Shown: piece after piece, positions 1 to 64,000 of the stretch | Numbering within the stretch: the first letter of the stretch is position 1 | Layout: every line of letters starts with the position of its first letter | Origin: a virus | Reading direction: 5' to 3' (one strand) | DNA: 64,000 nucleotides | Virus record (IMG/VR): IMGVR_UViG_3300046733_001096 | Coordinates: 1 to 64,000 of that record | Program-made: the position numbers and the translations under genes | The notes under the pieces: generated by a model | Told to the model about the DNA's origin: nothing | The model's input: the letters and a program-made list of their open reading frames with translations, nothing else | Database searches by the model: none

Positions 1-297
1 ATCGGCAATATAATACTTGTTACCAGTACCATATCCGTTTGTACCAGGGGCAACTGTGACTACATAGGTTGTTCCGGTAAATACTATCCCACCGGTCAAA
101 TTTTCATCAACATCAGTTAGATCAGTTAAGTCCACTGGCACATCACTCATTCTTGCCATTGGAATGCCGCCTGCAGTAGTACCATCATGTAATACTATTC
201 TGTTATTTGTTGTATCAAATGTCACTTCAGCCATTTCACCTGTAAAGGCCTCATGTTCTGTCGCAGTTCCTTGACGTAATTTTACTGATTTTGCCAT
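1..297 (-). CDS. Tail fibre protein, 5' part only (runs off the window); paralog of 418..3396
   Basis: Manual translation MAKSVKLRQGTATEHEAFTGEMAEVTFDTTNNRIVLHDGTTAGGIP..., nearly identical to the N-terminus of 418..3396; RBS GGAG and ATAAATAC box upstream. Confidence 0.85.
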   Translation of the reverse strand, partial: MAKSVKLRQGTATEHEAFTGEMAEVTFDTTNNRIVLHDGTTAGGIPMARMSDVPVDLTDLTDVDENLTGGIVFTGTTYVVTVAPGTNGYGTGNKYYIAD

Positions 298-362
298 CTA
301 CTTTGCTCCTAAATTGTTACATGTATTTATATTTTTAAGAATTAAAAAAATCGCCCAGAATT

Positions 363-389
363 AAAAAAAGCGTCCTTTGGGCGCTTTTT
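363..389 (-). terminator. Intrinsic terminator between the two fibre genes
   Basis: AAAAAAGCGTCC-TTT-GGGCGCTTTTT hairpin with A/T tails. Confidence 0.7.
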
Positions 390-417
390 AGTTGTTATAG
401 AACCTAAGAGAATAAGG

Positions 418-3396
418 TCATTCTTTTTTGATAGCTATGTAAATATACTTTGCACCAGATACGTTTTCGTATCCCCCTCCCGCACCGGTGGACCACCCAG
501 CACTATTTACTTGCGCCCAATTTGCGTTAACGAAGAATTGCTCTGTGCCGAACAGTGTTGGATATAATGTTGCGGCTGTGCCAGAAACAGTCATTCCTCG
601 AGTCGTATCGTGGATCTTCCAGTGGTCATACTGGCCGCCGGTATTTATTCTCTTTGTCATTATGAATTGGGCCTCAAAACCAATATCGATGGTTCTAAGG
701 GCGGTGTCATCGCCTGTATACACACCACATTTAATGATGTCTTGATCAGCATTTGTACCAAATATCCCATCTCCATCATTGTCTGCAAATAAATATGCAA
801 CATATGTTTTTCCATTGCCGTTTGTAGGTGGGGTAGCAAACGGATGACTTGCACTAGAAACATAAAAATGTGTGCTACTAGGTCCACTAGCGTGAAAGAC
901 GTTGTTTAACTCTTCATTAGTAGAGTTACTCAAAGTGATGTTGTGTGAGTTTGAAGTAAGGTCTTTGTGCCATACCCACCACTGGTCTTCAATAGAGGCG
1001 CTGTCGCTGGTACACTTGACCATAATGCAACCCACATCATGATTTAGGTCGTGGGGAAGGCTACGGCTATTAGTTCCGTCTCCGGTCCAAGTTTGAATGT
1101 CAAAGAACGATGCTTGTTTTTTAAATGACCAAGCCACATAATCATTGCCAGAGGTATTGATTGTAGCGTGATTACCTATAGTAAATCCATTTGCATTAAA
1201 AGCAGTTAGACCCGTAGAATTAGTTGCCTCAGAAGTATTCGGAGACCCTGTTGCGAGTGACTTAGTTGCACCACGATTTGTGTCATAAATTTGGTGTTCT
1301 TGGGCTGCACTTTGTGATTTTAGCCAAACCATACCACCATCAGTTGCCATATCAAGGTCATTTACAACCGATCTTGCACCGCCTGAGCTTGTATAAGTAG
1401 AAATGTTAAATACATCCGCAACATCAACTGGGTCAGGGGCAACCTTTCTTGTTGGCGGAGTAAAGCCTGGTGGTGTTGCAAGAAGGTCTGGATTATGTAT
1501 TCCACCACCAGTATAAACTTCTATATCAGTGATCCAAGAGCTAACGCTTCCAATACGTAGGTTCGCCTTGTTTGTAAGTCCGGATAAATCGCTTGCGCTT
1601 TCATTTACAACGACTACACCATTTATATAAACAACTTGTCGCCCATTTGACTGTAGTTCTTCTGCAATATGAAGCCAGCCTTGATCTGGGAAACTCGTAC
1701 TACCATTAGAAGTATGTCCAAAATAGCCATAAGCACCATTGCCAGCCCAAGCCAGTGAATGGACTGCATAAGCTAGACTTATGCTATAAGAATGTGCCTG
1801 ACTACTGCCAGCCTCTACACTATGTAACGCTTCCCACATTGGGGGTTGATTCGCATCAAACTTTATCCAATATTGAGTAGTCATTCCGTCACTAAGATCA
1901 TCAGTTGACCAAATATGTAATGGTCTAGTGGTGGGATCATTCACTAAGTTTGGATTGTTGCGTAAGGCATACGATCCGTCCTCAAGTGCCCAGGTATTTC
2001 CCCTACCGCTCGGGTGGTTCAATGCGACATACGAAGCAGAACCTGTATCTAATTTAGAGTCACTGACAGCTACAAATGACTGACTATCTCCACTCAATGA
2101 CCACATCGGAGTTCCTGCAGGCGCTGGACCAGCGCCGACATCCGCTGCAGTGTAACGATCTTTCAATGCGTTGTAGTTTTGTAATACCTCTGCTTGGCTT
2201 AGCATTTTGCTATATAACGTTAGATCAGAAATATATCCTTTAAAATATTCTTGGGTACCAGGCGCTGGCTGGGAGCCAATACGAATTGATGATCCGGGCG
2301 TCACTGTAGATGTATTCAGATTAGTAGAGGTAGCTACCTGTATTCCATTAATATACAGTTTCATGGTATTACCCTGTCGTGTTCCTGTCATCATTTGCCA
2401 ATCAGAAGTTGCTGTAGTATTTGACTGTAAATCTACTTTGTAACTGTTATTATCAATCTGCCATGATCCTTTACCGCTGGAATCGCTGGAATAATCCAGT
2501 CCAAGACCCCACCATTCACCTGAAGTTCCTGAAGTATAACTGTTCATAATCCAACCCCAGGTGGGCGAAGATCCTTCTTCAGGTTTAAACCAAGCTGATG
2601 CAGACCAATCATCGATACTAGGATTATAACTTGTTGACATGTACTGGGTATTACCATCAAAATAGAACGAACCACCACCTTCAGTAGAATAAGTTGGAGC
2701 GTTTACTAAAGTAGCGTCTTGATTACCAACAAGGTCTGCCCATGTTGTTCCAGTACCAGAGTAGCTCAATGCATTCGCTGCATCTAAATGCCAAACCAAT
2801 GAACTTGTTACGATTGATTCTGTTGCTGCAGGCGCTGGAGCAACGCCCATGCCACTGTGATTTGCGCAATAATAGTATAGCGTAGGTGCACCAACTTCTA
2901 CTGTAATTTCTGTGTATGCGCCGGTTTGCCCTGGAACCCCATTATAAGTAACACCTGTTGTATATTCAGTACCGCCATCATGTGTGCCGTTTGCAGTTGT
3001 GCTAAACTTGAGTAGGTGTGGGGTATTTGTACTGTCACTTTGATCAAATCTGTAAGTTTCGCCTTCAGTTAATGTAACTGTTGGACTGGCGCCTGTCAAA
3101 TCAGTAATATAATATTTGTTACCAGTACTATATGTATTTGTGCCACTAGCAACTGTGACTACGTAGGTTGTTCCGGTAAATACTATCCCACCGGTCAAAT
3201 TATCATCAACATCAGTTAGATCGGTTAAATCAACTGGCACATCACTTAATTTTGCCATTGGGATACCACCTGCAGTAGTACCATCATGTAATATTATTGT
3301 ATTGTTTGTTGTATCAAATGTCACTTCAGCCATTTCACCTGTAAAGGCCTCATGTTCTGTCGCAGTTCCTTGACGTAATTTTACTGATTTTGCCAT
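418..3396 (-). CDS. Tail fibre / receptor-binding protein (Mtd-like N-terminus, LYYYC..HSGMG domain, LamG/concanavalin-like domains, C-terminal beta-repeat region)
   Basis: 992 aa; LRQGT...GEMAEVTFDT..LHDGTTAGG anchor; LamG-type motifs (LVWHLDA, KLYINGIQV, FKGYISDL); Thr/Gly/Ser-rich. Confidence 0.8.
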   Translation of the reverse strand: MAKSVKLRQGTATEHEAFTGEMAEVTFDTTNNTIILHDGTTAGGIPMAKLSDVPVDLTDLTDVDDNLTGGIVFTGTTYVVTVASGTNTYSTGNKYYITDLTGASPTVTLTEGETYRFDQSDSTNTPHLLKFSTTANGTHDGGTEYTTGVTYNGVPGQTGAYTEITVEVGAPTLYYYCANHSGMGVAPAPAATESIVTSSLVWHLDAANALSYSGTGTTWADLVGNQDATLVNAPTYSTEGGGSFYFDGNTQYMSTSYNPSIDDWSASAWFKPEEGSSPTWGWIMNSYTSGTSGEWWGLGLDYSSDSSGKGSWQIDNNSYKVDLQSNTTATSDWQMMTGTRQGNTMKLYINGIQVATSTNLNTSTVTPGSSIRIGSQPAPGTQEYFKGYISDLTLYSKMLSQAEVLQNYNALKDRYTAADVGAGPAPAGTPMWSLSGDSQSFVAVSDSKLDTGSASYVALNHPSGRGNTWALEDGSYALRNNPNLVNDPTTRPLHIWSTDDLSDGMTTQYWIKFDANQPPMWEALHSVEAGSSQAHSYSISLAYAVHSLAWAGNGAYGYFGHTSNGSTSFPDQGWLHIAEELQSNGRQVVYINGVVVVNESASDLSGLTNKANLRIGSVSSWITDIEVYTGGGIHNPDLLATPPGFTPPTRKVAPDPVDVADVFNISTYTSSGGARSVVNDLDMATDGGMVWLKSQSAAQEHQIYDTNRGATKSLATGSPNTSEATNSTGLTAFNANGFTIGNHATINTSGNDYVAWSFKKQASFFDIQTWTGDGTNSRSLPHDLNHDVGCIMVKCTSDSASIEDQWWVWHKDLTSNSHNITLSNSTNEELNNVFHASGPSSTHFYVSSASHPFATPPTNGNGKTYVAYLFADNDGDGIFGTNADQDIIKCGVYTGDDTALRTIDIGFEAQFIMTKRINTGGQYDHWKIHDTTRGMTVSGTAATLYPTLFGTEQFFVNANWAQVNSAGWSTGAGGGYENVSGAKYIYIAIKKE
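3100..3396. repeat. ~300-bp near-identical duplication with 1..297 (shared fibre N-terminal module)
   Basis: Direct comparison; the ~90 bp nearest the start codon are identical. Confidence 0.9.
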
Positions 3397-3444
3397 CTAT
3401 TATTCTCCAAATAAAATATATATAAATTGGTTATTTACATCTAT

Positions 3445-3693
3445 TTATCTATCACTTTCAGAAAAAAATAGTGCAAGTTTATCATATCCTCCGATATACT
3501 TGTTATTCAGCCATATTTGTGGAACAGTGCGAGGAACTACATTTTCAAGTGCTGCTGCTTCCAATAACTCAGTTTTTTTATCAGGTTGGTTAGACATATT
3601 GTATTCAACATAACTAATGCCTTTTTGGTCTAATAGATTTTTTGCTGCTACACAAAACCCACACCCATCTTTACTATATATTACTGCATTCAT
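3445..3693 (-). CDS. Glutaredoxin
   Basis: CGFC active site, TVPQIW and IGGYD motifs. Confidence 0.9.
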   Translation of the reverse strand: MNAVIYSKDGCGFCVAAKNLLDQKGISYVEYNMSNQPDKKTELLEAAALENVVPRTVPQIWLNNKYIGGYDKLALFFSESDR

Positions 3694-3823
3694 TTAATTC
3701 TCCTTTTATTTTATTTTATGAATATACATATACATTTTTACATAATATTCAAATGTTTTTGGATATGTTTCTGGATCTGGTAGTAGACCTTCAAAATATT
3801 CTATAAAATCTTTTATTTGTTCA

Positions 3824-4237
3824 TCAGTCATTATTTGCGCCACATACGAGTTTTCTTAATCCACTGGAACTAAATCGGTGGTCTCGCTCATTGAAATATA
3901 TTTCAATATCTCTTTTTTTACAAATATCTCTACCTGTGAAATCTTTATCACGATATTCTACTCCCAGAATACGTATATCAATGTGCATACCACTAAGAAT
4001 ATCTTCCAAATCTTGCTCAGTCGTATATGGAATAATTTCGTCTACGTATTTACACGCACGTAATTGTAGATATCGTTCTACTACAGTCTGTACTGGTTTA
4101 TTCTTTGTTGGTCTATCCTGTGACGGATCAGTTTGTAATCCGACAATAAGATAATCACAATGTAATTTTGCTTCTTCTAGCATAAGAGTATGACCTGCGT
4201 GAAGTAAATCGAAGGCAGATGCTGTAAAACCTATCAT
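3824..4237 (-). CDS. Cytidylyltransferase (TagD/glycerol-3-phosphate cytidylyltransferase-like)
   Basis: FDLLHAGH (HxGH) motif, C-terminal R..FSSS. Confidence 0.85.
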   Translation of the reverse strand: MIGFTASAFDLLHAGHTLMLEEAKLHCDYLIVGLQTDPSQDRPTKNKPVQTVVERYLQLRACKYVDEIIPYTTEQDLEDILSGMHIDIRILGVEYRDKDFTGRDICKKRDIEIYFNERDHRFSSSGLRKLVCGANND

Positions 4238-4239
4238 TA

Positions 4240-4497
4240 TTATAACCTCATTAAAAAATCTGCTGCATCTATTTCATTTCTGAAATTAATAGTTGCAGTA
4301 CTAATATATTTGTCTATATGACAAGAAAAGTCTCTCGATTCATACCGAGAGACTAGATCATTTCGTAGTTCTGTATCACTAGCACCATCATACATAACAA
4401 CTACTGCATACGGTAGTTTTACATCTTTAGTCGTTAATGATTTTACTAATTTTATTCTAAGCATATTTCGTTCATGCCAGTCATGACTTCCAAACAA
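4240..4497 (-). CDS. Hypothetical protein
   Basis: Co-oriented ORF in a tightly packed operon. Confidence 0.5.
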   Translation of the reverse strand: MFGSHDWHERNMLRIKLVKSLTTKDVKLPYAVVVMYDGASDTELRNDLVSRYESRDFSCHIDKYISTATINFRNEIDAADFLMRL

Positions 4498-4706
4498 GTT
4501 TGGTCTAAATTAAATTCTAAAATTGAAGTCCACATCATTGGTAAAAATGCTGCTGTAATTATTGTTATAATAACACCAGATATAGTTAGAATCATATCTT
4601 CTGGATTTTTAGGCAATGATACTATCATCATTATCACTGCAATAATCATAATTACTAAACAAATAGTAAGTAACATTGTCAACCATACCATGAATGTTTC
4701 TTGCAT
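4452..4706 (-). CDS. Small membrane protein (2 TM)
   Basis: Two hydrophobic stretches; operon context. Confidence 0.5.
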   Translation of the reverse strand: MQETFMVWLTMLLTICLVIMIIAVIMMIVSLPKNPEDMILTISGVIITIITAAFLPMMWTSILEFNLDQTCLEVMTGMNEICLE

Positions 4707-4716
4707 TATTAATTAC

Positions 4717-5832
4717 CTATAGTTTAGTAGTCGAGTTTGCATATACCGAATTGAATTGATTATTTACTCTAACAAATGTTGTACACTTTGTCAACTGTTT
4801 TAATTTTTCAGCACCTGCATAAGTACAAGTTGATCTAACACCACCTAATATTTCCTGTATAGTAATATTAACTTCTCCACGAAACGGTACTAGAACTTCA
4901 CGGCCTTCACTACTGCGATAGTCTTTTAGTCCACCAAAATGCTTTGTGTTTGCTGCATCGCTACTCATACCATAGAATTTAATAAACTTTTTTTCTTCTA
5001 TCTTACGTACACGATTATTTAAATGATTGCCTACTTCATATTCTAATTGATTTGTTTCATAATATCTTGTAATAACATCACCACCGCCTTCAATGTGACC
5101 AGCAAGCATACCGCCAAGCATCACAAAGTCCGCTCCACCTGCAAATGCTTTTGCTACATCACCAGGACAAGTGCAGCCACCATCCGCAATGATATGGCCA
5201 CCAAGACCATGAGCAGCATCAGCGCACTCAATAACAGCGGAAAGCTGAGGGTAACCAACACCAGTTTGGATCCGTGTTGTACAAACACTTCCAGGGCCGA
5301 TGCCCACTTTAACAATATCTGCGCCATTTAGTATCAACTCCTGTGTTTGATCCGCAGTAACAACGTTTCCAGCAATGATTGTTATCCTAGGATACATCAT
5401 ACGAAAATCAGCAACAAAATTAGTAAAGCGTTCACTATACCCATTCGCTACATCAATACATACATAATTTAATTCAGCGTATTTACTTACCTCTTTGAAT
5501 TTTTTTAGGTCATGTTCGCCAATACCAATACTCATTGCTATGTTTTTTTTGTAGTCTGTATTTGAGTTGAAGAACTCGATTAATTCTTCAGAAGTATATG
5601 TTTTTACTAGGCACGTAAAGATATTTTGTTCTGCTAGTGTTGACGCCATAGCAAATGTTCCAACACCATCCATATTGGCTGCCATAATAGGTAACCCACT
5701 ATAATCAATGGTGCTGTTTCTAAATGTAAACTGTCTATTCAAGTCTACATCTTTACGAGATCCTAATGTACTGCGTTTAGGACGAATTAACACATCACTA
5801 TAATCTAGTAATACTTCATTCTCAATGCGCAT
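4717..5832 (-). CDS. guaC: GMP reductase
   Basis: [29 protein letters not shown] catalytic Cys loop, FYGMSS, YRSSEG. Confidence 0.95.
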
Positions 5833-6422
5833 TATATGGTTGCCTCTACTTCTTCGACTTGACCATGTTCATTACACTCAACAACAGTAACTGGACAATG
5901 AATTTCAATGAAGTTATCAATGAATTCCCATCCAAGTGCTTCTACACCTTCTTCATATTCTTCGTTATATGCTTCTTCAATTTCTTCCATCATTTCGTCA
6001 GTATCAGAAAGTTTAGGACCACCTGTTCTGATATCCCAGTCTTCCCAACATCCATCCCAACATTCAAGCATTTCTGCATCGTAGTCTTCTGTCAGGTCAA
6101 CGAAAGCGTCTTCAGTGCTTGGTAGAAGATGTTCTTCAAGTGATGGCGATTGAGTAATAATATCATCATCTCCCCAATAGTCAGCGAGATAATGTGCTAC
6201 GCTCTCATATTCACCACGTTCTTTTAGGAACTCTGTGATTTCTTCTTCCGTATCTGGAACTGAAATCATGAATGATCCCCAACGCCATCCTAATTCTTTA
6301 CGCAGATACGCAAACTTGCCCTTGTGTTCGTCATTGCCAGTTAGTTCTTCTAATGGACGACGAAAAGTTGTTAGTTCAACTACAGACTTTTTGTAAGTTG
6401 GTTCAATTCTATAATGTTTCAT
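5832..6422 (-). CDS. Acidic hypothetical protein
   Basis: 196-aa ORF, stop/start coupled to guaC. Confidence 0.6.
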
Positions 6423-6504
6423 TTAGTTTCCTTTGTAAATTATATATTGTTCCCCAGGCAAAGTCTTACCGGTAAGGATCTCTGCCTGGGGTTATGAAAC
6501 AGTG

Positions 6505-6783
6505 TTATGAATTTTGAGTCTGCCCCATAACATCTTTAAACTCAGTGATGATTTCACTGTCTACAAGTTCAGAACGATATAGCGCATATCGTTTTGTATT
6601 GCCGTTATATACGCCTACCTCGGTTACATCACCTCGGTCGTTTGTTGACATCATGCCGTAAAGTTTATCACGGCCTCTCAAATTTTTCACCAAACGAACT
6701 GCTTCTTCCATAGAAGGTGTCATTCGTCGCGGTGATCGTTTGCCCTTATAATTATTAGTGCGGGCATTTGGTTGATTTGTCAT
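6505..6783 (-). CDS. Hypothetical protein
   Basis: ORF with RBS and upstream sigma70-like promoter. Confidence 0.55.
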   Translation of the reverse strand: MTNQPNARTNNYKGKRSPRRMTPSMEEAVRLVKNLRGRDKLYGMMSTNDRGDVTEVGVYNGNTKRYALYRSELVDSEIITEFKDVMGQTQNS

Positions 6784-6867
6784 TTATACATTCCTCTTAT
6801 GACAAGTTACATTTAAGTTTAACAATATTATTATTGCATATATTGTAGGAGAAGTCAAGAACTATTT

Positions 6868-7497
6868 TTAGTTCCAACGATAAAAAATATGTGATCCAAT
6901 ACGTCCAATCAAATCCATACCACGGTCACTGCGCCATGCAGGTTTAACATAGGTAGCGTGATAATGTGTGGCACCTTCTGTAATACCACGAAAACGTTCA
7001 TCGTGCATCATTTCCCATGCAACCATTTGTGCACGAACCCAATTTTCAGAACCTTCTGGCACTTTATCTGATTTGCCGTCACAATACCAAGAGAACTGAC
7101 ACCGATTTCGGCGCATATTACCATTGCTATCTTTTTGTCCATCATAAACCACTTCACACACAGTACTAGGATAATGCGAGTGTAATACTCGATTTAATAC
7201 TACATCTGCAACTGCAGCCATACCAGCGTGATTATCTATGCCACTTTCAAAGAAAATATTCTGTGCCATACAAAACTCTTGCTTATATTTTTCAGGAGAA
7301 TACAGAAAAAATTCCTTATCTTTACGTGAGTTGTAATCGGATGCTGCAGCCAATACTACAGTATTTTCTATTGTTTGCTCAATGGTTTGAGCAATAGTAG
7401 TTTCATTTTTTACACTTGCCTGTGGTGTTGTTACACTTACAAGTGTTGCTATGATTGCTACATTTACTGAGTATGCTATTACATTATTCAGTTTCAT
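6868..7497 (-). CDS. Cell wall hydrolase (SleB/Hydrolase_2 family)
   Basis: CMAQNIFFE, VVLNRV, CQFSWYCDG, GATHYHATYVKPAW, IGSHIFY; N-terminal signal/TM segment. Confidence 0.9.
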   Translation of the reverse strand: MKLNNVIAYSVNVAIIATLVSVTTPQASVKNETTIAQTIEQTIENTVVLAAASDYNSRKDKEFFLYSPEKYKQEFCMAQNIFFESGIDNHAGMAAVADVVLNRVLHSHYPSTVCEVVYDGQKDSNGNMRRNRCQFSWYCDGKSDKVPEGSENWVRAQMVAWEMMHDERFRGITEGATHYHATYVKPAWRSDRGMDLIGRIGSHIFYRWN

Positions 7498-7531
7498 TTT
7501 ATACCTGCTCGGTTGTTTCTGTTATATAAGT

Positions 7532-7560
7532 TTTATATAGTGATTCGTTTTAAATGTCAA
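7532..7560 (-). promoter_or_regulatory. Early sigma70-type promoter with CGAATCA (GANTC) in the spacer
   Basis: TTGACA-N7-CGAATCA-N3-TATAAA, 17-bp spacer. Confidence 0.75.
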
Positions 7561-7563
7561 CCA

Positions 7564-8109
7564 TTATTTTACATATATTTTTAAAACTTCATATTCAATA
7601 ACATCATCACCACGAATTAGTTCAGCAACATCGCCTACTCTCAGTCCTAATAGTTCCTTACCAAGTGGAGATTTAAAACTAATGCTACCCTGTCCTGGAT
7701 TACTTTCAGTTTCACCAAGTATTGTATATGTTACAATTTTATCAACAAAATAGTTTTCTAGTTCGACTGTGACGCCAGGAATAATTTTCTCATATGTGCC
7801 AGGTTTGGGAATTTCTAGTATTGTGCTTTTTTCAATGATTGATTGTAGCCTAGAGATTTCGATATCAACCCGGTTCATTTCATCCAATGACATATGTAAT
7901 TCTTCATTTTCTTCAACGCCGCCATTTTCCCGGGCAGCCGAAAGCTGTTCTGCAATGATGGGTTTCTTTTTATTTAAAATTATAATTTTGTTTTCTAGAT
8001 CAGTACGACCATTTTTAGTTAATAAGTCCATATTTTTATTATATTCCTGATCATTATTATTGTCGGTATATTTATCGTTTTGTGCCGTTTTAAAGCCAGT
8101 AACAATCAT
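7564..8109 (-). CDS. greA: GreA/GreB-family transcription elongation factor (true start may be at MDLLTKNG)
   Basis: ARENG..EN coiled-coil tip; YTILGETESNP..GSISFKSPLGKELLG..VGD C-terminal domain. Confidence 0.85.
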   Translation of the reverse strand: MIVTGFKTAQNDKYTDNNNDQEYNKNMDLLTKNGRTDLENKIIILNKKKPIIAEQLSAARENGGVEENEELHMSLDEMNRVDIEISRLQSIIEKSTILEIPKPGTYEKIIPGVTVELENYFVDKIVTYTILGETESNPGQGSISFKSPLGKELLGLRVGDVAELIRGDDVIEYEVLKIYVK

Positions 8110-8528
8110 AGTAGTTCCTCTAGTTTAATGCTTTTTCTAATTTCTTCAAAATGTTTATAAAAGGTGTTTAGATCCCCATTACTTTTTTCATACGATTTTG
8201 TCTGACTTTCAAGTATTGCTGTCTCATATAACATTGTGAGTATTACCATATCATCAGCAAGATTCTTTTCACTTGGGTCATCACCCGAAGAATATAAATC
8301 TCCGACTAAAAAGGTTGCCATACGTGATGCAGGTGAATTATCTAGAATATATTCTAATTCATCGGGAATGCTTGTTGGCCATGGAACATCAATTGATTTA
8401 TTTTGACCAATTGAAAAATCATATGTTTCATTTATGATATCGTCCAAGTTTTTCCAAAAATCTTCTTCTAACATTTCATTGTTTTTTGCTTTAACAATAT
8501 CGCTGAAATTAATAATGTTATCAGTCAT
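8106..8528 (-). CDS. Hypothetical protein
   Basis: Overlapping start/stop with greA. Confidence 0.55.
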   Translation of the reverse strand: MTDNIINFSDIVKAKNNEMLEEDFWKNLDDIINETYDFSIGQNKSIDVPWPTSIPDELEYILDNSPASRMATFLVGDLYSSGDDPSEKNLADDMVILTMLYETAILESQTKSYEKSNGDLNTFYKHFEEIRKSIKLEELL

Positions 8529-8693
8529 TGTATTCTACCACCTTAGTATTTTTTTGTTTCCATATAGATGCGAATTGTTCAGCATCTTTTATATTATCAA
8601 ATATCTTAACTGTCAAATCCCAACAGTTCTCACTGTTATCTTCAGTTATATAAATCCAATCATCTTCTGCTAACTCTAATTTAACTGCATATT

Positions 8694-8885
8694 TCATCGT
8701 TTATTCTTTGTTTCTTGATTAATTCTAAAGTTAGTATAACTGGTATTCCATAGATTTAATATAAAGTATATACTCAATCCACCTACCACTGACATAAGAA
8801 TATTTCCAGTAAGTAATAGTCTAATGTTCATAAAAATAAAATCAGCAGCAAGAAATGCTACTGGATAATCATACCATCTAATCAT
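8694..8885 (-). CDS. Small membrane protein
   Basis: Hydrophobic 63-aa ORF in operon. Confidence 0.45.
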   Translation of the reverse strand: MIRWYDYPVAFLAADFIFMNIRLLLTGNILMSVVGGLSIYFILNLWNTSYTNFRINQETKNKR

Positions 8886-9045
8886 CTAAACTTCCTATCT
8901 ATCCATTTCTTTCCGACATATAATATCGCAATTACAAAGACAATAACACCTAGTAAAATGCTTTCTAATATTATATCACCTTGGCTACTATCAATTTCAA
9001 TACCGTCAGTTGTCACTGCTATTCTACAATCTTCGCAAGTATTAT

Positions 9046-9435
9046 TCATCGGCGCATACTTGCAATATCTTTTGCATCTTCTTTTTTATCTGCAAAGATA
9101 GGAACCATATTTGATTTGTGCATTGTAGCAATTCCAAGTAGTTGTCGTTCACCACTGTAGGTATGTGATTCTTTTGCAGGACCGTGTGATGCAATTTTGT
9201 TACTCAGTTCAACATTTGGCTTGTTCTCTGTATAATCAGGAATATGGCTCATGTGCTTGCGCTTGCCATATTTGTCATACAATTTCCCATCAAGTTGATC
9301 TTGACTTACACCCATCTTGCGCATAAACTTTTCGTGTTCTACTTCGGCTGCTATAAGTTTCTTTGATTTTTTCTTGACTTTGCGCTTACGTGTGTTTGTA
9401 GTATTGTAAGCATGTCCCATTAATTGCATTGTCAT
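9046..9435 (-). CDS. Conserved phage hypothetical protein
   Basis: C-terminal YSGERQLLGIATMHKSNMVPIF motif resembles small proteins of T4-like marine phages (recalled); promoter upstream at ~9471-9499. Confidence 0.65.
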   Translation of the reverse strand: MTMQLMGHAYNTTNTRKRKVKKKSKKLIAAEVEHEKFMRKMGVSQDQLDGKLYDKYGKRKHMSHIPDYTENKPNVELSNKIASHGPAKESHTYSGERQLLGIATMHKSNMVPIFADKKEDAKDIASMRR

Positions 9436-9601
9436 TATTATGCTCCGTAGTAAATTTGACTGTTGCCGTTAATGTATCATAACTGATTCTGATTGTCAAG
9501 AGTTAATTTTTAAAATACGTGCAGTTAATTTGAGTTAACTACCACTAAATACTGTTGAGAGAATAAAAATGAGAGAAACTAGTAATTACTAGGAGAGGGT
9601 A

Positions 9602-10063
9602 ATGATTGATCCAGTAACCGCCATTGGCTTGGCGACTACTGCTTTTAATGGTATTAAAAAAGCTATTGAAACAGGGAAAGAAATATCTGATATGGGGACG
9701 CAACTTGGGCAATGGGCAAAGGCCAAGTCCGACTTAGATTTTGCACACCAAAAAGCAAAAAACCCCCCACTATTCAAAAAAGTGCTTAGTTCTAATATAG
9801 AACAAGATGCCTTGGAAGCATGGGCACATAAGAAAAAGGCAGAAGAAATGCGTGAGGAATTACGGCAGTATATTTCTCTATATTATGGGCCATCGGCTTG
9901 GGATGAAATAGTAACTATAGAATCTAAAATGCGCAAACAACGTAAAGAAATGGTTTATGCTGCTGAAGAACGTAAAGAAATGATTTTTGCTTGGATCATA
10001 GGTGGTGGTATTTTTATATTCGCTGCTATTATTTTTGCTATCGGTGTATCATACATTACCTGA
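9602..10063 (+). CDS. Phage membrane-anchored coiled-coil protein (MIDP.TA family)
   Basis: Strong RBS GGAGAGG, CTAAATAC box at 9545-9552, C-terminal TM helix. Confidence 0.7.
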   Translation: MIDPVTAIGLATTAFNGIKKAIETGKEISDMGTQLGQWAKAKSDLDFAHQKAKNPPLFKKVLSSNIEQDALEAWAHKKKAEEMREELRQYISLYYGPSAWDEIVTIESKMRKQRKEMVYAAEERKEMIFAWIIGGGIFIFAAIIFAIGVSYIT

Positions 10064-10068
10064 TAAAC

Positions 10069-10461
10069 TTACTTACAAAGTCCTGCAATCATTTGATAAT
10101 GATTCCATGCTTGCTTTACTGATGGTAAGTTTTCTAAATCATCAACTGGGACTGCACAATCTAACCAAACATACGGAACTATTGGGAAACTATCGATTGA
10201 TCCTGAAGCACGTGGCATATGCAACTTTCCCAAATCATCTAATGTTATAACTAATTTTCTAAATTCATTTGGTAATTTGTCATATATATTACGTGATCCC
10301 TTGATACCATCTAAAAAAGAATGCCAAGCACGATCCCATTCACTTGTCTTTCTGGGATCAAATCTATATATCCTAACCATAATAACTAATACTTCGTCTG
10401 GCGTAACACGACCCTCGTATAAGTCAATTAGACATTGACTAAAATTCATTCCTATTTTCAT
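10069..10461 (-). CDS. Hypothetical protein, paralog of 10458..10865
   Basis: Shared C-terminus P.VK.AW.HYQ..AGLCK and similar N-terminus. Confidence 0.7.
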   Translation of the reverse strand: MKIGMNFSQCLIDLYEGRVTPDEVLVIMVRIYRFDPRKTSEWDRAWHSFLDGIKGSRNIYDKLPNEFRKLVITLDDLGKLHMPRASGSIDSFPIVPYVWLDCAVPVDDLENLPSVKQAWNHYQMIAGLCK

Positions 10462-10865
10462 TTACATAATCCTGCTAACAACTGGTAATGATCCCACGCT
10501 AGTTTCACTGCAGGTTCCATATCTTTTTCTCTTAAATTTATCTGATACCAATGAGCAGATGATGCCATAGTCTGAATTTCTATCGCTCTACTAGGATTAA
10601 CTTTATCTCTTGTAACAATAGTTCCGTTATCTTTTAACTCAACAATTAAATTATACACAGTATCATAATCGAACAAGTGCAATAAATTTTTACCTTGACT
10701 CCAGTGTACTGTCATTGGATCTAATTGATTATTCCACCAATTTTCTGCCATACTTGAGTTAGAGAAATTAATATTATAAGTTATAATTGAAAACACTTCG
10801 GAGATATCTACTTTTTCACAAAGTAAATCACTCACGCAAAATTCAAGATTTGTACCCAATATCAT
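10458..10865 (-). CDS. Hypothetical protein, paralog of 10069..10461
   Basis: Same shared motifs as 10069..10461. Confidence 0.7.
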   Translation of the reverse strand: MILGTNLEFCVSDLLCEKVDISEVFSIITYNINFSNSSMAENWWNNQLDPMTVHWSQGKNLLHLFDYDTVYNLIVELKDNGTIVTRDKVNPSRAIEIQTMASSAHWYQINLREKDMEPAVKLAWDHYQLLAGLCK

Positions 10866-11398
10866 CTTGTCAATTGTAACTCACTGTAAACTTCTTGGAT
10901 GCACATACTTTGTACTCTGCAATCTTCTAGTGCATTATGTGCTGCAAACTTAAACTTTTTACGAGGGTCTTCAGGCATTAAACCAAATAAGGTTCTACTA
11001 TCTCGTATGTTCCAGAATACCCAATTAAAGTGGGCATCATATTGCCTATATAAGTTTTCTAATATACATATATCAAAGACAGGGCCTTGACACCAAATTT
11101 TATCTGCACCAGTTAACCATTTATTTAACTCTTTTAGTGTGGTTTCAACACTTGTACGATTGTGATCGCCCAATGCTTCATCAACAATTTCATCGGGCTG
11201 TGTTCCCCACCACTGTAAAGTGTCAGATTCTATATCTCTGCCTTTAGAAGTTTGGTCTTCTATTTCTAACCTATAGTAAAACTCACTATGTGGATCTACT
11301 TTTGTAAATGGATCAAATTTGATACCACCGATAGTTAACACAACCGCATCTGGCTTTGTACTCAATGTTTCAATATCAATCGTTGCGTGTGTGGTCAT
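10862..11398 (-). CDS. DEDDh 3'-5' exonuclease (phage exonuclease/DUF5051-like)
   Basis: IDIETL, FDICILE, RDSRT, HNALEDC motifs. Confidence 0.85.
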   Translation of the reverse strand: MTTHATIDIETLSTKPDAVVLTIGGIKFDPFTKVDPHSEFYYRLEIEDQTSKGRDIESDTLQWWGTQPDEIVDEALGDHNRTSVETTLKELNKWLTGADKIWCQGPVFDICILENLYRQYDAHFNWVFWNIRDSRTLFGLMPEDPRKKFKFAAHNALEDCRVQSMCIQEVYSELQLTR

Positions 11399-12128
11399 CT
11401 ATACCTCTTAGTGTGTTATTCGTTTTTATAACTTGTCTTATGATATCACTGTCCGAAAATTCTAAAAATGCTTCTGTATCTTTGGGAAAACAATGTCCGC
11501 CGTATCCTAATCCACCTTCATCATTTGGTGCACTCATATGTGATGGACCAATATTTTCAAATTTGCTTAGAATACTTATCATACTTGAATGGTCATATAT
11601 ATCATTTAGTTGATTATATATTTCATGGAAGAACGCAACCTTTAAAGCAAGCCAATTATTGTGAACATATTTCACCATACTAGCAGTGCTACGATCTGTA
11701 TATATAAATTCTGCATTAGGAAGATAATTAAAAACTTGTTCCCATTTGTAGCATTGCATTTGATTGCCGCCAAGAATAAAATGAGTTTGGTTATCAAAGT
11801 CTTGTTGCGCAGAATTTGCTCTTATAAATTCTGGATTATATGTTACATTTTTCCCATATGTGTTTAACATTGATGGTATCACGGTAGACTTTAGAAGCAC
11901 AGAGAGGTCCCCTAATTGCGCTAGTACTGAAAGTATCATACTATCATCACACTTACCGTTAACAGTTGGCGTAGGCAAGCATACAATCGCTCCGCTTGCT
12001 TGTTCTAAATAATCTTCTATTTTATTATCATTGTATTTGGGATCAATACGAATGACATTGGTGCCATTATCTTCCAAACTTTTTGCTACTACTTCACCTA
12101 CATAACCACATCCAACAATGAGTATCAT
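11376..12128 (-). CDS. UDP-glucose/GDP-mannose dehydrogenase-like (lacks the C-terminal domain)
   Basis: GCGYVG, KSTV, NPEF, KYVHN..LALKV, GYGGHCFPKD. Confidence 0.85.
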   Translation of the reverse strand: MILIVGCGYVGEVVAKSLEDNGTNVIRIDPKYNDNKIEDYLEQASGAIVCLPTPTVNGKCDDSMILSVLAQLGDLSVLLKSTVIPSMLNTYGKNVTYNPEFIRANSAQQDFDNQTHFILGGNQMQCYKWEQVFNYLPNAEFIYTDRSTASMVKYVHNNWLALKVAFFHEIYNQLNDIYDHSSMISILSKFENIGPSHMSAPNDEGGLGYGGHCFPKDTEAFLEFSDSDIIRQVIKTNNTLRGIDDHTRND

Positions 12129-12406
12129 TTATCATCCTCTTTTAACTCTTGCAATGTTTTCTTTTCTCTAATTGCATCCTGCAAGTCTAAGACTTGTTCA
12201 TTCTCTATCATTTTTATAATAGTATTTGTTGTGCCAATCTCTTGCTGAACCATGCCCAACTTGAACATTAATTTTTCTAATTCTAACTGATAAAATTCAA
12301 GTTCTTTTTCTTTTAGAGCACGTTTTTCATAAATGTCTGCCAAATTAATAATTAATTTTGGTGTGGGTATTTCTATTTCTGTTTCAGGTTGTATTATTTT
12401 CTTCAT
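12125..12406 (-). CDS. Coiled-coil hypothetical protein
   Basis: ORF with RBS, operon context. Confidence 0.55.
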   Translation of the reverse strand: MKKIIQPETEIEIPTPKLIINLADIYEKRALKEKELEFYQLELEKLMFKLGMVQQEIGTTNTIIKMIENEQVLDLQDAIREKKTLQELKEDDK

Positions 12407-12437
12407 AATGAATTACTCCTATTACTATTAGTAATTA

Positions 12438-12668
12438 TCATTTTTTTAAAATAGCCCACATCTCCTCAATTTTATGATTTTTAATATATTCATCTTCATT
12501 GGCATATGTGCTTGTTTGTTTTAATTTTTCTTCAACATACCATAAAATTTGATATAATTCTTTTTTGGCATGCCAACAATTGTATCCATCCATAGCGTGG
12601 TTACTTTCTTGAAATGCAATCTTATCTATTTCATTCTTAATACACTGTAAATCCCAATCCGTAATCAC
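12438..12668 (-). CDS. Hypothetical protein
   Basis: GTG start overlapping the DHFR stop. Confidence 0.5.
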   Translation of the reverse strand: MITDWDLQCIKNEIDKIAFQESNHAMDGYNCWHAKKELYQILWYVEEKLKQTSTYANEDEYIKNHKIEEMWAILKK

Positions 12669-13144
12669 AGTCTAGACCACACATCAACATACACACCATC
12701 TTTATGTCCACTTTCAGTCAATGTGAAATTCTCTTCAATCAACGTGCTGGGCAAAAAGGTATCACAATCATATGATCCACGAATGCGGCTCAAATGAAAT
12801 TCATCAATAATTGAAAATAATCCCATAACTAATTTTGCACCACCTATGATCCAAACATCCTGCAGTTTATTCATGTTGGTAAGTTCAGTTGCAGCTTTAT
12901 CAAACTTAATATAATGATATCCGCCCTTATCTTTGTCCTGTTCACTACTGGTAACGACAATATTATTACGATTGGGCAATGGCTTTATGGGCAAACTATC
13001 CCATGTACTTTTTCCCATCGCTATAACGCAACCAGTTGTAGTATCTTTAAACCACTTCATATCAGCAGAATTATGTGGCCACGGAAGCCCACCATCTTTG
13101 CCGATACCCCAATTTTCATCGCATGCTAGTATTACTCTAATCAA
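12665..13144 (-). CDS. folA: Dihydrofolate reductase
   Basis: GIGKDGGLPW, MGKSTWDSL, PLPNRNNIVV, IIGGA, CDTF. Confidence 0.95.
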   Translation of the reverse strand: MIRVILACDENWGIGKDGGLPWPHNSADMKWFKDTTTGCVIAMGKSTWDSLPIKPLPNRNNIVVTSSEQDKDKGGYHYIKFDKAATELTNMNKLQDVWIIGGAKLVMGLFSIIDEFHLSRIRGSYDCDTFLPSTLIEENFTLTESGHKDGVYVDVWSRL

Positions 13145-13383
13145 TGATACGTTCTCCCTTTAATAATACCCAATTGGTTTTGTCTAAAATCTGTTACTAA
13201 TTTTAATACAGCATCTATCTGGTTTGGTAATTCATCACTATCTTCTAAATGATATGGAAGTTGAATACATCTTATGTCACCATCAATATCAAATATAAAT
13301 GCATAGTCAGTAGAATCTAAATCACTCTCTTCAGCCAACCGTGTAATTTTATATTCCTTCAGCATGTTTTTGTTTTTACTCAT
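13141..13383 (-). CDS. Hypothetical protein
   Basis: Operon context. Confidence 0.5.
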   Translation of the reverse strand: MSKNKNMLKEYKITRLAEESDLDSTDYAFIFDIDGDIRCIQLPYHLEDSDELPNQIDAVLKLVTDFRQNQLGIIKGRTYH

Positions 13384-13696
13384 TGATTAAACTACTCCAG
13401 AGTTTTAATTTATTTCGCTTAACTTCTATTCTATCACGTAAATCGGCATCTGTCAATAGTCCATGTTCTACCATTAATTCAATCATACATAAAACATCGC
13501 CTGCCTCTTCTATAAGTTTATGATCCCATTTTTCATTAACTTCTTTTTTGTCACTATACTTACGAATGTGCTTCATACACACTTGTGTTAGTTCCCCACA
13601 TTCTTCTGAGGTAATAGCCATTAACTGTTGATATGTATTTATTGGTGTATTATTCATCCGAATATTGCCAGAACTATAATAATTAATAAAATCCAT
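13376..13696 (-). CDS. MazG-like NTP pyrophosphohydrolase (start probably at MNNTPIN)
   Basis: EECGEL...EEAGDV motif. Confidence 0.8.
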   Translation of the reverse strand: MDFINYYSSGNIRMNNTPINTYQQLMAITSEECGELTQVCMKHIRKYSDKKEVNEKWDHKLIEEAGDVLCMIELMVEHGLLTDADLRDRIEVKRNKLKLWSSLINE

Positions 13697-13808
13697 CCCA
13701 ACAAATTTTCTCCATCAACAAGACCTTTCTTTTTAGCACAATTATAACAGTATCTATATTTCTTTGGTGTTTTATTACTGCAAAAAAATGCATCACACGT
13801 TTTTTTAC

Positions 13809-14264
13809 TCATTTGTATGCCTTTCCAAATCCTTCTACATATAATCTATGGGTTTCAATAAACTTCCATACATTGAAATCATTGAATTTTCCATACATTC
13901 TCGCACCACGATCTCTACGTTCAAATGCAGATAATATATCATCTGATTTGTTGTCGTATAGTTCTAGTTTACCAGATAAGGTAACACGTGCATTATTCAT
14001 TTCAGTTTTATGTCTATTTTCTCCAGCGAAATAAAGTGAAACATTCTCACTGATAGTTTTAATATTAGTGGTGTGTTGACTCAAATCACTTAGCAACAAA
14101 TATATATTATCATCATCTAATAATACTGGCGTAACTTTTGATATCTCTGGAAACTTTTTACCAGTTGTGGCCATGGCAGCTTGTTGATAGTATACTAGTA
14201 AGTTCGCCACCTCGTCCTTAACTGTTTCAATATCATGATACATCAGTTTGTCTTCGTTTTCCAT
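13809..14264 (-). CDS. Pyridoxamine 5'-phosphate oxidase/HugZ-like split-barrel protein
   Basis: LLSDLSQHTTNI...VSL, ARVTLSG, DF, YVEGFGKAY. Confidence 0.75.
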   Translation of the reverse strand: MENEDKLMYHDIETVKDEVANLLVYYQQAAMATTGKKFPEISKVTPVLLDDDNIYLLLSDLSQHTTNIKTISENVSLYFAGENRHKTEMNNARVTLSGKLELYDNKSDDILSAFERRDRGARMYGKFNDFNVWKFIETHRLYVEGFGKAYK

Positions 14265-14402
14265 CGCTTACACCAGTTCCTACTACCTTTTTACTTCCAC
14301 AATTCTTACAATAACTTATATTAACAACAAAATTTAACCCATCAGCATTGATTATCTGGCAGGTTTTGCTTAATTCTAAATTCATACAACAATGCATAAT
14401 AC

Positions 14403-14624
14403 TCATTTTGTTATGAACATTCCCTCACTTTTATTTAAAGCAAGTAAAAATTCACTGAACATTTTTTGATTTATACAAATAGTCCAATGTCTATTTTCAG
14501 ATTCAACCCATTGAGAAAAATATATACCATCACTTGCAAATCTAATAATAAAATCATCGACATTATTATTTTCATCCATAATTGTTACTTTAGATAGATC
14601 AAATTCATGTTCTACTGTAAACAT
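14403..14624 (-). CDS. Hypothetical protein
   Basis: Coupled to the uvsE stop. Confidence 0.55.
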   Translation of the reverse strand: MFTVEHEFDLSKVTIMDENNNVDDFIIRFASDGIYFSQWVESENRHWTICINQKMFSEFLLALNKSEGMFITK

Positions 14625-15637
14625 TATCGTGTTTCCTCCTCAAATGGAATACTTGCTAAATTTTTTGCTTTTGCTTCTACCATGATATCAAAGTCATTGC
14701 GGAAACTACCAGCCCATTCATTAACTGCTGAATTCCACATATAATCACTGTGCGCCCTAAGTTTGCCTTTCTTATGTCCAGTTTCAATTAGTTGTTGGAA
14801 ATCTGGCTTTACATCTGTTTTATGACCAATAAGATAATCCTCACGACTACAACTGTAATGCATTGCAGGACGAACTCCGCGCCAACTGTCAATAACACGT
14901 TTGACACGGTCATCATTTGCTTCTATATACTCGCCTTCGCGGCACCAATGATGATGAATATCTAGGACAAGAGCAACATCTTTTTCTAGTTCTAAGCTAT
15001 CACTGATACCCCATTTGTTTTCGTCATTTTCGATGGTAATGCAGTTCCTTGCCTCTTGTGAGAGTTGGGGTAGGATGGCTTTGATACCGGCTGGACCTTG
15101 TCTGCCGGAGATGTGGACATTGATTTTGAAATCCTGAAATTGCTTACCATAGCCCATGTACCGTGCGATATCTGCATGATATTCAAACTCCTCTACTGAA
15201 CGCTGAACAATGTCAGGATTGTCACTTGCAAGAACACAGAATTGTCCAGGATGCATTGACATTCTAACATTGTTCAAACGTGCTTTATCACCGATATTAC
15301 TTAGCTTAGTTGCAATCATATCTGTGATATAGTTTGTTTTTGTAAGATGCCCAAAGTTTGCTTCTGTGTAAGCCGGTAGCATATCACTGCCAATACGAAG
15401 CATACGTTGTGATAGAGGAAGAGTAGAAACGTAATCAATCAAACGCTCAGTTGCATTCAGATTATGTTCAACAATATCATATACACGGTCTTGTGCTTCT
15501 TCTTGGTGTTCACGCATCCACCTGATAGTAGTACCACGATAGTTCAGTGGACCTTCTATCTCTTTGAGCATCTTGGGCTTTAGCGTTCTATCATTATGCA
15601 TGAATTTACACGCAAAGCCAACTCTTTTAATCGTCAT
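14624..15637 (-). CDS. uvsE: UV DNA damage repair endonuclease
   Basis: GFACK, RIGSD, SMHPGQFCVLAS, IENDE, DIHHH, AHSD, MVEAKAK. Confidence 0.92.
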   Translation of the reverse strand: MTIKRVGFACKFMHNDRTLKPKMLKEIEGPLNYRGTTIRWMREHQEEAQDRVYDIVEHNLNATERLIDYVSTLPLSQRMLRIGSDMLPAYTEANFGHLTKTNYITDMIATKLSNIGDKARLNNVRMSMHPGQFCVLASDNPDIVQRSVEEFEYHADIARYMGYGKQFQDFKINVHISGRQGPAGIKAILPQLSQEARNCITIENDENKWGISDSLELEKDVALVLDIHHHWCREGEYIEANDDRVKRVIDSWRGVRPAMHYSCSREDYLIGHKTDVKPDFQQLIETGHKKGKLRAHSDYMWNSAVNEWAGSFRNDFDIMVEAKAKNLASIPFEEETR

Positions 15638-15897
15638 AGTGAAGCCTTTTCATCTGTGTGAATAAATCGAATCATAGCTTCAACATACATCATTTCAGCA
15701 GGGACTACAACCGTTTTATTTATAGGAGGGTTAAACCAATGGGTGTGATAAGATTGAAATCTTTCATTACGCTTTAACCCTTTTAAAACTTTGCCACGAA
15801 TAGTCCATTTTCGTTTACCACACTCTTGATTTAATAGTTTTACAATACCGTAGAATTGTGCTCGACTTGTAAAACCAAATTCAAATTCATATGTCAT
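15634..15897 (-). CDS. Hypothetical protein
   Basis: ORF with RBS AGGTG. Confidence 0.5.
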   Translation of the reverse strand: MTYEFEFGFTSRAQFYGIVKLLNQECGKRKWTIRGKVLKGLKRNERFQSYHTHWFNPPINKTVVVPAEMMYVEAMIRFIHTDEKASL

Positions 15898-15933
15898 AGT
15901 TCACCTTTAAGTTCTATAGAAATATTATAAATG

Positions 15934-15941
15934 ATAAATAC
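15934..15941 (+). promoter_or_regulatory. T4-late-like promoter (ATAAATAC) for the 15977-20658 block
   Basis: The same box precedes many structural genes on the minus strand (323, 25748, 30506, 34211, 53693, 58932, 61733, 63725). Confidence 0.65.
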
Positions 15942-15976
15942 TTTAAAGTCAAGAAAAAACTTAAAGGAATTCAAAA

Positions 15977-17272
15977 ATGTCAAACATGAAAAATTGGAAA
16001 AACATTGTCCAATCTGCCAATCTAAGAGAATCAGATTCTGAGGACGTAAATTATACAGATCATGAAGTTTCTATGGCAAAATCTCAATTGTTGAGTAGTG
16101 TAAAAAGTTCAACACGAATTGCTAAACACCTGTCAGACAAATCTGAAGATGAAGGTATTCCAGGATGGGTAGCAAGTAAATTAACAGTAGCAGAAGATTA
16201 TTTACAAGCAGTTGCAGACTACATGGATGGCGAAGAATTACAAGAAGGCTATAAAGTTATGCCTCCAATGGATCCTAAGTATGTAGAGCGTAAAGGACTA
16301 GAAGGTCCATTCACTACACTAAGCGGTAAAGTAGTTTATTATGATCCAAAGGAAGGTTCATACTACGATCCTGATACTGATATGTATATATCATATGACG
16401 AATTCCAAGACTATGATAAAGATTATTCCGGTATGAAGAATGATAATAACGAAGTTGAAGAAGGTAATGAATTTAGTGGCGCACTAGCAAATGCTAAAAA
16501 ATCTGGCAAAAAAGAATTTAACGTTGGTGGAAAAACATACAAAGTAAAAGAAGTAGTTGAGGCAGAGGCAGAAAATGATACAAAATATGGTATTGTACGC
16601 TACCCAGATACAGCAATCTCATATATCAAAAATGATGGCAATGGCTGGGAACACATCTTTGATAAGTCATACGGCTTTGAAGGTCCTGTAGATAAAGAAG
16701 ATTTACAGTACGCAAAGAAGATTGCAAAAGAAAAGATTCCATCACGTATGTTTGAAGCAACAGACACATGTGAATGCGGATGTAACTGTGGTAAAGACGT
16801 ATGTGAATCATGCGGCAAGAAACATAGTGTAAAAGAAGATACAGTTAAGTATGAAGACCACGAGGATGACCGTGTAATACTAACAGTAGAAAAAGACAAA
16901 CTACTATACAATGGTAACCCAATTCAGAATTATGACTGGAACTCATCAGCAAAGCATATTATTTCTGATAAGTTTTATGGTCGTGCTAAATCATGGAAAG
17001 AAGTACATCAGTATCTAGTAAGATTTTTAGACAACCCAAAGGGTTTGCAATCTGCTGTTCGTCAAGTATTCAATACAAATGACGAAGGTATCCAAGTAAA
17101 TGAAACTGTAATGTTTTCAGAAGCACAGTTCGATGAAGCGGCAGGCGAAAAAGATGCTTGCTATCGTAAAGTAAAATCACGTTACAAAGTATGGCCTTCA
17201 GCGTATGCATCGGGTGCATTAGTTAAGTGTCGCAAAGTTGGTGCCGCCAATTGGGGAAATTCAAAGAAATGA
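15977..17272 (+). CDS. Modular probable internal head protein
   Basis: Short modules separated by xxE|G/A/D-type sites; Cys cluster; C-terminal KDACYRKVK..WPSAYASGALVKCRK module typical of marine T4-like phages (recalled). Confidence 0.65.
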   Translation: MSNMKNWKNIVQSANLRESDSEDVNYTDHEVSMAKSQLLSSVKSSTRIAKHLSDKSEDEGIPGWVASKLTVAEDYLQAVADYMDGEELQEGYKVMPPMDPKYVERKGLEGPFTTLSGKVVYYDPKEGSYYDPDTDMYISYDEFQDYDKDYSGMKNDNNEVEEGNEFSGALANAKKSGKKEFNVGGKTYKVKEVVEAEAENDTKYGIVRYPDTAISYIKNDGNGWEHIFDKSYGFEGPVDKEDLQYAKKIAKEKIPSRMFEATDTCECGCNCGKDVCESCGKKHSVKEDTVKYEDHEDDRVILTVEKDKLLYNGNPIQNYDWNSSAKHIISDKFYGRAKSWKEVHQYLVRFLDNPKGLQSAVRQVFNTNDEGIQVNETVMFSEAQFDEAAGEKDACYRKVKSRYKVWPSAYASGALVKCRKVGAANWGNSKK

Positions 17273-17682
17273 AGATCCGTGAAATCATTATAGAGTCTAA
17301 AGAGATTCGTACTCAAAAGCGTGACAATGGATTTACCATTGATTTGTATGATAACGGCAAGCATGTTGGACAATATACACATGCACGTGAAGATGATATT
17401 GTTCGCAATCAAGCAGAGATTTTTCCTGAGTATCGCAACAAAGGTTACGGCACAATGCTATTACTTGCCGCAATAAAAACAGCAAACGATTTAGGTTTAG
17501 ATTTTGAAGAAGATACACAAAGCCTAACACCTGCAATGAGTAGAATATATGACGAACTAGATGATAGTGGAATGATTTATGGCGGCCGTGGTGCATGGGC
17601 TATTAGTCCAAGTGGCGAAGTTGAACTTGAAGATTTTTTAACCGAAGACTTACGTGCTTGGTTTGGCAAAGGTAAAAAGTAA
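17269..17682 (+). CDS. GNAT acetyltransferase-domain protein with MKIREIIIE N-terminus
   Basis: ATGA overlap with the upstream stop favours a start at 17269; motif A IFPEYRNKGYGTMLL. Confidence 0.7.
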   Translation: MKIREIIIESKEIRTQKRDNGFTIDLYDNGKHVGQYTHAREDDIVRNQAEIFPEYRNKGYGTMLLLAAIKTANDLGLDFEEDTQSLTPAMSRIYDELDDSGMIYGGRGAWAISPSGEVELEDFLTEDLRAWFGKGKK

Positions 17683-18068
17683 TGCTTATTAAAGAAATTA
17701 TCACTGAAGCAAGAGCTACACTTTACCACGCTACATACAAACCGTTCCTAGAAAGTATTATGAAGAACGGGCTTGGTGGTAGTGGTGCTCAAACACAATG
17801 GGAAGATAGTAAGCCTGGTTATGTATACCTTGCTAAAGATCCTGAAGTTGCTCGTAGTCATGCTGAAGCAAACGAAGAAGTGCCAGACGAATACATTGAC
17901 GACATTGTTGTGTTGAGTATTGATACTAGTCAACTTGACCAGAACAATCTAGAAGATGATCCAAATGTGATGGATGACGACAGTACATTAGCATACAAAG
18001 GCGTTATCCCTACAAGTGCTTTTGTTATCAATGAAGACTTACGTGCATGGTTTGGCAAAGGCAAAAAA
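17644..18068 (+). repeat. 36-bp direct repeat (17644-17679 and 18033-18068) encoding EDLRAWFGKGKK
   Basis: 33/36 identical by direct comparison. Confidence 0.9.
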
Positions 18069-18311
18069 GGCGGTGCTGGCGGAGGTGGCTGGGATCGTTA
18101 CAATACCAAAGGCGAACGTATTGGAAAATGTGGTGATGCAAAGGATGGCGAAGGTAAGCCCAAGTGTTTATCTAAATCACGTGCTGCATCTCTGCGTGCA
18201 AGCGGTGGTAAGAAAGCAATTGCTAATGCAGTGAAACGTAAAAAAGCAAATGACCCAAATCCTGACCGTCGAGGAAAAGCAAAGAATGTGAATTCACATC
18301 CAAAAAAGTAG
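17682..18311 (+). CDS. ADP-ribosyltransferase/Tpt1-like domain fused to a basic C-terminal module
   Basis: LYHAT...SIMKNGL...YVYLAKDPEVA...VVLSID pattern of ART-fold proteins. Confidence 0.6.
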   Translation: MLIKEIITEARATLYHATYKPFLESIMKNGLGGSGAQTQWEDSKPGYVYLAKDPEVARSHAEANEEVPDEYIDDIVVLSIDTSQLDQNNLEDDPNVMDDDSTLAYKGVIPTSAFVINEDLRAWFGKGKKGGAGGGGWDRYNTKGERIGKCGDAKDGEGKPKCLSKSRAASLRASGGKKAIANAVKRKKANDPNPDRRGKAKNVNSHPKK

Positions 18312-18323
18312 AGTAATTATTAA

Positions 18324-18521
18324 ATGGCAATACAAATACCAACCAATGACCATGCAGTAACATACTGCCAGAACTGCGGGGCAGGCTCGCATTGTGGTAA
18401 TAGCAAGTATACACAATTTAAAGATTATGAATGCGATGGTGGTGAAATAAGAGAAGTAATTACATGTGGCCATTGTAATTGTAAGAAATGCAAAGGCAAC
18501 TATATACAAAAAAAGGTATAG
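18324..18521 (+). CDS. Small Cys-rich (zinc-binding) protein
   Basis: CQNCG..SHCG...CGHCNCKKC. Confidence 0.6.
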   Translation: MAIQIPTNDHAVTYCQNCGAGSHCGNSKYTQFKDYECDGGEIREVITCGHCNCKKCKGNYIQKKV

Positions 18522-18643
18522 AACTATGTATGATTCAAAGTTTGTAAATGATTATGTTTTTTATTTAAAATTACACGAACAATTACGAATGTCAACTAAT
18601 GACAGAAATAAATTTTGGTCAAAATATATGAAGGATAAAGAAA

Positions 18644-19042
18644 ATGAAAATAAATGATATTTTGAATGAGCAATCAAGTGACATTATTGAAGAAATTACA
18701 CTTGAAGAGACACAAGATTTTCATGAAGAATTTGGATATCTTGGCTATAGTGAAGATGATAGTGATTTATTTGAAGCAGAATATCAAGGGCGCACGGTTA
18801 AACTAAACAAACCTATGCGTGGCGATGTTAAAAAGTTTAAAGTATATGTAAAGAATGACAAAGGAAATGTAATCAAAGTCAACTTTGGCCACGGCGGCAC
18901 AAGTGCTAAGTCTAAAGGTGAAAAGACTATGAAAATTCGTAAGTCAAATCCTAAAGCACGTAAGAGTTTCCGTGCAAGACATAATTGTGATAATCCAGGA
19001 CCAAAAACCAAAGCACGTTATTGGTCTTGTCGTAAATGGTAA
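18644..19042 (+). CDS. Acidic-propeptide/basic probable head protein
   Basis: MKINDILNE leader, acidic N-half, basic RKSFRARHNC..ARYWSCRKW module. Confidence 0.65.
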   Translation: MKINDILNEQSSDIIEEITLEETQDFHEEFGYLGYSEDDSDLFEAEYQGRTVKLNKPMRGDVKKFKVYVKNDKGNVIKVNFGHGGTSAKSKGEKTMKIRKSNPKARKSFRARHNCDNPGPKTKARYWSCRKW

Positions 19043-19071
19043 ATGGTAAATGGTAATATACGGAGATAAAA

Positions 19072-19926
19072 ATGAATGATTATCAACATCCAAATTTAGA
19101 TAGAAACCTAATGGGAGTTCAAAATGCAATGGAATACAACGTTGCAGGTGAACCTGCTCTAAGAGTAATTGGAAATAATTTTGGTTGGGGTATTCACCTA
19201 GCCGATGGAAATATCGATGGCGTAAGTCACATTGAAAAGTTTGGCATGAATATTGATGTTGACAATGATAAAGAAACTATCTGGGACGGTGGTGGAATTT
19301 ACACATACATCGAAACAGCCGAAACACTCACTGTAACAAGTGATAGTATAAACGATGCTCCAGCAGGTTCAGGTGCTCGTACTGTAGAAATACAAGGCAT
19401 GAACCAATCAGGCGAAGTTGTTATTGAAACAGTAGACGTAGGTGCTACAACAATTGGAGCATTTAAACGTGTGTTTCGTGTTAAGGCAGTATCAGTAGGC
19501 GCAAGCGGTGTTAACGAAGGTACTATCAGTATTACTAGTGATGATACTTCAACAGTATTAGCAATCATTGGTGTAGACGGTACAGGCGCAAATGCCGCAG
19601 GACGTGGACAAACATTTATGGCACAATATACAATTCCAGCAGGCAAAACAGGATACATTACACAATGGACTGTTGGTGCTGGTAAACAAAACACAGATGC
19701 TATTGCAATGCTTATGACACGTGATCCAGATGCATCAGGCAACGGCGCTTGGAATGCACGTGATATCATTACAGTGAGTGCAACAACGTATGCAAAGAAC
19801 TATAACGTTCCTATCAAAGTAAACGCAGAAGATGATATTGAAATTCGTGCTTATAGTAGTGTAAACAATTCACTAGTAAGTAGTTCATTTTGTGTGATAC
19901 TAATTGACATTCCAGAAATAGAATGA
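19072..19926 (+). CDS. Probable virion structural protein (beta-rich)
   Basis: Gly/Thr/Ala-rich, YTIPAGKTGYI motif; late block. Confidence 0.55.
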   Translation: MNDYQHPNLDRNLMGVQNAMEYNVAGEPALRVIGNNFGWGIHLADGNIDGVSHIEKFGMNIDVDNDKETIWDGGGIYTYIETAETLTVTSDSINDAPAGSGARTVEIQGMNQSGEVVIETVDVGATTIGAFKRVFRVKAVSVGASGVNEGTISITSDDTSTVLAIIGVDGTGANAAGRGQTFMAQYTIPAGKTGYITQWTVGAGKQNTDAIAMLMTRDPDASGNGAWNARDIITVSATTYAKNYNVPIKVNAEDDIEIRAYSSVNNSLVSSSFCVILIDIPEIE

Positions 19927-19930
19927 CACT

Positions 19931-20455
19931 ATGTTTTCATTTGATATCGAAAATATAACCAAAGGTATAGGTATAGTGAGTGCATCATTAGCAATGCTAG
20001 GCGGTGGCTATACATTTTGGGATAAAGTGTCTAACAAAGATATTCTTACTTGGGAACCTGAATATTTTGTGATATCTGATGCGCCAGTCAATGGCGAATT
20101 TAAAGTAATTGTTGCTAGAGAAAAGCATAGAGATGATTGCACAGTTAAAAACTTTACATTAGAAGTACGAGATGTAGACTACATAGTACATCCTGCAAAA
20201 CCAAGTGTAACAAAATTCTCTGGCCCGGCAAGTGATAAAGTTGATAAGTTTGGATTTTCTTTTGTAATAGAAGGTAATCATTTAGAGCATATTACAATAG
20301 GCAATGCAACGTTGTTGGCACAAATACATTATCTATGTCCTGAAGGAGATGTTTTTATACATTATCCAGACCATGATAATTTAAGATTTGAAATTGAAGA
20401 ATTTGATAATAGTATAGAGGATCCTAGAAAAGCAAAACATCATATGGGTCACTGA
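19931..20455 (+). CDS. Membrane-anchored hypothetical protein
   Basis: N-terminal TM segment. Confidence 0.55.
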   Translation: MFSFDIENITKGIGIVSASLAMLGGGYTFWDKVSNKDILTWEPEYFVISDAPVNGEFKVIVAREKHRDDCTVKNFTLEVRDVDYIVHPAKPSVTKFSGPASDKVDKFGFSFVIEGNHLEHITIGNATLLAQIHYLCPEGDVFIHYPDHDNLRFEIEEFDNSIEDPRKAKHHMGH

Positions 20456-20478
20456 TAAGATAATAGAGGGGAAATAAT

Positions 20479-20658
20479 ATGTGGATTTTATTATGGATAG
20501 CATTAGTGCCCAATACACAAAAAATGGAAACATATCATATTGGCACATTCGCTACTAAAAGCGAATGTGCGGAGGCATTTAAACCTGCAATTGTATTAGT
20601 ATCAGATAAAAATCAGACACTAGATTGTATTTGGATAGATCCTAGTATTAAACCATAA
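20479..20658 (+). CDS. Small secreted/membrane protein (59 aa, not in ORF track)
   Basis: MWILLWIALVPN...ECAEAF...LDCIWIDPSIKP; RBS GAGGGG. Confidence 0.5.
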   Translation: MWILLWIALVPNTQKMETYHIGTFATKSECAEAFKPAIVLVSDKNQTLDCIWIDPSIKP

Positions 20659-20663
20659 GAGAA

Positions 20664-21488
20664 CTAAAGACCCATTGCTTTTTGTGTATTTACACCAACA
20701 ATGCCATCTGCAACTAAACCATTTTCACGTTGCCAGTCCATAACTGTGCGTTCTGTTCCTGAACCAAAGATACCATCAGCACTTTCTCCCAATACTTTTT
20801 GCATTGCTGCAACATCACTACCTCGATCACCTTTACGCAATGTACGTTTCTTAGGAGTATAATGTCCTCCCAAAACTTCTAGTGCATGTTCCCAGTGCTT
20901 TGTTCTGTCTTCTAACCCAATCGTGCCGCCATTAATTCGTTTGGTCATTGTCACAATATCTTGATTATCACAGTAACGATTAATTCTATTTGTATCCCAG
21001 AACCAACATGCACTTGCTAACGCACCAATAGGTGTACGAACAAAGTCAGTTGCATCTTCTGCGCTCATATCTTCTGCTTTACCGAATTGTGTATAATTAT
21101 GCCGTCCAGTAAGTTGAAGAATACCGCCACCTCTAAATCGCCAGCCATCACCACTATTGGTGTCACCATTATCCATTCTATTTGCGTAAATTACATTTGC
21201 AATTTTTTCTGGCTGCCTATGATAATCATCTGCATTTCTACCTGCACGTTCAAAATATTTTGGAAAAATAGAGTTTAATGCTTTAGAACTATAGTTTAGA
21301 TTTTCAGTTAACACCGTATATCCAGCACTTTCATGGCCAGTCTGTGCAATAAAACCTGCTACTCTGTTTTCAGTATCAATATCCCATCTGGGCAATACTC
21401 GCTCCATTGCATCAAACCATTCGCCTGCATCAATGCGTGGTAACAATTCTGCAACATGTTCTACTTTAAAATCAAATTTAAATCCCAT
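20664..21488 (-). CDS. Endolysin: GH19 lysozyme/chitinase with C-terminal peptidoglycan-binding domain
   Basis: FIAQTGHES, ENLNYS, FRGGGILQLTGRHNY, TKRINGG; LRKGDRG..DGIFG..DGIVG. Confidence 0.92.
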   Translation of the reverse strand: MGFKFDFKVEHVAELLPRIDAGEWFDAMERVLPRWDIDTENRVAGFIAQTGHESAGYTVLTENLNYSSKALNSIFPKYFERAGRNADDYHRQPEKIANVIYANRMDNGDTNSGDGWRFRGGGILQLTGRHNYTQFGKAEDMSAEDATDFVRTPIGALASACWFWDTNRINRYCDNQDIVTMTKRINGGTIGLEDRTKHWEHALEVLGGHYTPKKRTLRKGDRGSDVAAMQKVLGESADGIFGSGTERTVMDWQRENGLVADGIVGVNTQKAMGL

Positions 21489-21489
21489 G

Positions 21490-21915
21490 TTATATCTCCT
21501 TCAATATAATAGATTTATTTTCTATTAAAATTTCTCTGTTGTGTAAATGTTCTTTTTCAACATCATCTTTGGACTGACCGTGATAACGAACAGCCAAGTT
21601 TTTTTCAATCATTATATCAGTAAATAGTTTATCATCAATACTAAAATCCCCAAGTATGCGACCAAACTTCCCAGTTTTATCTTTGGTAGTCATTATGATC
21701 TGTGATGATCCTACTGGCATTAGTTCTTTTACAAATTCTTTTGCTAATATACCAAACTGTTTTTCTACCAAATCCCTGGTGCGAGTTTCTGGAGTATCAA
21801 TCCCCATAATCCGAATACGTTCTTTATGTAACCATACTCCAAATCCTAAGTCAATATCTACGTCAACTGTATCCCCATCAACTACTCTGAGTATTTTGCA
21901 CCTATATTTATACAT
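21490..21915 (-). CDS. Thermonuclease (SNase-like)
   Basis: RVVDGDT, RIMGIDTPE, KFGRILG. Confidence 0.9.
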   Translation of the reverse strand: MYKYRCKILRVVDGDTVDVDIDLGFGVWLHKERIRIMGIDTPETRTRDLVEKQFGILAKEFVKELMPVGSSQIIMTTKDKTGKFGRILGDFSIDDKLFTDIMIEKNLAVRYHGQSKDDVEKEHLHNREILIENKSIILKEI

Positions 21916-22215
21916 TTACCAAAACTTCAGTGATTTTGTTGCTTTCTTGGCAGCATTATATGCAGCATCAGCAGATTTTTCAATCGCACCGGTAGTTGCT
22001 TTTTTCGCTGTTTTTGCAACTGCGGTGGCTTGCTTCTTAGCATCCTTGACACCTGCATCTGCTGCTGCTTTCGCTGCTGCTGCTGCTTCTACTGCTAATT
22101 GCTCATTTTTTTGTGCTGCTTTAGTTGCTGCCGCTGCTGCTTCTGCTGCCGCTTTTTCAGCAGCCTTAATTGCAGCATTCATTTTTTTATCCCAATCTTT
22201 TGGCATTTGTGACAT
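21916..22215 (-). CDS. Ala/Lys-rich helical protein
   Basis: Low-complexity AK repeats, RBS GGAG. Confidence 0.6.
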   Translation of the reverse strand: MSQMPKDWDKKMNAAIKAAEKAAAEAAAAATKAAQKNEQLAVEAAAAAKAAADAGVKDAKKQATAVAKTAKKATTGAIEKSADAAYNAAKKATKSLKFW

Positions 22216-22216
22216 T

Positions 22217-22801
22217 TTATTTCTCCTTAGTTTCTTTAATTTTAAAATTCATACTAATAACAATTCGTTTATCATTGGTATGGTTCTTTGTAACAAAGTG
22301 ACTTATTGTACTATCAAACATTACAAATTTGTTTGGCTCCGCTTTAATAGTTGTTTGTTCAGTTATATACGGATTTTGTTTGTATTGAAATACCAAGTCT
22401 CCACTTCTTGGAGGAACTTGTACATAATATGCTGCACTAACGTGTGCGCCTTCTGCATAATTTTCTTCTGATTCATGAGTATGTAAATTAGTAGATTCAT
22501 TCTTGCCATGCACCACTGACCAAAAAGCAGTGTTTGGGTCTTCTGTACTACTAGTATTCCAACATAATTCAATTTCTGTGCCAAATGCATCAAACCATTC
22601 TTTTTCTAAACTTGATGCAATCCTTTGTACCTGAGCGTTAAACTCAATCCTAACATCTTCCTTTCGTATATGGTCATCATCTTCTGCCATGAAGTTATTA
22701 TTATAATAACTATTCATTATCATAGCAGAAAGTCCTAGTAGGTCTTCATTAAGAAATCCTACTAGGTACTCTTGCTTGAAAAGTGTAATCTTTTCAGTCA
22801 T
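22217..22801 (-). CDS. 2OG-Fe(II) oxygenase (TIGR02466-like)
   Basis: HTH motif, SAAYYVQVP, HFV..N....RIVISMN. Confidence 0.75.
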   Translation of the reverse strand: MTEKITLFKQEYLVGFLNEDLLGLSAMIMNSYYNNNFMAEDDDHIRKEDVRIEFNAQVQRIASSLEKEWFDAFGTEIELCWNTSSTEDPNTAFWSVVHGKNESTNLHTHESEENYAEGAHVSAAYYVQVPPRSGDLVFQYKQNPYITEQTTIKAEPNKFVMFDSTISHFVTKNHTNDKRIVISMNFKIKETKEK

Positions 22802-22806
22802 ATATA

Positions 22807-24564
22807 TTATCTAGTGCCGTTTGGTAGTAGAGAATAGTCAACCTGATAGAAACCATTTTCATGTAATGTAACTGCATTGGCATACTTTGTTTCAAGTAAT
22901 TCTTGTGCCATTACACCTTTTTGTTCTACACTATCACCAACATAGTTATAAGTATAAACACTAAGACCATCAACTGTGTTGACTAGTTTTACATTTTCTT
23001 TAAGACGGGTATCACTGAATAATTTCTTAAATGATTTACCTACAGATTTTGCTGCATCCTTGGCTGCTTTCGCTGCGGCATTTGCTGCATCTTCTGCGGC
23101 TTTTGCTGCGGCATTTGCTGCATCAGTGATTGCCTTCGATGCATCATTGATTGCATTATTACAAGTATTGATAGCATCATTACAACCTTTAATTGCTGTA
23201 TTCGCACCATTCAGCATATTTTGTGCGCTGAATGTTTTTTCTGTCCAGTTAGCAACATCATTTGCTGCATTTGTTATTGCCTTGCCTGCATCCTCAATAG
23301 CCTGACCTGTATCGTCTACCGCTTTTTGTGCACCTTTATAAGTTTGTTCCGCTTGTTTCGCCACATCGTTTGCAACTTTTTCAGCATCTTTGGCTGCTTT
23401 AATTGCTTCATCTTGTGCCTTATCAATTCCATCAGTTACGTGATCCATTGCATCTTCAATTGTTCCGCCAGCATCAAGGATTGCTTGTGCCCCATCTACT
23501 AGTGGACCAATATCAACGTCAACGTCAACATCAATATCTAATCCAACAAGTAATGCAGCCTTGCCATCAATACCGAAACTGATTGTGTCATCCTCATATG
23601 TAGCGTGTGCAGAACCTTGTGCCCCAACTTGTGCACCAACACTCACTTCAGTACTACCTGATACTTCAGCACCGCCCAAATGTGCTGATCCACTTGCTTC
23701 TGCACCTACACTTGCACCTGCAATAGCACCTGCTTCTACTGATGCACCATGTTCACCAATACTTGCACTTGCTCCCGCTTCCGCATATGCTTCAGCATGT
23801 ACATTTGCTTCGCCGTCTGCGCCCGCATCTACTGAAATATCGCCTAATGGTGTATCTAGGCCTACACTTGCATCTACTGATCCACTTGCTCCTGCTTCTG
23901 CACGTGCACTGGCGCCAACTGATGCAGCGGCAGTTGCATCACTACCATCCCAGCCTCCACTTGCATTAGCGTGTGCTTCTGCTTCTGCACTTGCATGTGC
24001 TTCTGCTTCACCTTCTGCACCAGCGTGTGCTGTTCCTAATGGACCTAAGTCTTGCTCTGCATGCGCTTCACCACTTGTGCTTGCACTTGCTTCTGCACTT
24101 GCATGTGCTTCTGCGCCTGCTGCAAAAGAACTACCATCTGATTGAAATCCTGCACTTGCGCCTGCCTCTGCACTAGCACTTGCTTGCGCACTACCGCTTG
24201 CGCCAGCCTGATCGTTTCCCACTGATCCACCAGTTTCAACTGATGCACCTGCAGCAACACTAACAGTATATTGTGGTTTTGAAACTTTTACAACATTCGC
24301 TTGTGCATTAGCAACAGCGGCAGCAGCAGCATTATAATCTGCCTCTGCTTGTTTTTCCGCTGCCTCTGCGGCAGCATGATCTGCCTCTGCTTTATCATGT
24401 GCTGCTTGTGCATCACGTTGTTGTTGTTCTGCATTTGCTTTTTTGGCTTCTGCATCTGCTTTGTCTTTTTGTGCTTGTGCCTTATCTGCCTGTGCTTGTT
24501 GCTTCTTTTTTTGTTCTTGGGCTTTTTGTTGTTCTGCCCGTTTCTTGTCGTCCTCTGCGCTCAT
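22807..24564 (-). CDS. Ala/Gly-rich protein with coiled coils and C-terminal peptidase S74 intramolecular chaperone
   Basis: F-SDTRLKENV autocleavage motif, GVMAQEL, VDYSLL. Confidence 0.75.
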   Translation of the reverse strand: MSAEDDKKRAEQQKAQEQKKKQQAQADKAQAQKDKADAEAKKANAEQQQRDAQAAHDKAEADHAAAEAAEKQAEADYNAAAAAVANAQANVVKVSKPQYTVSVAAGASVETGGSVGNDQAGASGSAQASASAEAGASAGFQSDGSSFAAGAEAHASAEASASTSGEAHAEQDLGPLGTAHAGAEGEAEAHASAEAEAHANASGGWDGSDATAAASVGASARAEAGASGSVDASVGLDTPLGDISVDAGADGEANVHAEAYAEAGASASIGEHGASVEAGAIAGASVGAEASGSAHLGGAEVSGSTEVSVGAQVGAQGSAHATYEDDTISFGIDGKAALLVGLDIDVDVDVDIGPLVDGAQAILDAGGTIEDAMDHVTDGIDKAQDEAIKAAKDAEKVANDVAKQAEQTYKGAQKAVDDTGQAIEDAGKAITNAANDVANWTEKTFSAQNMLNGANTAIKGCNDAINTCNNAINDASKAITDAANAAAKAAEDAANAAAKAAKDAAKSVGKSFKKLFSDTRLKENVKLVNTVDGLSVYTYNYVGDSVEQKGVMAQELLETKYANAVTLHENGFYQVDYSLLPNGTR

Positions 24565-24751
24565 ATTATTATTCCTTTGCTTTTTTTTATTTTAAGATTA
24601 ATCTTATTTGTATTTTCCATCAATGTCATAATATGCGGAATTATATATTGCCCAAGATATACTATTATGTATTTTGTGTTCTTGTTTTCTTAACTTTTTA
24701 TACCATTGTGAGTAAAGTATAACACGTTTTTTCATTATTGTCAACAATTTT

Positions 24752-25726
24752 TTACTTTTTCCATTCACCTAATAAACTTCCATCTTTTAAATGTTGCAAT
24801 CTATCATTCCACTTTACTTCTTCGCCTTGTTTGATAATATTATCAATATTTTCAATGTAAGAATCCATAAAGTGATCCGGTAATTCTTTGCCTATTTCAT
24901 AAAATGAAAAACTTTCTCTTGCTGCAAATAACCAAAAACTATTTACACCAAAATTTAAACTATCGGGCTCTTCAAGGTAACAATACTTCCCATCTTCTAA
25001 TAGTTTTATTAGTTCGCCTGTATGTGCATATCTATGCATATGTGTGCCTGCTGGGGGGACTAGAGAAACAACATCTGTTTCATTTACTACACGTGTAAGT
25101 TTAATCTTACCGCGCATTTTGCGAATACCCTGTGATGATGTAACTTTAGGTTGTCCAAAATTGATACATTCCGCTACATTGTAACCTGAGTAGTCTAAAT
25201 ACCAACTAACAATTAATGCTTCTGCTGCGCCTAAACTATGACCGGTTACATATGTTGTCCATGTTTTATCCAATCGTGAAATTAGATCATCTGCAATCAT
25301 TTCTGCAGTTTTATGAAATCCTTTATGCAGTTCTATACCAAGTCTAAAACTTTTACTACGTAAGAAATTTATGTCTTGCATAGCATTATGTGAATTGCAC
25401 GTGCCACGAATAGAAATGTATTGTTTTTTATTCATTTCATCAAGTAATACTATATACTTAATATCATTGATTTCATTTATATACAGTTCATATCCATCAT
25501 ATAAGTTTCTTATAATATCATTATCTTTTTTATATGAGGCTCTAGCAAAATTAGCAAACCATTTTATATTTTCCCAATCAACTTCGTGTGATTTTGTAAA
25601 ATTTTGTTTGAATTTACTCTCAAGTGAATAACGTTTAATCATCCACTTACGAACTCTTTTTGCAATTTTAGATATTATCCATCCTTGCACGATCCATCTA
25701 ATCATATATGACATTATAAAACTCAT
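24752..25726 (-). CDS. Class 3 lipase
   Basis: IRGT, HKGF, GHSLG nucleophile elbow, FGQPKV, RVVNETDVV. Confidence 0.88.
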   Translation of the reverse strand: MSFIMSYMIRWIVQGWIISKIAKRVRKWMIKRYSLESKFKQNFTKSHEVDWENIKWFANFARASYKKDNDIIRNLYDGYELYINEINDIKYIVLLDEMNKKQYISIRGTCNSHNAMQDINFLRSKSFRLGIELHKGFHKTAEMIADDLISRLDKTWTTYVTGHSLGAAEALIVSWYLDYSGYNVAECINFGQPKVTSSQGIRKMRGKIKLTRVVNETDVVSLVPPAGTHMHRYAHTGELIKLLEDGKYCYLEEPDSLNFGVNSFWLFAARESFSFYEIGKELPDHFMDSYIENIDNIIKQGEEVKWNDRLQHLKDGSLLGEWKK

Positions 25727-25760
25727 TATAGTACTCCTACACTGAGTGTATTTATAACAT

Positions 25761-27167
25761 TTAGTATTTCATATTATCGTCAATAGGTTTAGTTTCAGTT
25801 GAGGATTGTACCATTGTAAAAAGTGTTCTAACACCAAAACCCACTGCACCAGATGGAGTAATATCATTGCCACTTTCAGTCCATGCCATACCAGCAATAT
25901 CCAAGTGTGCCCAATTACGATGGTTATCTACAAAACGGTATAAAAACTCTGCTGCTGTGGTTGAACCTCCGCCCTTACCACCAATGTTTTTCATATCTGC
26001 AATCTTTGAGTCAATCATTTTATTCCAGTTTTTGCCCATTGGCATTCTCCAGAACCCTTCTCCTGCCAACTCGCCATGCTCAATAATAGTGTTACCGAAC
26101 TCTGTAGAATTTGTAAATAGACCTGCCATTTCGTGTCCTAAAGATACAAGTATTGCACCTGTTAATGTCGCAAGATCAATAATGCGGTTTGGATCATATT
26201 CTGATTGTACGTAAGTTAAAATATCTGCCAGAACCAAACGTCCTTCTGCATCAGTATTCAAATTTTCTACAGTTTGACCACTCAATGAAGTAACAATATC
26301 ACCAGGCTTAATTGCATTACCATCAGGCATATTTTCAACAAGTCCGACAATACCAACCACATTAGTTTGTACATTTTGTTCAGCGATTGCATGCATTGCT
26401 CCTACAACTGCAGCACTGCCTCCCATATCGAATTTCATATCGCCCATACCTGCACTTGGTTTAATAGAAATACCACCTGTATCAAATGTGACGCCTTTGC
26501 CCACTAGAGCAATAGGTTGTTCATCTGATCCTGCATTCCATTCCATTACTACTACATACGAATCTTTACGTGAACCTTGCCCGACACTCAGTAGCAAATC
26601 AAACCCCATTGTTTCTAATTGTGATTGGTGAAACACTCTAACATTAATACCCAATGGTGTTAGCACTTGATTTATACGTTGTGCATAGGTTGCGGGATAT
26701 AAAACATTACCTGGTTCAGATACAAGGTCACGTGCAAATGTAATACTGTTGTGAATTGATACCTCACGAACCGCATCGATATGAACTGCCAACGTGTCAT
26801 TATCTTTCTTAGATTTATATTTCTCAAAATTATATAATGCTAATTGCGATCCTTCAAAAATAGATTCATTAAAATCATTATTGATTTCAAAGTAAAGATT
26901 ATCAACATTGCCTTTATACTGCTTTGCTAGTTTGCCACCAAAGTTACGCCATTCATTATGGGTATGAGCATTTGTTTTTATTACAGTAATAGAATCAACA
27001 TTAATTTTAGATGGGAATGATATTGTGACTTCTCCAGTATCTTTTGTTGCCAGAGATTTTAGTCCACACACGCTAGATACTGCGCCACCTGATTTTTTAT
27101 CAAGTGCTTTATATTCCTTGGAATCATATAATACTACAATTGCGGAGTTGGGTTCATAGGAACTCAT
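25761..27167 (-). CDS. pepA: Leucyl aminopeptidase (M17)
   Basis: VGKGVTFDTGG, MKFDMGG, NTDAEGRLVLAD, HLDIAG. Confidence 0.95.
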   Translation of the reverse strand: MSSYEPNSAIVVLYDSKEYKALDKKSGGAVSSVCGLKSLATKDTGEVTISFPSKINVDSITVIKTNAHTHNEWRNFGGKLAKQYKGNVDNLYFEINNDFNESIFEGSQLALYNFEKYKSKKDNDTLAVHIDAVREVSIHNSITFARDLVSEPGNVLYPATYAQRINQVLTPLGINVRVFHQSQLETMGFDLLLSVGQGSRKDSYVVVMEWNAGSDEQPIALVGKGVTFDTGGISIKPSAGMGDMKFDMGGSAAVVGAMHAIAEQNVQTNVVGIVGLVENMPDGNAIKPGDIVTSLSGQTVENLNTDAEGRLVLADILTYVQSEYDPNRIIDLATLTGAILVSLGHEMAGLFTNSTEFGNTIIEHGELAGEGFWRMPMGKNWNKMIDSKIADMKNIGGKGGGSTTAAEFLYRFVDNHRNWAHLDIAGMAWTESGNDITPSGAVGFGVRTLFTMVQSSTETKPIDDNMKY

Positions 27168-27607
27168 TATTTAAATCCTCTTTCTTTCATTAATTCATTA
27201 TGTTTTTCTATGTATTCATCTTTAAATTTTGGATGTTGTGCATAATAATTTGCACCTTTACCACCAGTATGTGCAAGTCTCACACTGCCTGGAAAACCAT
27301 CAACATCATTTTTATGTCTAGGGATAAAATGAATATGAGGCCACATAACTGTTTGTCCTGCTGCTTCGCCCATATTCATACCAAAGTGGTAAGCATCAAT
27401 TTCACCTTTACTTCTAAGTTTATCTCCATACTCTACTGTTGCTTCTAATGTAAGTGTGATAAACTTTATATTATTTTGTTTAGGAATAAACAGTAAATGA
27501 CCATCACACACTGGCCATTTGTCTTCATATATTGCATAGTAATATTCATTTTGAAGTTGTAGATGTTCTGATTGTTCAAACGGAGTGTCTTCAAATTTTT
27601 CAATCAT
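27167..27607 (-). CDS. HIT family hydrolase
   Basis: GHLLFIPK, AGQTVMWPHIHFIPR; start trimmed to MIEKFED, which overlaps the mtnN stop. Confidence 0.85.
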   Translation of the reverse strand: MIEKFEDTPFEQSEHLQLQNEYYYAIYEDKWPVCDGHLLFIPKQNNIKFITLTLEATVEYGDKLRSKGEIDAYHFGMNMGEAAGQTVMWPHIHFIPRHKNDVDGFPGSVRLAHTGGKGANYYAQHPKFKDEYIEKHNELMKERGFK

Positions 27608-28316
27608 GCCAAGCATCCAATATTGGCAATAAATGTGAAACAACTGTTGCTGATTTTTTTGAACTTTCATCCACAAATGTATCAAAATCTGTATGCGAAT
27701 CATTGCCTGCAAGATCGCTTAATACTCTGACAACCATGAATGGCACATTACATTGACAACATACTTGTGCCAATGCAGCGCCTTCCATTTCTATAGCATC
27801 AGCATTAAATTGTATATGAAACATTTCTCTTGTCTGCGCACAACTAAGATATGTGTCACCTGTGATTATTGTTCCAAATTTTACATCTTTGCCCAAATGA
27901 GATTGTAAATAGTTTTGCATTTCGCTACTCATTTCAAATGAGATTGGATCAGTTGTATCCTCTAGTGATGGAAAACTTCCTGGTAAACTGGAGTATACTT
28001 CTCCGTTTACGATAGCACCATAATCGTGTTGAATAAGTTTGTTAGCAATTATAACATCGCCGATATTTAAGTTTGGATTTAATCCACCGGCAACCCCACT
28101 GAATACAATACCCAAACATCCAAAGTGTGAAATTAATATTGTTGTTGTGACTGCAGCATTTACTTTTCCAATACCACACTCCGCAGCAATAACATCGATC
28201 CCATTAATCTTACCAATTTGAAATTTCTTTTTCATAACTGTTTTAGTTATTGGGGCATCATCCCATTTAATTTTTGAATACTCTTCTGGAATAGCGGAAA
28301 TCATTCCGACTGTCAT
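27600..28316 (-). CDS. mtnN: 5'-methylthioadenosine/S-adenosylhomocysteine nucleosidase
   Basis: GIGKVNAA, SGVAGG, EMEGAA, RVLSDLA. Confidence 0.92.
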   Translation of the reverse strand: MTVGMISAIPEEYSKIKWDDAPITKTVMKKKFQIGKINGIDVIAAECGIGKVNAAVTTTILISHFGCLGIVFSGVAGGLNPNLNIGDVIIANKLIQHDYGAIVNGEVYSSLPGSFPSLEDTTDPISFEMSSEMQNYLQSHLGKDVKFGTIITGDTYLSCAQTREMFHIQFNADAIEMEGAALAQVCCQCNVPFMVVRVLSDLAGNDSHTDFDTFVDESSKKSATVVSHLLPILDAWHD

Positions 28317-28319
28317 TAA

Positions 28320-29054
28320 TTAATCCTCTTCAACATTATATTCTAGCATATAACTTATTGCCAGATGTCCTTGTATACTTCTATCTATGTTTTTATTATA
28401 TACTATTACATCAGAAATGTCAACATCTATATTACTTACCAACTTGTCTAAATTAAATGGATTTTCTTCTGGTTTAATATAAGTATTATATTCATCTAAG
28501 TGCGATTTATAATTATATTTCTCTAATAAAAATGCAGTAGTTTTATCTTGTGGTGATCCAGGAATCGTATGAAAGTCGCCAGCAATAATAGTAGGCCTAT
28601 CTTTATATAGATTTAATAAAAACTCAATATCAGACTTTCTATCTAAATCATTGATAAGTGTTGAATTAACATCACTAGTATCTTGTGGATAACAAGGCAA
28701 AAACGTAATAATATTTACACCGTCAAGTTGCGCTCTTAATGCAGTGCACCCTTGAGACTTATGATTTTCACCAATTTTTACCACCTTTTCATAAGATGGT
28801 AATGTAATACTTTTCATCTTTGAAAATAGATGACCTGAATGATTTTTCCCCATTGCAACACATAAATTACCTACACCAGGTGTAGATTCCAAAAAGAACA
28901 ATCTGCAACCTATTATGGATTCTATCTCTTTTTTTGCTTCCATTGGTACACGTTGTAGTAGGAATACATCTACATCTTTGGCTGCATTGCGTAAATATTC
29001 TATTCCCCACTGCATGCCATCCATATTATATTGTAATACTCTAATATTAGGCAT
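28320..29054 (-). CDS. Endonuclease/exonuclease/phosphatase family protein (divergent)
   Basis: VLQYN, DVFLLQ, IIAGDF, LDKL, C-terminal GH. Confidence 0.6.
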   Translation of the reverse strand: MPNIRVLQYNMDGMQWGIEYLRNAAKDVDVFLLQRVPMEAKKEIESIIGCRLFFLESTPGVGNLCVAMGKNHSGHLFSKMKSITLPSYEKVVKIGENHKSQGCTALRAQLDGVNIITFLPCYPQDTSDVNSTLINDLDRKSDIEFLLNLYKDRPTIIAGDFHTIPGSPQDKTTAFLLEKYNYKSHLDEYNTYIKPEENPFNLDKLVSNIDVDISDVIVYNKNIDRSIQGHLAISYMLEYNVEED

Positions 29055-29058
29055 TAAA

Positions 29059-29373
29059 TTATTCCGCAGGCTCTATACTAGTTGAAAGAGAGAATCCATT
29101 ATTTCTAGCAGCACGGGTTGTTTCTTCTACTTTTTGTTCTGCTATTTCCATATAATACATTCCAACAATTGCGCTACCTTCTTGATGAATTTTACCTGCT
29201 AGATCAGATGATGTTTCCATGGTATGACCAAATAGTTTCATTAATACTTCAATCACAAAATCAAATGGAGTAGTATCATCGTTATGCATGACCACATAAA
29301 ATCTTTTGGGCGAATCTAATCCCAAATCTATTTCATCAAGACTTGATGTTAATGTTCTTTCATCTGCTATCAT
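29059..29373 (-). CDS. clpS: ATP-dependent Clp protease adaptor ClpS
   Basis: VVMHNDDTTPFDFVIEVL, IHQEGSAIVG, EIAEQK; start trimmed because the upstream extension crosses a terminator. Confidence 0.9.
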   Translation of the reverse strand: MIADERTLTSSLDEIDLGLDSPKRFYVVMHNDDTTPFDFVIEVLMKLFGHTMETSSDLAGKIHQEGSAIVGMYYMEIAEQKVEETTRAARNNGFSLSTSIEPAE

Positions 29374-29410
29374 AATTTTTTGTCCGTATTTTTGTGCTGT
29401 ATATTTATCA

Positions 29411-29439
29411 AAAAAGAGAGGGATATTACTATCCCTCTC
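29411..29439 (-). terminator. Terminator after hsp20
   Basis: GAGAGGGATA-N4-TATCCCTCTC followed by a U-tract on the minus strand. Confidence 0.75.
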
Positions 29440-29459
29440 CTGATATAATATCACAATTA

Positions 29460-29876
29460 TTATCTAATTGCAATAGTTTTAGGTTGTTTTTCTTCAGGAA
29501 CTTTTCGTTCAAGAGATACAAATAATAATCCATCTTCCATAGTTGCATCAATTACTTCAACATAATCAGCAAGTTTCCATTCTCTGGTGAATGCACGATT
29601 TGCAATTCCACGATGGATGTATTCACGGCCCTCTTGATCAATTTCAGGTTTTGAACCGGAAATAGTTAGTAGACCTTCTTTAACCGTGATTTCAATATCA
29701 CCACGACTAAAACCTGCTAGTGCTAATGTAATTTGATATTTGTCTTCATCAATAGACTCTACATTATATGGTGGATAACCAGTGTTATCCAAACGATTGA
29801 AATCATTTAGTAGTCTATCAAAACCCAATACTGAGCGATGAAAATCTGGTAAGTTTAATGTTGTTACTCTTGTCAT
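29460..29876 (-). CDS. Small heat-shock protein (Hsp20/IbpA-like)
   Basis: GFDRL, YPPYNV, LALAGF, HRGIANRAFTR, MEDGLL; RBS AGGAG before MTRVTT. Confidence 0.93.
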   Translation of the reverse strand: MTRVTTLNLPDFHRSVLGFDRLLNDFNRLDNTGYPPYNVESIDEDKYQITLALAGFSRGDIEITVKEGLLTISGSKPEIDQEGREYIHRGIANRAFTREWKLADYVEVIDATMEDGLLFVSLERKVPEEKQPKTIAIR

Positions 29877-29930
29877 TTTGTTTCTCCTTTTAATAAGCAA
29901 GAATATAGAATCCCAATAGGCGATTCCAGT
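29877..29930 (-). promoter_or_regulatory. ROSE-like RNA thermometer in the hsp20 5' UTR
   Basis: UUCUUGCUU-AUUAA-AAGGAGAA hairpin pairs UUGCU with the SD; a second hairpin lies upstream. Confidence 0.6.
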
Positions 29931-29943
29931 TAAACAGATGTTA

Positions 29944-30480
29944 CTACTCTTTAGTAACACCTGAAAGTTTTTGTAGGCGGCGGATGAAACCTTCATCATC
30001 ACGTTCACCTTCAAAAACAAATGTGTTTGACTTTTTGTTGTTTCGCAACTTAGTATACATTTCGCCTGCTTTGCCAGGACTTAATGTACCTACGTCAAAC
30101 ATTTCGTCACCAGATTTATCATAGACTTTTGCGCCCTTATTATCTTTAATAAGTACACCGTCTTGATTATAACTTGCACCAAGTTCAATCATCTGTTGAC
30201 GAAACTTTTCGTCTGTTCCCTCTGGAGCAATAACGAAAAGTGAATCTTCTGCCACATGTACTTCTTCTGGAGTGCCTTGATTTTCAATCCAATAGCCGTC
30301 CACAAAAAAGAAGCCATAACCTAACTTACGAATAGTTGCCGCAAGTTGCTTGTTACGCCTTACATTCTCTTCACGGTCATACTCGCCACGAAATGCTGTT
30401 AAAAGAGCAATAGGTCTATCTGACTTTGCGTGTTGCCAAATACGTGATAACGATGCCTCTTGTACATGTGTCTGTGTCAT
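29944..30480 (-). CDS. Conserved phage protein (E|ASLSRIWQH family), probable head protein
   Basis: Late-type box at 30506; LTAFRG, GY..EN, E.SLFV, YNQDGVL motifs. Confidence 0.6.
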   Translation of the reverse strand: MTQTHVQEASLSRIWQHAKSDRPIALLTAFRGEYDREENVRRNKQLAATIRKLGYGFFFVDGYWIENQGTPEEVHVAEDSLFVIAPEGTDEKFRQQMIELGASYNQDGVLIKDNKGAKVYDKSGDEMFDVGTLSPGKAGEMYTKLRNNKKSNTFVFEGERDDEGFIRRLQKLSGVTKE

Positions 30481-30528
30481 TTTATCTCCCAGTAATTAAT
30501 ATAATGTATTTATTTAATAATGTCAATA

Positions 30529-30765
30529 CTATACACCAATTTTTTCTGAAAAAAGTTTAATTTCTTTTGCAGGACCAATATTACAAGGTAAATCACCATG
30601 TTCATCAATGTAATGCTGTATTACTGCTTTATACCATAATTGGCTATTATGATGTGCTTGTTTGTTGAATTTAGCAATGCCACCTGAAGAACCATCCATG
30701 GTAAGTAACGCTCTGGATGATTCTTTCTGCAATGTTCTTAAATCTAGTGTATCTAAATCTATCAT
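30529..30765 (-). CDS. Hypothetical protein
   Basis: Overlaps the bS21 stop. Confidence 0.55.
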   Translation of the reverse strand: MIDLDTLDLRTLQKESSRALLTMDGSSGGIAKFNKQAHHNSQLWYKAVIQHYIDEHGDLPCNIGPAKEIKLFSEKIGV

Positions 30766-31016
30766 ATATTATCTTGTTGGCGTTTCATTTTTTGCCAACG
30801 CTTGCGTCCTGCATCTTTTGCTTTACGTTTGATTTCACTTGGCTTTACGAATTCTTTTCTAGTTCTAATTTCTTGTACTAGTCCCTCTTCGGTGCATTTC
30901 TTTTTAAATCTACGAAATGCCTTTTCAAAGTTTCCATTTTTTACTTCTACTGTCATGCCAGACTTCGCATATCTGTCAGCGTCATTTCCTTTTACATAGT
31001 GATTATTTTTAGTCAT
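30762..31016 (-). CDS. rpsU: Ribosomal protein bS21
   Basis: VEVKNGNFEKAFRRFKKK..EEG...EIR..KEFVKPSE.KR. Confidence 0.88.
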   Translation of the reverse strand: MTKNNHYVKGNDADRYAKSGMTVEVKNGNFEKAFRRFKKKCTEEGLVQEIRTRKEFVKPSEIKRKAKDAGRKRWQKMKRQQDNI

Positions 31017-31533
31017 TTTTTTGTATTAAACCTGTAATTCTATTGCCATTTAATTTTAATGGCTGTTCATATTTCCAGTTGGCCAGACTGTTAGAAATCA
31101 TTTCTATAAAATATGCCAGTACATCTTGCGACTTGGCATTTTCACGGCCTTTCATTTGTATTGTTATTTTAACTTTAGAACCATTATCAATAAACTTTTG
31201 TGCTTGGCGCATCTTTATTTGCAAGTCATGGATACCAATGCCGGGTCTAAATTTAACTTCTTTAACTTCAATAGCATTAGCCCTAGCAGATTTTGCTTGT
31301 GCCTTTTGTCGCTTTTTAAGTTCGTAGTTATATTTATTAACACTTACAACACGTGCCACTGGAGGGTTTGCATCTGGAACAATAAGAACCAAGTCAAGGT
31401 TTTCATTTATTGCAATGTGTTGGGCATCAGCATTTGACATTACGCCAAGTGCCTCGCCATTATTTCCAATGATGCGTAACTCGCTACTAGTAATATGCTC
31501 ATTGATTATTAATGTGGATTTGTTTTTATCCAT
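31009..31533 (-). CDS. infC: Translation initiation factor IF3
   Basis: INEHI...LRII, LDLVLI.PDANPPVARV, KEVKFRPGIG.HD, KVKITI.MKGRE. Confidence 0.92.
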   Translation of the reverse strand: MDKNKSTLIINEHITSSELRIIGNNGEALGVMSNADAQHIAINENLDLVLIVPDANPPVARVVSVNKYNYELKKRQKAQAKSARANAIEVKEVKFRPGIGIHDLQIKMRQAQKFIDNGSKVKITIQMKGRENAKSQDVLAYFIEMISNSLANWKYEQPLKLNGNRITGLIQKND

Positions 31534-32790
31534 TTATAATTTTTGTTTAACCTTCGCTTGTTCATCGAATACCAATATTGGTTCTTCATTTCCTAAAATA
31601 AATTCATCTGTAATATGTACAGAACGTAGTCCTTGATTTGCCAATTTTGGCAATTTGAATTGTATTTGTAAAAGTGATTTTTCAATTACACTTCTCAATC
31701 CTCGAGCGCCCGTTTCATCTGTTGTTGCTTTTCTCGCAATCTGGTTTAGCGCCGAATCTGAAATGATTAATTCTACACCATCAAGTTTAAACAATTTTTC
31801 AAACTGTGCAACAATACTATTTTTAGGCTCAGTTAATACTTGTACTAACTGATTTTCAGTGAGAGCATCAAGGCCAACAATAATTGGAAATCTTCCCATA
31901 AATTCTGGGATGACTCCATATTTTATTACATCCTGTGCTTCTACTTGCTCACGGATATTTATCTTATTTGTCGATTTATCATACACAACAGCACCAAAAC
32001 CAATACCTGCATTGGATGTTATTCTACGTTCAATAACTTTATCAATGCCAACAAATGCGCCACCAACTACAAATAGAATTTTACTTGTATCAACTTCAAT
32101 CATATCAGTGCCTGGGTGCTTACGTCCGCCCCCAGGCGGAACACGAACAACTGAGCCTTCTACAATTTTAAGTAGTGCTTGTTGAACACCTTCGCCACTA
32201 ACATCTTTTGTGATTGAAATATTTTCGCCTTTTTTCGCTTTCTTATCAATTTCATCAATATATATAATACCACACTCGGCTTTTTTAACATCAAAATCTG
32301 CTGCCATAAGCAATTTCTGTACTACATTTTCTACATCGTCGCCAACATATCCACTTTCAGTAAGTGATGTTGCATCAATTTGTGCAAATGGCACATCTAA
32401 AAATTTTGCAACTGTTTTAGCAAGTAATGTTTTACCAGTACCAGATGGTCCCATAACCATTACATTGGATTTATCCAATTCAACGCCATCAGAATCATCA
32501 GCGTTTATACGTTTGTAATGATTATATACTGCCACACTAAGGACTTCTTTAGCTTCGTCTTGTCCAATAATGTGCGCATCTAAGAATTCTTTAATATCTT
32601 CCGGTCCAGGAAGAGAACTCATATCCGTTTCGCTTGTAGTGGCAAACTTTTCTTTTGAGTCATGTATGATTTCATAGCATAAGTCAACACACTCATTGCA
32701 AATAAACTGATTTGGTCCAGCAATGAGTGTTTTAACTATATCCTTTTCTTTGTTACAAAATGAACAAGTATAATCTTTAGTATCAGTCAA
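31534..32790 (-). CDS. clpX: ATP-dependent Clp protease ATP-binding subunit
   Basis: CSFC..C..C zinc domain, GPSGTGKT, GYVG pore loop, DEIDK, RKHP, IGF loop, TGARGLR. Confidence 0.96.
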   Translation of the reverse strand: MTDTKDYTCSFCNKEKDIVKTLIAGPNQFICNECVDLCYEIIHDSKEKFATTSETDMSSLPGPEDIKEFLDAHIIGQDEAKEVLSVAVYNHYKRINADDSDGVELDKSNVMVMGPSGTGKTLLAKTVAKFLDVPFAQIDATSLTESGYVGDDVENVVQKLLMAADFDVKKAECGIIYIDEIDKKAKKGENISITKDVSGEGVQQALLKIVEGSVVRVPPGGGRKHPGTDMIEVDTSKILFVVGGAFVGIDKVIERRITSNAGIGFGAVVYDKSTNKINIREQVEAQDVIKYGVIPEFMGRFPIIVGLDALTENQLVQVLTEPKNSIVAQFEKLFKLDGVELIISDSALNQIARKATTDETGARGLRSVIEKSLLQIQFKLPKLANQGLRSVHITDEFILGNEEPILVFDEQAKVKQKL

Positions 32791-32802
32791 ATATCACCTA
32801 TA

Positions 32803-34173
32803 TTATTTCTTGTCTAACCAGCCTTGACGCTGTACTAGACTTGTGTTTCGGTTTCTAGTTTTGTCTTCTTCAGTTAGTTCGTTATCCTTTTCTTCCATAC
32901 TAGTATCGTCTAAATTAGTATGAATGTCAAGTTCTTTTTTGTCTTTTTTTGAAAATAGTGCATCGAAGATTTCTTCTTGGCCGCCTCTGCTTATATGACG
33001 ATTTTGAAAACTATAGTTTGCAGAAATTAGTAACAATACTGCTAATGGATCAAACACAAAAATGAATACAATAATTAGCCAACGAACTGCATCATCTATT
33101 GTATTTCTTTCTGTATTACCATAAACTAGTTCTGCAATATATTTAATTGGTCCAATTTCTGCTTCTAACATACGCACTTCAGTTTCTAATTCAAATTTAG
33201 TAACTAGTAATTCAGATATGCCAATTTCAGATACTTTGACTGTTTCTAATAATTCTGTAATTTTTTTAGTATTATCTATTTCTGCAACACGTTCTAATTG
33301 TTTGCGCAGCCTTGTAATAGTTTCTTGTGATTTTTGGACATCACGGTCGGCAATAGAACGCAGACGTTTTATTTCAATTCTTGCTTGTTCTATAGCTGAC
33401 GTATCAATACTTGTACGGATATCTTCTACAATACTAACTAAACGTTGCTTTTCTGATTGTTGTATTGAACGAAATTCATCAACTTTATTTGCAGTGCGAG
33501 GACCATAATTGCCATCCGTCTTAACACCAACTAATGCTTGCAATTTTTTAATTTCATCATTTACAACAAATGATTGTAGATTTTCAAGTGTGATATCTAT
33601 TTTTTTAATTTGTGTTAAGTATGATTCGACTTGGTCTTCTGATCCAGTTTGTTGGTCTAAGATAATAGCAAGTTGTTCATCGATTGCAGGTTGAACTCTT
33701 GCGTATGCTTGGTCCATACGTTGTTGTTCAGTATCAATCTGCGTTTGAATTTCATCTGTATTATTTGTATTCTGAGTTTCAAGTTTTTCAATCTTAATTT
33801 CTGAACGTGTAATAGTATCTTCATAACGAACTATATCATTATCTATACGTTCTACACGTGCCTGCGATTGTAAACTTTCACTTGCCTGTTCTAAGTGCGC
33901 ACGTGACAAAAAGCCAAAAATGCCCATCGAAGTGATGAACATTAATACAACTACTGCAAATGTAAGATAAGATTTTAATAGAAACGGCGCACGTTTCCAA
34001 TTACGGTAGACCCAAGATGCAGCAACTAACTTGCCTATTTCTAAAGATCCAGCCATGATAGCAACTGGTATTGCTGATGCGGCAAAAATTGCCATAAGTC
34101 CGGCAACTGAAAACCATGCTGCAACCGCGGCTATAGTTAAGGCTACTACGAATACCAAAAGTGGGAAAAACAT
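32803..34173 (-). CDS. Multi-TM coiled-coil protein with internal peptidoglycan-binding-like motif
   Basis: 3 N-terminal TMs, long coiled coil, LQALVGVKTDGNYGPRT, C-terminal TM VFDPLAV. Confidence 0.65.
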   Translation of the reverse strand: MFFPLLVFVVALTIAAVAAWFSVAGLMAIFAASAIPVAIMAGSLEIGKLVAASWVYRNWKRAPFLLKSYLTFAVVVLMFITSMGIFGFLSRAHLEQASESLQSQARVERIDNDIVRYEDTITRSEIKIEKLETQNTNNTDEIQTQIDTEQQRMDQAYARVQPAIDEQLAIILDQQTGSEDQVESYLTQIKKIDITLENLQSFVVNDEIKKLQALVGVKTDGNYGPRTANKVDEFRSIQQSEKQRLVSIVEDIRTSIDTSAIEQARIEIKRLRSIADRDVQKSQETITRLRKQLERVAEIDNTKKITELLETVKVSEIGISELLVTKFELETEVRMLEAEIGPIKYIAELVYGNTERNTIDDAVRWLIIVFIFVFDPLAVLLLISANYSFQNRHISRGGQEEIFDALFSKKDKKELDIHTNLDDTSMEEKDNELTEEDKTRNRNTSLVQRQGWLDKK

Positions 34174-34243
34174 TTTACTCTCCTAAGGATAATTACAGCC
34201 CTCTTCATCTGTATTTATCATTTTGGAGAGTAAGATTCATATA

Positions 34244-34747
34244 TTACATATCTACATTTAAGTATACAGTAGTGCCCTTTTTAAACCACTGTTGTGTGTA
34301 TAAACGAACTGTTTGTCCACCAATATCAACAGTTACCATGTTGTCGCCACGTACTTGTGATACTTTATTAGTATATGTTGTGCGACATTGACGTTCTTGA
34401 CGATATCCTACAATAACAGTTTCTTGTTTACCTTTTTTATTAACTTTATCAGCACCAATAATGGCACCTAAAACAGTCATTGCATCTTTGCCACTACCGT
34501 TACCAAGTTGATTACCGATTGCACCGCCGATAATTGCACCAACTAGGGCATCACCAGAACTTGCTTGTCCAGTTCGGCGTGTCTCATAAATTGGAACATC
34601 TACATTATTACAAGTTTGAATTGGAACTTCACGGACAACATCACGATATGTTTCTTTCATTCCTATTACAGTTCCCCGAACCTGTTCAGAATATGAAGCA
34701 GTTGCAGTTACTAGAAGTGCAACAGTTAGTGCCATAATATTTTTCAT
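34244..34747 (-). CDS. Glycine-zipper 2TM envelope protein (YcfJ-like)
   Basis: Signal peptide; GAIIGGAIGNQLG.GSGKDAMTVLGAIIG. Confidence 0.8.
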   Translation of the reverse strand: MKNIMALTVALLVTATASYSEQVRGTVIGMKETYRDVVREVPIQTCNNVDVPIYETRRTGQASSGDALVGAIIGGAIGNQLGNGSGKDAMTVLGAIIGADKVNKKGKQETVIVGYRQERQCRTTYTNKVSQVRGDNMVTVDIGGQTVRLYTQQWFKKGTTVYLNVDM

Positions 34748-34999
34748 TGGTTAAGTCCTTTTATAATATTTTCAAGTTTTTCTACTCGTTCTTCAAGTAG
34801 AATAATTTTTCTTTCTAGTAGTTGAGTTTCCTTCATTAATTAATCCTTTTTAAGTTATATTCATTAATGCCCCATCGACAAGGCGATCCGTGTTTTCTTT
34901 TTGTATTAGCAAGAGCACCGGTGATGTCATTGGCATATTCATATCCTAAAAACAAATCATCTGCCCAAACTTTCCAAGTATATTGTATAGTAAACACTA

Positions 35000-35389
35000 T
35001 TAACTACCTGTTACAAGTTCAAGTGTACCATCTTCACCAAACTCAAAATCTTCGATATAAGAATGATGTGTGCCACTTTGTTTGATACATGATTCAGCAG
35101 CAGCCCATAATGCCTTGATTGAGCCATTTACTGCAAGAGAACTAACTTGCATCATTGTGTTGTTAGTGCCATTACGCAAATCTGCGTTAATTTCTTCAAC
35201 AGTCGCATCAGGACGAACAAACTCATAAGTTACTTTACGAACTTTATTAGAGAACAATTCAAACTCAGGACCCTTTGTACCGAATTCATACATACTCCAA
35301 ACAGTTGTCATACCAAGTTCTTCTTGCATTGCAAAGAAATGATCCATTGCGATAGTGAATTCATCGATTTGTGTTTGTGAATTTGTCAT
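35000..35389 (-). CDS. Early hypothetical protein
   Basis: Follows the GANTC-type promoter; RBS AAGGA. Confidence 0.6.
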   Translation of the reverse strand: MTNSQTQIDEFTIAMDHFFAMQEELGMTTVWSMYEFGTKGPEFELFSNKVRKVTYEFVRPDATVEEINADLRNGTNNTMMQVSSLAVNGSIKALWAAAESCIKQSGTHHSYIEDFEFGEDGTLELVTGS

Positions 35390-35419
35390 TTTTAGTCCTT
35401 CTCTCTAACTTATACACTC

Positions 35420-35448
35420 TTTATATAGTGATTCGTTTAAGATGTCAA
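35420..35448 (-). promoter_or_regulatory. Early promoter with CGAATCA spacer element
   Basis: TTGACA-N7-CGAATCA-N3-TATAAA. Confidence 0.75.
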
Positions 35449-35473
35449 GTACTAATTAAGGTAATCATGCTTT

Positions 35474-35812
35474 TTAATCATATTGATCTAACAAATTTGT
35501 TTTATCTTCTGTGTATCCTTTAGAAGGATTAACATCATCTGCTCCAGGTAATGGTTCTTTCTGGTCTACAATTACTTCCCATTGCTCAGACCATTTCGCA
35601 TTGATATCATATAACCGCTGTGTGAATAGTGGATCGGTATCTGCTATAATTGCATCAGCAGGACATTCCGGTTCACAAACGCCACAATCAATGCATTCAT
35701 CTGGATTGATTACTAACATTTCTTCACCTTCATAAAAGCAATCTACTGGACAGACTTCTACACAATCAGTATACTTACATTTAATGCAATCCTGAGTTAC
35801 TACATAGGTCAT
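35474..35812 (-). CDS. fdxA: 7Fe ferredoxin (FdxA type)
   Basis: [26 protein letters not shown]...[12 protein letters not shown]. Confidence 0.95.
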
Positions 35813-36008
35813 CGTGGTTCTCCGTTAATTATATCGTCTATCTAATTTGAAATTGCTATTATAGTCTATAGTAAATGAAAAAGTAGTTATTGTCAAGTAC
35901 TTTTATCAAGTATCCATAATTTACTACAATAATAACATGCTGTCCATGGTTTACTATATCATCATCCGTATATTGATTATGTAATTATGGTATCTCTCTT
36001 GTTGTAGA

Positions 36009-36701
36009 CTATCCATGTTTTTTACTTTGAACTTTCATTTTTCTTGTTTGCCATGGCACTGTATCTTCAAACATATTCACAACTTCGTCACCTTGATATG
36101 CTTCGATAAGTTTCCACCAAGGCACAATTAACAAGTGTGATTTGAGAATCATACGTTCATTTTCTGTATCATTTACAATACCATGATAGCGATTTACATT
36201 TAAAAAGTTAGGATTAAAATATTCATGTGTTTCTAATTTTTCACCGACACTATGCGTTCCGTCTTCTTGTTCCAAATGTTCATAAAAACTTATTTCTGTT
36301 TTGCCGCGCAATGGGGTATTGAATGCACTTAGTGCTCTAAAGTGATGTGCAGTATGCGGCTCTAAATTACCGCCAGGAGGCATCCAAATAAATGTAAAAC
36401 GCATACAGTGTTTAATTTCATCCCAATTCAATGTTACACCGCAGTTATTTGCAATGTTTGTAATCCTTTGAAATATTTCATTCCAAATTTGAATGTTACA
36501 GTCATAGCAGACATTGTAAATTTTTTGCTTGGTGCTATCCATTCCTACCGTACCGTGATCGCCAAATTTGTCTTTAATTTTTTGGTCAAAGAAGTTATTG
36601 AGTTCGTCTTGATCTGCTAAAAATCCATCATAACCTTTGGTTTCAGCAAACCTATCCTCATATCTATATCTTAGTTCGTTCACTTTATTCCTCCATAACA
36701 A
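36009..36701 (-). CDS. Fe(II)/2OG-type oxygenase with HxA metal motif
   Basis: MPPGGNLEPHTAH...YHGIVNDTENERMIL double-stranded beta-helix pattern. Confidence 0.6.
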   Translation of the reverse strand: MLWRNKVNELRYRYEDRFAETKGYDGFLADQDELNNFFDQKIKDKFGDHGTVGMDSTKQKIYNVCYDCNIQIWNEIFQRITNIANNCGVTLNWDEIKHCMRFTFIWMPPGGNLEPHTAHHFRALSAFNTPLRGKTEISFYEHLEQEDGTHSVGEKLETHEYFNPNFLNVNRYHGIVNDTENERMILKSHLLIVPWWKLIEAYQGDEVVNMFEDTVPWQTRKMKVQSKKHG

Positions 36702-37543
36702 TGTTCATAATCAAAACTTAATCTATACAAATAACGATCACCTTCTACTGCATTACGTTTATGAATACTATGAAACTGATCCATAAAAATAAAATCGCCA
36801 GGCTGCCAATCGTCATGGTGCCAAATATATTTGTCTTGGAAAATATGTGCCATTAGTTTGTCAATAATAAGTTCTTTATCCAACTTCTCTTCTGGTTTGT
36901 CTCTTAACCACATCTCTCTAATATAATGAAATGTAAAATATAATCCTTCGTCCCCATCGTATGGATGCGTATATACCAAAGGCTTTGTTACGCCATATTT
37001 AAAATCTCTTGTGGCACCTTGAAACATTTTAAGTTCTTTATCGTCTTTGTCTAAGTCATAGAATGTTCCATTTTCAAATTTAAATGTACAATCTATTTGC
37101 TTATAGAAATTTTTATCTTCATCACATAAATCTTTGTATGCTTGTCTTGTGTCACAAAAACTAGTTACACTATTTTCGCCTGGTCTGACACAGTAAAGAG
37201 CCACACAGCATTCTTTACCACTTTTCCTGCCATTGCCATTACTATGCCAGTCTAATTCTTTGTCTGCAAAGATACCAATCTTGTCGCCATCTTTGCGTTC
37301 GTTTGTTACTCTAAACAAACCAGGATAATCTGGGTGCATAAAAAATTGATTTGGTTTAAGTACATTGCCAATTAATTCACATACTCTTAGTATACCAGAT
37401 TCATCTAGATTTTGATTTCTAACGAGTACTACATTATCTTTTACAATGTTTTTACCCCAATCTCTAATTTCTGAGTCACTCATTGTGTTAAAGTCTACGT
37501 TATATTGCACAGCATCCATTTGCATTAATTCTCTTCTCCTCAA
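36680..37543 (-). CDS. TauD/TfdA-family dioxygenase
   Basis: VVLVRNQNL, LDWHSN, TSFCD, PLVYTHP, WQPGDFIFMD...HKR...RYLYR. Confidence 0.8.
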   Translation of the reverse strand: MRRRELMQMDAVQYNVDFNTMSDSEIRDWGKNIVKDNVVLVRNQNLDESGILRVCELIGNVLKPNQFFMHPDYPGLFRVTNERKDGDKIGIFADKELDWHSNGNGRKSGKECCVALYCVRPGENSVTSFCDTRQAYKDLCDEDKNFYKQIDCTFKFENGTFYDLDKDDKELKMFQGATRDFKYGVTKPLVYTHPYDGDEGLYFTFHYIREMWLRDKPEEKLDKELIIDKLMAHIFQDKYIWHHDDWQPGDFIFMDQFHSIHKRNAVEGDRYLYRLSFDYEHCYGGIK

Positions 37544-37548
37544 TTTAT

Positions 37549-38043
37549 TTATGATAATATTATACTAACTGCATTTTCTACTGTGATATACTCTGTAGTG
37601 GATATATTAGGATACTTTTGTAATATGCGTTCAGTTCCTACATATCCAAAATGAGTATATTTTAAATTTAAAGGTGTGTCTAGATTAATCAAATCATTGT
37701 GCAATACACGTAATGATTTTTTTTGTATTTGATATTCTAGTAAATGTTCGTAGTTTTTTAATATAGTTTCATCTTCTGCTACATTACTACCAACATTAAT
37801 TATTGTTTTGTTAGTATCTTTAAATGCATGGAACAAATCTAATAACATATAAGTTTGTCCAAACCCATCATGTGCATTGTTTATAAAAACATCAACGTCA
37901 TTGCATTGTTTAATAATACGTTTTCTGTCAATACGGTTATTAATGTCGTAGCTAGTACTTTTACTAAATCCAATAAAGTTTACAACTGATTCAGATATAG
38001 CTTTTCCTATACCCGATGTATGTCCTGTTATTGCGTATTTCAT
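37549..38043 (-). CDS. Short SDR-like oxidoreductase
   Basis: ITGHTSGIG, DVFINNA, IINVGS, Y..QK. Confidence 0.75.
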   Translation of the reverse strand: MKYAITGHTSGIGKAISESVVNFIGFSKSTSYDINNRIDRKRIIKQCNDVDVFINNAHDGFGQTYMLLDLFHAFKDTNKTIINVGSNVAEDETILKNYEHLLEYQIQKKSLRVLHNDLINLDTPLNLKYTHFGYVGTERILQKYPNISTTEYITVENAVSIILS

Positions 38044-38618
38044 CTATCACCTAATATTGTAACTACTAAATGTAATCTTTCATCCGTACTACCGTTAAAT
38101 GCAGTATGAGGAACAACTGTATTTGTCCAATACCATTGATTTTGCTTTAGATGTTTACTTTCGTTTTCGATTACCATATAACACCCGTCTTGTGTTTTTA
38201 TTGGATAATGTAATCTTGGAGTGTTATCGTTATGCCATGTTAAACAAGTCTTTGGTCTAGAATTCATTATTCGTATTCTACCAACTTTGTATTTTTTAGT
38301 TATACTATTGTATACATCTTCGAACAATGAATCTTTAAATCCTGTACAAAGTACTTCAAAACTATCATCTTTCAAAGGAACTTCTCTACGAGGTACTATA
38401 ATTTTTCCGTGTTCAGTTGTGTAAGAGTTGTCCCAATCTAAAAATAAACTTCCTCTTCCTGTTAGGCAATTTGACGGATCGTCTTTGGTTGCATTTAAAC
38501 AAATTTGATCTTTGTCATTTTTATACCACCAAATCTTTTTTTCGTTGAGTAGTTTTAAAAACTCTGTATGCAAATCATATACAGGAAGATCGTTAAGTTC
38601 GACAAAATTCATTTGCAT
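38040..38618 (-). CDS. Aspartyl/asparaginyl beta-hydroxylase-like Fe/2OG oxygenase
   Basis: GRIRIM...WHND..RLHYPI...HTAFNGS..RLHLV. Confidence 0.75.
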   Translation of the reverse strand: MQMNFVELNDLPVYDLHTEFLKLLNEKKIWWYKNDKDQICLNATKDDPSNCLTGRGSLFLDWDNSYTTEHGKIIVPRREVPLKDDSFEVLCTGFKDSLFEDVYNSITKKYKVGRIRIMNSRPKTCLTWHNDNTPRLHYPIKTQDGCYMVIENESKHLKQNQWYWTNTVVPHTAFNGSTDERLHLVVTILGDR

Positions 38619-39349
38619 TAGTTCTTTTCTCCTACTAGTATTTTATTTGGAGTTTCACGGTCACTGTTAACATAATCTCTCCAAAGTGTTGCGTTTTCAA
38701 GTTCTTGTTCATATTCTTCTTGTGTATATTTGCCAATACTAAAGTTACCATCTAAGTCCCAAACGTCTGCTACAAAATGCCATCTATCAGTATTACTTCT
38801 ATTTAAAACATTGTGGTATGGATGTACATATGCAAGATAACTATTTCCCTCTTCAAGTATGTAACTTTCGTTCCCATGAATAAAATCAGTGCCTGCATCT
38901 GTTATAATAGGAATATGGAATCTATAAAAGTTACCATCAGTATGCTTTTTAATTTCTCCACTTGGATGAATATATGATAGTCTTGCTCTTCTAGGATTCA
39001 TATTTTTTTCATGTAGAAAATCTAAGATTTCTTTAAAATATCCAGTACATGCACTTGTTTCTATACTATAGTCTAACATGTGATAAATTTTATGTTGCCT
39101 AGCATAGTCTAAATTAAAATATACTTTCGGATCAGGATCTGTCATATCTTGTTCATCATATCGCGGATATTGTATTTCTACATTAAAATTGAATCCGCTT
39201 TGCAAAGAACCGTCTTGACTAGATAATGCAATACCATGTAATCCACCATCTCTTTGTTCGTTAACATTGTTATACTCTAATATACGATACAGTTCAGACT
39301 TTAATCTATCTTTGTTAAACTTCCAATCATTTTTTACCACATGAGTCAA
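38618..39349 (-). CDS. Aspartyl/asparaginyl beta-hydroxylase-like Fe/2OG oxygenase
   Basis: RARLS.IHP..EI.KHTD..RFHIPI...HNVLN.S..DRWHFV. Confidence 0.8.
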   Translation of the reverse strand: MTHVVKNDWKFNKDRLKSELYRILEYNNVNEQRDGGLHGIALSSQDGSLQSGFNFNVEIQYPRYDEQDMTDPDPKVYFNLDYARQHKIYHMLDYSIETSACTGYFKEILDFLHEKNMNPRRARLSYIHPSGEIKKHTDGNFYRFHIPIITDAGTDFIHGNESYILEEGNSYLAYVHPYHNVLNRSNTDRWHFVADVWDLDGNFSIGKYTQEEYEQELENATLWRDYVNSDRETPNKILVGEKN

Positions 39350-40005
39350 ATCAGCAACCTTTCTTTGTTTGGTAAATTATCATAATCCACTCCAAATATT
39401 AAAACGATTCTAGTGTTATCGCTACTGTTTGTTACTCTATGTAACCAACCTGTATTAACAAAATAGCTTTTACCTCTTTGCATATCCAAACTAATTTCTT
39501 CGGTTTTTGTTTTCCATTGGAACAAACTTCCGGCTGTATTAACAGGTATTTGTACTCTACACAACACACTTGTATCAGTATCTATATGATAGTTTAGTTC
39601 ATTGCCTCCATGCATAACACTTATACGTGCTCTATAGGGTGCGTTAAATTTATCTTTAAGGTATTGTTGTATAGCAGTTGTTTTTAAATCATCTCTCCAA
39701 CTGTTATAATTTTTTTCATCAATTTCACTGTCCGCATTGTTATCTAGTTGCTGCAATAGTATTTGACTGTATGTTTCACTAGCAGTAAATGCACTTTTAA
39801 CATCACAATGTTGTGATATCTGATAATTGTCACCGCCCAAATCATTACCTGTGTAGTTATTGGCAATTTCCAATATCTCATCTAACACTGATTCGGGAAC
39901 GTTATCTGTTACTTGTCCGTGAGTTTGCATCTGATGCCTACGTGGTCCATTTTTACCACTTACTCTGCTTCTTCTTGTATCGTGTATAAGGCAATTATCG
40001 GTCAT
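39346..40005 (-). CDS. Aspartyl/asparaginyl beta-hydroxylase-like Fe/2OG oxygenase
   Basis: RARIS...YHID...RVQIP...LHRVTN...RIVLI. Confidence 0.78.
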   Translation of the reverse strand: MTDNCLIHDTRRSRVSGKNGPRRHQMQTHGQVTDNVPESVLDEILEIANNYTGNDLGGDNYQISQHCDVKSAFTASETYSQILLQQLDNNADSEIDEKNYNSWRDDLKTTAIQQYLKDKFNAPYRARISVMHGGNELNYHIDTDTSVLCRVQIPVNTAGSLFQWKTKTEEISLDMQRGKSYFVNTGWLHRVTNSSDNTRIVLIFGVDYDNLPNKERLLI

Positions 40006-40585
40006 AATTTTCCTTCCATTTTTGAATACTTATACTTTTTAAAGGCAGGCTATAATTATTAGAACAAATAACTTGCCAACTTGCAGGATCATCGTCCTGT
40101 GGATAAGTTTGATACAGTCCTTCTAAGACTTTCCATTCATTTTGTTTCTTATATTTATTGTTTAGTTTTTCGGCTAACAATGCCAACGTTCCTCGTCTAC
40201 GTTGAAACTCCACACTGAAAAATAATCTGGTAATATTATTTTGTTTTGCCCATTCTAATTGTGGATCTAACATTAGTGTTGCTGGTGTTTCAGTATCTCT
40301 TTCATAATTCATATTTTTACGTCTGTATTGTGGATTGTAATATGTTCTAGTTAGTAATCTTGCACAACCTTCTGGAAACATATGAGTTTGTACACAACTC
40401 ATAGCAATCATTTCATCATTATCTTCTACTAGGAAAGTCCATAGTGGATATTTTTTATATCGGTTTGGTATGCTCCATGCTAGATTTGGATTGAACCAAT
40501 CTTTATTTCTATCATTATTTGCATAAAATTTCTTACAGTAATGTAAGAATTCCAACTCATAATTTTCTAATGTAAGTATTTTCAT
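39995..40585 (-). CDS. Putative GNAT-fold acyltransferase
   Basis: MIAMSCV, ARLLTRTYYNPQYRR, LEWAKQNNITRLFFS pattern. Confidence 0.5.
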   Translation of the reverse strand: MKILTLENYELEFLHYCKKFYANNDRNKDWFNPNLAWSIPNRYKKYPLWTFLVEDNDEMIAMSCVQTHMFPEGCARLLTRTYYNPQYRRKNMNYERDTETPATLMLDPQLEWAKQNNITRLFFSVEFQRRRGTLALLAEKLNNKYKKQNEWKVLEGLYQTYPQDDDPASWQVICSNNYSLPLKSISIQKWKENYDR

Positions 40586-41241
40586 TTTTTAACAAACGCA
40601 GGATCAAGCCATTCGTTTAATGTATCAGGTCTAGAAACTACTACAATATAATCTGCGTTGGCTTTAAGTTTGCTATATGCGTCAGTCAACTGGCCTTTCC
40701 ATGGAGCACCTACGCAGAGTGTAATCTTTTCTTGTGGATCAGGATCAATACTGTGAGCATGACTTCCATCTAATACGTAACTATCATAGTTTCCTGGCAT
40801 GTAAACTTTGTTTAGTTTTTTATCTAAAAAATATAGTTTATTAATAGCACCATTTAGCACTAGTCTATATTTGTCCTGCAATGTACCAATTTCTTCTTTT
40901 GTACTGTCTAAATGTGTATGTAATCCTGTATTAGGAGCAGTTCGTAGAATTGTAACTCTACCCGGAGGCTCCATCCATGGAAATATTTTTTCTTCTAATA
41001 CATGTTGCATAACAGGACATTGATTGCCGGCTGACGTATAATTAAATTCACCGTTTGTAGTATTATGATTGGGGTCCCTACCACCTAGTCTACCACCACC
41101 GTTCCATATTGCAATCATTCTGCAACCTCTGAATTCATTGTAGTGGTGCACATCATCAGAAAGTGCAAGCACTTCATCAAGCATTGCTTGTTTCTCTTCT
41201 TTAGTTACACCTATGTCAACTGCACCAAACGTAAATTTCAT
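40582..41241 (-). CDS. Fe/2OG oxygenase-like protein
   Basis: GRVTILRT.P..GLHTHLD...DGSHAHS. Confidence 0.6.
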   Translation of the reverse strand: MKFTFGAVDIGVTKEEKQAMLDEVLALSDDVHHYNEFRGCRMIAIWNGGGRLGGRDPNHNTTNGEFNYTSAGNQCPVMQHVLEEKIFPWMEPPGRVTILRTAPNTGLHTHLDSTKEEIGTLQDKYRLVLNGAINKLYFLDKKLNKVYMPGNYDSYVLDGSHAHSIDPDPQEKITLCVGAPWKGQLTDAYSKLKANADYIVVVSRPDTLNEWLDPAFVKK

Positions 41242-41249
41242 GTTGCCTC

Positions 41250-41972
41250 TTAATTAGTTTTGATTAATTTAATAAACCATTTAGTTGGATCAAACTGCCA
41301 CCATTCTTGTCCAATAGCCCAACTGCCTGCCCGTCTGTGATGATTTTTGTGCCAACCTTCACCTGCTGTTAAGATATTTGCTATCCAACTATTATTAGGT
41401 TGAGCACCTCTGTGTCCTAGTATATTAAGTATTCCATATCCATGAAATGCTAGTACAACCGGTATTGCATATCCAAATATCATAAACAATGGATCAATTG
41501 CTGTAAACAATATAATAATGGCAATATTTAAATAAAAGTAATATTTGTGGAACCATCTTAGGATTTTGTCTTGTAATAAACGTTTAATGAATTTGCGTTT
41601 AATTTTAAAACCATATCCCCATGTGTTTACATATACTGCCCACATACCTTTGACACTGTGACTGTGTGGGTCTAGTTCTGTATCACTATGAGCATGATGT
41701 TGTCTGTGTGTAGCAGCCCAAGTCATTGCAGGACCAGCACCAGCAAACATACCTAATATATTTACTGCCCACGGATACCATTTGCCTGTTTTAAAACTAT
41801 TGTGCGAATAGTATCGGTGATAACCACCACTAATTGCTACAATTGCGATAATATACCACCAAAATAAAGATATAGAAAACATCCACAATTCACCATATAA
41901 AAATGCTGGAATCAACATTACGTGACAAAATGTATGATTTATAAGTAATTTTGTTGTATTTTCCATATACAC
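41250..41972 (-). CDS. Membrane fatty-acid desaturase (Delta-9/DesC-like)
   Basis: His boxes HRYYSH, HRQHH, GEGWHKNHH; DPHS; WWQFDP. Confidence 0.92.
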   Translation of the reverse strand: MYMENTTKLLINHTFCHVMLIPAFLYGELWMFSISLFWWYIIAIVAISGGYHRYYSHNSFKTGKWYPWAVNILGMFAGAGPAMTWAATHRQHHAHSDTELDPHSHSVKGMWAVYVNTWGYGFKIKRKFIKRLLQDKILRWFHKYYFYLNIAIIILFTAIDPLFMIFGYAIPVVLAFHGYGILNILGHRGAQPNNSWIANILTAGEGWHKNHHRRAGSWAIGQEWWQFDPTKWFIKLIKTN

Positions 41973-41975
41973 TTC

Positions 41976-42347
41976 CTAATAATTCATTTGTGATTCAGTT
42001 GAGTTGTATTCTGCCTCTGTTATAGTCTCGATGTCACTTATTACTAAATATTCATCAAATGATTGCAATAACATTGTTAGATCATAATGCATAGCAGATG
42101 CGTGATTCTCATATCGGTAGTAATTGGTCTGGACAACCCTACAACCGTCATCTATTCTGGTAGTTTTTCTATTATCACTAGTTTCAAGCTCTTCTTCATC
42201 AGCTAGCCGATCTAACAGTTTAGTGAACTTAGGTAAACCAATTTTTTCTTCAAACCACACCAGGTATTGGTCATGTGTTTTTCCATCGGGGTAATCTATT
42301 GTAACTGTAAATTTATATGCCATTTTTGTTTTCCTTTTGTTCATCAT
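41976..42347 (-). CDS. Hypothetical protein
   Basis: Operon context. Confidence 0.5.
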   Translation of the reverse strand: MMNKRKTKMAYKFTVTIDYPDGKTHDQYLVWFEEKIGLPKFTKLLDRLADEEELETSDNRKTTRIDDGCRVVQTNYYRYENHASAMHYDLTMLLQSFDEYLVISDIETITEAEYNSTESQMNY

Positions 42348-42762
42348 GCCATTTACTATATCTGTCTACTGCAAGCATAAGTGTATTATGTGTATCATCA
42401 AACCAATCTTGAACACGATAGTCTATATTAATTGGTGGTTGAAATATTTGATTAGTATCATCATATATGCTTTCTTTGATGGTGTCCATCCATACTACGA
42501 AATCTGCATTAAATGCTTTTCTATTTTCATCCAATGGACAGATAAAGTCTGCAACAACAGTTTTTCCGGCAAGTTCAATTCCATCTGCTAAATGACGCAT
42601 ACGTTCTGCTTGTCGTATACGTCCTTGTATACTAAAGTCCCAATCATCATACATTGTTCGCACATTATCTGCATTTAGCCATACTCCATTAATTAGTTTT
42701 GAAAAGGGTTCGGCCAACGTCGATTTGCCACTTCCTGGTAATCCACAAATTAATATTTTCAT
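42313..42762 (-). CDS. Adenylyl-sulfate kinase-like P-loop kinase
   Basis: GLPGSGKST, NADNVR, DFS..GR, DFICP, FQPP. Confidence 0.75.
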   Translation of the reverse strand: MKILICGLPGSGKSTLAEPFSKLINGVWLNADNVRTMYDDWDFSIQGRIRQAERMRHLADGIELAGKTVVADFICPLDENRKAFNADFVVWMDTIKESIYDDTNQIFQPPINIDYRVQDWFDDTHNTLMLAVDRYSKWHDEQKENKNGI

Positions 42763-42830
42763 ATGTTATTATATCCAAAAAAGTAAAATGGTCTGAACAT
42801 TGTTCTGAACATTGTTCAGACCATCATTTA

Positions 42831-43181
42831 TTATTTTCCTTTGTTTACGAAATTGTAAAATTGTTGCGCTGCTTCAAGAATTTGTTCTGTTCCTGGAACT
42901 TCTGGCATTTCTACCTTTGTCACAACTTCATCGTGCTCTTTTCGAACAGATGTTTCAAACATGCCATATTTTGCATAATAGTCTTGCCACATTTGTGATT
43001 GTGCCATTTCTAATACTTGAGTACGAATTTCATAACCATTTTTATTAAAAGTTACTTTAGGAAGTGAAGGAGGTGTCATTTTCTGAAATGCTTCTGTAAA
43101 TGCCTCTGGTTTCATTCCTGTGTTTTTGTATAAATCGCTGAATTTTTCAGCCATTTCTGTCATTTGTTTAATATCGAACAT
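42831..43181 (-). CDS. Conserved phage hypothetical protein
   Basis: NGYEIR..VLEMA...P..EQILEAA.QFYNFV pattern (recalled from marine T4-like phages). Confidence 0.65.
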   Translation of the reverse strand: MFDIKQMTEMAEKFSDLYKNTGMKPEAFTEAFQKMTPPSLPKVTFNKNGYEIRTQVLEMAQSQMWQDYYAKYGMFETSVRKEHDEVVTKVEMPEVPGTEQILEAAQQFYNFVNKGK

Positions 43182-43214
43182 ATTGTTTTCCTTTGTGTTT
43201 ATGTGTGTGTGTAG

Positions 43215-43481
43215 TGTAACTATTCTGTTGCTAGGTCAGTTACCAACCCCCACGTGCTTAAATTAAGCCGCTAATGCCATTTCTGGCGCATAATTTGCGT
43301 TTGCAATTATAAAGTTTGTTCGCGGTAACGGCGCTTACATCCCGGTAACTCCATTCATCTATCTTGTCAGTCGATCCTAGTTCAGCCCCATCAAAAGCAC
43401 ACTTATCTAAATGTGTTTATGGTGGAGCTGCGCGGTACTGCCCCGCGGTCCTGTCCAATCATCAAATCACTTCAACGTTAC
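43215..43481 (-). ncRNA. ssrA: Circularly permuted (two-piece) tmRNA; tag ANANYAPEMALAA at 43263-43304
   Basis: T-arm CGCGG-GGCAGUA-CCGCG and CAGCUCCACCA (ends 43420) precede a 30-nt spacer and the GGGGCUGAA..GAUCGAC end (43389); resume context AUAAUU-GCAAAC; tag ends LAA-stop. Confidence 0.93.
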
Positions 43482-43487
43482 ATTCTA

Positions 43488-43516
43488 TTTATAACATATT
43501 TTAATAGCGTTGTCAA
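43488..43516 (-). promoter_or_regulatory. tmRNA promoter (sigma70 plus overlapping TATAAATA box)
   Basis: TTGACA-N17-TATAAATA. Confidence 0.75.
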
Positions 43517-43519
43517 TAG

Positions 43520-43547
43520 AAAAGGCAGTGCGTCGATTCACTGCCTT
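43520..43547 (-). terminator. Terminator after 43554..44525
   Basis: AAGGCAGTG-N8-CACTGCCTT plus U-tract. Confidence 0.7.
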
Positions 43548-43553
43548 CCACTA

Positions 43554-44525
43554 TTAAAGTCCGTTAGGTACAATGATATAATGAATCATCAGTACTAGTG
43601 CCACAGAAGCACCAAGTCCTACCATCATTTTACCAAAGTCTTTTGCTACTAGCGGAAACACACTCTTTGTTTTCTTCTTGCCAAAGTATGTAGCCATAGC
43701 CAACTCACGTCCTGCTAATAAGCCAACAAACACCCAAGTTGTACTCATTGGAATGTCGTTTAGTTCTTTAAAGAAGTACAAGCACAACCAATAGAACAAG
43801 TCAATCAGCGTTGCACTGCGCACATAACGTGTGTTATGTTTCTCTAATACAATCTGTTGTATCTTACCGCCACGTTCTCTAAACATAAAGAACAAGCCTA
43901 CTACAAACACTGCACTGATAAACACCATTAAGTCAACTGGAATAACTCTTGGTAAGAACACTGCAATATTGGCAATGTCGTGTGATAACCAAGTCCACCA
44001 CAAGCCGCCTGTTGCTACCCATTGTGCAATACGCCAGTAGTTCTTGTTGCTTTCGCTAACTGGCTTTGTTTCATCGTACCATTTGCCAAAATATTTGTGT
44101 ATTGTAAACCATACTACATATGCAAAGCCTGCTGCAACACCATAGCCCATGATTGATTTCATCAGCATCTTCTCAAGCACAAAGGTACTTGCGAACACAG
44201 ACAACACTAGAAATGATGTTGATACTGGCACACCCATTCTAGTTAGTGCAACTAGAATAAGAGGTGCTGCTGCATGATACCATTGCACTTCTTGCCAGGG
44301 TATCTTGTTTAGTCTTCCGTAACTGATGTCTCCACCATTTACACTCCAGCCATACCATAGTGTGGCTAATAGGACAGCGGATGCTGCGATCCATAATGTT
44401 TTGTAGTTAAATCTCTCATTGTTTGATGCCATCCATGTACCGAGAGTTTGTACTGAATCATTTGCTATTACTGCATAGGCAGCAAGTAGGAACCCTGTCA
44501 GGCTCCATAAAGTGAGTGCGTCCAT
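43554..44525 (-). CDS. Multi-pass membrane transporter, PiT/PHO4-like
   Basis: ANDSVQTLGT and HDIANIA repeats, PVSTS and PMSTT motifs, ~9-10 TM segments. Confidence 0.6.
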   Translation of the reverse strand: MDALTLWSLTGFLLAAYAVIANDSVQTLGTWMASNNERFNYKTLWIAASAVLLATLWYGWSVNGGDISYGRLNKIPWQEVQWYHAAAPLILVALTRMGVPVSTSFLVLSVFASTFVLEKMLMKSIMGYGVAAGFAYVVWFTIHKYFGKWYDETKPVSESNKNYWRIAQWVATGGLWWTWLSHDIANIAVFLPRVIPVDLMVFISAVFVVGLFFMFRERGGKIQQIVLEKHNTRYVRSATLIDLFYWLCLYFFKELNDIPMSTTWVFVGLLAGRELAMATYFGKKKTKSVFPLVAKDFGKMMVGLGASVALVLMIHYIIVPNGL

Positions 44526-44624
44526 ATTATTTCTCCTCTGCTTGATGGCTTTACCCCATCGCTCACGTTAAAGATAGGCTCGACGTTGCCTACACATTAT
44601 TTATAACATATTATAATGGTAATT

Positions 44625-45203
44625 TCAAGTGTTAAATTTATTCTTAATAATTTCAACCACTCTGTCAGATAGAACTATCTCATAATGATTTCTATCTACT
44701 TCTGCATATTCTATATCGTCACGGCAAGTCATACTTTTACGTGTGACAATACCATCATTCTTACCTGATATCCATGGTACATCGCCAACTGTTGTGACTA
44801 CCTGAAGCCAATTACACGAAATATCAATATTACGACTGCCTCTGATAAATCTACTATGTGTTGTAATGTCACTAAACATTTCATAGCCTGAAAAGAACTT
44901 CATAGAAGCACCCCACACAGCAATCTCACTGCCATTAAAAGGTGTTGCCAAACTAACAACATTCTTTATTGTATCAAATTCACTTTGTAAATAAGTTGCA
45001 TATACACCGCCAAGACTATGTGCTATTACAAAAAATTCATCGTCTATATTATTTAAAGTTTCCATCATTATAGCAAGATTATCAATTGCTGCAGTATATT
45101 TACTATAATTCAAATATATAGGATCTTTACAATTCAACGATTTCTGAATGAAGGCAAAACTTCGTTCACTTGCAGTTGCACCATGTATATACACTATTCT
45201 CAT
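44625..45203 (-). CDS. Alpha/beta hydrolase
   Basis: YIHG, AHSLGG, LATPFNGS, NDGIV, NH. Confidence 0.85.
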   Translation of the reverse strand: MRIVYIHGATASERSFAFIQKSLNCKDPIYLNYSKYTAAIDNLAIMMETLNNIDDEFFVIAHSLGGVYATYLQSEFDTIKNVVSLATPFNGSEIAVWGASMKFFSGYEMFSDITTHSRFIRGSRNIDISCNWLQVVTTVGDVPWISGKNDGIVTRKSMTCRDDIEYAEVDRNHYEIVLSDRVVEIIKNKFNT

Positions 45204-45207
45204 TCAT

Positions 45208-45903
45208 TCAAGTCCTGATAATGTTATGCTTGCGATCCATAAACATCTTTGCTGTTTCAACTGCTACTGCTGCATCCCTGCAATACGCATCTGCGCCAAT
45301 TGCTTTTCCAAATTCTTCATTCAATGGAGCACCTCCTACTAATATAGTATAATCATCACGCATACCCTTTTCAGTCATTACATCAATAACAACCTTCATA
45401 TATGGCATCGTTGTTGTAAGTAACGCACTCATACCTAATATATCTGGATTATGTTCTTCAATTGCATCAAGGTAAGCCTGTACATCATTATTAATACCAA
45501 TGTCATATACATCAAACCCAGCACCTTCCATCATCATGCCAACTAGATTTTTGCCAATGTCATGTATGTCACCTTTAACTGTACCGATAACCATAGTTCC
45601 AACTTGTGGTGCACCAGTCTCAGCAAGAAGCGGTTTGAGAATAGACATTCCACCTTTCATTGCATTTGCTGCTAGTAATACTTCTGGAACAAATAATATA
45701 CCATCACGGAAGTCTATGCCCACAATAGTCATTCCAGCAACTAATGATTCTGTCAATACACGATATGGTTCCCAACCACGTTCTAAAAGAATATTAGTAC
45801 CGTCTTCGACTTCCTCTTTGAGTCCATCGTAGAGATCATCCCCCATTTGAATTACAAGTTCATCATCAGATAACTCTGACAATATAATATCATCATCTTC
45901 CAT
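45208..45903 (-). CDS. Stand-alone corrinoid (B12)-binding protein, cap + cobalamin-binding domains
   Basis: FVPEVLLAANAM, GTVKGDIHDIGKNLV (DxHxxG), SALLTTT, VGGAP. Confidence 0.92.
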   Translation of the reverse strand: MEDDDIILSELSDDELVIQMGDDLYDGLKEEVEDGTNILLERGWEPYRVLTESLVAGMTIVGIDFRDGILFVPEVLLAANAMKGGMSILKPLLAETGAPQVGTMVIGTVKGDIHDIGKNLVGMMMEGAGFDVYDIGINNDVQAYLDAIEEHNPDILGMSALLTTTMPYMKVVIDVMTEKGMRDDYTILVGGAPLNEEFGKAIGADAYCRDAAVAVETAKMFMDRKHNIIRT

Positions 45904-45949
45904 TTCTGTTCCTCACTTATATAGATTATTATATCTATTTATAAGCAAT

Positions 45950-45984
45950 AAAAAAAGGGGACTGTTATAAACAATCCCCTTTTA
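45950..45984. terminator. Terminator after the porin gene
   Basis: AAAAAAAGGGGA..TCCCCTTTTT. Confidence 0.7.
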
Positions 45985-46004
45985 TAATTTATAACTTTAT
46001 TATA

Positions 46005-46778
46005 TTAGAATGCAAAACTTAGTGTAACTGATGGTGTTACTGTTTCATCATCTACATTATAGTTAACATCTGTTTCTACAACAACATCAGAAAAACCAAA
46101 CTCATGTCCTACACCGACGTTTTCTAGTAAATCGTCTTCATCACCATTGATATATGTTGTTAGACCATATGTACTAACAGTAGAATCTAATTCATATGCG
46201 AATGTATCTGTTTCATATGATACAGTCGTACCAAGTGCAACACCTGTAACTTCTACAGTATCAACCCGTGCACCCCAAGTATATTCTTCAGATGTGCGAT
46301 TATAATCCATAGATGCAGTTACATCTGCAACTACCAAATCAACATTATATGCAAGTTGTACATTTGACACTTCGGTAACATCAGTTGTGATATCAGTGAA
46401 ACCAACTGCTACAGCGGCTGGGCCGTATGATAATGCCAATGATTCATCAATAGTTGGTTCTGCGATTGATGAAAAGTCGGATGTTGCTTCTACAAAAATA
46501 CCGTCTTGGTCACCAAATGTTACGGTTGCATCTGCAACTTCTGTGCCAACATGCCATTTATCTAGTTCGATTGTGTCACCGTCAACTGATTCAAAATCTA
46601 GTCCAAGAGTTGCTACGCCTTCGCCCGCATCAACATCAATACCGATTGTGGTTGTTGCTTCATACTTATCAGTTGTTTCATTTTCAGCAACTTTCATTTC
46701 TACAGAAGCACCAAGATCAGCAGAAAATGAAGTTGTAGCCATTAAAATAGTAGCTACTGTTGTTAGTAATAGTTTCAT
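46005..46778 (-). CDS. Outer-membrane porin-like beta-barrel
   Basis: Signal peptide, alternating beta-strand pattern, acidic, C-terminal VTLSFAF (terminal Phe). Confidence 0.7.
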   Translation of the reverse strand: MKLLLTTVATILMATTSFSADLGASVEMKVAENETTDKYEATTTIGIDVDAGEGVATLGLDFESVDGDTIELDKWHVGTEVADATVTFGDQDGIFVEATSDFSSIAEPTIDESLALSYGPAAVAVGFTDITTDVTEVSNVQLAYNVDLVVADVTASMDYNRTSEEYTWGARVDTVEVTGVALGTTVSYETDTFAYELDSTVSTYGLTTYINGDEDDLLENVGVGHEFGFSDVVVETDVNYNVDDETVTPSVTLSFAF

Positions 46779-46925
46779 TATTATATTTCCTTTTAAACAA
46801 AAAATATGAGCAGGTATTAACTGCTCATACTACTCTACTTATACTAATATAATACATTTTTGCTTAATTATCAAGAGGGTATGAAACTAATACTGACGAT
46901 TGTGTTATTTATATCACACCTTAAA

Positions 46926-47177
46926 TTATGCTTTTGTTTTTTTCTTTGCCTTGGGTTTTGCCTTAGATTTAGTTTTGGTGGCTATCTTTTTTGGTTTAGT
47001 AGTTGATATGATTTTTTTATCATACCAACCCCACCGTTTTAATAATGGTTCAACCGCGTGTTTAACCTGCGAATCGTTCCAATTATATAACTTTTTGACA
47101 TCATTAAAAAGTTTATCTTTATCATCATAGATATCTATCATATTAATAATGTTTTTATCTATGTCTATCCAATTCAT
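46926..47177 (-). CDS. Small protein with Lys-rich tail
   Basis: ORF coupled to the upstream small ORF. Confidence 0.55.
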   Translation of the reverse strand: MNWIDIDKNIINMIDIYDDKDKLFNDVKKLYNWNDSQVKHAVEPLLKRWGWYDKKIISTTKPKKIATKTKSKAKPKAKKKTKA

Positions 47178-47329
47178 TCAGATTTCCAGATAGTCCAGAT
47201 GCCATAAGCAATCGCTGCATACGCAATTAAATCAACTGGTACAATAAGCATTGCGATCCCAGTTGCAACCAATGCAGCACCGTCGAGTGTTGTACGTTCT
47301 TTTAGTCTATTTTTAATCCAATTAATCAT
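47174..47329 (-). CDS. Small membrane protein, holin-like (51 aa, not in ORF track)
   Basis: MINWIKNRLKERTTLDGAALVATGIAMLIVPVDLIAYAAIAYGIWTIWKSE; RBS GAGGAG. Confidence 0.55.
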   Translation of the reverse strand: MINWIKNRLKERTTLDGAALVATGIAMLIVPVDLIAYAAIAYGIWTIWKSE

Positions 47330-48251
47330 TTTTTTTCTCCTCTAATAATTTATTATAAAATAGTTCTTCATCTGGACAATTATTATGTTCAATTTGAATA
47401 GTTGTATGTACTATTTTATAATTATCGATTAACAGTTTCTTGGTATTATATATTGTATCATCACATTCGCCATCATCCAATATATTAATGTGCATAGCGG
47501 CTGAAATTTGCCCGCTTGCTAATTCCCATATATGTATATGGTGAACATTATTAACATGATCCACATTTGTCATAATGTCTTTTACTATAACATCAATGTC
47601 GATATGTTCTGGTTTTCCAGTCATTAGTATTCTAATACAATCTTTTAATAATTCCCATCCACTTTTTAATATTAAACTGGCAAGGACTACACTTATAATA
47701 GGATCAATATAATACCAATCAGTAAAGTATATAACAATACCACCAATTATAGCACCGACACTGCCTAAAATATCAAGTAAGATATGAAGTATCACCCCAC
47801 GCATATTGATATTGTGTCCATCATGATGATGATGCACTACTTTAAATAATATCAAATTAACGATTAGTCCAGTGATTGCGATTGGCAACATCCAATATAT
47901 ATCAACCATTTCAGGATTTAATATTCTATATATTGCTTCATATATTATATACGCAAATAGTCCTATCCACATTAACGCATTTAAAAATGCAGCAATAACT
48001 TCCGCTCTCATAAATCCATATGAGTATGTTTCAGTTGGTGGTTTGCGACCTATCCAAAATCCAAATACTGCGATAATCATTGCCAATGCGTCAGTTGAAA
48101 GATGTAATGCATCACTTAGTAATGCAAGTGAATTACTTATATGAGCACCAAATAATTCAATGACAACAAACATTACTAAAATTAAAATGCTTATTTTTAG
48201 TGCACGTTCTTCTTTGCCTGCTTTTCTGATATGATACTGATTATGTTTCAT
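47322..48251 (-). CDS. Cation diffusion facilitator (CzcD/ZitB-like)
   Basis: SLALLSDALH..TD, YGFMRAE, His-rich loop, HILLDILGS, HHIHIW, HTTIQIE. Confidence 0.92.
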   Translation of the reverse strand: MKHNQYHIRKAGKEERALKISILILVMFVVIELFGAHISNSLALLSDALHLSTDALAMIIAVFGFWIGRKPPTETYSYGFMRAEVIAAFLNALMWIGLFAYIIYEAIYRILNPEMVDIYWMLPIAITGLIVNLILFKVVHHHHDGHNINMRGVILHILLDILGSVGAIIGGIVIYFTDWYYIDPIISVVLASLILKSGWELLKDCIRILMTGKPEHIDIDVIVKDIMTNVDHVNNVHHIHIWELASGQISAAMHINILDDGECDDTIYNTKKLLIDNYKIVHTTIQIEHNNCPDEELFYNKLLEEKKND

Positions 48252-49164
48252 TAGTTTTTTTCTTTATATTATATAGTTCTCTGATACCATTTTCAATACT
48301 GATAGATGGGCTCCATCCAAGAAGTTTACTTGCTTTAAATATGTCAGCAAGTGTTTCACTCGCATATCCTTTGGGTTTCTCTTGATATTCTATTTCTAGA
48401 TTAGGAAAAAACTCTCGCAATATTTCAACTACTTGATTTACAGAAACGTTTTCTCCTGTCCCCACATTAAAAATTTCACTCTTTACTTTAGATTCCATAC
48501 TTGCAATACATGCACGTGCTACATCACTAACGTGTATGTAATCTCTTCTATATTCACCATCACCGTGGACTGTCAATGGTGTATTTTCATTAGCCATGCG
48601 ATAAAATCTACTAATCATTAATCCATTGGTATCATCCGATGGCTGTTCATCGCCATATACTGTGAAAAAACGCAATACATTATAATTTAGTCCAAAAACG
48701 TTTTTATATTGTTTACACAATTGCTCACCAAATAACTTAGTCATTGCATAATAATTTAATGGATCAGGTTTATGAAATGGTTTATGAGGTATGGGATTAT
48801 TTCCATATATACTTGATGAACTTGAAAACACAAATTTACGAATTCCCACCGCGTGTGATGCAGTCAACATATTACGTGTTCCAGTAACATTTATATCAAA
48901 ATATAAGTCCGGATCAATAAAACTATCTGGTATTCGTGTCTTTGCTGCCAGATGAATAACAAAATCTTTGCCAGCAGTTGCCATTATGCACTTGGCGGCA
49001 CTTTGTATGTCGCCCTTAATATACTTTACCATTTTAAAATCATTGGGCTTTTCAGCAATGTCCAAAACAGTTACTTCATAACCTTTTCTTAATAATTGCC
49101 TGACAACTTCTCTGCCCACAAAACCAGCGCCGCCAGTTACAAGAACTTTACCTTTTGCTAACAT
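48241..49164 (-). CDS. NAD-dependent epimerase/dehydratase
   Basis: TGGAGFVG, HLAA, SSSSIYG, YAMTK, RFFTVYG, RDYIHVSD. Confidence 0.92.
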   Translation of the reverse strand: MLAKGKVLVTGGAGFVGREVVRQLLRKGYEVTVLDIAEKPNDFKMVKYIKGDIQSAAKCIMATAGKDFVIHLAAKTRIPDSFIDPDLYFDINVTGTRNMLTASHAVGIRKFVFSSSSSIYGNNPIPHKPFHKPDPLNYYAMTKLFGEQLCKQYKNVFGLNYNVLRFFTVYGDEQPSDDTNGLMISRFYRMANENTPLTVHGDGEYRRDYIHVSDVARACIASMESKVKSEIFNVGTGENVSVNQVVEILREFFPNLEIEYQEKPKGYASETLADIFKASKLLGWSPSISIENGIRELYNIKKKTNET

Positions 49165-49279
49165 ATGAATTCTTTCTTAATTTCTTGATTCAACATATTT
49201 AGTCTATTAACGTTTGTATCATTATAACAGAATAATAACCAAATAGCAAGCATTATTTAACTTGACGGAGTGTCACAGT

Positions 49280-49354
49280 TGCACTACACGCATACCGAGT
49301 CTTCGCAAAATGCAGTTGTTTTTAGTGTTTTTTAGTGTTATATTACTATAAATA
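49280..49354 (+). promoter_or_regulatory. Promoter with tandem LysR-type T-N11-A boxes plus a TATAAATA box
   Basis: TGC-N7-GCA (49280-92), TTC-N7-GCA (49302-14), TTGTTT-N17-TATATT, TATAAATA 49347-54. Confidence 0.55.
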
Positions 49355-49454
49355 AAAGTGTAAGATAAGCGACCTCAGCTTATAAAAAATGAGTGGCACT
49401 GGGAAAGACTAGGGTATTGCTTCCCTCAAGCATCAAACAATTTGGAGAAACTGA

Positions 49455-49649
49455 ATGACACTAAACCTATTTAGTGCCCTAGCAAATCTTTTTGGAGGAT
49501 TTCCTAATAGGGCAACAAAACGCTCAGACTTAATGACTTGGGCAAAAACAGAGTATGCACGTGATTGGGAATTTGCTTACCAATACATGCTTGATAACAG
49601 TGGCAAAGCGCCATCACACAGACACACACAAGGAATAACACATGATTAA
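49455..49649 (+). CDS. Small protein (TWAKTEY..DW.FAYQ motif)
   Basis: RBS GGAG; first gene of the plus-strand operon. Confidence 0.65.
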   Translation: MTLNLFSALANLFGGFPNRATKRSDLMTWAKTEYARDWEFAYQYMLDNSGKAPSHRHTQGITHD

Positions 49650-49878
49650 TAAACTAGTAATAGCATACAAAAATTTTAGAACCGAAATGGATTATAGAAA
49701 GAAAGTTCGTACAACAATCAAAGAACTGTCTGCACTTTCAAACTATGAACTAAATGATATCGGAATTTCACGTGGTGAAATATATAATATTGCAATCACA
49801 TCATATAATAAACCAGAACGTCTAGTAGTTGAAGATATTGAAATAACAGTAAATGAAAATCTAAGAGGGGCAGTATAA
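49642..49878 (+). CDS. DUF1127 (YjiS-like) small protein
   Basis: R.T..EL..LS..EL.DIGISRGEI signature. Confidence 0.88.
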   Translation: MINKLVIAYKNFRTEMDYRKKVRTTIKELSALSNYELNDIGISRGEIYNIAITSYNKPERLVVEDIEITVNENLRGAV

Positions 49879-50054
49879 TGACTACATTAGTAATGGAATA
49901 TACGGTAAATCCTTTTTGGAATGCTCTTAAAGTATTTGGTCGTGGCACATGGAACTTCTTAGAGTCAGTGGGATATGCAAGAGCCGCTGCTGAACTACAT
50001 CGTCAAGGCTTCTACAAAGAAGCTAAAGACTTGATGTTAATGGACAGGAGTTGA
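49878..50054 (+). CDS. Small protein (58 aa, not in ORF track)
   Basis: [58 protein letters not shown]; TAATG coupling, RBS GAGGGG. Confidence 0.7.
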
Positions 50055-50058
50055 TACA

Positions 50059-50283
50059 ATGACAGGTGATATAGCAACTATGGGCGCAATGATTGGCGCC
50101 GGACTAGCAACATTAGGAATGGGTGGTGCTGCAATCGCAGTAGGAATTATTGTCGGTAGTGTATTTAAAGTTATGCCTAAAAAGCCTGACAACGGAACAA
50201 TGTTTATTGGTGTTGCATTTGCAGAAGCATTAGGTATCTTTGCATTCTTAGTAGCACTACTACTAATGTTTGCAGTTGTATAA
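50059..50283 (+). CDS. atpE: F0 ATP synthase subunit c homolog with altered loop
   Basis: [18 protein letters not shown] helix; [26 protein letters not shown] with the proton-binding Glu; RBS AGGAG. Confidence 0.88.
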
Positions 50284-50504
50284 TGGTTGGTGAACAACAT
50301 ATGGAAATATCAGCACAAGTAGTGCAGAAGTTAGGTTTCTATATGTTTGTGATAATGACTTCACTACTAATAATATGCATAGGATTTGGTTTCTATGCAG
50401 TAATTGATAAGTTCAAAGAACCAAATTGGAAAGAGGCATGCCTTGAAAAGGGTGGAGTACCAGTTCAACTAGATAAATCAATGTTTGATTGTAAAGGAAT
50501 ATAA
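50283..50504 (+). CDS. Single-TM small protein with C-terminal Cys pair
   Basis: TAATG coupling to atpE; ACLEKGG...FDCK. Confidence 0.6.
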   Translation: MVGEQHMEISAQVVQKLGFYMFVIMTSLLIICIGFGFYAVIDKFKEPNWKEACLEKGGVPVQLDKSMFDCKGI

Positions 50505-50505
50505 T

Positions 50506-50640
50506 ATGTTAAAAAGATTTGTAAAAGCAATGGAATACCGTTCATACTGTATGGCAATTCGTGAATTACGCAACAAAGGCTTATATAAAGAAGCACAACG
50601 TGTCAGTGAATATAAGCACAATATGTATCCTACTACTTAG
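50506..50640 (+). CDS. Small protein (44 aa), similar to 49878..50054
   Basis: MLKRFVKAMEYRSYCMAIRELRNKGLYKEAQRVSEYKHNMYPTT; RBS AAGGA; shared Y..A..EL...G.YKEA. Confidence 0.6.
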   Translation: MLKRFVKAMEYRSYCMAIRELRNKGLYKEAQRVSEYKHNMYPTT

Positions 50641-50654
50641 TAGTATGATCGAAG

Positions 50655-50906
50655 TTAATTAGGACCAGCAATGAAATGTAGTTTGAGCATTATGCCTTCT
50701 ACATCTGCTGGTTCAAGATAAGGTATAACATCATCTCCGGTATGTATACCAGGTAGTTGAACAAAATTATTATCCTTGAACACTGCAATTTCATAAAGTT
50801 TTTTGCCTGGTTCTTGAATCACACTCAAATCATAATTACCAAAAGACCGTTTGGCTTGAAAGTGTTGCGGTCGTATTTCATTAAATTGTAAATCACAAAA
50901 ATTCAT
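50655..50906 (-). CDS. Hypothetical phage protein
   Basis: LSVI...LYEIAV...DDVIPYL pattern. Confidence 0.55.
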   Translation of the reverse strand: MNFCDLQFNEIRPQHFQAKRSFGNYDLSVIQEPGKKLYEIAVFKDNNFVQLPGIHTGDDVIPYLEPADVEGIMLKLHFIAGPN

Positions 50907-51114
50907 CTAACGTATCCTCAAATTTTTCTTCTATTAATTTAATATGCTTGCATTTTTTAAATGCCGGGCAATCACAAGTAAACCCCTTATCAGTCATTTT
51001 AATTGTATATATATTACCCTTGCTGCCTGATACATACCATTCAGTATCAACTGCCCAATGACCCTTAGTATTAATCAGGTCACTGGGAAATATACGTGGT
51101 CCATACTTTGCCAT
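50893..51114 (-). CDS. SWIM zinc-finger protein
   Basis: GSKGNIY...CDCPAFKKCKHI. Confidence 0.75.
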   Translation of the reverse strand: MAKYGPRIFPSDLINTKGHWAVDTEWYVSGSKGNIYTIKMTDKGFTCDCPAFKKCKHIKLIEEKFEDTLDEFL

Positions 51115-51455
51115 TATATAGTTTCAAATCCAAAGTTTGCTACAACTGAACGATTGCCATCAGCATCTTCAATAATATTTCCAACTGAAATACTAGACAT
51201 TTTTCCAAACCGCTCAATACGATCTTCTGGTCCAATATTTCCTACTTCAAAAACATGATCAAGGCTGTCAGCAATAATGTTTGCAACATGAGTATAACAT
51301 TCATCAAATTTCATAGCAGCCTCTTTAAAATTTCCAAATGTGGCATCTGCATATGCAGTTGCTTTTTCGTGACAATTCCAGCCCTCTTTATTAACTAGTT
51401 CTACTAGTTTTTCATCTAATTGAATTTGATAAACTTTGAAAACTTGAACTGACAT
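51114..51455 (-). CDS. YodL-like early protein
   Basis: KVYQI...LDHVFEVGN...SSISVGNII...GF. Confidence 0.55.
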   Translation of the reverse strand: MSVQVFKVYQIQLDEKLVELVNKEGWNCHEKATAYADATFGNFKEAAMKFDECYTHVANIIADSLDHVFEVGNIGPEDRIERFGKMSSISVGNIIEDADGNRSVVANFGFETI

Positions 51456-51486
51456 ATGAGATTTCCTTGTTGCTATCTATACATTC

Positions 51487-51515
51487 TTTATAGACTGATT
51501 CGTTTGAATTGTCAA
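51487..51515 (-). promoter_or_regulatory. Early promoter with CGAATCA spacer element
   Basis: TTGACA-N7-CGAATCA-N3-TATAAA. Confidence 0.75.
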
Positions 51516-51538
51516 GTATTATTTCACACTTTTAAATA

Positions 51539-51724
51539 TTAAGCCTCGTCAATTAGAGTAAAATATTCCTCTTCATCTTTGCTCAAGTAAATCGCATCAA
51601 AAAGATTTTCTGGCACAACGCCTAGACCAACTGCACGACGAGTTTGACAATAGTGTGCATAATCTTCACACTCTTTAATTTCTGGTAGATATGGGTGTGA
51701 TGAAACGATGATTTCTTGTGTCAT
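51539..51724 (-). CDS. Early hypothetical protein
   Basis: Preceded by a TTGACA-N17-TATAAA promoter at ~51756-51784. Confidence 0.5.
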   Translation of the reverse strand: MTQEIIVSSHPYLPEIKECEDYAHYCQTRRAVGLGVVPENLFDAIYLSKDEEEYFTLIDEA

Positions 51725-51780
51725 GTGATTCTCTTTCTTGTTAACTTATACATACTTTATATCAGTCGTATGTTAGGTTG

Positions 51781-52032
51781 TCAAGCAAAAAGTGGTTGCA
51801 TTGTTTCGAAAACTTTGTTGTAAGCATTAACTTCTGCTTCATAGTATTCATAAAAATCTGAGTCGTCAGTAAAATGTGCATGGTCACAATTATAACTGGC
51901 ACAATGTTCATCCCATACACGATTCATTGCTTCCATGCCTTCAAGCAAATCGCCACGACCATAAGAAGTCATTACTGTTTTAGCATCTTCAAAGGTAGTA
52001 TCAAACTTATAAAAACTAGGGATTCTAAACAT
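51781..52032 (-). CDS. Early hypothetical protein
   Basis: RBS GGAG; GANTC-type promoter upstream. Confidence 0.6.
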   Translation of the reverse strand: MFRIPSFYKFDTTFEDAKTVMTSYGRGDLLEGMEAMNRVWDEHCASYNCDHAHFTDDSDFYEYYEAEVNAYNKVFETMQPLFA

Positions 52033-52065
52033 ATTACATTCTCCGTTTTCTCAACTTATACATTC

Positions 52066-52094
52066 TTTATAAAGTGATTCGGTTAGAATGTCAA
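52066..52094 (-). promoter_or_regulatory. Early promoter with CGAATCA spacer element
   Basis: TTGACA-N7-CGAATCA-N3-TATAAA. Confidence 0.75.
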
Positions 52095-52101
52095 GTAAAA
52101 A

Positions 52102-52926
52102 CTAAGAAAAAATATTGTTTATATTGCCTTCAAATATAAAATGTCCAGTGTGGTCTAATTTTACCAAAGGATCAAGCCATATCTTACCATCAAGATTTTG
52201 CCATCGTCTACAAAACGCATAGTCTTCTGATAGATATCTTTTTGTATCAGGTTCTAGATATGTATCAAAGAATAAGTATGTCCATTTTGCAAACTCTGGA
52301 TCCATATTCAAATCATTATTAAAATAAAGATCGGGATATTCTTCAATCATTTTTATAATTACTTCACGCTTAATTAGCATGAAACCAGTTGCCGCATCTT
52401 TTAACTCTGTAAGACCATCTGTCATTTGTATTTGTGGTTCATCGCCGTCTAGATTATATCTAAAATTAAGTGCATAGTTTGAACCAACTGAATTTAATAA
52501 GTTTGCATCAATTGATGTATTATTTACAACATTATGTTTTATATTATTCCAGTTCAAATCTTTTTTAGGATATGCACCAACAATAATATCTTTATCATGT
52601 TGTAGCATATGTAAGATATCAAGTGCATCAAAATTTATATCTGCATCAATAAACATCATATGTGTTGCTTCTGGATTAGCCATGAAATATGCTACCATAT
52701 GACATCTAGCACGTGATACTAAACTTTCGTTTGCACTAGTAGTCAGGGAGTATGGTATTTCATGTTTTGTGAACATCATATGTGCACGTGTCCATGATCT
52801 AAAAAACGGTTCTGTTACCTGTCCTCCATAGCAAGGAGTACAGTAATGAACATGTGTTTTTCTTATGAAATCTAAATCAATTTCTTTTCTAAATTGCAGG
52901 CAATGTTCTAATGCGCTATTGTTCAA
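52102..52926 (-). CDS. GT-A fold glycosyltransferase-like protein
   Basis: TPCYGG, NESLVSRAR, FIDADI (DxD), GAYPKK, TGFMLIKR, LSEDYAFC. Confidence 0.8.
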   Translation of the reverse strand: MNNSALEHCLQFRKEIDLDFIRKTHVHYCTPCYGGQVTEPFFRSWTRAHMMFTKHEIPYSLTTSANESLVSRARCHMVAYFMANPEATHMMFIDADINFDALDILHMLQHDKDIIVGAYPKKDLNWNNIKHNVVNNTSIDANLLNSVGSNYALNFRYNLDGDEPQIQMTDGLTELKDAATGFMLIKREVIIKMIEEYPDLYFNNDLNMDPEFAKWTYLFFDTYLEPDTKRYLSEDYAFCRRWQNLDGKIWLDPLVKLDHTGHFIFEGNINNIFS

Positions 52927-52986
52927 TTTTTATCCGCTTCATCAATTTATAGTTATATTATATTATACACGATTCTAAAGTATTTG

Positions 52987-53664
52987 TCAACTTCTTTGAT
53001 CTTTAATCCAGTTCTTGGCCTGTGGCATAGATGGGGACTTAACTAAAAATTTATCAATTGCTCTATCAACTTCTAAGAAATTTGATTTACGTTCTGGATC
53101 TTCTAGGCCACCAGAGTTATCAACAATATGAAAATTTCCTGCGCCGAATAACTGCTGAAACTTCATAAGATTCTGCTGTACTGCTTGCCACATCTTAGTC
53201 ACTTGTTGTCTTGGTAAACTTCTAGGACGATTTTCATTGCGCTCTTGTGCGACATCTTCACTTGTATTAACAAATAACATCATTGTTTCATAGCCAAGTT
53301 CTTTTAATTGTTCATTTGCTTTTTGAACTTTTGCTACATCTTTGCCAGTGCCATCAATAATAAGTCCTAGACGGCCTTCGATATGCAATTGTTGTTTATT
53401 CTTTGTAATCTGTTTTGCACGATTACGAATTTCTTGTCCTTCATCAGAATAGATATCATCTGGAGTCAATTCTTTTCCTGCTTTATCCATCATATATTCA
53501 TAAATGTCATCTGAATTTACTGTTCTGAGACCAGTTCCTTTGAGCATCTTATTAGCAACAAAACTTTTGCCACTGCCAGGGCCGCCTGCCAGAAATACGG
53601 CTTTGAAAATATGAGGATCATTCACACCCTCTTCAATTGATTGTAGGATTTCATTGACACGCAT
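52987..53664 (-). CDS. P-loop kinase (zeta-toxin/AAA_33-like) with acidic leader
   Basis: AGGPGSGKS, VNSDD, IIDGTG, RN..R.R; late box at 53693. Confidence 0.75.
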   Translation of the reverse strand: MRVNEILQSIEEGVNDPHIFKAVFLAGGPGSGKSFVANKMLKGTGLRTVNSDDIYEYMMDKAGKELTPDDIYSDEGQEIRNRAKQITKNKQQLHIEGRLGLIIDGTGKDVAKVQKANEQLKELGYETMMLFVNTSEDVAQERNENRPRSLPRQQVTKMWQAVQQNLMKFQQLFGAGNFHIVDNSGGLEDPERKSNFLEVDRAIDKFLVKSPSMPQAKNWIKDQRS

Positions 53665-53696
53665 TTATACTTACTCCAATAATTTGTTACAGGTAT

Positions 53697-55793
53697 TTAT
53701 CTAGGATTCAAAACTGTTTGTGATTTTATTGATTCCCACGATGTGATACTATTTGCTATTTTAGGAGAAACATTATTAATAATTCTAGTATGGCGTGGTT
53801 TTATACTATTAGTAAATAGAATACGCTTTTCTTCTTCTTTAACCGCATTAAAATCTGCGCCCGGCGATTCATATGTTAGTTCATTTCTCACACTATATAA
53901 GTCACGTAAGATTTTCTTATATCCAGAAAGTTCTTCAATTATTATCATTGCTTGTTTTTTTTGTCCAGTTTGGAATATAACTGAATCTGATTCAGTATAT
54001 AATCTAATATCACTAATTGTATTTCTAATTAATGTCTGTTGTTCAGTTACATCTTTTCCTATAGTGGGTCTCCACTGTGATTTAAATGTTTTAGCGAGAA
54101 CTGACACTAGTGGTAATTTATTTCCTTTGTTGTCAGTAGTTATATGATTGCCCGCGGTATCTATAATATCTGCATCTGATGCAGCAGATGCAATTTGTGG
54201 ATTGGATGCAACACCTCTTAGGTCTGGTGTAACAATATTAGGCGCGGACCCACCTTGTGAAATACCAGCAATATCTTGGATACTAGGCGGTGAATCTAAC
54301 TCAGGAATAGGCAATTGAGGTGTTTCTCCTCTGGATGCAGCAGAAATATTAGATGATGTTGCTGATATTGAATTACTACCAGTTAACGGTTTTTTAACGA
54401 TACGTTCTGATCCATCAGATGAAGTAATGGTTTCAAATTCTGAACCTAATCCATTATTACCATTATATAAATCAAATAAGTATGAGTCTATTGGCTGATA
54501 GATACTTGCTGCTAAACTGAATGGCGATTGAGGGACTCCTGGCTGTGAAGATGCATTATCTATTGCACTACCAAGGATTGAGTCAACATCACCGGCAAAC
54601 GCACGAGGATCTACCGAGGTAGGGATATTAAATCCAGAATTACCTGTTGGCAACGGAGCATTTAATAGTCCAGCAGCATTTTTTAATGCAGGTGATCCCG
54701 TATTCATCAATACTGCTAATTTGCATGGATCCAACATCGCACCAGCCATTGTCATTGCTGCTAGTTTATCTGCTATCTGTGATGCCATATTTGCAATATT
54801 TGCTATTTCTCCAAAGATTTGGTTTGCCACACTTGATACAGCATTCATCGCACTTGATGCCATGTTACCTAAATCACCTAGTATGCCTTTAATATTTGGC
54901 AATGCCCCTATCACAGAAGCCAATGCTCCATTAACTACGCTAGATATATTACTTATTAATAAATTAATATTATCAGATATCGGACCAACTAATCCTGAAA
55001 TTATATTTGAAATATCACCTGAGATTCCATTAAAGAAATCCATAACACCAGTTTGATTGAGTATATTCAAGAGTGACGATTTTGCGCTATCCAATAGATT
55101 AAAGGCACTATCAAAACTACCTGACATTACACCCATTAATTCGTTGAATAGGCTACAACTATTATCTTGCTCACCAAAAGATTTATTAAGGCTTGACAAG
55201 GTGTCAGCATCTTGCAATGTCTGTGGTAAGTCTTGGATCTGTTGTTCAGTATGTAAATTTAAATTATTAAACATATCAATTGCAACAGTCCCCAACGTTG
55301 CACCAAGTAATATTTTATTAAAATCTAATCCAGTTTCCGCTAGTACTCCAGTAATAATTGTACTTTTAGCAAGAACGCTACCGCCATTACTGGTATCAGA
55401 TAACAAATTAAAAGAATCATTTGCACTACTTAATGATGAAACACCTGGACTTGAATTGTATTCTGTATAGTTTGCAATACCATCTGTAGAAATTATACTG
55501 TATGGATTAGTAAAGTTATTATCGGATAGTTCACTTGATATAATAGATAATGCTTCCTTTCTATTATATTGCTCTTCAGCCGCGTTTAATTCTGCTAACC
55601 GAGAAGGCGACAATTCAATTTTATTTGTTTCATCATAGTATTCTACCGGTGTATTAACTGTTTCGCCCAAAGACTCAAATATAATATCGTTTGCAGTAGG
55701 GGTATTTGATCCGGTTAGACTACCGCCACCTTTTCTTATAAATTCTTGATATAGTCTTTCAAATTCTGCTTCACTCATTGACATCTTATTCAC
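53697..55793 (-). CDS. Probable baseplate/tail-associated structural protein
   Basis: 698 aa, Ser/Asn/Ala-rich helical region, directly downstream of PAAR. Confidence 0.5.
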   Translation of the reverse strand: MNKMSMSEAEFERLYQEFIRKGGGSLTGSNTPTANDIIFESLGETVNTPVEYYDETNKIELSPSRLAELNAAEEQYNRKEALSIISSELSDNNFTNPYSIISTDGIANYTEYNSSPGVSSLSSANDSFNLLSDTSNGGSVLAKSTIITGVLAETGLDFNKILLGATLGTVAIDMFNNLNLHTEQQIQDLPQTLQDADTLSSLNKSFGEQDNSCSLFNELMGVMSGSFDSAFNLLDSAKSSLLNILNQTGVMDFFNGISGDISNIISGLVGPISDNINLLISNISSVVNGALASVIGALPNIKGILGDLGNMASSAMNAVSSVANQIFGEIANIANMASQIADKLAAMTMAGAMLDPCKLAVLMNTGSPALKNAAGLLNAPLPTGNSGFNIPTSVDPRAFAGDVDSILGSAIDNASSQPGVPQSPFSLAASIYQPIDSYLFDLYNGNNGLGSEFETITSSDGSERIVKKPLTGSNSISATSSNISAASRGETPQLPIPELDSPPSIQDIAGISQGGSAPNIVTPDLRGVASNPQIASAASDADIIDTAGNHITTDNKGNKLPLVSVLAKTFKSQWRPTIGKDVTEQQTLIRNTISDIRLYTESDSVIFQTGQKKQAMIIIEELSGYKKILRDLYSVRNELTYESPGADFNAVKEEEKRILFTNSIKPRHTRIINNVSPKIANSITSWESIKSQTVLNPR

Positions 55794-56095
55794 CCATTAA
55801 TATATGTTTTGGCTGCACCAGATGCTACTTTAATTCCACACGAATGAGAGTCATTGACTCTACCAAGTGGTCTACCGTTGACATAAACGTTAGGAGAACC
55901 TTGCACTAATGGAGTTACATGTGGAACACAAGACGGTGGTGATCCCATGGGTATATGGTGAGGAAAAGTTTTATCCCCTAGCCTATATGCAAGTTTACCT
56001 TCAATAATAACATTCTCACTGCCCATACCACACTTCCCAGGAGCACAAGGCGCATGGGGCGTTAACATATCTGTTGTTCTTGCAGCCTGTGGCAT
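55790..56095 (-). CDS. PAAR-repeat spike tip protein (T4 gp5.4-like)
   Basis: QAARTTD, LAYRLGD, PLGRVND; GS.NV repeats; His/Cys metal ligands. Confidence 0.88.
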   Translation of the reverse strand: MPQAARTTDMLTPHAPCAPGKCGMGSENVIIEGKLAYRLGDKTFPHHIPMGSPPSCVPHVTPLVQGSPNVYVNGRPLGRVNDSHSCGIKVASGAAKTYING

Positions 56096-56406
56096 TATGT
56101 AATTAATCCTGGTGTATCTGGCACAACTAATCCGCTTGTTGCGGCTCTATATGCATCAGTTGTTTCTTTATTTGTTTTTAACACTGCTACTACTTTGTCT
56201 GCACTAAATGCCACTTCACCTTCTGCATCACCTGTAATAGTGAAAGGCTGAAATGCAGCACCTTGTGGTCCAATTGCGATAGTCAGCGGGCGGGCAAGAA
56301 CAATTGTTTCAGTATTTTCACTTATCAATTTTCCTAATGCCTCTTGCCCACTCATAAGAGCAATGGTAACAATATCGTTTACTTTGTGTTTCGCTTGTAC
56401 TAACAT
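56095..56406 (-). CDS. Hypothetical protein (Sm-like fold possible)
   Basis: IVTIAL.SGQE.LGKL...Y..ATSGLVVP. Confidence 0.55.
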   Translation of the reverse strand: MLVQAKHKVNDIVTIALMSGQEALGKLISENTETIVLARPLTIAIGPQGAAFQPFTITGDAEGEVAFSADKVVAVLKTNKETTDAYRAATSGLVVPDTPGLIT

Positions 56407-56457
56407 TTTATCCTCATTCTATTATGTTATATTTATTCTTTTAATTAACTTATACTA

Positions 56458-56901
56458 TTATATGTCTCTGAATTTCAACGTATCTAAGATAAATTCTTTG
56501 GAGAAACGTTTCAAAACATCGAAGTCAGTGAGTGTATCCTCTACACGCTCAAGTATTCCACTACTCCTGTTTAATATCCATCCATCCACAACACATATAA
56601 GGTAGATATCACCGTATAGTAAATCGTGTATTAATAAAAGTTCAGGATCTTTATCTGGGCATGCATGATACACCGTATGGAAACAACCTAAACCGTTTCC
56701 ACTGTTAGTGTAAAATTCTTCACTGATATATTCCCATACATCAGGCCAAGTCGAGGGATTATCATAGTTAAATCCGTGACTATGATATTTTAAACTTTTC
56801 CACCAATCTACTACTTCTTGTAAGTTAGTTTCTGTGAAATTGTTTTTAAGTTCAAGTCTTCTCTGACGCCACTCATAAAGAAGTGTCGATTTGTCATTCA
56901 T
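56458..56901 (-). CDS. Hypothetical protein
   Basis: Operon context. Confidence 0.55.
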   Translation of the reverse strand: MNDKSTLLYEWRQRRLELKNNFTETNLQEVVDWWKSLKYHSHGFNYDNPSTWPDVWEYISEEFYTNSGNGLGCFHTVYHACPDKDPELLLIHDLLYGDIYLICVVDGWILNRSSGILERVEDTLTDFDVLKRFSKEFILDTLKFRDI

Positions 56902-58908
56902 TTACATTGACCATCTTTTTATTGTATAACTAATCTCAGTTGTATAAGTTGCATCCTGTACAAAGTGTATTATTAATTCATCATTTTCAACTTTAACATC
57001 AAATGTAATGTTAGAAAATTCTAACTCAGGTGCTACTGGTGGAGCAGGAACAGCAGGTGGTGTAGGATATAATGGATTAGGATACATTTCTGCTATATTA
57101 TCAGCATTAAGATCCTGCCATAATTCTGTACTTTCATCTGTTAACTTAACTTGATTTACACCGTGTGGATAACCATTAATTACTTTCATAGTTCCTGTAC
57201 GTAAGAATAAATTTCCTTCTACTGTACTTTCTTGCTTTAATGAATAATCAATAAAGAAAGTACTACATAATTCATAATGATATTTTAAGAATGCATCTTC
57301 AGTTATTTCAAATGTTTTCTTAAATAAACTAGAACGTTTGCCGCTATGGTGGGAATGTGATGATAGGTGTTGATCTGCGAATATTTGATTATATGTATTC
57401 TCAGTCAATACTTCTAAATTTTTGCGGGACCTTGCATAAAATGGCGCAGTAAATTCTGGGATTTCAATAAAACCAACATTTGTAGTATCAGCATAGTCAA
57501 CATCTGATGGACTACCAACTAATGACTTTGTATAATAATATGCTCTATGTGTATTACTATAATCATATAGAGTATAATCATTTGAACCTGGTTGATCTTT
57601 TTCTTTAATATAAATTGTAGCAAGTCCAACTTCGGATGTTTCCGGTTCTGCGTATACTAACTGATAGTCTAATGTATTTAGAACTGCGATTGCCTCAGTT
57701 CTATAAGTTGGTAAAGTAGTATCATCATATCTATAATAGTTATTAATTTCTTCTATTGTCATCGAAGACAAATCAGAACCAAGCGGAACAGTTGCAACTC
57801 TAGGAGATAGTAAATCAAACTCTGATAACACAAGTGATAACCCATTCTGTATATCTCTGCTATAATCTATATAGTAATCACCATTTACAAGTTGTGATCC
57901 ATCACTTCGTAGTGATGGCGTTGAAAGTGGAGTTATATCCAAGTCCTGTGTTTCAATATCAGTTGTGTGAAATTGAAAATCTTGATCACCTGTTCCCAGA
58001 TGTTGCCATTCTCCTGCATCACTTCTATGCCAATAAGTAACTCTGTCCGGTCCAGTAATAACTGCAACATCACCATTTGCGCCGAGACCAGAATCTGGCT
58101 GAGACGGCGTTGTTGTGTAGTCTATGCTTGCGTTTAATGGATGATAATCAAGAATGTGATCTATGACCTCTGGTACCCATTCAGTATTATCCCACTTGAA
58201 TAATCCAAAATTTGATTTATTCATATAAGTTGAATTATCATTGGGAGCAATATCCTGTGACGGCATCGCATCATTGTGTTTCATATATAAGGAAGTTACA
58301 GTTACATCTCTTACAGAATCGTATGTTACAGATGTTATAGTGCCTTGTGTATAATCTTCAACACCAATAACTTCTAATACTTCGCCATCTCCATTTAATG
58401 GACCAAGTGCAAGCGATGTAAACTGTACATTAACATCATTTGATGCGGCGCCCATAGTTCTATATTCAGTGTTGCCAATCTTTTTTATAATATATGTTTT
58501 TCCAGGATCAATTTCAGAAGATGGTATTCTGTTATTATCATATTTGTATTCTTTTAGATATACAGTTTCGCCAACTGTAAAATTCACATTGCCTTTCCAT
58601 TCTACATTTTGTAAATAAAAATGCATTGCTTCAATTAAAGAATCAACGTCTTGAATATTTCTTATTACTAAATCTTCATCAATTTTTAAACCAGGTTCAG
58701 GATTATCATCACTATCTAACCAAGTTTGTATAACTGCATGAGCATTTGCAAATGCATCAAATTGAACTTCATCAATTGCATCATCTATGCCAACGAACAA
58801 TTGGTTAGTATCTGTGGTGAAACCCATTTCACCTGTTTCTAATGTATCAACGCCTATTTCCTCACGGAGGCCGCGTCTTAGTAGAATTTTTACGTTTGTT
58901 ATTGCCAT
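56902..58908 (-). CDS. Tail fibre/baseplate structural protein (Mtd-like N-terminus)
   Basis: KILLRRG...LETGEMGFTTDTNQLFVG; late box at 58932. Confidence 0.7.
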   Translation of the reverse strand: MAITNVKILLRRGLREEIGVDTLETGEMGFTTDTNQLFVGIDDAIDEVQFDAFANAHAVIQTWLDSDDNPEPGLKIDEDLVIRNIQDVDSLIEAMHFYLQNVEWKGNVNFTVGETVYLKEYKYDNNRIPSSEIDPGKTYIIKKIGNTEYRTMGAASNDVNVQFTSLALGPLNGDGEVLEVIGVEDYTQGTITSVTYDSVRDVTVTSLYMKHNDAMPSQDIAPNDNSTYMNKSNFGLFKWDNTEWVPEVIDHILDYHPLNASIDYTTTPSQPDSGLGANGDVAVITGPDRVTYWHRSDAGEWQHLGTGDQDFQFHTTDIETQDLDITPLSTPSLRSDGSQLVNGDYYIDYSRDIQNGLSLVLSEFDLLSPRVATVPLGSDLSSMTIEEINNYYRYDDTTLPTYRTEAIAVLNTLDYQLVYAEPETSEVGLATIYIKEKDQPGSNDYTLYDYSNTHRAYYYTKSLVGSPSDVDYADTTNVGFIEIPEFTAPFYARSRKNLEVLTENTYNQIFADQHLSSHSHHSGKRSSLFKKTFEITEDAFLKYHYELCSTFFIDYSLKQESTVEGNLFLRTGTMKVINGYPHGVNQVKLTDESTELWQDLNADNIAEMYPNPLYPTPPAVPAPPVAPELEFSNITFDVKVENDELIIHFVQDATYTTEISYTIKRWSM

Positions 58909-58925
58909 TTCGTGTAACTCCTAGA

Positions 58926-59615
58926 TTACATGTATTTATCAAAATACTCTTGAACCTTAGTAGCCCATAACAATGAATACTTGTCAAATTCTTCACCTTC
59001 TACAACAAACTCTTGATAATTCCCAAGATTATCTGCCTCAGCATCCCACCCAATCATCATAATAACAATAGTGCGGATATCAGTGCCATATAATTCATTA
59101 TGTGCTGCTGCATATGCTGCGCCTTGCAAGAAGTAATCATCAATCCAAGCACGTTTTTTAGGCTTACGAGTTGTTTTGAAATCAATAATTGCTTGTTGTC
59201 CTTTATACACGCCAATACAATCTGCAGTTCCAGCATACAATCCTGGATAGTATAATGGCACTTCAGTTCCCCATACTTCACTGATCTTACTAAGTCCATC
59301 TTTGATAACAATATCTGATAATTCTTTAGCCATCTGATGTATAAGGTTTGATCCACTTGGTCTATCTTCTTCAAGAATAAACTTTTCTAAGTGTAGGTGT
59401 ACTTGTGTGCCAATGCCAGTAGCAAGGTTCATAATACGATTGGCTTCTTCATTTCCGACACGTTTTCGCCATTCATGTAACGCAGTTTTATCCGCAAGTG
59501 CACTCAAAACTGTCGTGACACTTGGCAAGGGCTTACCCTCAGGTGTTTGATAATGACGGGACCCGTCAAGATTGACACGTGATAGGGGAGCATAGGTATA
59601 AGTTTCTTTTAACAT
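58926..59615 (-). CDS. PD-(D/E)XK exonuclease
   Basis: LPSVTTVL, GTQVH..LE, AGTADC, IIDFKT, LQGAAYA. Confidence 0.88.
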   Translation of the reverse strand: MLKETYTYAPLSRVNLDGSRHYQTPEGKPLPSVTTVLSALADKTALHEWRKRVGNEEANRIMNLATGIGTQVHLHLEKFILEEDRPSGSNLIHQMAKELSDIVIKDGLSKISEVWGTEVPLYYPGLYAGTADCIGVYKGQQAIIDFKTTRKPKKRAWIDDYFLQGAAYAAAHNELYGTDIRTIVIMMIGWDAEADNLGNYQEFVVEGEEFDKYSLLWATKVQEYFDKYM

Positions 59616-59682
59616 AGTCTTATTATACTATACTTTCATACAAATTACAAGTCTTTATTTACTATAACACTCCGTTTTCAAG

Positions 59683-59712
59683 AAAAAAGCGTAAGAGAAA
59701 ACCCTTACGCTT
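59683..59712 (-). terminator. Terminator at the end of the head-gene block
   Basis: AAAAAAGCGTAAG-N-CTTACGCTT. Confidence 0.7.
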
Positions 59713-59738
59713 CAATATATTATAATTTTTTAAATTAA

Positions 59739-60221
59739 TTACAAATGTTTTTTTAATTCTTCAATCATAGTTACTTTTGTATGTCTACGATCTAGTTGAA
59801 CGCCTAGATTTTCATCTGCCCATACATCTATTTCCTTCTTAGTCATAGATGTAAAATCAGGAGTAGTTTTTTCTTTTTTATCATTTTTAGTTTCTACTAC
59901 TATACTTGGTGCGGCCATGTCTACTGTAATTGGAGCAACTGTTTCAACTACTGCATCTTTTACTTTTTCTTCAACTGCAACTTGAATTTGTTCTTTTTCA
60001 AGTTTTTCCGCTACAGATGCTGCCTGTGACTCTGCAATTAGTGCAGCATTTTCTCTTGCTGCTTTATTTGCAAGTGTCTCTCTGCGTCTTTCTGCGACTT
60101 CTGGAGATAACGTTTTCAAAACTTCTTCAGTTGTATTATTCTCAATAGATTTAAGTAAATCCTTCATTTCTTTTTTAGAAACTATTTTCGGTTCTTTACC
60201 GCCTTTAATAATAAGTGGCAT
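59739..60221 (-). CDS. Hypothetical protein with C-terminal HeH/Rho-N-like motif
   Basis: FTSMTKKEI..WA...GVQLD...TK..MIEEL. Confidence 0.55.
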   Translation of the reverse strand: MPLIIKGGKEPKIVSKKEMKDLLKSIENNTTEEVLKTLSPEVAERRRETLANKAARENAALIAESQAASVAEKLEKEQIQVAVEEKVKDAVVETVAPITVDMAAPSIVVETKNDKKEKTTPDFTSMTKKEIDVWADENLGVQLDRRHTKVTMIEELKKHL

Positions 60222-60541
60222 TATTTGATTCTCCTTGATGTTGCTTTAGTAGCGAGTTTTTTTACAGTATCTCTAGAATCATCATCGTTATTTGATGTGG
60301 GGACAAACTCTAGATCAATACTATTTAAACTTGCATTACTAACATATTTACTATTTGATAACATATCAATTAAACTTTCAGCAGTCATTGAATGACCTAA
60401 ATCATTTAATTCACGCACCATTATATCAGTTCCAATGGTATTAATATCATTCGCTTTTAAGCGAACAAGATATACATTTATATCATTAATAAGTTGTGAC
60501 TTATAATTTTCATTTTCGCTTAAAAGTGTTGAAATTTTCAT
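60221..60541 (-). CDS. Probable head protein
   Basis: MKISTLLSE leader. Confidence 0.55.
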   Translation of the reverse strand: MKISTLLSENENYKSQLINDINVYLVRLKANDINTIGTDIMVRELNDLGHSMTAESLIDMLSNSKYVSNASLNSIDLEFVPTSNNDDDSRDTVKKLATKATSRRIK

Positions 60542-60545
60542 ATTA

Positions 60546-61700
60546 TTATCTCTTTGCTCTGCCTAGAGGTTCATCATCAGGTCCAGATGCTGCCTCATCA
60601 CCACCTGCAAAATCTACTTCGACATCATCTTCAAAATCATCTTGCATATCACCGCCGATTACATCACCAGCAGACATATCATCTGATGGTTTTTCGCCAT
60701 TTAAAACCAAAACTGCATCATTTACAGCATCTTTTGTTGAACGTGCTTGTCCAAGTAATCCTGCTACTGCATCGTTCACTGCGTCTTTAAATGCTGCTGC
60801 ACTGTCTGCACCGTGTGAATATGCCATTTCGTCCGTAAGTGGACCAAGTTGATCGTTTTGTAGTTTACCTAATTTTTCAATCATATCCTGTAGTTCATCT
60901 ACCATACCACGTGCCGCCATCAGAACTTCTGCTTCTGCTGCATCACTTTCAAGCAACGTATTAAGTTGTGCAAGTAGGCCTTCTTCTAATTTTTCTCTTT
61001 TCATTGTATATTCCTTTGGCTCTTCATATGAATTTTCATATTTTGTAGCATTATTTTCATATGATGGCACATCGCCTTCATTTGCTTTTTCTGCTTTAGC
61101 TGCATGTACTGCTTTACGCTGTGCGTCAGACTTATATTTGCCTTCAGTTGCTACTTTTTCTTCAATGACTTCGTAATCGCCGCCTGATGATGCAGATTTC
61201 ATTACTGCGGCGTCTTGTGCTTCTTTACGGGTTTTATATGTTTTATCTGATACGCCATATCCACGTGTTTTGTCACGGATTTTAAAGCCCTCTGATACTG
61301 ATTCATTCTTTAAGAATGCTGGCTTATCATCTTTGGTGCCCATCTTGCCATCTTTGCCGGCATCCATTGGCATCTTATCTGATTTGGCTTTCTTCTTAGC
61401 CGGCGCTTTGCCTTTTTTCTTTGCATCTTGATATGCTTTTAAACCTGCTGGTAATTCACCTTCTGCAACGTGTGCTTTTAGTAGTGATTTGATTGTTTCA
61501 ATCATAAGCATGTTTTCGACATATGCACGATCCTGATGGTCTGCTGTCATTTCACGCTTTTGTGCTTCTAATTGTGCTTTCGCTTCTCTTAGTGATTCAA
61601 GATCACCATCTACTTCATAACCAAAGTTGCTTTTCATATACTCATTCATTTTTGAAGAGATAGCAACTGGGTTAGAGTTGTAAAAAATTGTTTTTCTCAT
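60546..61700 (-). CDS. Probable prohead core/scaffold protein
   Basis: Coiled coils, multiple xxE|G sites, acidic C-terminus; late box at 61733. Confidence 0.55.
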   Translation of the reverse strand: MRKTIFYNSNPVAISSKMNEYMKSNFGYEVDGDLESLREAKAQLEAQKREMTADHQDRAYVENMLMIETIKSLLKAHVAEGELPAGLKAYQDAKKKGKAPAKKKAKSDKMPMDAGKDGKMGTKDDKPAFLKNESVSEGFKIRDKTRGYGVSDKTYKTRKEAQDAAVMKSASSGGDYEVIEEKVATEGKYKSDAQRKAVHAAKAEKANEGDVPSYENNATKYENSYEEPKEYTMKREKLEEGLLAQLNTLLESDAAEAEVLMAARGMVDELQDMIEKLGKLQNDQLGPLTDEMAYSHGADSAAAFKDAVNDAVAGLLGQARSTKDAVNDAVLVLNGEKPSDDMSAGDVIGGDMQDDFEDDVEVDFAGGDEAASGPDDEPLGRAKR

Positions 61701-61762
61701 GGTATTTGCCCCAATACATTAAGTTATATTATGTATTTATCTTTTTAGTTTCATTTTCTAAT

Positions 61763-62389
61763 TTACTTAATTGACTCATATATAGATTTAATACTACGTT
61801 TAGCACTTCCTGCTTCTGATTTTGCTCTAGTAAATCTAGCCTCAGCAATATCCATTTTACTAATATCTTTACGCTTTTTTGCTTTTGCATATGTATCTTT
61901 ATATTGAATTGCATCAAAATAGAACTGCTCAAATATAGCATTAGCTGCCATTATTTTTGTTAACTCCGGTGAGTTTATTTTTTTACCAGAATTCATATGT
62001 TTCGTAATAACATATGCAGTCTCATATAAACAAATGTTCTCAAATAATGTATCGTTTGAACGATGGTCTCTGATATCATAAAACCCGTCATCTGTTTTTT
62101 CAACACTAAACATTCCTACTTTTACACCGTTTAGTGTCTTCGTAGACTCATTCATTGTTGTTGCAACCTTTTTACTAACATTTGCACTTGCATTATTAAA
62201 TGCACTCATAATGTTTTCCATTGCTTTGATATCCGCAGTTTTGACACCGTGTGATACATCAATATGCCCAGAATCTTCCATTACTTGTTTTTCATGGGCG
62301 ACTTGTTCTTTTAATGCAGTTTTGTCACCGTTAAGTGCCTTCATTAAATTAGACATTGCATTCACATCTTGTTTACTAGGTGCTGTCAT
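61763..62389 (-). CDS. Hypothetical (head region) protein
   Basis: RBS GGAGG; late operon. Confidence 0.6.
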   Translation of the reverse strand: MTAPSKQDVNAMSNLMKALNGDKTALKEQVAHEKQVMEDSGHIDVSHGVKTADIKAMENIMSAFNNASANVSKKVATTMNESTKTLNGVKVGMFSVEKTDDGFYDIRDHRSNDTLFENICLYETAYVITKHMNSGKKINSPELTKIMAANAIFEQFYFDAIQYKDTYAKAKKRKDISKMDIAEARFTRAKSEAGSAKRSIKSIYESIK

Positions 62390-62400
62390 TTTGTCCTCCG

Positions 62401-62595
62401 TTAGTTGACTCTATATCCACGTAGTGTTGGTACTAACACGCCCTTATGTACTAATTTATCAGCAATAATTACTGAGCGGTCACTTAATTGAGATTCATTA
62501 ACGTATTCATTTTCTGAAAAAAACTGGTTTAATAAATCACTTTCTTCTTCGGTGATCATAACATAAATGCCACCTAAAACTTCTTGTAATTTCAT
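62401..62595 (-). CDS. Small hypothetical protein
   Basis: RBS AGGAG. Confidence 0.55.
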   Translation of the reverse strand: MKLQEVLGGIYVMITEEESDLLNQFFSENEYVNESQLSDRSVIIADKLVHKGVLVPTLRGYRVN

Positions 62596-62607
62596 TTTAA
62601 ACTCCTT

Positions 62608-63159
62608 TTATTTATTGAGTTTATTTAATAGACTTCTAAACTGTTGTGCTGTTTTTGGATCATTGGCAAGTGCACTAACAGACTTAGCTTGCTGTGACAT
62701 TGCAAAACGCTGAACAGGTGTTAATACTTTGCCTTGTTCGGCTCTATCTAGTGCTTTCGCTGCTTGTTGGCCGCTAATGCCGCCCAAAGCTTTCTTGCCC
62801 AATCGTTGCATTGCTTGTGCTTTCTTTGACATTGTAGAAGGATCAGCATCTGCATCTGGCTGTTGTTGTGCTTGAGCCTGCTGCACGCCCTTCATTTCAC
62901 CTGGTGTTAATGAAGTACGAGTTCCTTGTGATCCTGTCGAATAGGCTTCATCAATACTAAGACCCAGAACCTCTTTAGCGACATCTTCGTTTCTATCACG
63001 TAATGCCCTCATTAATTCAACATACTTACCAAAATCAAGAGTTTTCATTCGTTTACGGACATCATCATCGCTCGATCCAACTAAATCTGCGATACCAGTC
63101 AATCTTGTATTATAAGTTTCAGTGACCATTGCGTTTTCTATACTATCTTTTAATCCCAT
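62608..63159 (-). CDS. Hypothetical (head region) protein
   Basis: Gln/Ala-rich; late operon. Confidence 0.55.
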   Translation of the reverse strand: MGLKDSIENAMVTETYNTRLTGIADLVGSSDDDVRKRMKTLDFGKYVELMRALRDRNEDVAKEVLGLSIDEAYSTGSQGTRTSLTPGEMKGVQQAQAQQQPDADADPSTMSKKAQAMQRLGKKALGGISGQQAAKALDRAEQGKVLTPVQRFAMSQQAKSVSALANDPKTAQQFRSLLNKLNK

Positions 63160-63166
63160 TATTTCT

Positions 63167-63451
63167 CTACCTATTCAGCATTTTTAAGCGTTTACTTGCT
63201 GGATTCATTCGCTTAGTCATTTTTGATTTTCGTGCCATACGAGAACCCATTTTTGCTTTAGTTTTTGCTAATGTAAATCGTTTCTTAACATTCACTGGCT
63301 TAAAACATGCAGTAGGATTAGCAACTGTCTTACCTTTTAATCTACCAGATGAACAACGATATTTACGTACTACCTTTTTACCACTACGGGCATAAACAAG
63401 TTTTGCTTCATAAAACTCTTCATCAGTTGTTACAATTTCTTCTATAAGCAT
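63167..63451 (-). CDS. Basic probable prohead core protein with acidic propeptide
   Basis: MLIEEIVTTDEEFYE followed by a highly basic domain. Confidence 0.6.
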   Translation of the reverse strand: MLIEEIVTTDEEFYEAKLVYARSGKKVVRKYRCSSGRLKGKTVANPTACFKPVNVKKRFTLAKTKAKMGSRMARKSKMTKRMNPASKRLKMLNR

Positions 63452-63699
63452 TATATCACCTTAAACACAGAAGTCAATAGTGCAATTAGCAATGTACCAA
63501 ATAATGTTGAACTTGCCCATACAACTATCTTTTTTAACTCTGTAAATTGTTCCTTTGTATCTAATGTTTGACGTTCTACTAATGTTTCTAACCGCCTAAT
63601 TGAATCATCTAATTTCTTAAATCGTTCATGATTAACTGCTACATGAGTTTCTAAACTCTGCATCTCAAGTGCTGCTAATTGCGGTTCATTTATAGACAT
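63451..63699 (-). CDS. Coiled-coil protein with C-terminal TM
   Basis: RBS GGAG; late box at 63725. Confidence 0.6.
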   Translation of the reverse strand: MSINEPQLAALEMQSLETHVAVNHERFKKLDDSIRRLETLVERQTLDTKEQFTELKKIVVWASSTLFGTLLIALLTSVFKVI

Positions 63700-63762
63700 C
63701 GTTCTTCTCCACTAAATGTTATATGTATTTATCATTTTAGTTTAGAAGAATTATCCACATAT

Positions 63763-63791
63763 AAAAAAAACCCAGTAAAACTGGGTTTTTT
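63763..63791. terminator. Bidirectional intrinsic terminator
   Basis: A8-CCCAG-TAAAA-CTGGG-T6. Confidence 0.8.
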
Positions 63792-63891
63792 CTTTACATT
63801 CACTGCTTAATGGGGTATCTCCACATTCTATTTCATTATGCGAATGATTCCAAGACCATACTAGGTAGTGGGCGCTCATTAGAATGTAGAT

Positions 63892-63999
63892 TTATAGTAG
63901 TTCTGACATCTCAAATTCCATTGTGATAGGATCAATTGGCACACCATCAATATCTACACCGTAGAATATTTCTTTAAGTAATGCGACATTATCGCCACT
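63892..63999 (-). CDS. 3' end of a CDS entering from beyond the window
   Basis: ...SGDNVALLKEIFYGVDIDGVPIDPITMEFEMSELL-stop. Confidence 0.45.
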   Translation of the reverse strand, partial: SGDNVALLKEIFYGVDIDGVPIDPITMEFEMSELL

Positions 64000-64000
64000 A

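Follow-up and report, generated by a model that had tools for sequence, protein, structure and literature searches.

A fixed-register CGAATCA box, a candidate GcrA site, in sigma70-type promoters of marine phages

Promoters of an uncultured marine giant phage carry the heptamer CGAATCA (TGATTCG on the opposite strand) at one position and in one orientation within the spacer between −35 and −10 elements, and the same box is found in many unrelated marine phages. We favour, with moderate confidence, a reading in which these are sigma70-type promoters for the host polymerase whose spacer would hold a binding site for host GcrA.

Boxed promoters in the phage genome

The pattern TTGACA-N7-CGAATCA-N3-TATAAA has exactly four matches in the window (the whole 64,000-nt stretch of phage DNA analysed), all of them on the gene (minus) strand; 100 dinucleotide shuffles gave no match, and the four promoters with TGATTCG at identical spacing that had been reported in a first-pass annotation are thereby borne out. 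The plus strand reads TGATTCG at 7541, 35429, 51496 and 52075, and a fifth exact copy is located beyond the window (72655–72683 of the genome, minus strand); all five read TGATTCG on the opposite strand. The core elements—TTGACA, a 17-bp spacer and TATAAA—are those of a housekeeping-sigma −35/−10 promoter. The promoter at 7532–7560(−) heads a 209-amino-acid endolysin-like open reading frame (ORF; 6868–7497), with the −35 element beginning 63 nt from the start codon. The promoter at 35420–35448(−), followed by GAGTGTATAAGTT, heads a 129-amino-acid ORF with no assigned function (35000–35389), and those at 51487–51515(−), with a predicted +1 near 51480, and 52066–52094(−) head ORFs of 113 (51114–51455) and 83 amino acids (51781–52032), respectively. 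Of eight sites examined, seven have 59–64 nt between the −35 element and the start codon; for the copy at genome position 72655 the figure is 31 nt but depends on an uncertain ORF call.

Two additional promoters, annotated earlier as having GAATC at other spacer offsets, proved to be real. At 52962–52990(−), TTGACA-N8-AGAATCG-N2-TATAAT has the box shifted by one base towards the −10 element: GAATC occupies spacer positions 10–14 and is followed by GTG-TATAAT. The other strand has CGATTCT, in agreement with YGAKTCK, and 27 other IMG/VR stretches show the same +1-shifted register. At 9471–9499(−), TTGACA-ATCA-GAATC-AGTTATGA-TACATT, GAATC is at spacer positions 5–9 with its centre at approximately −23, the opposite strand reads TGATTCT and the −10 element is TACATT. 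A boxless sister promoter at 51756–51784(−) has the −35 element, −10 element and leader of the boxed promoters, and carries AGAATCA at approximately +19 to +23 (51727–51731), just before the ATG of a 61-amino-acid ORF. All four boxless promoters of this cassette type, which represent two loci plus orthologues, have AGAATCA at approximately +19, within the published downstream window of GcrA (+2 to +30).

Contigs from RNA libraries, which cannot show transcript starts, levels or absence, give weak hints: one ends at 51478, 2 nt from the predicted +1 (51480) of the 51487–51515 promoter, and coverage extends over 49.0–53.9 kb and not over 53.9–56 kb. A further contig runs over the upstream gene and ends at 52096, immediately before the −35 element of the 52066–52094 promoter.

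Register, orientation and base choice

We compiled a census of 65 promoter candidates in this phage (G000) and its relatives G004 and G005. About a third of the candidates contain the box, and GANTC starts at spacer position 9 in 24 of them, at position 10 in three, at position 5 in one and at no other position; every spacer GANTC is GAATC. With the −10 element set at −12 to −7, GAATC spans −21 to −17 and is centred at −19 relative to the predicted start sites. Among the 22 unique sites of the unbiased census, position −22 is occupied by C (20 sites) or A (two) and position −16 by A (21) or G (one). Read as YGAKTCK, the last K is G in 20 and T in two, and Y is T in 21 and C in one—the rare flanking bases are those that YGAKTCK permits. 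Across IMG/VR, the boxed-promoter pattern occurs in at least 114 stretches, compared with two for a reversed-box control, three with the box shifted by −1, 27 with the box shifted by +1 and none with CGA[CGT]TCA at the box position. Given that GAATC is used and no other GANTC, the box behaves like the target of a sequence-specific protein, not like a generic CcrM site. CGACTCA is never used, although the Caulobacter consensus also permits TGAGTCG. The box is kept under varied leaders and −10 hexamers (TATAAA, TATAAC, TATATT, TACATT and TATACA).

By itself, the heptamer shows no significant enrichment in the window (9 observed, 5.6 expected); the signal resides in its fixed position within promoters. 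GANTC is depleted in the window overall (121 observed versus 160 ± 13 in shuffles). In coding DNA of all three census genomes its observed/expected ratio is 0.57–0.68, and in each of them it has the highest intergenic-to-coding ratio among 24 pentamers of the form XYNZW, a bias resembling that reported for CcrM-bearing Alphaproteobacteria. Most of the intergenic excess, however, comes from the promoters, with tRNA T-loops contributing in the relatives.

Occurrence in unrelated phages

The box was present in all nine records tested, which range from 29 to 342 kb and from 30 to 46% GC, and reversed-pattern controls gave no matches. A complete 46-kb boxed phage has only 4 of its 84 ORFs in common with 380 kb of sequence from the three census genomes; by Pfam, these encode PhoH, a glutaredoxin and an XkdF-type protease with ChaB, the fourth having no match. 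A 29-kb boxed phage has just one ORF in common with them, a methylase domain. As boxed phages have almost no genes in common, no common phage-encoded reader is visible, which points to a host reader.

Neither DNA searches nor promoter-sequence searches for cultured relatives returned anything above chance, and at the protein level the only relatives reached are distant ones (T4-like cyanophages, Pelagibacter phages and Methylophilales phages, at approximately 25% identity). The boxed architecture is absent from the SAR11 myophage HTVC008M, and TTGAC-N9-GANTC is not in excess in the Caulobacter phages phiCbK and CcrColossus. Our literature search found no paper describing this boxed phage promoter.

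Host lineage and the putative reader

The phage encodes a permuted alpha-type tmRNA (43213–43520, minus strand; alpha_tmRNA, 128.9 bits). The gene is evidence of host lineage and stands outside the promoter class, its own promoter (43488–43516) having no box. Of 15 related records, 5 (this phage plus four relatives) have an alpha-type tmRNA, which points to alphaproteobacterial hosts. Naming the host through ClpX was rejected, given that the phage copy is approximately 50% identical to those of bacteria from many phyla. When the tmRNA was compared with 401 alphaproteobacterial genomes, the matches were all short and weak, and a protein atlas search with an AtpE-like protein resolved to phylum only. 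The stringent boxed architecture occurred in 2 of the 401 sampled alphaproteobacterial genomes versus one control match, and no matching host promoter class was found among them. Alphaproteobacterial sigma70 promoters have the consensus CTTGAC-N17-CTATAT and are not known to conserve a T at −7, which would fit the cTTGACA and TATAAA/TATACA elements of the phage promoters.

No GcrA (PF07750) was found in this phage, five large relatives or 43 further records; for these records the reader would therefore have to be encoded by the host. One alphaproteobacterial genome of 1.1 Mb and 26% GC encodes a GcrA with the recognition helix TKNAIIGKIHR.

Proposed mechanism and competing explanations

In Caulobacter, TGATTCG is the top-ranked GcrA word and MEME consensus (Haakonsen 2015, PMC4647560), and all seven bases are contacted in the crystal structure of GcrA on a TGATTCG site (Wu 2018, PMC5887438). 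Published GcrA boxes are centred upstream at −20 ± 1 or −30 ± 2 or lie downstream, at +5 to +30 or within the wider +2 to +30 window; PcsM, with GAATC at −22 to −18, is the only upstream box that has been solved structurally (Wu 2023, PMC9976885). The phage box has the strand orientation of the PcsM box and, on predicted start sites, lies within 1 bp of its position. In outline, the phage promoters might work as follows. GcrA, a monomeric sigma70-bound cofactor of Alphaproteobacteria, would be supplied by the host and ride on domain 2 of sigma70. From there its N-terminal domain would dock into the major groove at CGAATCA, which on the template strand is TGATTCG, with the centre of the box near −19 or −20 and on the DNA face opposite the polymerase. 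As at PcsM, docking would stabilize the binding of the polymerase and the formation of the open complex. The GANTC core would be methylated by CcrM of the host, given that no CcrM orthologue is carried by the phages. The first-pass annotation had proposed that early transcription uses a GcrA/CcrM circuit of host or phage. This proposal is partly supported: the host version has in its favour the TGATTCG word, its strand and register, its conservation in unrelated phages and the alpha-type tmRNA, whereas the phage-encoded version finds no support, no GcrA having been found in about 50 related records and the phage methylase not being a CcrM orthologue. Early timing is presumed, and one of the boxed promoters heads the endolysin-like gene.

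A different sequence-specific protein—an early repressor or activator of the phage, or another host factor—could instead bind the spacer, the match to the GcrA word being coincidental. Conservation in this lineage extends past the heptamer (A−23, C−15, T−14, G−6 and GTATA at the start), and GcrA does not explain these positions. A single one of the central bases permitted by GcrA is in use, and functions are known for only a minority of the genes in these phages, which leaves room for an unrecognized DNA-binding protein. We nevertheless regard this explanation as unlikely: the same box and register recur in phages with almost no genes in common, which argues against a phage-encoded reader, and an asymmetric heptamer at −19 facing away from the polymerase suits a monomeric reader, unlike the usual dimeric operators. 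The exact TGATTCG, the flank variants of Y/K type and the register near −20 would, moreover, all have to be coincidences.

Alternatively, the box may be a passive part of a mobile promoter cassette that spreads by recombination, like the PeSL (promoter-early stem-loop) cassettes, or a polymerase contact or DNA-shape element, with no factor bound and no role for methylation. The geometry of the sites is cassette-like (the 59–64 nt given above), a terminator hairpin (−18.8 kcal/mol) immediately precedes the copy at genome position 72655 and hairpins also lie upstream of copies in G004, although none is convincing at the four copies in the window, and a variant contig joins 51503 to 51774, positions in two promoter copies, deleting the intervening gene. 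PeSL cassettes of T4-type phages behave in this way. The heptamer stays, however, while N7, N3, the −10 hexamer and the leader vary; it is kept in unrelated genomes across the 30–46% GC range, whereas sigma70 spacers are normally less constrained, and the sister cassette without a spacer box has one downstream. A passive origin consequently seems improbable to us.

The phage does encode a beta-class N6/N4 methylase (genome 71037–71903, downstream of the fifth boxed promoter; PF01555, 112.7 bits), the best solved relative of which is CcrM and the DPPY motif of which aligns with that of CcrM. It scores 95.5 bits against an NCBIfam CcrM equivalog cut-off of 830, covers profile positions 4–255 of 350 and, at 288 amino acids versus 358 for CcrM, is missing the C-terminal DNA-binding domain. 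We compared the CcrM recognition residues in Loop-2B and Loop-45 (R44, P45, G39/G40, K118, M122, P123 and R129): the alignment shows R44→D, P45→T, K118→Y, M122→V, P123→S and R129→K, and Loop-2B is two residues shorter than that of CcrM. On the basis of the low equivalog score, the replaced recognition residues and the lost C-terminal domain, we rejected the enzyme as a phage-encoded CcrM. That the GANTC core is its target, for self-marking or anti-restriction, with the promoter location incidental, is very improbable despite the position of the gene and its kinship to CcrM, given these differences, the lack of such a methylase in the near-complete boxed phages G001, G002 and G423, and a fixed register, single orientation and single central base that a methylase target would not need.

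Implications

If the boxes work as they look, varied and abundant marine phages (29 to approximately 360 kb) have converged on or exchanged a GcrA-recruiting cis-element, and the box would be a sequence signature with which to predict alphaproteobacterial hosts of uncultured phages. Phage gene timing would then be tied to host replication state or DNA methylation, in a directly testable case of epigenetic control over phage transcription, for which an in vitro system from Caulobacter is at hand. As a speculative and rather doubtful extension, marine phages of Alphaproteobacteria might use host CcrM and GcrA as a sensor or clock: the promoters would fire only in replicating cells that hold GcrA, or only from methylated parental DNA such that early transcription shuts itself off after replication, giving a methylation-timed switch from early to late genes or a cell-cycle-gated start of infection, ocean-wide.

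Comparison with known systems

GcrA and CcrM are known as a module of the alphaproteobacterial cell cycle whose targets are cellular promoters. The PeSL cassettes described for T4-type phages (Arbiol 2010, PMC2839356) resemble the boxed promoters in being repeated strong sigma70-like promoters before small genes of no known function, some copies being preceded by a terminator hairpin and showing signs of inter-copy recombination; the PeSL definition in the abstract of that study contains no conserved spacer box, whereas here most copies are without a hairpin and the conserved element is common to unrelated phages. CtrA-box 'lytic deferment' promoters are likewise phage cis-elements tied to an alphaproteobacterial cell-cycle regulator, although the regulator is a different one and the site is TTAA-N7-TTAA; in the same study, a GcrA-matrix scan of alphaproteobacterial phage genomes gave predicted sites without positional asymmetry (Mascolo 2022, PMC9437464). 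phiCbK-like Caulobacter phages also have a link to the GcrA module (Gill 2012, PMC3556154), but carry a GcrA homologue, whereas the phages described here carry the site and no GcrA gene was found in them.

The closest parallels are the PcsM-type GcrA promoters of Caulobacter (PMC4647560, PMC5887438 and PMC9976885), which have the same TGATTCG/CGAATCA heptamer with GAATC on the non-template strand, one asymmetric box per promoter in the −35/−10 spacer within 1 bp of −20, and an alternative downstream position within +2 to +30. Those promoters are cellular and have GC-rich elements, in contrast to the near-perfect AT-rich −35 and −10 elements of the phage promoters, in which the boxes are far more uniform and more frequent and the central base on the strand read by GcrA is only T.

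Boxed promoters in the phage genome

The four promoters with the pattern TTGACA-N7-CGAATCA-N3-TATAAA in the first-pass annotation (7532–7560, 35420–35448, 51487–51515 and 52066–52094, all (-)) were present as claimed, all on the gene strand and with zero matches in shuffled sequences, and its two looser promoters with GAATC in the spacer (9471–9499 and 52962–52990) were real; the promoter observation was confirmed overall and much extended. A fifth exact copy lies beyond the window (genome 72655–72683 (-)). The boxed promoters (box, CGAATCA; opposite strand, TGATTCG) occupy short gaps between co-directional genes, with mostly small genes of no known function behind them, and the start of the -35 lies 59–64 nt from the start codon among eight sites examined, except for the fifth copy (31 nt by an uncertain ORF call). 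Their early timing, as first annotated, we infer from promoter type and gene size alone. An endolysin-like 209-aa protein (phrog_938; 6868–7497 (-)), odd for a supposedly early class, is encoded immediately behind one boxed promoter. A strong GC-rich hairpin with a T-run (GGGCGCTTCGGCGCTCTTTTT, -18.8 kcal/mol; L007:8684–8720, that is, genome ~72684–72720 (-)) abuts the -35 of the fifth copy, and similar hairpins lie upstream of some copies in the relative G004. RNA-library contigs from three studies cover the boxed-promoter region; one terminates 2 nt from a predicted +1 and a second breaks off immediately ahead of a -35, a weak hint of transcript boundaries, given that contigs cannot establish transcript ends. 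A related-strain RNA-library contig joins 51503 directly to 51774, so that one copy's -35 is fused to the following copy's box and -10 and the 61-aa ORF between them is lost, which looks like recombination between promoter repeats.

The record (G000; 78,946 bp, estimated 31% complete, the window being its first 64 kb) has a GC content of ~35% and nearly all genes on the minus strand. For its close relatives, G004 (155 kb) and G005 (146 kb), completeness is put at ~40% each, indicating a genome of roughly 360 kb. The gene content is of the large marine phage type: Mtd_N tail-fibre-like proteins, ClpX (31534–32790), ClpP (genome 73958–74644), an M17 peptidase, a GMP-reductase-like enzyme, a DnaB-like helicase and a primase. 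DNA searches found no cultured relative; the closest protein matches (~25% identity) are in T4-like cyanophages and Pelagibacter and Methylophilales phages, and near-identical copies of the sequence occur in many seawater metagenomes. A plus-strand island of small genes (49455–50640 (+)), including an AtpE-like c-subunit (50059–50280), was where contig depth peaked in two metatranscriptome runs (reaching 162 over 50170–50403).

Promoters of a second, boxless class (for example, 24716–24744, 30498–30526 and 43488–43516) tend to have a TGn extended -10 (TGT or TGC directly 5′ of the hexamer), a place occupied by CTa in boxed promoters. Among promoters of the TATAAA-GTATGYATA type, the four that lack the box (from two loci, with their orthologues) each have AGAATCA starting at +18 or +19, suggestive of a substitute GcrA-type site, with few independent cases and an overlap with the ribosome-binding region.

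Sequence, orientation and register of the box

At least 114 IMG/VR stretches contain an exact match to the 29-bp pattern, and 106 unique sites give the logo wwW..cTTGACA-wtctaaA-CGAATCA-CTa-TATAAA-G-nnn-GTATA. Because this set was chosen by the pattern itself, three unbiased checks were added. Searching the relatives G001–G005 by the flanks only, with the spacer left free, yielded 24 sites (in G004, G005 and G001), of which 20 had CGAATCA and another 2 had GAATC with one changed flank. A census of sigma70-like promoters (17-bp spacer, ORF start 45–95 nt downstream) in G000, G004 and G005 gave 65 candidates, with GANTC starting at spacer position 9 in 24, at 10 in 3, at 5 in 1 and nowhere else, against ~0.2 sites per position expected from base composition; these counts are not independent, the three genomes being syntenic relatives. 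All 22 unique boxed sites were GAATC, with C at -22 in 20 (A in 2) and A at -16 in 21 (G in 1). Across IMG/VR, control patterns matched in information content matched 2 stretches with the box reversed (so that the coding strand reads TGATTCG), 0 with CGA[C/G/T]TCA, 3 with the box moved one base away from the -10 and 27 with it moved one base towards the -10, indicating that the element is set by sequence and orientation, with a register tolerance of ~1 bp. In one promoter family (L176–L202), the box is one base closer to the -10 (TTGACATTTACCTG-CGAATCA-GC-TATAAA) and its reverse complement, TGATTCG, lies just 5′ of the start codon (ggtGATTCGaaATG), forming an inverted pair ~45 bp apart.

We also compared GANTC in intergenic and coding DNA, along the lines of a check proposed with the first annotation. 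GANTC was under-represented in coding DNA (observed/expected, 0.57–0.68) but not in intergenic DNA (0.91–1.74) of G000, G004 and G005, and its intergenic-to-coding ratio was the highest of 24 comparable pentamers in all three, resembling the published bias in CcrM-bearing Alphaproteobacteria. Other pentamers were equally depleted in coding DNA, and most of the intergenic excess is due to the promoters and, in the relatives, to tRNA T-loops as well; there, putative tRNA clusters (G004:27000–28800 and G005:30300–32600, known from T-loop-like GGTTCGANTCC words alone) add sites to the 'intergenic' counts.

Candidate readers of the box

With moderate confidence, we regard recruitment of host GcrA to the spacer box as the most likely mechanism; the main rivals are that another sequence-specific protein reads the box or that it is a factor-independent cassette element. 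As to the latter, the box is not just a single cassette copied around: G004 and G005 retain it with other -10 hexamers and very different leaders (TATAAC-taannagtaatca; TATATT or TACATT followed by aattaagtaatca), and G003 (45% GC) has 19 boxed copies, mostly with TATACA. All nine diverse records tested had several boxed promoters each, on one strand only, and none matched the reversed-pattern control. Among the nine are three large genomes (202, 285 and 342 kb), one of 29 kb with a completeness rating of 95%, and one of 46 kb that is complete and has terminal repeats. Of the 84 ORFs in the 46-kb phage, only 4 (PhoH, glutaredoxin, an XkdF-type protease with ChaB, and one without a Pfam match) are shared with G000, G004 and G005, which together span 380 kb; the 29-kb phage shares only a methylase domain with them. 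This ORF comparison revealed no candidate reader common to all boxed phages, making a host-encoded reader the economical reading.

A phage-encoded GcrA or CcrM, the other source first proposed, found no support. PF07750 was absent from G000, five large relatives and 43 further records (>3 Mb together), and the phage methylase fails every orthology test. This beta-class N6/N4 DNA methyltransferase (288 aa; L007:7037–7903, that is, genome 71037–71903 (-)) lies downstream of the fifth boxed promoter; among solved structures CcrM is its best relative, but it was rejected as an orthologue (95 bits versus a cut-off of 830, recognition loops not conserved, C-terminal domain absent). The gene, which is conserved in G004 and G005, is preceded by a separate TTGATA-N17-TATAAT promoter of its own and has its start codon within ATGAATCA. 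Given that it is not a CcrM orthologue and that three near-complete boxed phages lack a methylase of this type, methylation, if it matters, must on these sequences be host-derived.

The phage also carries a permuted alpha-type tmRNA gene (43213–43520 (-); ARAGORN tag peptide ANANYAPEMALAA; Rfam alpha_tmRNA, 128.9 bits, full model covered) behind a boxless promoter with a TGT extended -10 (43488–43516), alongside its ClpX and ClpP genes. Of 15 related records, 5 have an alpha_tmRNA as well, among them G001, G407 and G413, which are more distant; this tmRNA type points to alphaproteobacterial hosts. In a sampled 1.1-Mb, 26% GC alphaproteobacterial genome, the GcrA recognition helix differs from that of Caulobacter at one contact residue (R33K).

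Comparison with GcrA

Several observations count against GcrA as the reader. A scan of 401 alphaproteobacterial genomes showed no matching promoter class, and the architecture was not found in SAR11 phage HTVC008M or in Caulobacter phages phiCbK and CcrColossus. Caulobacter GcrA also accepts TGAGTCG, whereas the phage boxes never use it; in this phage lineage, conservation extends beyond the 7-mer to bases flanking the box and at the predicted start site; and the early timing is inferred. As for published work, a GcrA-matrix scan of alphaproteobacterial phages reported no positional signal (Mascolo 2022, PMC9437464), and in the papers searched we came across no account of phage promoters with GcrA boxes.

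The likeness to the Caulobacter system lies in sequence, position and strand. Caulobacter GcrA recognizes TGATTCG, or more broadly YGAKTCK, at sites 'narrowly around -20' and at +2 to +30 of regulated promoters (Haakonsen 2015, PMC4647560), and its crystal structure on TGATTCG shows contacts to all seven bases (Wu 2018, PMC5887438); the few phage flank variants are exactly those that Y and K permit. Upstream boxes lie at -20 ± 1 and -30 ± 2, and the solved complex has GAATC in the spacer at -22 to -18, where the GcrA DNA-binding domain sits on the side of the DNA facing away from the polymerase (Wu 2023, PMC9976885). The phage GAATC lies at -21 to -17, given TATAAA at -12 to -7 of the predicted start, and its minor (+1) and rare (-1) registers bracket the same upstream window. 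As in the Caulobacter PcsM promoter, GAATC is on the non-template strand.

Follow-up and report, generated by a model that had tools for sequence, protein, structure and literature searches.

A phage gene block built around a conserved desaturase, GNAT-fold and AspH-like cassette, with a possible role in fatty-acyl tailoring

The window considered here (the whole stretch of DNA analysed, 64,000 nucleotides) belongs to an uncultured marine phage. Nine co-oriented genes fill positions 36009-41972 of the minus strand, with gaps of -22 to +8 nt between neighbours, and encode an SCD-type desaturase, five AspH-like/2OG-fold cupins, a TauD-family protein, a GNAT-fold protein, and a mini-SDR. Including the flanks, all 12 genes from a P-loop kinase-like gene to a ferredoxin lie on the minus strand, and the intergenic gaps from the kinase-like gene through oxB range from -35 to +8 nt. 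In order of transcription, the genes are:

42313..42762, minus strand: P-loop kinase-like (APS_kinase/AAA_33-like); Pfam APS_kinase, 2.7e-8
41976..42347, minus strand: ORF123, acidic, no known family, 3 nt upstream of the desaturase
41250..41972, minus strand: desaturase, SCD/DesC-type membrane di-iron enzyme, 240 aa, core; Pfam FA_desaturase, 4.9e-13
40582..41241, minus strand: oxA, divergent AspH-like cupin; H110-L-D112, H161/H163; Atlas model, TM 0.74
39995..40585, minus strand: GNAT-fold orphan (acyl)transferase, core; AlphaFold pLDDT 91, GNAT structure matches
39346..40005, minus strand: ahx1, AspH/LpxO-family 2OG-type hydroxylase, core; Asp_Arg_Hydrox, 3.2e-8; H140-I-D142...H189
38618..39349, minus strand: ahx2, AspH-family paralogue (HTD), accessory; Pfam Asp_Arg_Hydrox, 6.2e-10
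38040..38618, minus strand: ahx3, AspH-family paralogue (HND), accessory; Pfam Asp_Arg_Hydrox, 2.9e-9
37549..38043, minus strand: mini-SDR-like, 164 aa, accessory; SDR motifs invariant in 7 relatives
36680..37543, minus strand: TauD/TfdA-family, WHSN; Pfam TauD, 1.1e-29
36009..36701, minus strand: oxB, 2OG-oxygenase fold; H116-T-A118...H173...R183; model pLDDT 86, VIA matches
35474..35812, minus strand: ferredoxin, 7Fe (FdxA-type), neighbour; Fer4 + DUF3470; phrog_8732, 1e-37

A sequence-only reading had described nine contiguous, mostly overlapping genes in this order, which is confirmed. The HLD, HID, HTD, HND, HSN, and HTA motifs are legible directly in the translations of the oxygenase-type genes, and every fold or family assigned by eye is now backed by a profile, motif, or structure result. 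The nine genes make up a single transcription unit, organised around a conserved cassette of three enzymes. Hydrophobic TM-like segments occur in its desaturase and in no other cluster protein; the cupins are soluble.

Conservation of the cluster does not extend to the ferredoxin, the kinase-like gene, or ORF123. A 196-nt spacer holding a promoter-like TTGACA-17-TACTAT sets the ferredoxin apart from oxB, and none of the related loci (~110) carries a ferredoxin beside the cluster. The kinase-like gene is no companion in these loci either, apart from a single distant homologue (in L036, ~9 kb from the TauD gene), and ORF123 has no Pfam or NCBIfam match and no homologue in related loci. The earlier proposal that the ferredoxin and the APS-kinase-like gene belong to the pathway is thus not upheld; the downstream ferredoxin may serve as electron donor to the desaturase in this phage, outside the conserved set.

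Among the core enzymes, the desaturase aligns to human and mouse SCD1 (4zyo, 4e-8), keeps the positions aligned with all SCD1 metal ligands, and carries the DPHS and GEGWHxNHH motifs; H52, H57, H89, H92, H93, N183, H187, H208, H211, and H212 are invariant in 16 relatives. The Asp_Arg_Hydrox matches of ahx1-3 lie above the Pfam cut-off, and the ahx1 motif is invariant in 14 relatives. The GNAT-fold protein has no Pfam match, of the OlsB type or any other, and its family (380 representative clusters, with 2 of 62 touching Acetyltransf_1) does not conserve the usual acetyl-CoA loop glycine. The guess that it is GNAT-like nonetheless holds: its model's best Foldseek matches (TM 0.42-0.52) and best 50 VIA matches (Z up to 10.9) are all GNAT proteins, and those tied within 1 Z at the top include the protein N-terminal acetyltransferases Naa80, Ard1, and RimI.

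The accessory enzymes are more varied. By sequence, oxA matches nothing in Pfam or the PDB; its Atlas model resembles bacterial PF05118 clusters (the TM of 0.74 listed above), the ahx1 HMM matches it at 1.5e-5, and hhalign places its HxD and distal His in register with those of ahx1 (E 0.003). The oxA residues listed above are invariant. In one bacterial PF05118 cluster close to oxA, 18% of the members have Nif11 leader-type domains. The paralogue ahx2 is 30% identical to ahx1 over 96 aa and occurs in 8 of 80 desaturase loci, and ahx3 in 26 of 80, often on the opposite strand. The SDR-like protein has no Pfam match and only faint NCBIfam SDR matches (E 0.03), with its TGxxxGIG, NNA, S, and YxxxK elements (T6-G7, G11, N55, S86, Y104, K108) all invariant in the 7 relatives; it is found in 17 of 80 desaturase loci. 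The TauD-like protein, found in 40 of 80, probably starts at an internal Met (MQMDAVQY), judging from its relatives. Its facial-triad Asp is replaced by Asn, and HxN rather than HxD is present in all orthologues, including those of phage Mosig and Bdellovibrionales. The best PDB match is ScoE (2.4e-7), with the H-S-N of the query aligned to the ScoE H-x-D.

For oxB, the best 50 VIA matches of the AlphaFold model are all 2OG oxygenases, led by ALKBH6 (Z 12.6) and AlkB (12.1), with AspH at 10.2. The motif H-T-A, present together with a retained distal His and Arg in the window and in 8 of 11 relatives, raises the idea of a radical halogenase of the SyrB2/WelO5 type, and HalB, CurA-Hal, and WelO5 are among the structural matches (Z 9.6-10.4). 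We consider this very improbable: these entries rank beneath ~14 hydroxylase/demethylase entries, AspH is a hydroxylase that binds iron by two His only (PMC6817910), and oxB is tied by profile to AspH-like proteins (the ahx1 HMM matches it at 3.7e-7, and its own HMM matches a Mosig ORF annotated as AspH at 1.4e-5). The idea is further weakened by the variation at HxA position +2, where 9 of the 12 sequences (window plus relatives) have A and 3 have N. As two of the six oxygenase-fold proteins do not have a carboxylate metal ligand, their activity is uncertain.

Synteny searches found the core gene order conserved in relatives, its heart being the cassette desaturase > GNAT-fold > AspH-like; a lack of conserved order, named beforehand as refuting evidence, was not observed. 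A TauD-seeded search returned 35 loci, ~20 of them with desaturase-GNAT-ahx1-TauD synteny. A second, independent search seeded with the desaturase yielded 163 viral loci. Among the 78 desaturase-bearing loci that were analysed, 58 have a GNAT-like gene within 3 kb, 67 an AspH-like gene, and 55 both. In ~15 desaturase-seeded loci the triad stands alone with overlapping ORFs. Outside viruses, the same gene set sits in the chromosomes of 24 of 201 sampled Bdellovibrionales genomes; 400 other genomes, drawn from the class to which a Rickettsiaceae-labelled MAG belongs, yielded no instance. On cellular Bdellovibrionales contigs (up to 3.0 Mb), 12 loci show a GNAT-like gene next to desaturase, AspH-like, HxN-TauD, oxA, and radical SAM genes, and FtsZ, PurD, and a transposase are among the flanks.

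Because the set is syntenic across dozens of independent viral contigs, the grouping is not due to chance. It might still be an assemblage, in a hypervariable region, of old oxygenase paralogues and auxiliary genes that act independently, each on its own host target, comparable to the dioxygenase arrays of T4-like cyanophages. The paralogues are indeed old (27-30% mutual identity), AspH-like genes are, by themselves, core to pelagimyophages (Zaragoza-Solas et al. 2020, PMC7029224), and TauD, oxA, oxB, ahx2/3, and SDR shift, reorder, or drop out between loci. We nevertheless hold this to be quite unlikely, given that the triad keeps its order and overlap across ~60% sequence divergence (the core order persists between phages at merely 30-60% protein identity), that it recurs in cellular genomes of an unrelated lineage, and that the window ORFs overlap by 1-35 nt. 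The evidence supports a functionally linked set, as had been claimed, with a core common to ocean phages and predatory Bdellovibrio-like bacteria. The claim of an ordered pathway does not follow from the gene arrangement, in which just the desaturase > GNAT > AspH-like order is stable and the remaining genes shift. We found no paper describing the cassette, and the operon is probably a real but undescribed pathway.

Alongside these observed folds, metal-ligand motifs, tight gene coupling, and phage-Bdellovibrionales co-occurrence, we infer an acyl substrate, an order of steps, a product, and a benefit to the phage. Our preferred reading, to which we give a probability of roughly 0.45, is that the cassette tailors a fatty-acyl compound (an aminolipid, a lipid A-like molecule, or a lipopeptide). 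The enzymes would act at the inner membrane of infected cells, on a molecule bearing a fatty-acyl group: acylation of an amine would fall to the GNAT-fold enzyme, formation of a double bond in the chain to the desaturase, hydroxylation of chain or head group to the soluble cupins, and hydroxyl-keto interconversion to the SDR. An oxidised, unsaturated N-acyl compound of one of these three kinds would result, from a cassette enlarged in this phage by oxA, ahx2, ahx3, oxB, the TauD-family protein, and the mini-SDR. This reading draws on the SCD1-like ligand and motif conservation in the sole membrane protein of the set, on a PF04116 fatty-acid hydroxylase joined to one cellular version, and on ScoE, the closest solved TauD-like relative, which acts on a fatty-acid derivative. 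In addition, the AspH family includes the lipid 2-hydroxylases LpxO, OlsC, and OlsD (PMC12971839), and delta-9 lipid desaturation has been proven for DesC-type enzymes of cyanophages (PMC5776448). On the other hand, neither an acyl carrier protein (in the window contig or those of five relatives, all fragments) nor an acyl-CoA ligase was found, and the reading is weakened by the missing OlsB-type signature and loop glycine of the GNAT-like protein and by the two oxygenase-fold proteins without a carboxylate ligand.

Two further weak points, namely that the founding AspH enzyme hydroxylates proteins (PMC6817910) and that protein N-terminal acetyltransferases (Naa80, Ard1, RimI) rank among the best GNAT-like structural matches, bring in the tailoring of peptides or proteins. 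Here Asp, Asn, or other residues would be the targets of hydroxylation by the cupins. A ribosomal peptide or a phage or host protein (e.g., a RiPP-like lipopeptide, a virion/tail-fibre protein, or a translation factor) would receive an acetyl or fatty-acyl group from the GNAT-fold enzyme, and any acyl chain so attached would be edited by the desaturase. Several radical SAM and B12-radical SAM genes occur in relatives too, as does a DegT aminotransferase; peptide or sugar tailoring fits these equally. The oxB model is nearest to AlkB and prolyl-hydroxylase-type enzymes, some bacterial clusters near oxA have the Nif11 domains noted above, and many related loci have the cluster directly beside Mtd_N tail-fibre genes. 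However, tail fibres are not adjacent in the window and do not occur in the Bdellovibrionales versions, the cluster contains no conserved precursor-peptide-like small ORF, and no protein substrate is known for any SCD-type membrane desaturase. We therefore judge peptide or protein tailoring unlikely.

That the block tailors a surface molecule of the sugar type (LPS, capsule, or a nucleotide-sugar derivative) seems rather unlikely as well. Such a target would suit the DegT/DnrJ/EryC1 aminotransferase of relatives (4.5e-84), an ArnB-annotated aminotransferase nearby in Mosig, an NAD-dependent epimerase/dehydratase 3 kb away in one Bdellovibrionales locus, and the LPS-rich hypervariable host-recognition cluster of pelagimyophages (PMC7029224). 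Yet DegT occurs in just 6 of 80 desaturase loci, the window cluster has no glycosyltransferase, nucleotidyltransferase, or sugar aminotransferase, and the invariant partner in the cassette is a fatty-acid-type desaturase.

Among known systems, OlsB, OlsC/OlsD/LpxO, and OlsE offer a similar combination acting on one lipid: an N-acyltransferase, Fe/2OG lipid 2-hydroxylases of the AspH family, and a di-iron enzyme of the membrane (PMC12971839). The window differs in that its di-iron enzyme is SCD-type rather than OlsE-type and its cupins have no TM segment, and by sequence no cluster protein could be placed in these families, with no NCBIfam or Pfam match to OlsB-type or LpxO-type models. The vFADs of cyanophages (Roitman et al. 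2018, PMC5776448) are delta-9 desaturases of the DesC/SCD type that phages encode; they have three His boxes, their activity was proven in yeast, and ferredoxin was proposed as their donor. They are host-like DesC homologues from uncultured cyanomyophage contigs, and their paper mentions no oxygenase or hydroxylase, whereas the window desaturase is shorter (~240 aa), forms a separate clade, and is joined to a GNAT-fold and an AspH-like gene. When the phage collection was searched with it by tblastn, no cyanophage record matched; the sole phage match, two mislabelled bacterial records aside, was Mosig EXVC030M (MT647606).

This cultured Pelagibacter phage (alphaproteobacterial host) has a distant version at 54.7-61 kb: an FA_desaturase (35% identical), an HxN TauD-like protein (34%), two AspH-domain proteins, and an N-acetyltransferase-domain protein, on one strand beside tail fibres. 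Gene order and partners differ, with an aminotransferase, an FMN reductase, a peroxiredoxin, and a methylase in Mosig, and its acetyltransferase is not detectably related to the window GNAT-like family. The Mosig and pelagimyophage papers (PMC7029224) treat the genes one by one, with neither a cassette nor a function described.

Both among solved structures and in NCBIfam, the TauD-like protein has its best relative in ScoE (PDB 6dch), an isonitrile-forming TauD-family enzyme with a fatty-acid-derivative substrate, but the match is modest (33 bits in the PDB; 47.6 bits against an NCBIfam cut-off of 400), and ScoE has the canonical HxD where the window clade has HxN. Finally, T4-like cyanophages carry tandem 2OG-Fe(II) oxygenase arrays, which resemble the present locus as divergent cupin/2OG paralogues lying adjacent in the hypervariable region of large marine myophages; the window array differs in being anchored on the desaturase-GNAT-AspH triad, which is also found in cellular Bdellovibrionales.

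The block is confirmed as a genuine enzyme cassette, both widespread and hitherto undescribed. Its nine genes all lie on the minus strand in the order listed by the sequence-only reading, namely desaturase, oxA, GNAT-like, ahx1, ahx2, ahx3, SDR-like, TauD-like, and oxB, with intergenic gaps of -22 to +8 nt. Herein, ahx1, ahx2, and ahx3 denote AspH-family proteins, and oxA and oxB are divergent oxygenase-fold proteins. The gene list of that reading turned out to be right throughout, with Pfam, structural-model, HMM, or motif evidence for each gene, although the SDR assignment stays tentative. The block and its surroundings comprise the following features.

31534-34747, minus strand, downstream of the ferredoxin: glycine-zipper protein, 456-aa multi-TM protein (sub-threshold tetraspanin match, 27.5 bits vs a cut-off of 32.1), and ClpX
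35812-35474, minus strand: ferredoxin, downstream neighbor of the block
36009-41972, minus strand: block of nine genes
36680-37543, minus strand: TauD-like gene, member of the HxN TauD clade (orthologues in the related loci L003-L038, L134, L135, L138, and L143)
42347-41976, minus strand: ORF123, upstream neighbor
42762-42313, minus strand: kinase-like gene, upstream neighbor
43213-43520, minus strand: two-piece (permuted) tmRNA of alphaproteobacterial type (Rfam alpha_tmRNA 128.9 bits, tmRNA_permuted 117 bits)
44625-45903, minus strand, 2-3 kb upstream of the cluster: alpha/beta-hydrolase (PGAP1-like) and stand-alone B12-binding protein with a cap domain

The viral contig measures 78.9 kb, with the window as its first 64 kb, and is ~31% complete (CheckV). 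The GC content of the window is ~35%, and nearly all genes are carried by the minus strand. That the contig belongs to a phage follows from its tail-fiber/virion proteins with Mtd_N, DUF7483, and several PHROG structural families. The tmRNA (tag ANANYAPEMALAA, ARAGORN) is found ~450 nt upstream of the kinase-like gene, and its alphaproteobacterial type points to an alphaproteobacterial host. Other auxiliary genes aboard encode IMPDH/GMP reductase, UvdE, PepA, a lipase, ClpX, and a B12-binding protein.

The sequence-only reading had also listed a ferredoxin after the nine genes and an APS-kinase-like gene just upstream; a role of these two in the pathway is not supported. Upstream, the kinase-like gene (a P-loop protein, Pfam APS_kinase 2.7e-8) and ORF123 show the same tight coupling as the block genes. 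Downstream, the ferredoxin is of the 7Fe FdxA type (Fer4 4.5e-9 and DUF3470 9.3e-7, both Cys motifs visible in the translation) and is set apart by a 196-nt spacer, in which lie a promoter-like site and a separate Shine-Dalgarno sequence for this gene; the promoter/terminator scan itself showed no gain over shuffled sequence (44 promoter-like sites vs 45 expected). None of these three neighbors ever accompanies the gene set in related loci.

Searching IMG/VR with the TauD-like protein as seed yielded 35 loci, ~20 of which combine desaturase, GNAT-like, ahx1, and TauD, often together with oxB and oxA. To guard against circularity, a second search was seeded with a desaturase alignment (a single desaturase sequence as query gave only one close relative), yielding 163 viral loci, the best 80 of which were analyzed by family HMMs. 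Among the 78 desaturase-bearing loci of these best 80, the GNAT-like gene lies within 3 kb of the desaturase in 58 and an AspH-like cupin in 67, with both partners present in 55. Moreover, desaturase, GNAT-like, and ahx1 follow each other in overlapping frames, free of other set members, in ~15 loci. These co-occurrence counts and triad-only loci identify desaturase/GNAT-like/ahx1 as the core, around which the accessories are mobile (TauD in 40 of the best 80 loci out of 163, ahx3 in 26, oxB in 20, oxA in 19, SDR in 17, and ahx2 in 8). In many relatives the block ends against an Mtd_N tail-fiber gene. Two to four tandem copies of a short desaturase stand beside the cassette in some viral relatives (L113-L115, L078-L080, and L108). 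Two records labeled "Acinetobacter phage MD-2021a" (CAKLQH020000002.1 and CAKLQF020000001.1; locus L039) were discarded as phage relatives, as they look bacterial-chromosomal and carry trpB, trpC, btuB, baeSR, and aidB; their mislabeling produces false "phage" matches for the ferredoxin and the desaturase.

The cassette also occurs in cells. A scan for the ahx1 motif over one genome per prokaryotic species matched only metagenome-assembled genomes (MAGs) titled Bdellovibrionales and one contig of a "Rickettsiaceae" MAG. The GNAT-like profile matched in 24 of 201 sampled Bdellovibrionales genomes and turned up in none of 400 additional ones sampled from the class that includes the "Rickettsiaceae" MAG. 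In twelve cellular loci, whose contigs reach 3.0 Mb, desaturase, AspH-like, HxN TauD-like, oxA, and radical SAM genes are again neighbors of the GNAT-like gene, and the flanks are of cellular character, encoding FtsZ, a TRAP-transporter binding protein, a subtilase, PurD, and an ISL3 transposase. In one of the Bdellovibrionales loci (L138, on a 505-kb contig), ahx1-GNAT-desaturase is joined by a fatty-acid hydroxylase of family PF04116 and a membrane protein with an HTTM domain (9289-10176 and 4948-6303). The T4 capsid family PF07068 gave no match in three Bdellovibrionales MAGs, but carries little weight as the control genomes gave none either. In the maximum-likelihood tree of the GNAT-like family, a branch parts all twelve cellular rows from all phage rows (support 96/74; 93% of bootstrap trees), which favors an early divergence over recent exchange. 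The contig of the "Rickettsiaceae" MAG (CAWWAI010000058.1, 6.9 kb) has the whole phage-type cluster, its desaturase being 70% identical to that of the window. It nests deep among the phages in the same tree and probably represents a wrongly binned piece of phage.

The sequence-only reading, which had proposed an ordered tailoring pathway, is partly supported. A shared pathway is very likely for the triad, since the latter is conserved across ~60% sequence divergence, is encoded in overlapping frames, and recurs in an unrelated cellular lineage. That the genes would merely form an unlinked collection is improbable.

The first core member, the desaturase, matches PF00487 (FA_desaturase, 4.9e-13, 49.9 bits vs a cut-off of 29.7), aligns with human and mouse SCD1 (4zyo), and is the sole block protein with membrane-like hydrophobic segments. 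Its His boxes HRYYSH, HRQHH, and HKNHH (HX4H, HX2HH, and HX2HH) are all invariant in 16 relatives, as are N183 and H187; together the invariant positions are H52, H57, H89, H92, H93, N183, H187, H208, H211, and H212, in agreement with the full SCD1 metal-ligand set. The protein is therefore predicted from its sequence to be an SCD/DesC-type membrane fatty-acid desaturase. Relatives of the SCD type act on fatty-acyl chains.

The second core member has a GNAT fold according to its structural model (pLDDT 91), for which the best Foldseek and VIA matches are all GNAT acetyltransferases (best VIA Z 10.9, rmsd 3.1 over 144 residues). A deep profile found a GNAT as its sole PDB match (E 0.009). There is no Pfam match in the window protein and a weak Acetyltransf_1 match in only 2 of 62 relatives; at the Q/RxxGxG/A CoA-binding loop it reads RRRGTL, and the Gly herein is not conserved. 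The family spans 380 representative clusters at 50% identity.

The third core member, ahx1, passes the PF05118 threshold along with ahx2 and ahx3 (34, 39.6, and 37.4 bits, respectively, vs a cut-off of 22.6; E 3e-8 to 6e-10), whereas oxA and oxB fall below PF05118 membership and are tied to the AspH family by HMM and structure only. All AspH-family proteins of the block are devoid of TM segments, and HxD plus the distal His are found in oxA, ahx1, ahx2, and ahx3. Against NCBIfam, the ahx proteins gave only a faint isoleucine dioxygenase match, the presence of an LpxO model in that library being uncertain. The AspH family includes the lipid 2-hydroxylases LpxO, OlsC, and OlsD (PMC12971839). The ahx1 HMM reaches oxA at 1.5e-5 and oxB at 3.7e-7. 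The ESM Atlas model of oxA resembles bacterial clusters (TM 0.69-0.74) in which 96-100% of the members carry PF05118. Hhalign comparisons between cupin families gave low probabilities (0.6-11%) and served only for the motif register.

For oxB, all 50 best VIA-align matches of an AlphaFold model (pLDDT 86, 12-sequence alignment) are Fe/2OG oxygenases, led by ALKBH6 (Z 12.6, rmsd 3.1 over 168 residues), with AlkB at 12.1 and AspH at 10.2. Its motif reads H-T-A in the window, and the +2 residue is Ala in 9 of 12 family members and Asn in the other three (H-V-N). A halogenase of the SyrB2/WelO5/BesD type would not be our first choice for oxB. The variable A/N at the ligand position and the absence of a structural preference for halogenases speak against it, as does the iron site of AspH itself, where iron is bound through two histidines only (PMC6817910), given the profile link between oxB and AspH-like proteins.

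Among the accessories, the TauD-like protein is clearly assigned (PF02668, 1.1e-29, 104.6 bits vs a cut-off of 27), and its nearest solved relative is ScoE. It departs from the 2-His-1-carboxylate facial triad (HxD...H), as W-H-S-N aligns with the H-x-D of ScoE, the distal His being kept. This Asn (WH[SAT]N) is invariant in all collected orthologues from phages, the cultured Pelagibacter phage Mosig, and Bdellovibrionales, and HxD is retained in a second clade of TauD paralogues from these loci. Our searches found no described precedent for the HxN clade, an enzymological oddity. The SDR-like protein (164 aa) is too short for profiles; TGxxxGIG, NNA, Ser86, and Tyr104-x3-Lys108 are invariant in seven relatives. 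It shares the lack of Pfam, NCBIfam, and PHROG matches with oxA, oxB, and the GNAT-like protein, apart from an NCBIfam SDR match at E 0.03, and comparing oxA, oxB, and the GNAT-like protein with the PDB by single sequence and by profile gave nothing useful.

Taken together, we favor, with a rough probability of 0.45, the reading that the cassette may tailor a fatty-acyl compound. It builds on the SCD-type desaturase, the only member with a narrow known chemistry, and on what the other families offer: the AspH family has lipid 2-hydroxylases, the GNAT superfamily includes N-acyltransferases, and ScoE works on a fatty-acid derivative. Several observations weaken it. No ACP (PF00550) turned up in this contig or in the contigs of five relatives, all of these contigs being fragments, nor was an acyl-activating enzyme found; the GNAT-like family bears no OlsB-type or other Pfam signature; and its structural neighbors include protein acetyltransferases. 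Many relatives furthermore carry several radical SAM, B12-radical SAM, DegT aminotransferase, and nitroreductase-type flavoprotein genes, and the radical SAM and DegT genes suit the tailoring of a peptide or protein, or of a sugar-type surface molecule, equally well. We regard peptide or protein tailoring as unlikely and the sugar-type alternative as slightly less likely still. Apart from a tail-fiber homologue at 64.3 kb, the relatives' extra genes are absent from the present contig; the B12-radical SAM genes sit inside the cluster of the relatives, as opposed to the stand-alone B12-binding protein upstream of it in the window. A sphingolipid/ceramide route, with the GNAT-like protein as a bacterial ceramide synthase and an Spt-like aminotransferase, was dropped, the class I/II aminotransferase of locus L040 being HisC/CobD-like and not Spt-like.

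A bolder and quite speculative extension of the fatty-acyl reading would see an ancient envelope-editing cassette common to marine phages and predatory Bdellovibrionales, both of which kill gram-negative cells. Through an unrecognized GNAT-fold acyltransferase family and the TauD clade with its non-canonical His-Asn-His iron site, it might make or rewrite an N-acyl lipid, unsaturated and hydroxylated, in the membrane of the attacked cell or in their own. Should membrane lipids be what the cassette edits, phages of abundant ocean bacteria would have a new means of remodeling their hosts, and its presence in Bdellovibrionales as well would suggest a function common to predators.

Lipid desaturases occurring singly in phages, and oxygenase arrays, already count among the known auxiliary genes; the novelty lies in a fixed desaturase/GNAT-fold/AspH-like cassette. 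Roitman et al. demonstrated delta-9 lipid desaturase activity for DesC-type desaturases of cyanophages (PMC5776448). According to Zaragoza-Solas et al. (PMC7029224), all pelagimyophages share an aspartyl/asparaginyl beta-hydroxylase as a core gene and have a large hypervariable host-recognition cluster. The cassette is described in neither of these two studies, and our literature searches found no paper describing it. Mosig (EXVC030M, MT647606) is the one true relative among GenBank phages and encodes, on one strand beside its tail fibers, an FA_desaturase (35%), an HxN TauD-like protein (34%), two AspH-domain proteins, and one N-acetyltransferase-domain protein. With its three genes, the core is of a size that could be expressed heterologously, and Mosig, being cultured and encoding a remote counterpart of the gene set, offers a testable handle.

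What the first reader, a model, noticed from the sequence alone, without database searches (positions are those of the whole stretch)
36009..36701. Oxygenase with an H-x-A facial triad: candidate Fe/2OG halogenase
Seen: where its neighbours have HxD, this protein reads PHTAH, while keeping the distal His (YHGIVN) and the 2OG-binding Arg (ERMIL). Established: in SyrB2/WelO5-type halogenases the carboxylate ligand is replaced by Ala or Gly to open a chloride site. Inference: a possible radical halogenase in a marine phage. Alternatively, the following His residues may supply a 3-His site.
Basis: partly seen in the sequence, partly recalled or inferred. Interest (0 to 1): 0.7.

Follow-up and report, generated by a model that had tools for sequence, protein, structure and literature searches.

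The report
Phage iron oxygenase lacking its aspartate
A phage gene encodes an iron/2-oxoglutarate enzyme that has replaced one of its three iron-holding residues with alanine, as chlorinating enzymes do, but human AspH, a hydroxylase of the same superfamily, also lacks that residue and sister phages carry asparagine there, so chlorination is a minority bet.

Summary
The minus-strand ORF reads P-H-T-A where its PF05118 neighbours read H-x-D. It keeps the distal His (Y-H-G-I-V-N) and the Arg (E-R-M-I-L). The real start is probably GTG at 36683 (224 aa).

The AlphaFold model (pLDDT 92.6) is a double-stranded beta-helix 2OG-oxygenase fold. Profile comparison to the phage AspH-like neighbours (hhalign 94.9%) puts Ala on their Asp. 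The family is small and was found only on viral or unassigned contigs. It always sits in one cassette (desaturase, GNAT-like, AspH-like, TauD-like, this gene).

In 54 close relatives the position is Ala 43, Asn 8, Thr 2, Gly 1 and never Asp or Glu. Distant members keep H-x-D and match PF05118.

The halogenase reading is not refuted but is weakened:
- Human AspH has H-T-G, binds iron with two His only, hydroxylates, and showed no halogenation.
- The Asn clade is nested among Ala forms in the same cassette.
- The coupled TauD-like partner is invariantly H-x-N.

Best reading: a two-His hydroxylase-type oxygenase (about 0.5). Halogenase is about 0.25. An earlier scan note (e1-5326627) reached the same reading for this family on other DNA.

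The parts
36009..36683 (-). Gene for a 224-aa Asp-less AspH-like Fe(II)/2OG oxygenase. The listed TTG start at 36701 gives 230 aa; the GTG at 36683 is the likely start.
   Evidence: ORF. GGAGG, six bases, then GTG, and a GTGA overlap with the upstream stop. Homologues begin at the GTG position. AF2 model pLDDT 92.6 with a double-stranded beta-helix fold.
36348..36356 (-). Codons CAT-ACT-GCA for His116-Thr117-Ala118 (His110/Ala112 in the 224-aa protein): the H-x-A that replaces H-x-D.
   Evidence: Sequence, codons, alignment to the neighbours' H-x-D. Family census: Ala 43, Asn 8, Thr 2, Gly 1.
36183..36185 (-). Codon of His173, the distal iron-binding His.
   Evidence: Invariant in all 61 family proteins. 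Aligned to the distal His of the PF05118 neighbours. First residue of model strand 173-176.
36135..36155 (-). Codons of Arg183 to His189 (R-M-I-L-K-S-H) on the last barrel strand. Arg183 is the presumed binder of the 2OG C5 carboxylate. Lys187 is conserved family-wide. His189 is fixed only in the Asp-less clade.
   Evidence: His189 is present in 54 of 54 Asp-less members but reads N, H, S, N, F in the H-x-D members. Model strand 183-190.
36680..37543 (-). Upstream, translationally coupled TauD/TfdA-family gene whose iron motif reads W-H-S-N instead of W-H-x-D.
   Evidence: PF02668, E 1e-29. Aligned to W-H-A-D of ScoE. Lies directly upstream of the target (gap of 20 bases or less) in 14 of 17 viral loci. 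W-H-S-N in 18 of 18 cassettes, and Asn in 120 of 121 family sequences (120 homologues plus the window's own).
37549..42762 (-). Rest of the co-oriented cassette: SDR-like, three PF05118 oxygenases (H-x-D), GNAT-like, a further DSBH-like ORF, fatty-acid desaturase, an unknown ORF and a P-loop/APS-kinase-like ORF.
   Evidence: The core set (desaturase, DSBH, GNAT-like, AspH-like, TauD, target) recurs in 17 IMG/VR loci.
35474..35812 (-). Ferredoxin gene (2x[4Fe-4S]) downstream; a possible electron donor for the desaturase.
   Evidence: Pfam Fer4 families and DUF3470. The link to the cassette is an inference from position only.

Best explanation
The gene encodes a diverged, phage-specific offshoot of the aspartyl/asparaginyl beta-hydroxylase (PF05118) type of Fe(II)/2-oxoglutarate oxygenase. 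It has lost the carboxylate of the 2-His-1-carboxylate triad.

Iron is held by His116 and His173 (230-aa numbering). 2OG chelates the iron and is anchored by Arg183. The vacated coordination position is taken by water, or transiently by a group of the substrate, as in human AspH.

The enzyme most likely performs an oxygen-transfer reaction such as hydroxylation. Its substrate would be the unknown lipid- or amino-acyl-like molecule handled by the conserved cassette. It works next to its translationally coupled TauD-like partner, which also lacks the carboxylate (H-x-N).

Shown here: the fold, the homology, the loss of Asp and its pattern across the family, and the cassette linkage. Inferred: metal and 2OG binding, water at the open site, hydroxylation as the outcome, and the nature of the substrate.
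For: - Fold: AF2 pLDDT 92.6, pTM 0.88. All 50 best wide structure matches are 2OG oxygenases: ALKBH6 Z 12.5, AlkB 11.8, AspH 9.7.
- Homology to PF05118: hhalign against the phage AspH-like neighbours gives 94.9% (E 4e-8) with the catalytic residues in register. 6 of 17 family members match PF05118 directly, best E 1.2e-10. The nearest H-x-D member, P0055, scores 18.6 bits.
- His116, His173, Asn177 and Arg183 are invariant in the 54 Asp-less members, and Lys187 is nearly invariant across the family. This fits a working iron/2OG site.
- Precedent in the same superfamily: human AspH has H-T-G at this site, two His ligands, a water in place of the carboxylate, hydroxylase activity, and no halogenation seen with chloride.
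- Position 118 tolerates Ala, Asn, Thr and Gly. The Asn clade (support 100/99) sits beside an Ala pair (97/95) within the Asp-less group and keeps the same cassette and partner. A residue whose only job is to leave space for halide should not become Asn.
- Both Ala (GCA, GCT) and Asn (AAT, AAC) show synonymous codon variation, so both states appear to be held by selection.
Against: - Most characterised natural 2OG-oxygenase clades without the carboxylate are halogenases (SyrB2, WelO5, BesD types; own knowledge). AspH is the only well-studied hydroxylase exception.
- In AspH, and in the active FIH D201G variant, the residue is Gly. FIH D201A was inactive. This family prefers Ala, the SyrB2-type residue.
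- The AspH second-sphere Asp721, four residues before the distal His, corresponds here to Val169 rather than an acidic residue.
- I had no model coordinates, so I could not check that water rather than a relocated side chain fills the site.
- No substrate or product is known.
Confidence: 0.5

Rival explanations
1. Radical halogenase. With Ala118 in place of Asp, chloride or bromide binds the iron, and the ferryl intermediate abstracts H from an unactivated carbon and returns halogen. The Asn and Thr forms would be hydroxylating or altered sister enzymes.
For: The H-x-A ... H ... R arrangement is intact, and 44 of 54 close relatives have Ala or Gly, never Asp or Glu. Ala is kept with synonymous codon changes. 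Val169 lies where AspH has its water-holding Asp721, so the surroundings may be hydrophobic. The model also aligns to halogenases: HalB Z 10.5, CurA Hal Z 10.0, WelO5 Z 9.7. Independent Asp-to-Ala/Gly losses have produced halogenases several times (own knowledge).
Against: The Asn (8) and Thr (2) forms are nested in the same clade and the same cassette. The coupled partner is H-x-N. AspH shows that two His ligands are not sufficient for halogenation. Matches to halogenase structures are no better than to dozens of hydroxylases. There is no PhyH/SyrB2-type Pfam hit. The cassette has no carrier protein, NRPS/PKS gene or halide-using downstream enzyme.
Confidence: 0.25
2. Relocated third ligand. 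When Asp118 was lost, another side chain took over, most plausibly His189, giving a 3-His iron site. His189 is on the last barrel strand, six residues after Arg183.
For: His189 is invariant in all 54 Asp-less members but reads N, H, S, N, F, D, S in the seven H-x-D members, P0069 counted on its aligned H-R-D. Residues six positions after the 2OG-binding Arg line the pocket next to the metal in AlkB. [quoted passage not shown] Free variation of position 118 among Ala, Asn, Thr and Gly fits a site that no longer matters.
Against: The coupling rests on a single evolutionary event, so it has no statistical weight. The last barrel strand lies in the sheet opposite the two His ligands, so a His there more likely reaches the second sphere than the metal (inference from general fold geometry). 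One H-x-D member, P0056, already has this His. No coordinates were available to measure distances.
Confidence: 0.1
3. The protein is not an iron/2OG catalyst. It could be a binding or scaffolding subunit for the TauD-like partner, or a cupin using another metal or chemistry.
For: Both coupled proteins lack the carboxylate. The target gives no Pfam or NCBIfam hit. FIH D201A is inactive.
Against: Strict conservation of both His, Asn177, Arg183 and Lys187 down to about 42% identity is hard to explain without a ligand-binding active site.
Confidence: 0.15

Closest known systems
[quoted passage not shown]
   Same: Same superfamily: hhalign 94.9% to PF05118 neighbours, and distant family members hit PF05118. 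Double-stranded beta-helix fold (model Z 9.7 to 5APA). No carboxylate after the proximal His (H-T-G in AspH, H-T-A here). Distal His and Arg retained.
   Different: AspH has Gly rather than Ala, a TPR domain and a protein (EGF-domain) substrate. Its second-sphere Asp721 holds the iron-bound water, and the equivalent residue here is Val169. The target itself falls below the Pfam threshold. The two Asp losses are independent, since phage PF05118 members keep H-x-D.
SyrB2 / CytC3 / CurA-Hal type Fe/2OG halogenases (H-x-A)
   Same: Same H-x-A ... H motif and general fold. CurA Hal (3NNF) aligns at Z 10.0.
   Different: No sequence relationship was detectable. Those enzymes act on carrier-protein-tethered substrates inside NRPS/PKS clusters, and none is present here. 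To my knowledge their orthologues do not carry Asn or Thr at this site.
WelO5 / BesD / HalB type free-substrate halogenases (H-x-G)
   Same: Stand-alone enzymes lacking the carboxylate. HalB (7U6I) Z 10.5, WelO5 (5IQS) Z 9.7.
   Different: Gly rather than Ala. Different 2OG-oxygenase subfamilies. Structural similarity is no higher than to AlkB-type or prolyl hydroxylases.
Factor-inhibiting HIF variant D201G
   Same: Shows that two His ligands can sustain 2OG-dependent hydroxylation (cited).
   Different: An engineered variant. The Ala variant D201A was inactive, which cuts against a simple two-His hydroxylase reading for an Ala-type site.
VirX1, the cyanophage halogenase
   Same: A halogenase encoded by a marine virus.
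   Different: Flavin-dependent, with unrelated fold and chemistry. The papers searched described no virus-encoded Fe/2OG halogenase.

Membership tests
Fe(II)/2OG-dependent halogenases | 2OG-oxygenase (DSBH) fold with two His iron ligands and a 2OG-anchoring basic residue | tested here: met
   AF2 model pLDDT 92.6. All top structure matches are 2OG oxygenases. His116, His173 and Arg183 are invariant and in the canonical strands.
Fe(II)/2OG-dependent halogenases | Ala or Gly in place of the facial-triad Asp/Glu in this protein | tested here: met
   P-H-T-A aligned on H-x-D of the PF05118 neighbours.
Fe(II)/2OG-dependent halogenases | Ala/Gly kept throughout the orthologous group, so that space for halide is a conserved requirement | tested here: not met
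   Of 54 Asp-less representatives, 43 have Ala, 1 Gly, 8 Asn and 2 Thr. The Asn clade is nested next to Ala forms and keeps the same cassette.
Fe(II)/2OG-dependent halogenases | Sequence or fold membership in a known halogenase clade (SyrB2/PhyH-like, WelO5, BesD/Hal, AdeV, DAH) | tested here: inconclusive
   No Pfam, NCBIfam or PDB sequence hit. HalB Z 10.5, CurA Hal Z 10.0 and WelO5 Z 9.7 are below the AlkB-type matches (Z up to 12.5) and level with many hydroxylases.
Fe(II)/2OG-dependent halogenases | Halide bound to iron; halogenated product | not testable with these tools
   Needs a biochemical assay or a metal-bound structure.
PF05118 Asp_Arg_Hydrox (AspH-like oxygenases) | Match to the Pfam model at or above its gathering score | tested here: not met
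   The target has no PF05118 hit at E up to 0.1.
PF05118 Asp_Arg_Hydrox (AspH-like oxygenases) | Demonstrable homology to PF05118 members through profiles or intermediate sequences | tested here: met
   hhalign of the family against phage PF05118 proteins: 94.9%, E 4e-8. 6 of 17 family members hit PF05118, best E 1.2e-10. An ESM Atlas neighbour cluster carries PF05118 in 27% of its members.
PF05118 Asp_Arg_Hydrox (AspH-like oxygenases) | AspH-type two-His site with a second-sphere acidic residue holding the iron-bound water (Asp721) | tested here: inconclusive
   The position four residues before the distal His is Val169 in 53 of 54 members. Conserved Asn168 and Asn170 flank it, but their orientation could not be checked without coordinates.
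AlkB-type nucleic-acid dioxygenases | H-x-D ... H plus the R-x5-R pair on the last barrel strand | tested here: not met
   The best structural matches are AlkB-type (Z 11.4-12.5). But the motif here is H-x-A and R-x3-K-x-H, with no sequence match.

The most novel reading that the evidence does not exclude
The Ala-type members of this family are the first virus-encoded Fe(II)/2OG radical halogenases. They would have arisen independently inside the AspH-like lineage and would chlorinate or brominate an unactivated carbon of the molecule built by the phage desaturase/oxygenase cassette. The nested Asn-type sisters would be the hydroxylating counterpart, giving a natural halogenase/hydroxylase switch pair.
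Probability: 0.22. Interest if true: 0.8.

Novelty: new variant of a known kind. Interest (0 to 1): 0.45.

Why it matters
Loss of the iron-binding carboxylate is the signature used to mine genomes for radical halogenases, which are valued biocatalysts. The papers I searched described no virus-encoded enzyme of this type.

This family is a clean natural test of how far the signature can be trusted. It is a small, phage-only clade derived from H-x-D ancestors. It has fixed Ala and later exchanged it for Asn, Thr or Gly without changing its genomic partners. It is coupled to a TauD-fold enzyme that stably carries Asn at the same site.

Either outcome is useful. A halogenase would be a sixth independent origin, by my count of the known clades, and the first viral one. 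A hydroxylase would be a second natural two-His hydroxylase after AspH, and a warning against motif-based halogenase calls.

The cassette itself is conserved across many uncultured phages and its product is unknown.

Tried and rejected
- Phage GenBank records: megablast of 8 kb around the gene and tblastn of the protein found nothing.
- PDB by sequence with the family profile: no hit even at E 10.
- Pfam, PHROGs and NCBIfam on the target: no meaningful hit.
- hhalign of the family against single neighbour sequences gave the right register but very low probabilities. It became convincing only with a neighbour-family profile.
I used the search for related loci instead.
The single protein P0055 gave one locus.
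- GTDB genome contigs: no cellular or prophage copy found with three peptide patterns. That is a pattern search, so this is not proof of absence.
- Promoter and terminator scan around the gene: nothing above shuffled expectation.
- 3-His site through His119/His120: rejected because these positions vary.
- A Cys2His2 zinc site from Cys65, Cys68, His159 and His189: considered and not supported. Members lacking the cysteines keep His159, and members lacking His159 keep the cysteines.
- The predicted model's coordinates are not exposed to the script box, so no metal-site distances could be measured.

Full report
**1. The observation**

Reading the DNA shows a GGAGG, six bases, then a GTG at 36683-36681. 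This GTG overlaps the TGA stop of the upstream gene as GTGA. Homologues begin at this position. The protein is therefore most likely 224 aa (36009..36683), and its translation is probably coupled to the upstream TauD-like gene.

Three genes further upstream (38040-38618, 38618-39349, 39346-40005) are PF05118 Asp_Arg_Hydrox proteins with H-N-D, H-T-D and H-I-D. A four-way alignment puts His116 on their proximal His, Ala118 on their Asp, His173 on their distal His, and Asn177 and Arg183 on an invariant Asn and Arg.

**2. Is it really a 2OG oxygenase, and of which kind?**

The target gives no usable Pfam, PHROG or NCBIfam hit. A family profile finds nothing in the PDB by sequence.

An AlphaFold2 model built on 39 homologues is confident (pLDDT 92.6, pTM 0.88). 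Its strand order places His116 at the end of strand 112-116, His173 at the start of strand 173-176 and Arg183 at the start of strand 183-190. That is the canonical layout of a double-stranded beta-helix oxygenase.

Foldseek and the wide VIA search return only 2OG oxygenases and cupins. The top matches are ALKBH6 (Z 12.5), AlkB (11.8) and ALKBH5 (11.7). Halogenases HalB (10.5), CurA Hal (10.0) and WelO5 (9.7), and AspH (9.7), sit in the same broad band. The viral structure library gives phage and giant-virus proteins annotated as aspartyl/asparaginyl hydroxylases or 2OG-Fe(II) oxygenases. So the fold is settled, but the subfamily cannot be assigned from structure alone.

Sequence profiles do assign it. 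Comparisons of the family profile with single neighbour sequences gave the right register but negligible probability. I then built a profile of 26 phage AspH-like proteins from the window and related loci. With it, hhalign gives 94.9% probability (E 4e-8) over 78 columns spanning the barrel core, with H-x-A on H-x-D, His on His and Arg on Arg. In addition, 6 of 17 diverse family members match PF05118 directly (best E 1.2e-10).

The target is a diverged branch of the AspH-like lineage.

**3. Family-wide pattern at the lost carboxylate**

The word-indexed search found 48 clusters at 42-90% identity. The exhaustive profile search of 1.84 billion representatives found only 22 at E 0.001 or better. 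The family is small and isolated.

ESM Atlas neighbours are 91-100% viral. Seventeen IMG/VR viral contigs carry the gene. No copy was found in the GTDB species genomes by pattern search. The window itself carries tail-fibre and virion genes.

I counted position 118 in the 61 proteins of 140 aa or more:

| Residue at 118 | Count |
|---|---|
| Ala | 43 |
| Asn | 8 |
| Thr | 2 |
| Gly | 1 |
| Asp (most distant members) | 6 |
| Ambiguous | 1 |

No close relative has Asp or Glu. His116, His173, Asn177 and Arg183 are invariant in the 54 Asp-less members, and Lys187 is nearly invariant across the family.

A maximum-likelihood tree makes Ala the likely ancestral state of the Asp-less clade. Asn arises once (100/99 support), as sister to an Ala pair (97/95). 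Thr arises twice and Gly once. Ala is encoded by GCA or GCT and Asn by AAT or AAC in different loci, so both states appear to be maintained by selection.

The His residues that follow Ala in this protein are not conserved: HH, NY, AY, RA, VN, SK, YN and others.

**4. Genomic context**

tblastn of the window's cassette proteins against the 17 viral loci shows a recurring set: desaturase, a DSBH protein, a GNAT-like protein, AspH-like protein(s), a TauD-like protein and the target. The TauD-like gene lies directly upstream of the target in 14 of 17 loci. Seven loci are Asn-type and ten are Ala-type, and they share the same partners.

The desaturase is PF00487. The TauD-like protein is PF02668, and its nearest solved relative is ScoE. 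A 2x[4Fe-4S] ferredoxin gene follows.

The one H-x-D relative whose locus I could fetch (P0055, L018) lies in a related cassette with the same desaturase, GNAT-like and AspH-like genes. There it follows a B12-binding radical SAM enzyme and a TylF-like methyltransferase instead of a TauD-like gene.

The cassette looks like a tailoring pathway for a lipid-like or amino-acyl-like molecule. Its product is unknown.

**5. The partner also lacks the carboxylate**

The TauD-like protein reads W-H-S-N where ScoE reads W-H-A-D. The Asn is present in all 18 cassettes and in 120 of 121 family sequences (120 homologues plus the window's own protein), down to 51% identity.

So in this system Asn sits stably at the carboxylate position of an otherwise intact 2OG-oxygenase site. 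This makes it likely that the Asn-type members of the target family are functional too. Whether Asn binds iron through its amide oxygen is not known.

**6. Halogenase or not**

That is a legitimate lead, since independent Asp-to-Ala/Gly losses have repeatedly produced halogenases (own knowledge). Four things weaken it here.

- The founding member of the lineage, human AspH, has H-T-G at the homologous place. It binds iron with His679 and His725 only and is a hydroxylase. [quoted passage not shown] In AspH a water replaces the carboxylate and is held by Asp721 (PMC10915816).
- Asn and Thr variants are nested among Ala forms in an unchanged cassette. I know of no characterised halogenase with either residue, and an Asn side chain would fill the space that halide needs.
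- The coupled partner is H-x-N.
- There is no carrier protein, NRPS/PKS gene or other halogenase-associated gene in the cassette, and no specific similarity to any halogenase clade.

Three points favour halogenation. Ala rather than Gly dominates, and FIH D201A was inactive while D201G was active. The residue matching AspH Asp721 is a conserved Val169, so the AspH water-holding device is absent. Position 118 is restricted to small or neutral residues.

I put halogenation at about one in four.

**7. A possible relocated ligand**

I compared the 54 Asp-less proteins with five H-x-D members. A handful of polar residues are fixed only in the Asp-less clade: Gln59, Cys65, Asp67, Cys68, Asn69, His159 and His189.

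His189 is the most striking. It is present in 54 of 54 Asp-less members but reads N, H, S, N, F in the H-x-D members. It lies six residues after Arg183 on the last barrel strand.

[quoted passage not shown] The Arg204/Arg210 spacing is from my own knowledge. His189 therefore probably lines the pocket beside the metal. It could be a second-sphere residue holding water, 2OG or an anion, or less likely a direct third ligand.

The correlation rests on one evolutionary event. I had no model coordinates to measure distances. This stays a hypothesis at about 0.1.

**8. Comparison with what is known, and novelty**

- What it works like: a two-His Fe/2OG oxygenase, with AspH as the closest mechanistic precedent.
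- What it belongs to: the PF05118 lineage by profile homology, although it falls below the Pfam threshold itself.
- What it is not: a member of any known halogenase clade by sequence, and it fails the test that Ala/Gly be conserved among orthologues.

The papers I could search describe only flavin-dependent viral halogenases such as VirX1. They describe no viral Fe/2OG halogenase.

My results agree. They add the Asn, Thr and Gly variants, the H-x-D ancestors, the His189 coupling and the H-x-N partner.

**9. Verdict**

The gene is a new variant of a known kind: an Asp-less, phage-specific offshoot of AspH-like oxygenases, most likely a two-His hydroxylase-type enzyme (0.5). A halogenase (0.25), a relocated-ligand site (0.1) and a non-catalytic role (0.15) remain as rivals.

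Interest is moderate. It would be high if halogenation were shown. The experiments that decide it are ordinary: halide-dependent turnover, a bromide-soaked structure, and cassette expression with mass spectrometry.

Noticed in passing
window 36680-37543 (-): The TauD/TfdA-family gene coupled to the target reads W-H-S-N where ScoE has W-H-A-D, so it also lacks the iron-binding carboxylate. The Asn is present in all 18 cassettes and in 120 of 121 family sequences (120 homologues plus the window's own), down to 51% identity. It may be a TauD-fold family with a stable 2-His-1-Asn site.
   Followed up: partly
window 36680-36694 (-): The target's likely GTG start (36683) follows a GGAGG and overlaps the TGA stop of the TauD-like gene as GTGA, which suggests translational coupling. 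The TTG at 36701 listed as the ORF start is probably not used.
   Followed up: yes
L018:3071-6277 (+): In a metagenome contig the nearest H-x-D relative of the target (P0055) follows a 638-aa B12-binding radical SAM enzyme and a TylF-like methyltransferase. It sits in a cassette that shares the desaturase, GNAT-like and AspH-like genes but has no TauD-like gene. This is a variant of the same tailoring pathway.
   Followed up: partly
window 36009-36683 (-), residues 59-69, 159 and 189 (230-aa numbering): A C-Y-D-C-N loop, Gln59, His159 and His189 are conserved only in the Asp-less clade and differ in the H-x-D relatives. They may be compensating changes around the altered metal site. Their positions in space could not be checked.
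   Followed up: partly
window 35474-35812 (-) and 41250-41972 (-): A 2x[4Fe-4S] ferredoxin gene lies just downstream of the cassette, which contains a membrane fatty-acid-desaturase-family gene. This could be a phage-supplied electron donor and acceptor pair.
   Followed up: no
window 37549-38043 (-): A 164-aa ORF starts with a glycine-rich T-G-x-x-x-G-I-G motif like a short-chain dehydrogenase, but it is much shorter than a normal SDR and scores below threshold (E 0.095). It recurs in several related loci at variable positions.
   Followed up: no
window 40582-41241 (-) and 39995-40585 (-): Two conserved cassette genes, the 'H-L-D' DSBH-like ORF and the GNAT-like ORF, have no Pfam, PHROG or NCBIfam match at all, although they recur in most of the 17 viral loci.
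   Followed up: no

Follow-up and report, generated by a model that had tools for sequence, protein, structure and literature searches.

A putative composite operon of a marine T4-like phage: a DUF1127 microprotein cassette with an inserted ATP synthase c subunit predicted to be uncoupled from F1

The R-(Q/N)-P loop in the c subunit of ATP synthase contacts the gamma and epsilon subunits of F1, and E. coli mutants altered in this loop uncouple. Purified c-rings conduct ions unless they are closed by F1 (PMC9433415). In the CIN1 loci of Alphaproteobacteria, ccaF1, which encodes a DUF1127 protein, is co-transcribed with CcsR/anti-SD cuckoo RNAs; CcaF1 has been linked to RNA turnover and DUF1127 to RNA binding (PMC8034643). 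Small DUF1127 proteins, the SDPs of A. tumefaciens and YjiS of E. coli, bind the sensor kinase PhoR (PMC12501420). A preliminary description of the viral locus studied here had cited CcaF1 and RNA turnover as background to its DUF1127 gene; this background is correct, and PhoR binding extends it. A literature search found no paper describing a phage c subunit.

The locus lies in a 64,000-nt stretch of DNA (the window; positions 1 to 64,000 of IMG/VR record IMGVR_UViG_3300046733_001096), where six plus-strand ORFs of 64, 78, 58, 74, 73 and 44 aa (o1 to o6) occupy 49455-50640. Since the flanking genes are on the minus strand (48241-49164; 50655-50906 onward), the operon forms a plus-strand island. 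Going from o1 to o6, successive ORFs overlap by 8 nt, overlap by 1 nt (TAATG), lie 4 nt apart, overlap by 1 nt again (TAATG) and lie 1 nt apart, and an SD sequence is present at five of the six ORF starts. The preliminary description had claimed a six-gene plus-strand island in a minus-strand region, and all six ORFs are indeed there with the sizes and the coupling it gave. The c subunit encoded by o4 is referred to as AtpE*, or c* when its place in a ring is discussed. The features of the locus are as follows.

49347-49354, plus strand: TATAAATA box similar to a T4-type late promoter, lying upstream of o1 by about 100 nt
49361-49454, plus strand: structured 5' leader RNA, with a covarying hairpin (49397-49414), a 21-mer (49413-49433) and the SD sequence GGAG (49444-49447)
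49455-49649, plus strand: o1, 64 aa, 'WAKTEY..DW.FAY.YM' microprotein, dN/dS 0.36
49642-49878, plus strand: o2, 78 aa, DUF1127 (PF06568), E 2.9e-10, scoring 40.1 bits (cut-off 23.3)
49878-50054, plus strand: o3, 58 aa, helical peptide, possibly TPR-like, with the core G-(Y/R)-(A/S)-R-A-A-A-E-L-x-R-x-G-Y-x-E-E-A-K, dN/dS 0.39
50055-50505, plus strand: two-gene insert, atpE*-o5, a presence/absence polymorphism of about 450 bp
50059-50283, plus strand: o4, AtpE*, 74 aa, F-type ATP synthase c subunit, dN/dS 0.086
50283-50504, plus strand: o5, 73 aa, predicted single-pass membrane protein, dN/dS 0.23
50506-50640, plus strand: o6, 44 aa, 'MEYRSYCMAIRELR..G.Y' peptide with 17 invariant columns, dN/dS 0.11

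The smallest of these ORFs could be suspected of being chance frames, with atpE and the DUF1127 gene the only real genes, and such a reading gains something from the lack of any match for o1 (also in a family search of its own), o3, o5 and o6 in Pfam, NCBIfam and PDB. However, tens to hundreds of contigs carry these same four ORFs in conserved form, with dN/dS of 0.11-0.39 where dS is about 1, and the SD sequences at five of six starts also speak against chance frames, to which we give almost no credence. Median pairwise dN/dS for o1 to o6 was 0.36, 0.40, 0.39, 0.086, 0.23 and 0.11 (dS about 1), values of 0.09-0.40 that indicate purifying selection on all six ORFs.

To place the operon among viruses we used a scan of IMG/VR for AtpE, which gave 77 loci, 75 of which were compared for gene order. 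By tblastn and ORF clustering, the order DUF1127-o3-atpE*-o5 is kept in 71-75 of the 75, confirming the synteny of DUF1127 and atpE that had been proposed as a check in viral databases. The two-gene unit atpE*-o5 was never seen apart from DUF1127-o3, while o6 is present in about half of the 75 loci and o1 in few, and the genes surrounding them mostly differ from locus to locus. Neighboring genes in the relatives encode a family B polymerase, a DnaB-like helicase, RegA (PF01818, E 4e-44) and Hsp20, indicating that the relatives are T4-like phages. The record from which the window is taken is a 78.9-kb IMG/VR viral record, 31% complete by CheckV, and probably represents a fragment of a phage genome some 250 kb long. 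The source is an uncultured marine T4-like phage. Searches of cultured phages in INPHARED (blastn, tblastn) with the cassette and AtpE* returned zero matches.

Comparison with relatives indicates that the operon is a composite of a phage microprotein cassette and an atpE*-o5 insert. Pairwise alignment of the window with a near-identical relative lacking these two genes (L188) contains a single gap that corresponds exactly to 50055-50505; the flanks are colinear, and the leaders of L188 and the window are identical all the way from the TATAAATA box through the 21-mer. The leader was seen in 71 distinct contexts, 67 of them without atpE, and the gene arrangements found after the leader include the following.

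o1-o3: 21 contexts
o1-DUF1127-o3-o6: 16 contexts
o1-DUF1127-o3: 11 contexts
o1-o3-DUF1127: 5 contexts
with atpE-o5: 4 contexts

In relatives without atpE-o5, o6 directly follows o3, suggesting that o3 and o6 flank atpE because atpE*-o5 was inserted, or lost, between them. Since the microproteins and leader occur without atpE in 67 of 71 contexts and in L188, and a trio of o1-like, o3-like and DUF1127 genes also does so in a cultured phage (Melnitz, see below), the microproteins do not need AtpE. The locus had previously been viewed as a single dedicated six-gene module; this does not hold, as the cassette is mostly found without atpE and atpE*-o5 is a discrete insert. A joint in RNA-library contigs running from 50010 to 50526 and bypassing atpE-o5 (X16, X17) was not used; its sides are just 30-34 nt, with the likeness set to 90, and it may come from insert-less relatives or from o3/o6 similarity.

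Upstream of the ORFs, the TATAAATA box at 49347-49354 is the sole plus-strand copy within the window, and all nine copies in the window are co-oriented with the local genes. The total number of copies is not above chance, so that only position and orientation are suggestive. In most relatives the box is found 110-150 nt before the leader motif. Scans of the window for sigma-70 promoters and terminators gave nothing above chance, and a 'promoter' call at 50031-50060 was set aside because it overlaps the atpE start codon.

Between the box and o1, the leader carries the 21-mer GGTATTGCTTCCCTCAAGCAT (49413-49433), which is found exactly in more than 120 marine viral contigs at least, with an o1-type or DUF1127 ORF beginning 9-31 nt downstream. 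Within it lies an invariant hairpin, UGCUU-CCCUC-AAGCA (49418-49432), with a YCCUC loop that complements the SD sequence. In the neighboring hairpin at 49397-49414, four of five pairs covary and none is broken (35 sequences), and the leaders of relatives have additional 'GAC-stem-GAAAGAC-stem' hairpins. Folded as a single sequence, the window leader is not unusually stable (z -0.2), and Rfam gave no match at E<=1 for the window and none at E<=0.1 for five relatives. RNA-library contigs from three studies span 49362-50670, with starts at 49374-49406 just past the TATAAATA box and with the flanks barely covered; such contigs may include DNA, and they provide a hint of operon transcription, short of proof.

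Among the proteins of the base cassette, o1 has 42 distinct relatives below 70% identity, with E33, Y34 and W38 invariant. None of 22 o1 members matches any Pfam family at E<=0.01, which includes DUF3563. Judged by eye, other small ORFs at these loci are DUF3563-like. In o2, the C-terminal tail N-x-N-L-R-G-A-V is conserved (N71, N73 and G76 are invariant in the alignment), and a tail of this type is also found on o1-type and DUF3563-like microproteins. DUF1127 is single-copy in each of five phage records examined. A profile of o3 matched 391 cluster representatives at E<=1e-3 in 1.84 billion proteins; of the listed matches inspected, all but three longer ones were small proteins, and where a source was looked up it was metagenomic without a name or 'hypothetical'. 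The matches include two clusters of o3-DUF1127 fusion proteins (P0166 and P0269) and a TPR-like repeat protein (P0224), and one of 27 o3 members matches TPR_4 weakly (E 0.0057). Profile alignment gave no reason to postulate an N-terminal module common to o3 and DUF1127 (hhalign probability 1%), and this idea was dropped. PDB profile searches with o3, DUF1127 and o1 returned nothing usable, and the ESM Atlas returned for o3 and o5 unnamed clusters alone, with scores below 0.9 and mostly viral. In bacterial genomes o3 was found on just two tiny contigs (one MAG, one SAG), which are probably phage DNA; across 400 Alphaproteobacteria there was nothing beyond these two and one weak match in a 318-aa frame. 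For o6, the ORF list gives 51 aa from a TTG at 50485, and the ATG at 50506 (44 aa) is common to 21 distinct relatives. The preliminary description had also considered the 58- and 44-aa peptides (o3 and o6) to be related: they do share a motif, but the relationship is weak (hhalign probability 24%, P 8e-4, 21 columns).

AtpE* belongs to the c subunit family and departs from it at one place. It matches Pfam ATP-synt_C over the full profile (PF00137; positions 1-60, 48.8 bits against a cut-off of 24) and falls below the cut-off of the AtpE equivalog (NCBIfam NF005733; 59 bits against 85), which the AtpE of Neptunicoccus (P0099) passes as a control with 104.7 bits. Both Rhodobacteraceae-type helices are retained, as is the proton-binding Glu of AFAEALG in helix 2: across 21 aligned phage-type sequences this residue (E56) does not vary, nor does most of helix 2. 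The R-N-P loop is absent, either replaced or shortened, in 116 of 116 distinct phage-type sequences and is present in 39 of the cellular type, in which it reads GALRNPxAAxxQTAT. When the consensus of these 39 is compared with that of the 116, helix 1 is nearly identical and helix 2 agrees at 25 of 27 positions, whereas the loop has no agreement at all. In the main clade the loop of AtpE* is five residues shorter than the cellular one, and in a 78-aa clade it reads AAMAMPHRSAEQNAN. The c subunit had been called a variant beforehand, and loss of the R-N-P loop together with failure at the equivalog cut-off bears this out. Phage-type loops share a conserved M-P-K-K core of their own, which suggests a new binding function rather than mere loss, a point against an uncoupling role. 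The closest named cellular AtpE proteins, at about 63% identity, are those of Neptunicoccus, Amylibacter and Marinosulfonomonas, all Rhodobacteraceae; from these nearest sequences, and solely from them, we infer a Rhodobacteraceae host. Among solved structures, the c subunit of Paracoccus denitrificans matches best (5dn6_J, E 5e-25); its loop contains GALRNPSAAASQTAT. Neither the window's record (about 31% complete) nor four large relatives yielded a gene for subunit a (PF00119, ATP-synt_A); among these relatives is a 221-kb record that is 100% complete by CheckV.

The second gene of the insert, o5, is apparently an obligate neighbor of AtpE*. An independent profile search with o5 recovered essentially the AtpE contig set, giving near one-to-one co-occurrence. 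In the alignment G18, F22, M25, L28, C32, G36, F37, V40 and C53 are invariant, and the first eight of these form one conserved face of the single helix; the long forms also conserve two Cys within their C-terminal 32 aa. An AF2 model is confident for a helix at residues 3-44 and has low confidence for the C-terminal helix and hairpin. K/R counts bearing on the membrane topology of o5 came to 1.1 for the N side and 1.9 for the C side. Complex prediction for three copies of AtpE* with o5 scored 0.00 and is uninformative either way.

Taken together, we propose that the locus would be one late-transcribed, translationally coupled operon in two parts. The first would be an old phage-specific cassette, composed of the leader with its anti-SD hairpin and of o1, DUF1127, o3 and o6, that is common in marine T4-like phages and may parallel the alphaproteobacterial DUF1127/CcaF1-cuckoo RNA loci; by analogy with described DUF1127 proteins, it probably acts via binding of its small proteins to a PhoR-type membrane sensor kinase and/or to RNA. 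The second part, AtpE*, would descend from a Rhodobacteraceae-type c subunit in which selection retained membrane insertion, ring packing, proton binding and the face toward subunit a, while the loop that grips F1 gamma/epsilon was rewritten. Late in infection c* would enter the host Fo, the rings being either mixed or entirely phage-made, and o5 might help or cap them; the resulting rotors would be unable to pass torque to F1. Such rotors are predicted to act on the host ATP synthase and proton-motive force in a dominant-negative or uncoupling way, which might, for example, serve lysis timing or superinfection exclusion. We put the probability of this whole two-part reading, with c* entering host Fo to give F1-uncoupled rotors, at roughly 45%, the function being predicted from sequence. 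Against uncoupling, a phage needs ATP, and the effect would be costly unless timed late; moreover, few c loops per ring touch the central stalk, and mixed rings might still couple. A more specific form, in which c* is a 'rotor decoy' that enters host Fo, never engages F1 and with o5 makes a proton leak or brake under phage control, delivered by an operon in which the leader and DUF1127-type microproteins set translation, is more doubtful, and we offer it tentatively.

Other explanations of AtpE* share much of this evidence. As an ordinary auxiliary metabolic gene, it would be a spare c subunit topping up or maintaining the host ATP synthase during infection, as its membership in Pfam ATP-synt_C, the JGI label of its relatives ('F-type H+-transporting ATPase subunit c') and the strong purifying selection on atpE* might lead one to expect. 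The coupling loop is missing from all 116 phage-type sequences, however, the score is under the equivalog cut-off, c is carried without subunit a, and the phage-only membrane partner o5 is always present. A pattern in which the ring, the Glu and the outer helix persist while the F1 grip has gone speaks against a spare part, which we regard as very unlikely, and for either an uncoupled subunit that enters Fo or a free ring. In the latter case AtpE* and o5 would be an F1-independent membrane device outside the host ATP synthase, either a free c-ring or a c-ring/o5 pore, whose action would resemble that of a holin, leak channel or superinfection-exclusion factor. The F1-docking loop is gone in every variant, AtpE* has an obligate single-pass partner whose helix conserves one face, and a late-promoter-like box lies upstream; purified c-rings are, furthermore, large channels closed by F1 (PMC9433415). 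This explanation nevertheless seems unlikely, if with a noticeable chance, given that an outer helix and Glu nearly identical to the host type fit work against host subunit a better, and that the c-ring pore idea stems from mitochondria.

A further alternative makes all six proteins one system, in which DUF1127, o3 and o6 would dock on the rewritten loop of c* in place of F1. The intact DUF1127-o3-atpE*-o5 order in 71-75 of 75 loci despite differing flanks, the translational coupling of the genes and the M-P-K-K core of the new loop all favor such a complex, as does the inner-membrane association of the Salmonella DUF1127 protein YjiS (PMC11707872). The microproteins nonetheless occur where atpE is missing: in 67 of the 71 leader contexts, in L188 and in Melnitz. 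The linkage could simply stem from a single ancestral insertion into an operon that is very short; we consider a six-protein system quite unlikely.

Were the two-part reading with uncoupled rotors correct, it would describe a new phage route to control of host energy, and one that is widespread, with at least 77 ocean viral contigs. A rotor decoy, if real, would be a viral proton-motive-force switch of a so far undescribed kind, and a c subunit intact in all but its F1 grip would give a natural tool, made by a virus, with which to separate proton conduction from ATP synthesis. The base cassette offers a tractable phage context for DUF1127 microproteins and a new leader RNA, with Melnitz as its cultured representative, and the window and L188 provide a natural comparison with and without atpE*-o5.

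Several described systems resemble parts of this locus. One is Methylophilales phage Melnitz (MZ577098, Kyanoviridae), the sole cultured phage found with the cassette trio, where genes 44-46 encode o1-like, o3-like and DUF1127 proteins in a row behind a TATAAATA box. Unlike the window, Melnitz has o3 and DUF1127 in reversed order and is without the 21-mer leader motif, atpE*, o5 and o6. In its annotation the o1-like and o3-like products are hypothetical, and gene 46 bears nothing more than the label 'protein of unknown function DUF1127'. Both the CIN1 loci and the phage locus combine a DUF1127 gene and a hairpin RNA in one transcript, with a loop complementary to the SD sequence, and the CIN1 RNAs of S. 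meliloti lie in the 5' UTR, the same placement as the phage leader (PMC8034643). In contrast to CIN1/cuckoo RNAs (CcsR, Rfam ar14), the phage leader has the loop YCCUC rather than CCUCCUCCC, another hairpin architecture and no Rfam match. The phage locus also has the extra phage-only genes o1, o3 and o6, and its DUF1127 tail, N-x-N-L-K-G-W-V, is absent from 32 bacterial homologues; it works like CIN1 at most and is not a member. With the PhoR-binding SDPs and YjiS the phage DUF1127 proteins share the Pfam domain and small size, but they are longer (70-113 aa), with an N-terminal segment and a C-terminal tail of their own.

For AtpE* the nearest system is the Rhodobacterales AtpE, as in the Paracoccus denitrificans F-ATPase (PDB 5DN6 chain J), with which the N-terminus, the Gly-rich helix 1 and the AFAEALG helix 2 are nearly identical. 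AtpE* differs from it in the replaced R-N-P loop, the score below the equivalog cut-off, phage encoding without subunit a and the constant presence of o5 next to it. The uncovered c-ring channel provides a precedent for a ring that cannot dock F1. That channel is a eukaryotic stress phenomenon involving a normal c subunit, whereas c* is a genetically fixed, virus-encoded variant.

The DUF1127 protein of the island ends in a short C-terminal motif, N-x-N-(L/M)-x-G-x-x (typical form NxNLKGWV), which also stands at the C-terminus of ORFs in many of the fetched loci (L002-L284).

49855-49878, plus strand: C-terminal tail N-x-N-(L/M)-x-G-x-x, end of the DUF1127 ORF

Among 11,336 distinct ORFs from the fetched loci, 101 terminate in this motif, while a control with the reversed motif matched 0 ORFs of the same set. 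The majority of the tail-bearing ORFs (92) encode DUF1127 proteins, three are relatives of the 64-aa microprotein o1, and the remaining six are small ORFs without assignment that look DUF3563-like by eye. The same tail is present in P0143, a member of the family of o3, the 58-aa helical peptide. The tail looks like a short docking or degradation tag common to several microprotein types.

Another C-terminal module, ...YEPGDHYMRG(H/K).VA.WKG.A.., is common to some cassette proteins, namely 84-aa o3-type ORFs (L190, L193) and a second DUF1127 ORF (L180). At the other end, a CxxC motif stands at the N-terminus of many o3-family members and of some members of the DUF1127 family. In one o3 clade (e.g. 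L015:442-627, L009:1489-1689) the N-terminal part reaches up to 2.0 (Kyte-Doolittle 19-residue mean), a hydrophobicity predicted to suffice for a membrane anchor; the o3 of the window, at 0.5, lies below that level.

We also examined the surroundings of the block, including a motif scan of the window for the T4-type late-promoter-like TATAAATA box.

47322-48251, minus strand: phage gene directly upstream of the island
48241-49164, minus strand: phage gene directly upstream of the island
324, 15717, 21905, 25749, 43486, 44598, 45936 and 46906, minus strand: TATAAATA boxes
49347, plus strand: TATAAATA box

One product of this gene pair is a membrane transporter of the cation-efflux (CDF) family (PF01545, E 7.5e-49), the other an NAD-dependent epimerase/dehydratase. 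Each of the nine boxes shares the strand of the genes around it, and in most cases the box occupies a short gap with a start codon just downstream; their total in the window shows no excess over chance. In one clade (L017, L026, L029 and relatives), DUF1127, o3, the c-subunit gene atpE* and its membrane neighbour o5 directly follow an Hsp20 gene, without leader RNA or o1.

The phage-type tail was found in 0 of 32 bacterial DUF1127 proteins from alphaproteobacterial genomes (L285-L314). Several long bacterial DUF1127 proteins from these loci end in N-x-N...P-R-x-A-A and o3-DUF1127 fusions end in SDNLRAA, and these ends may represent a C-terminal signal related to the phage tail.
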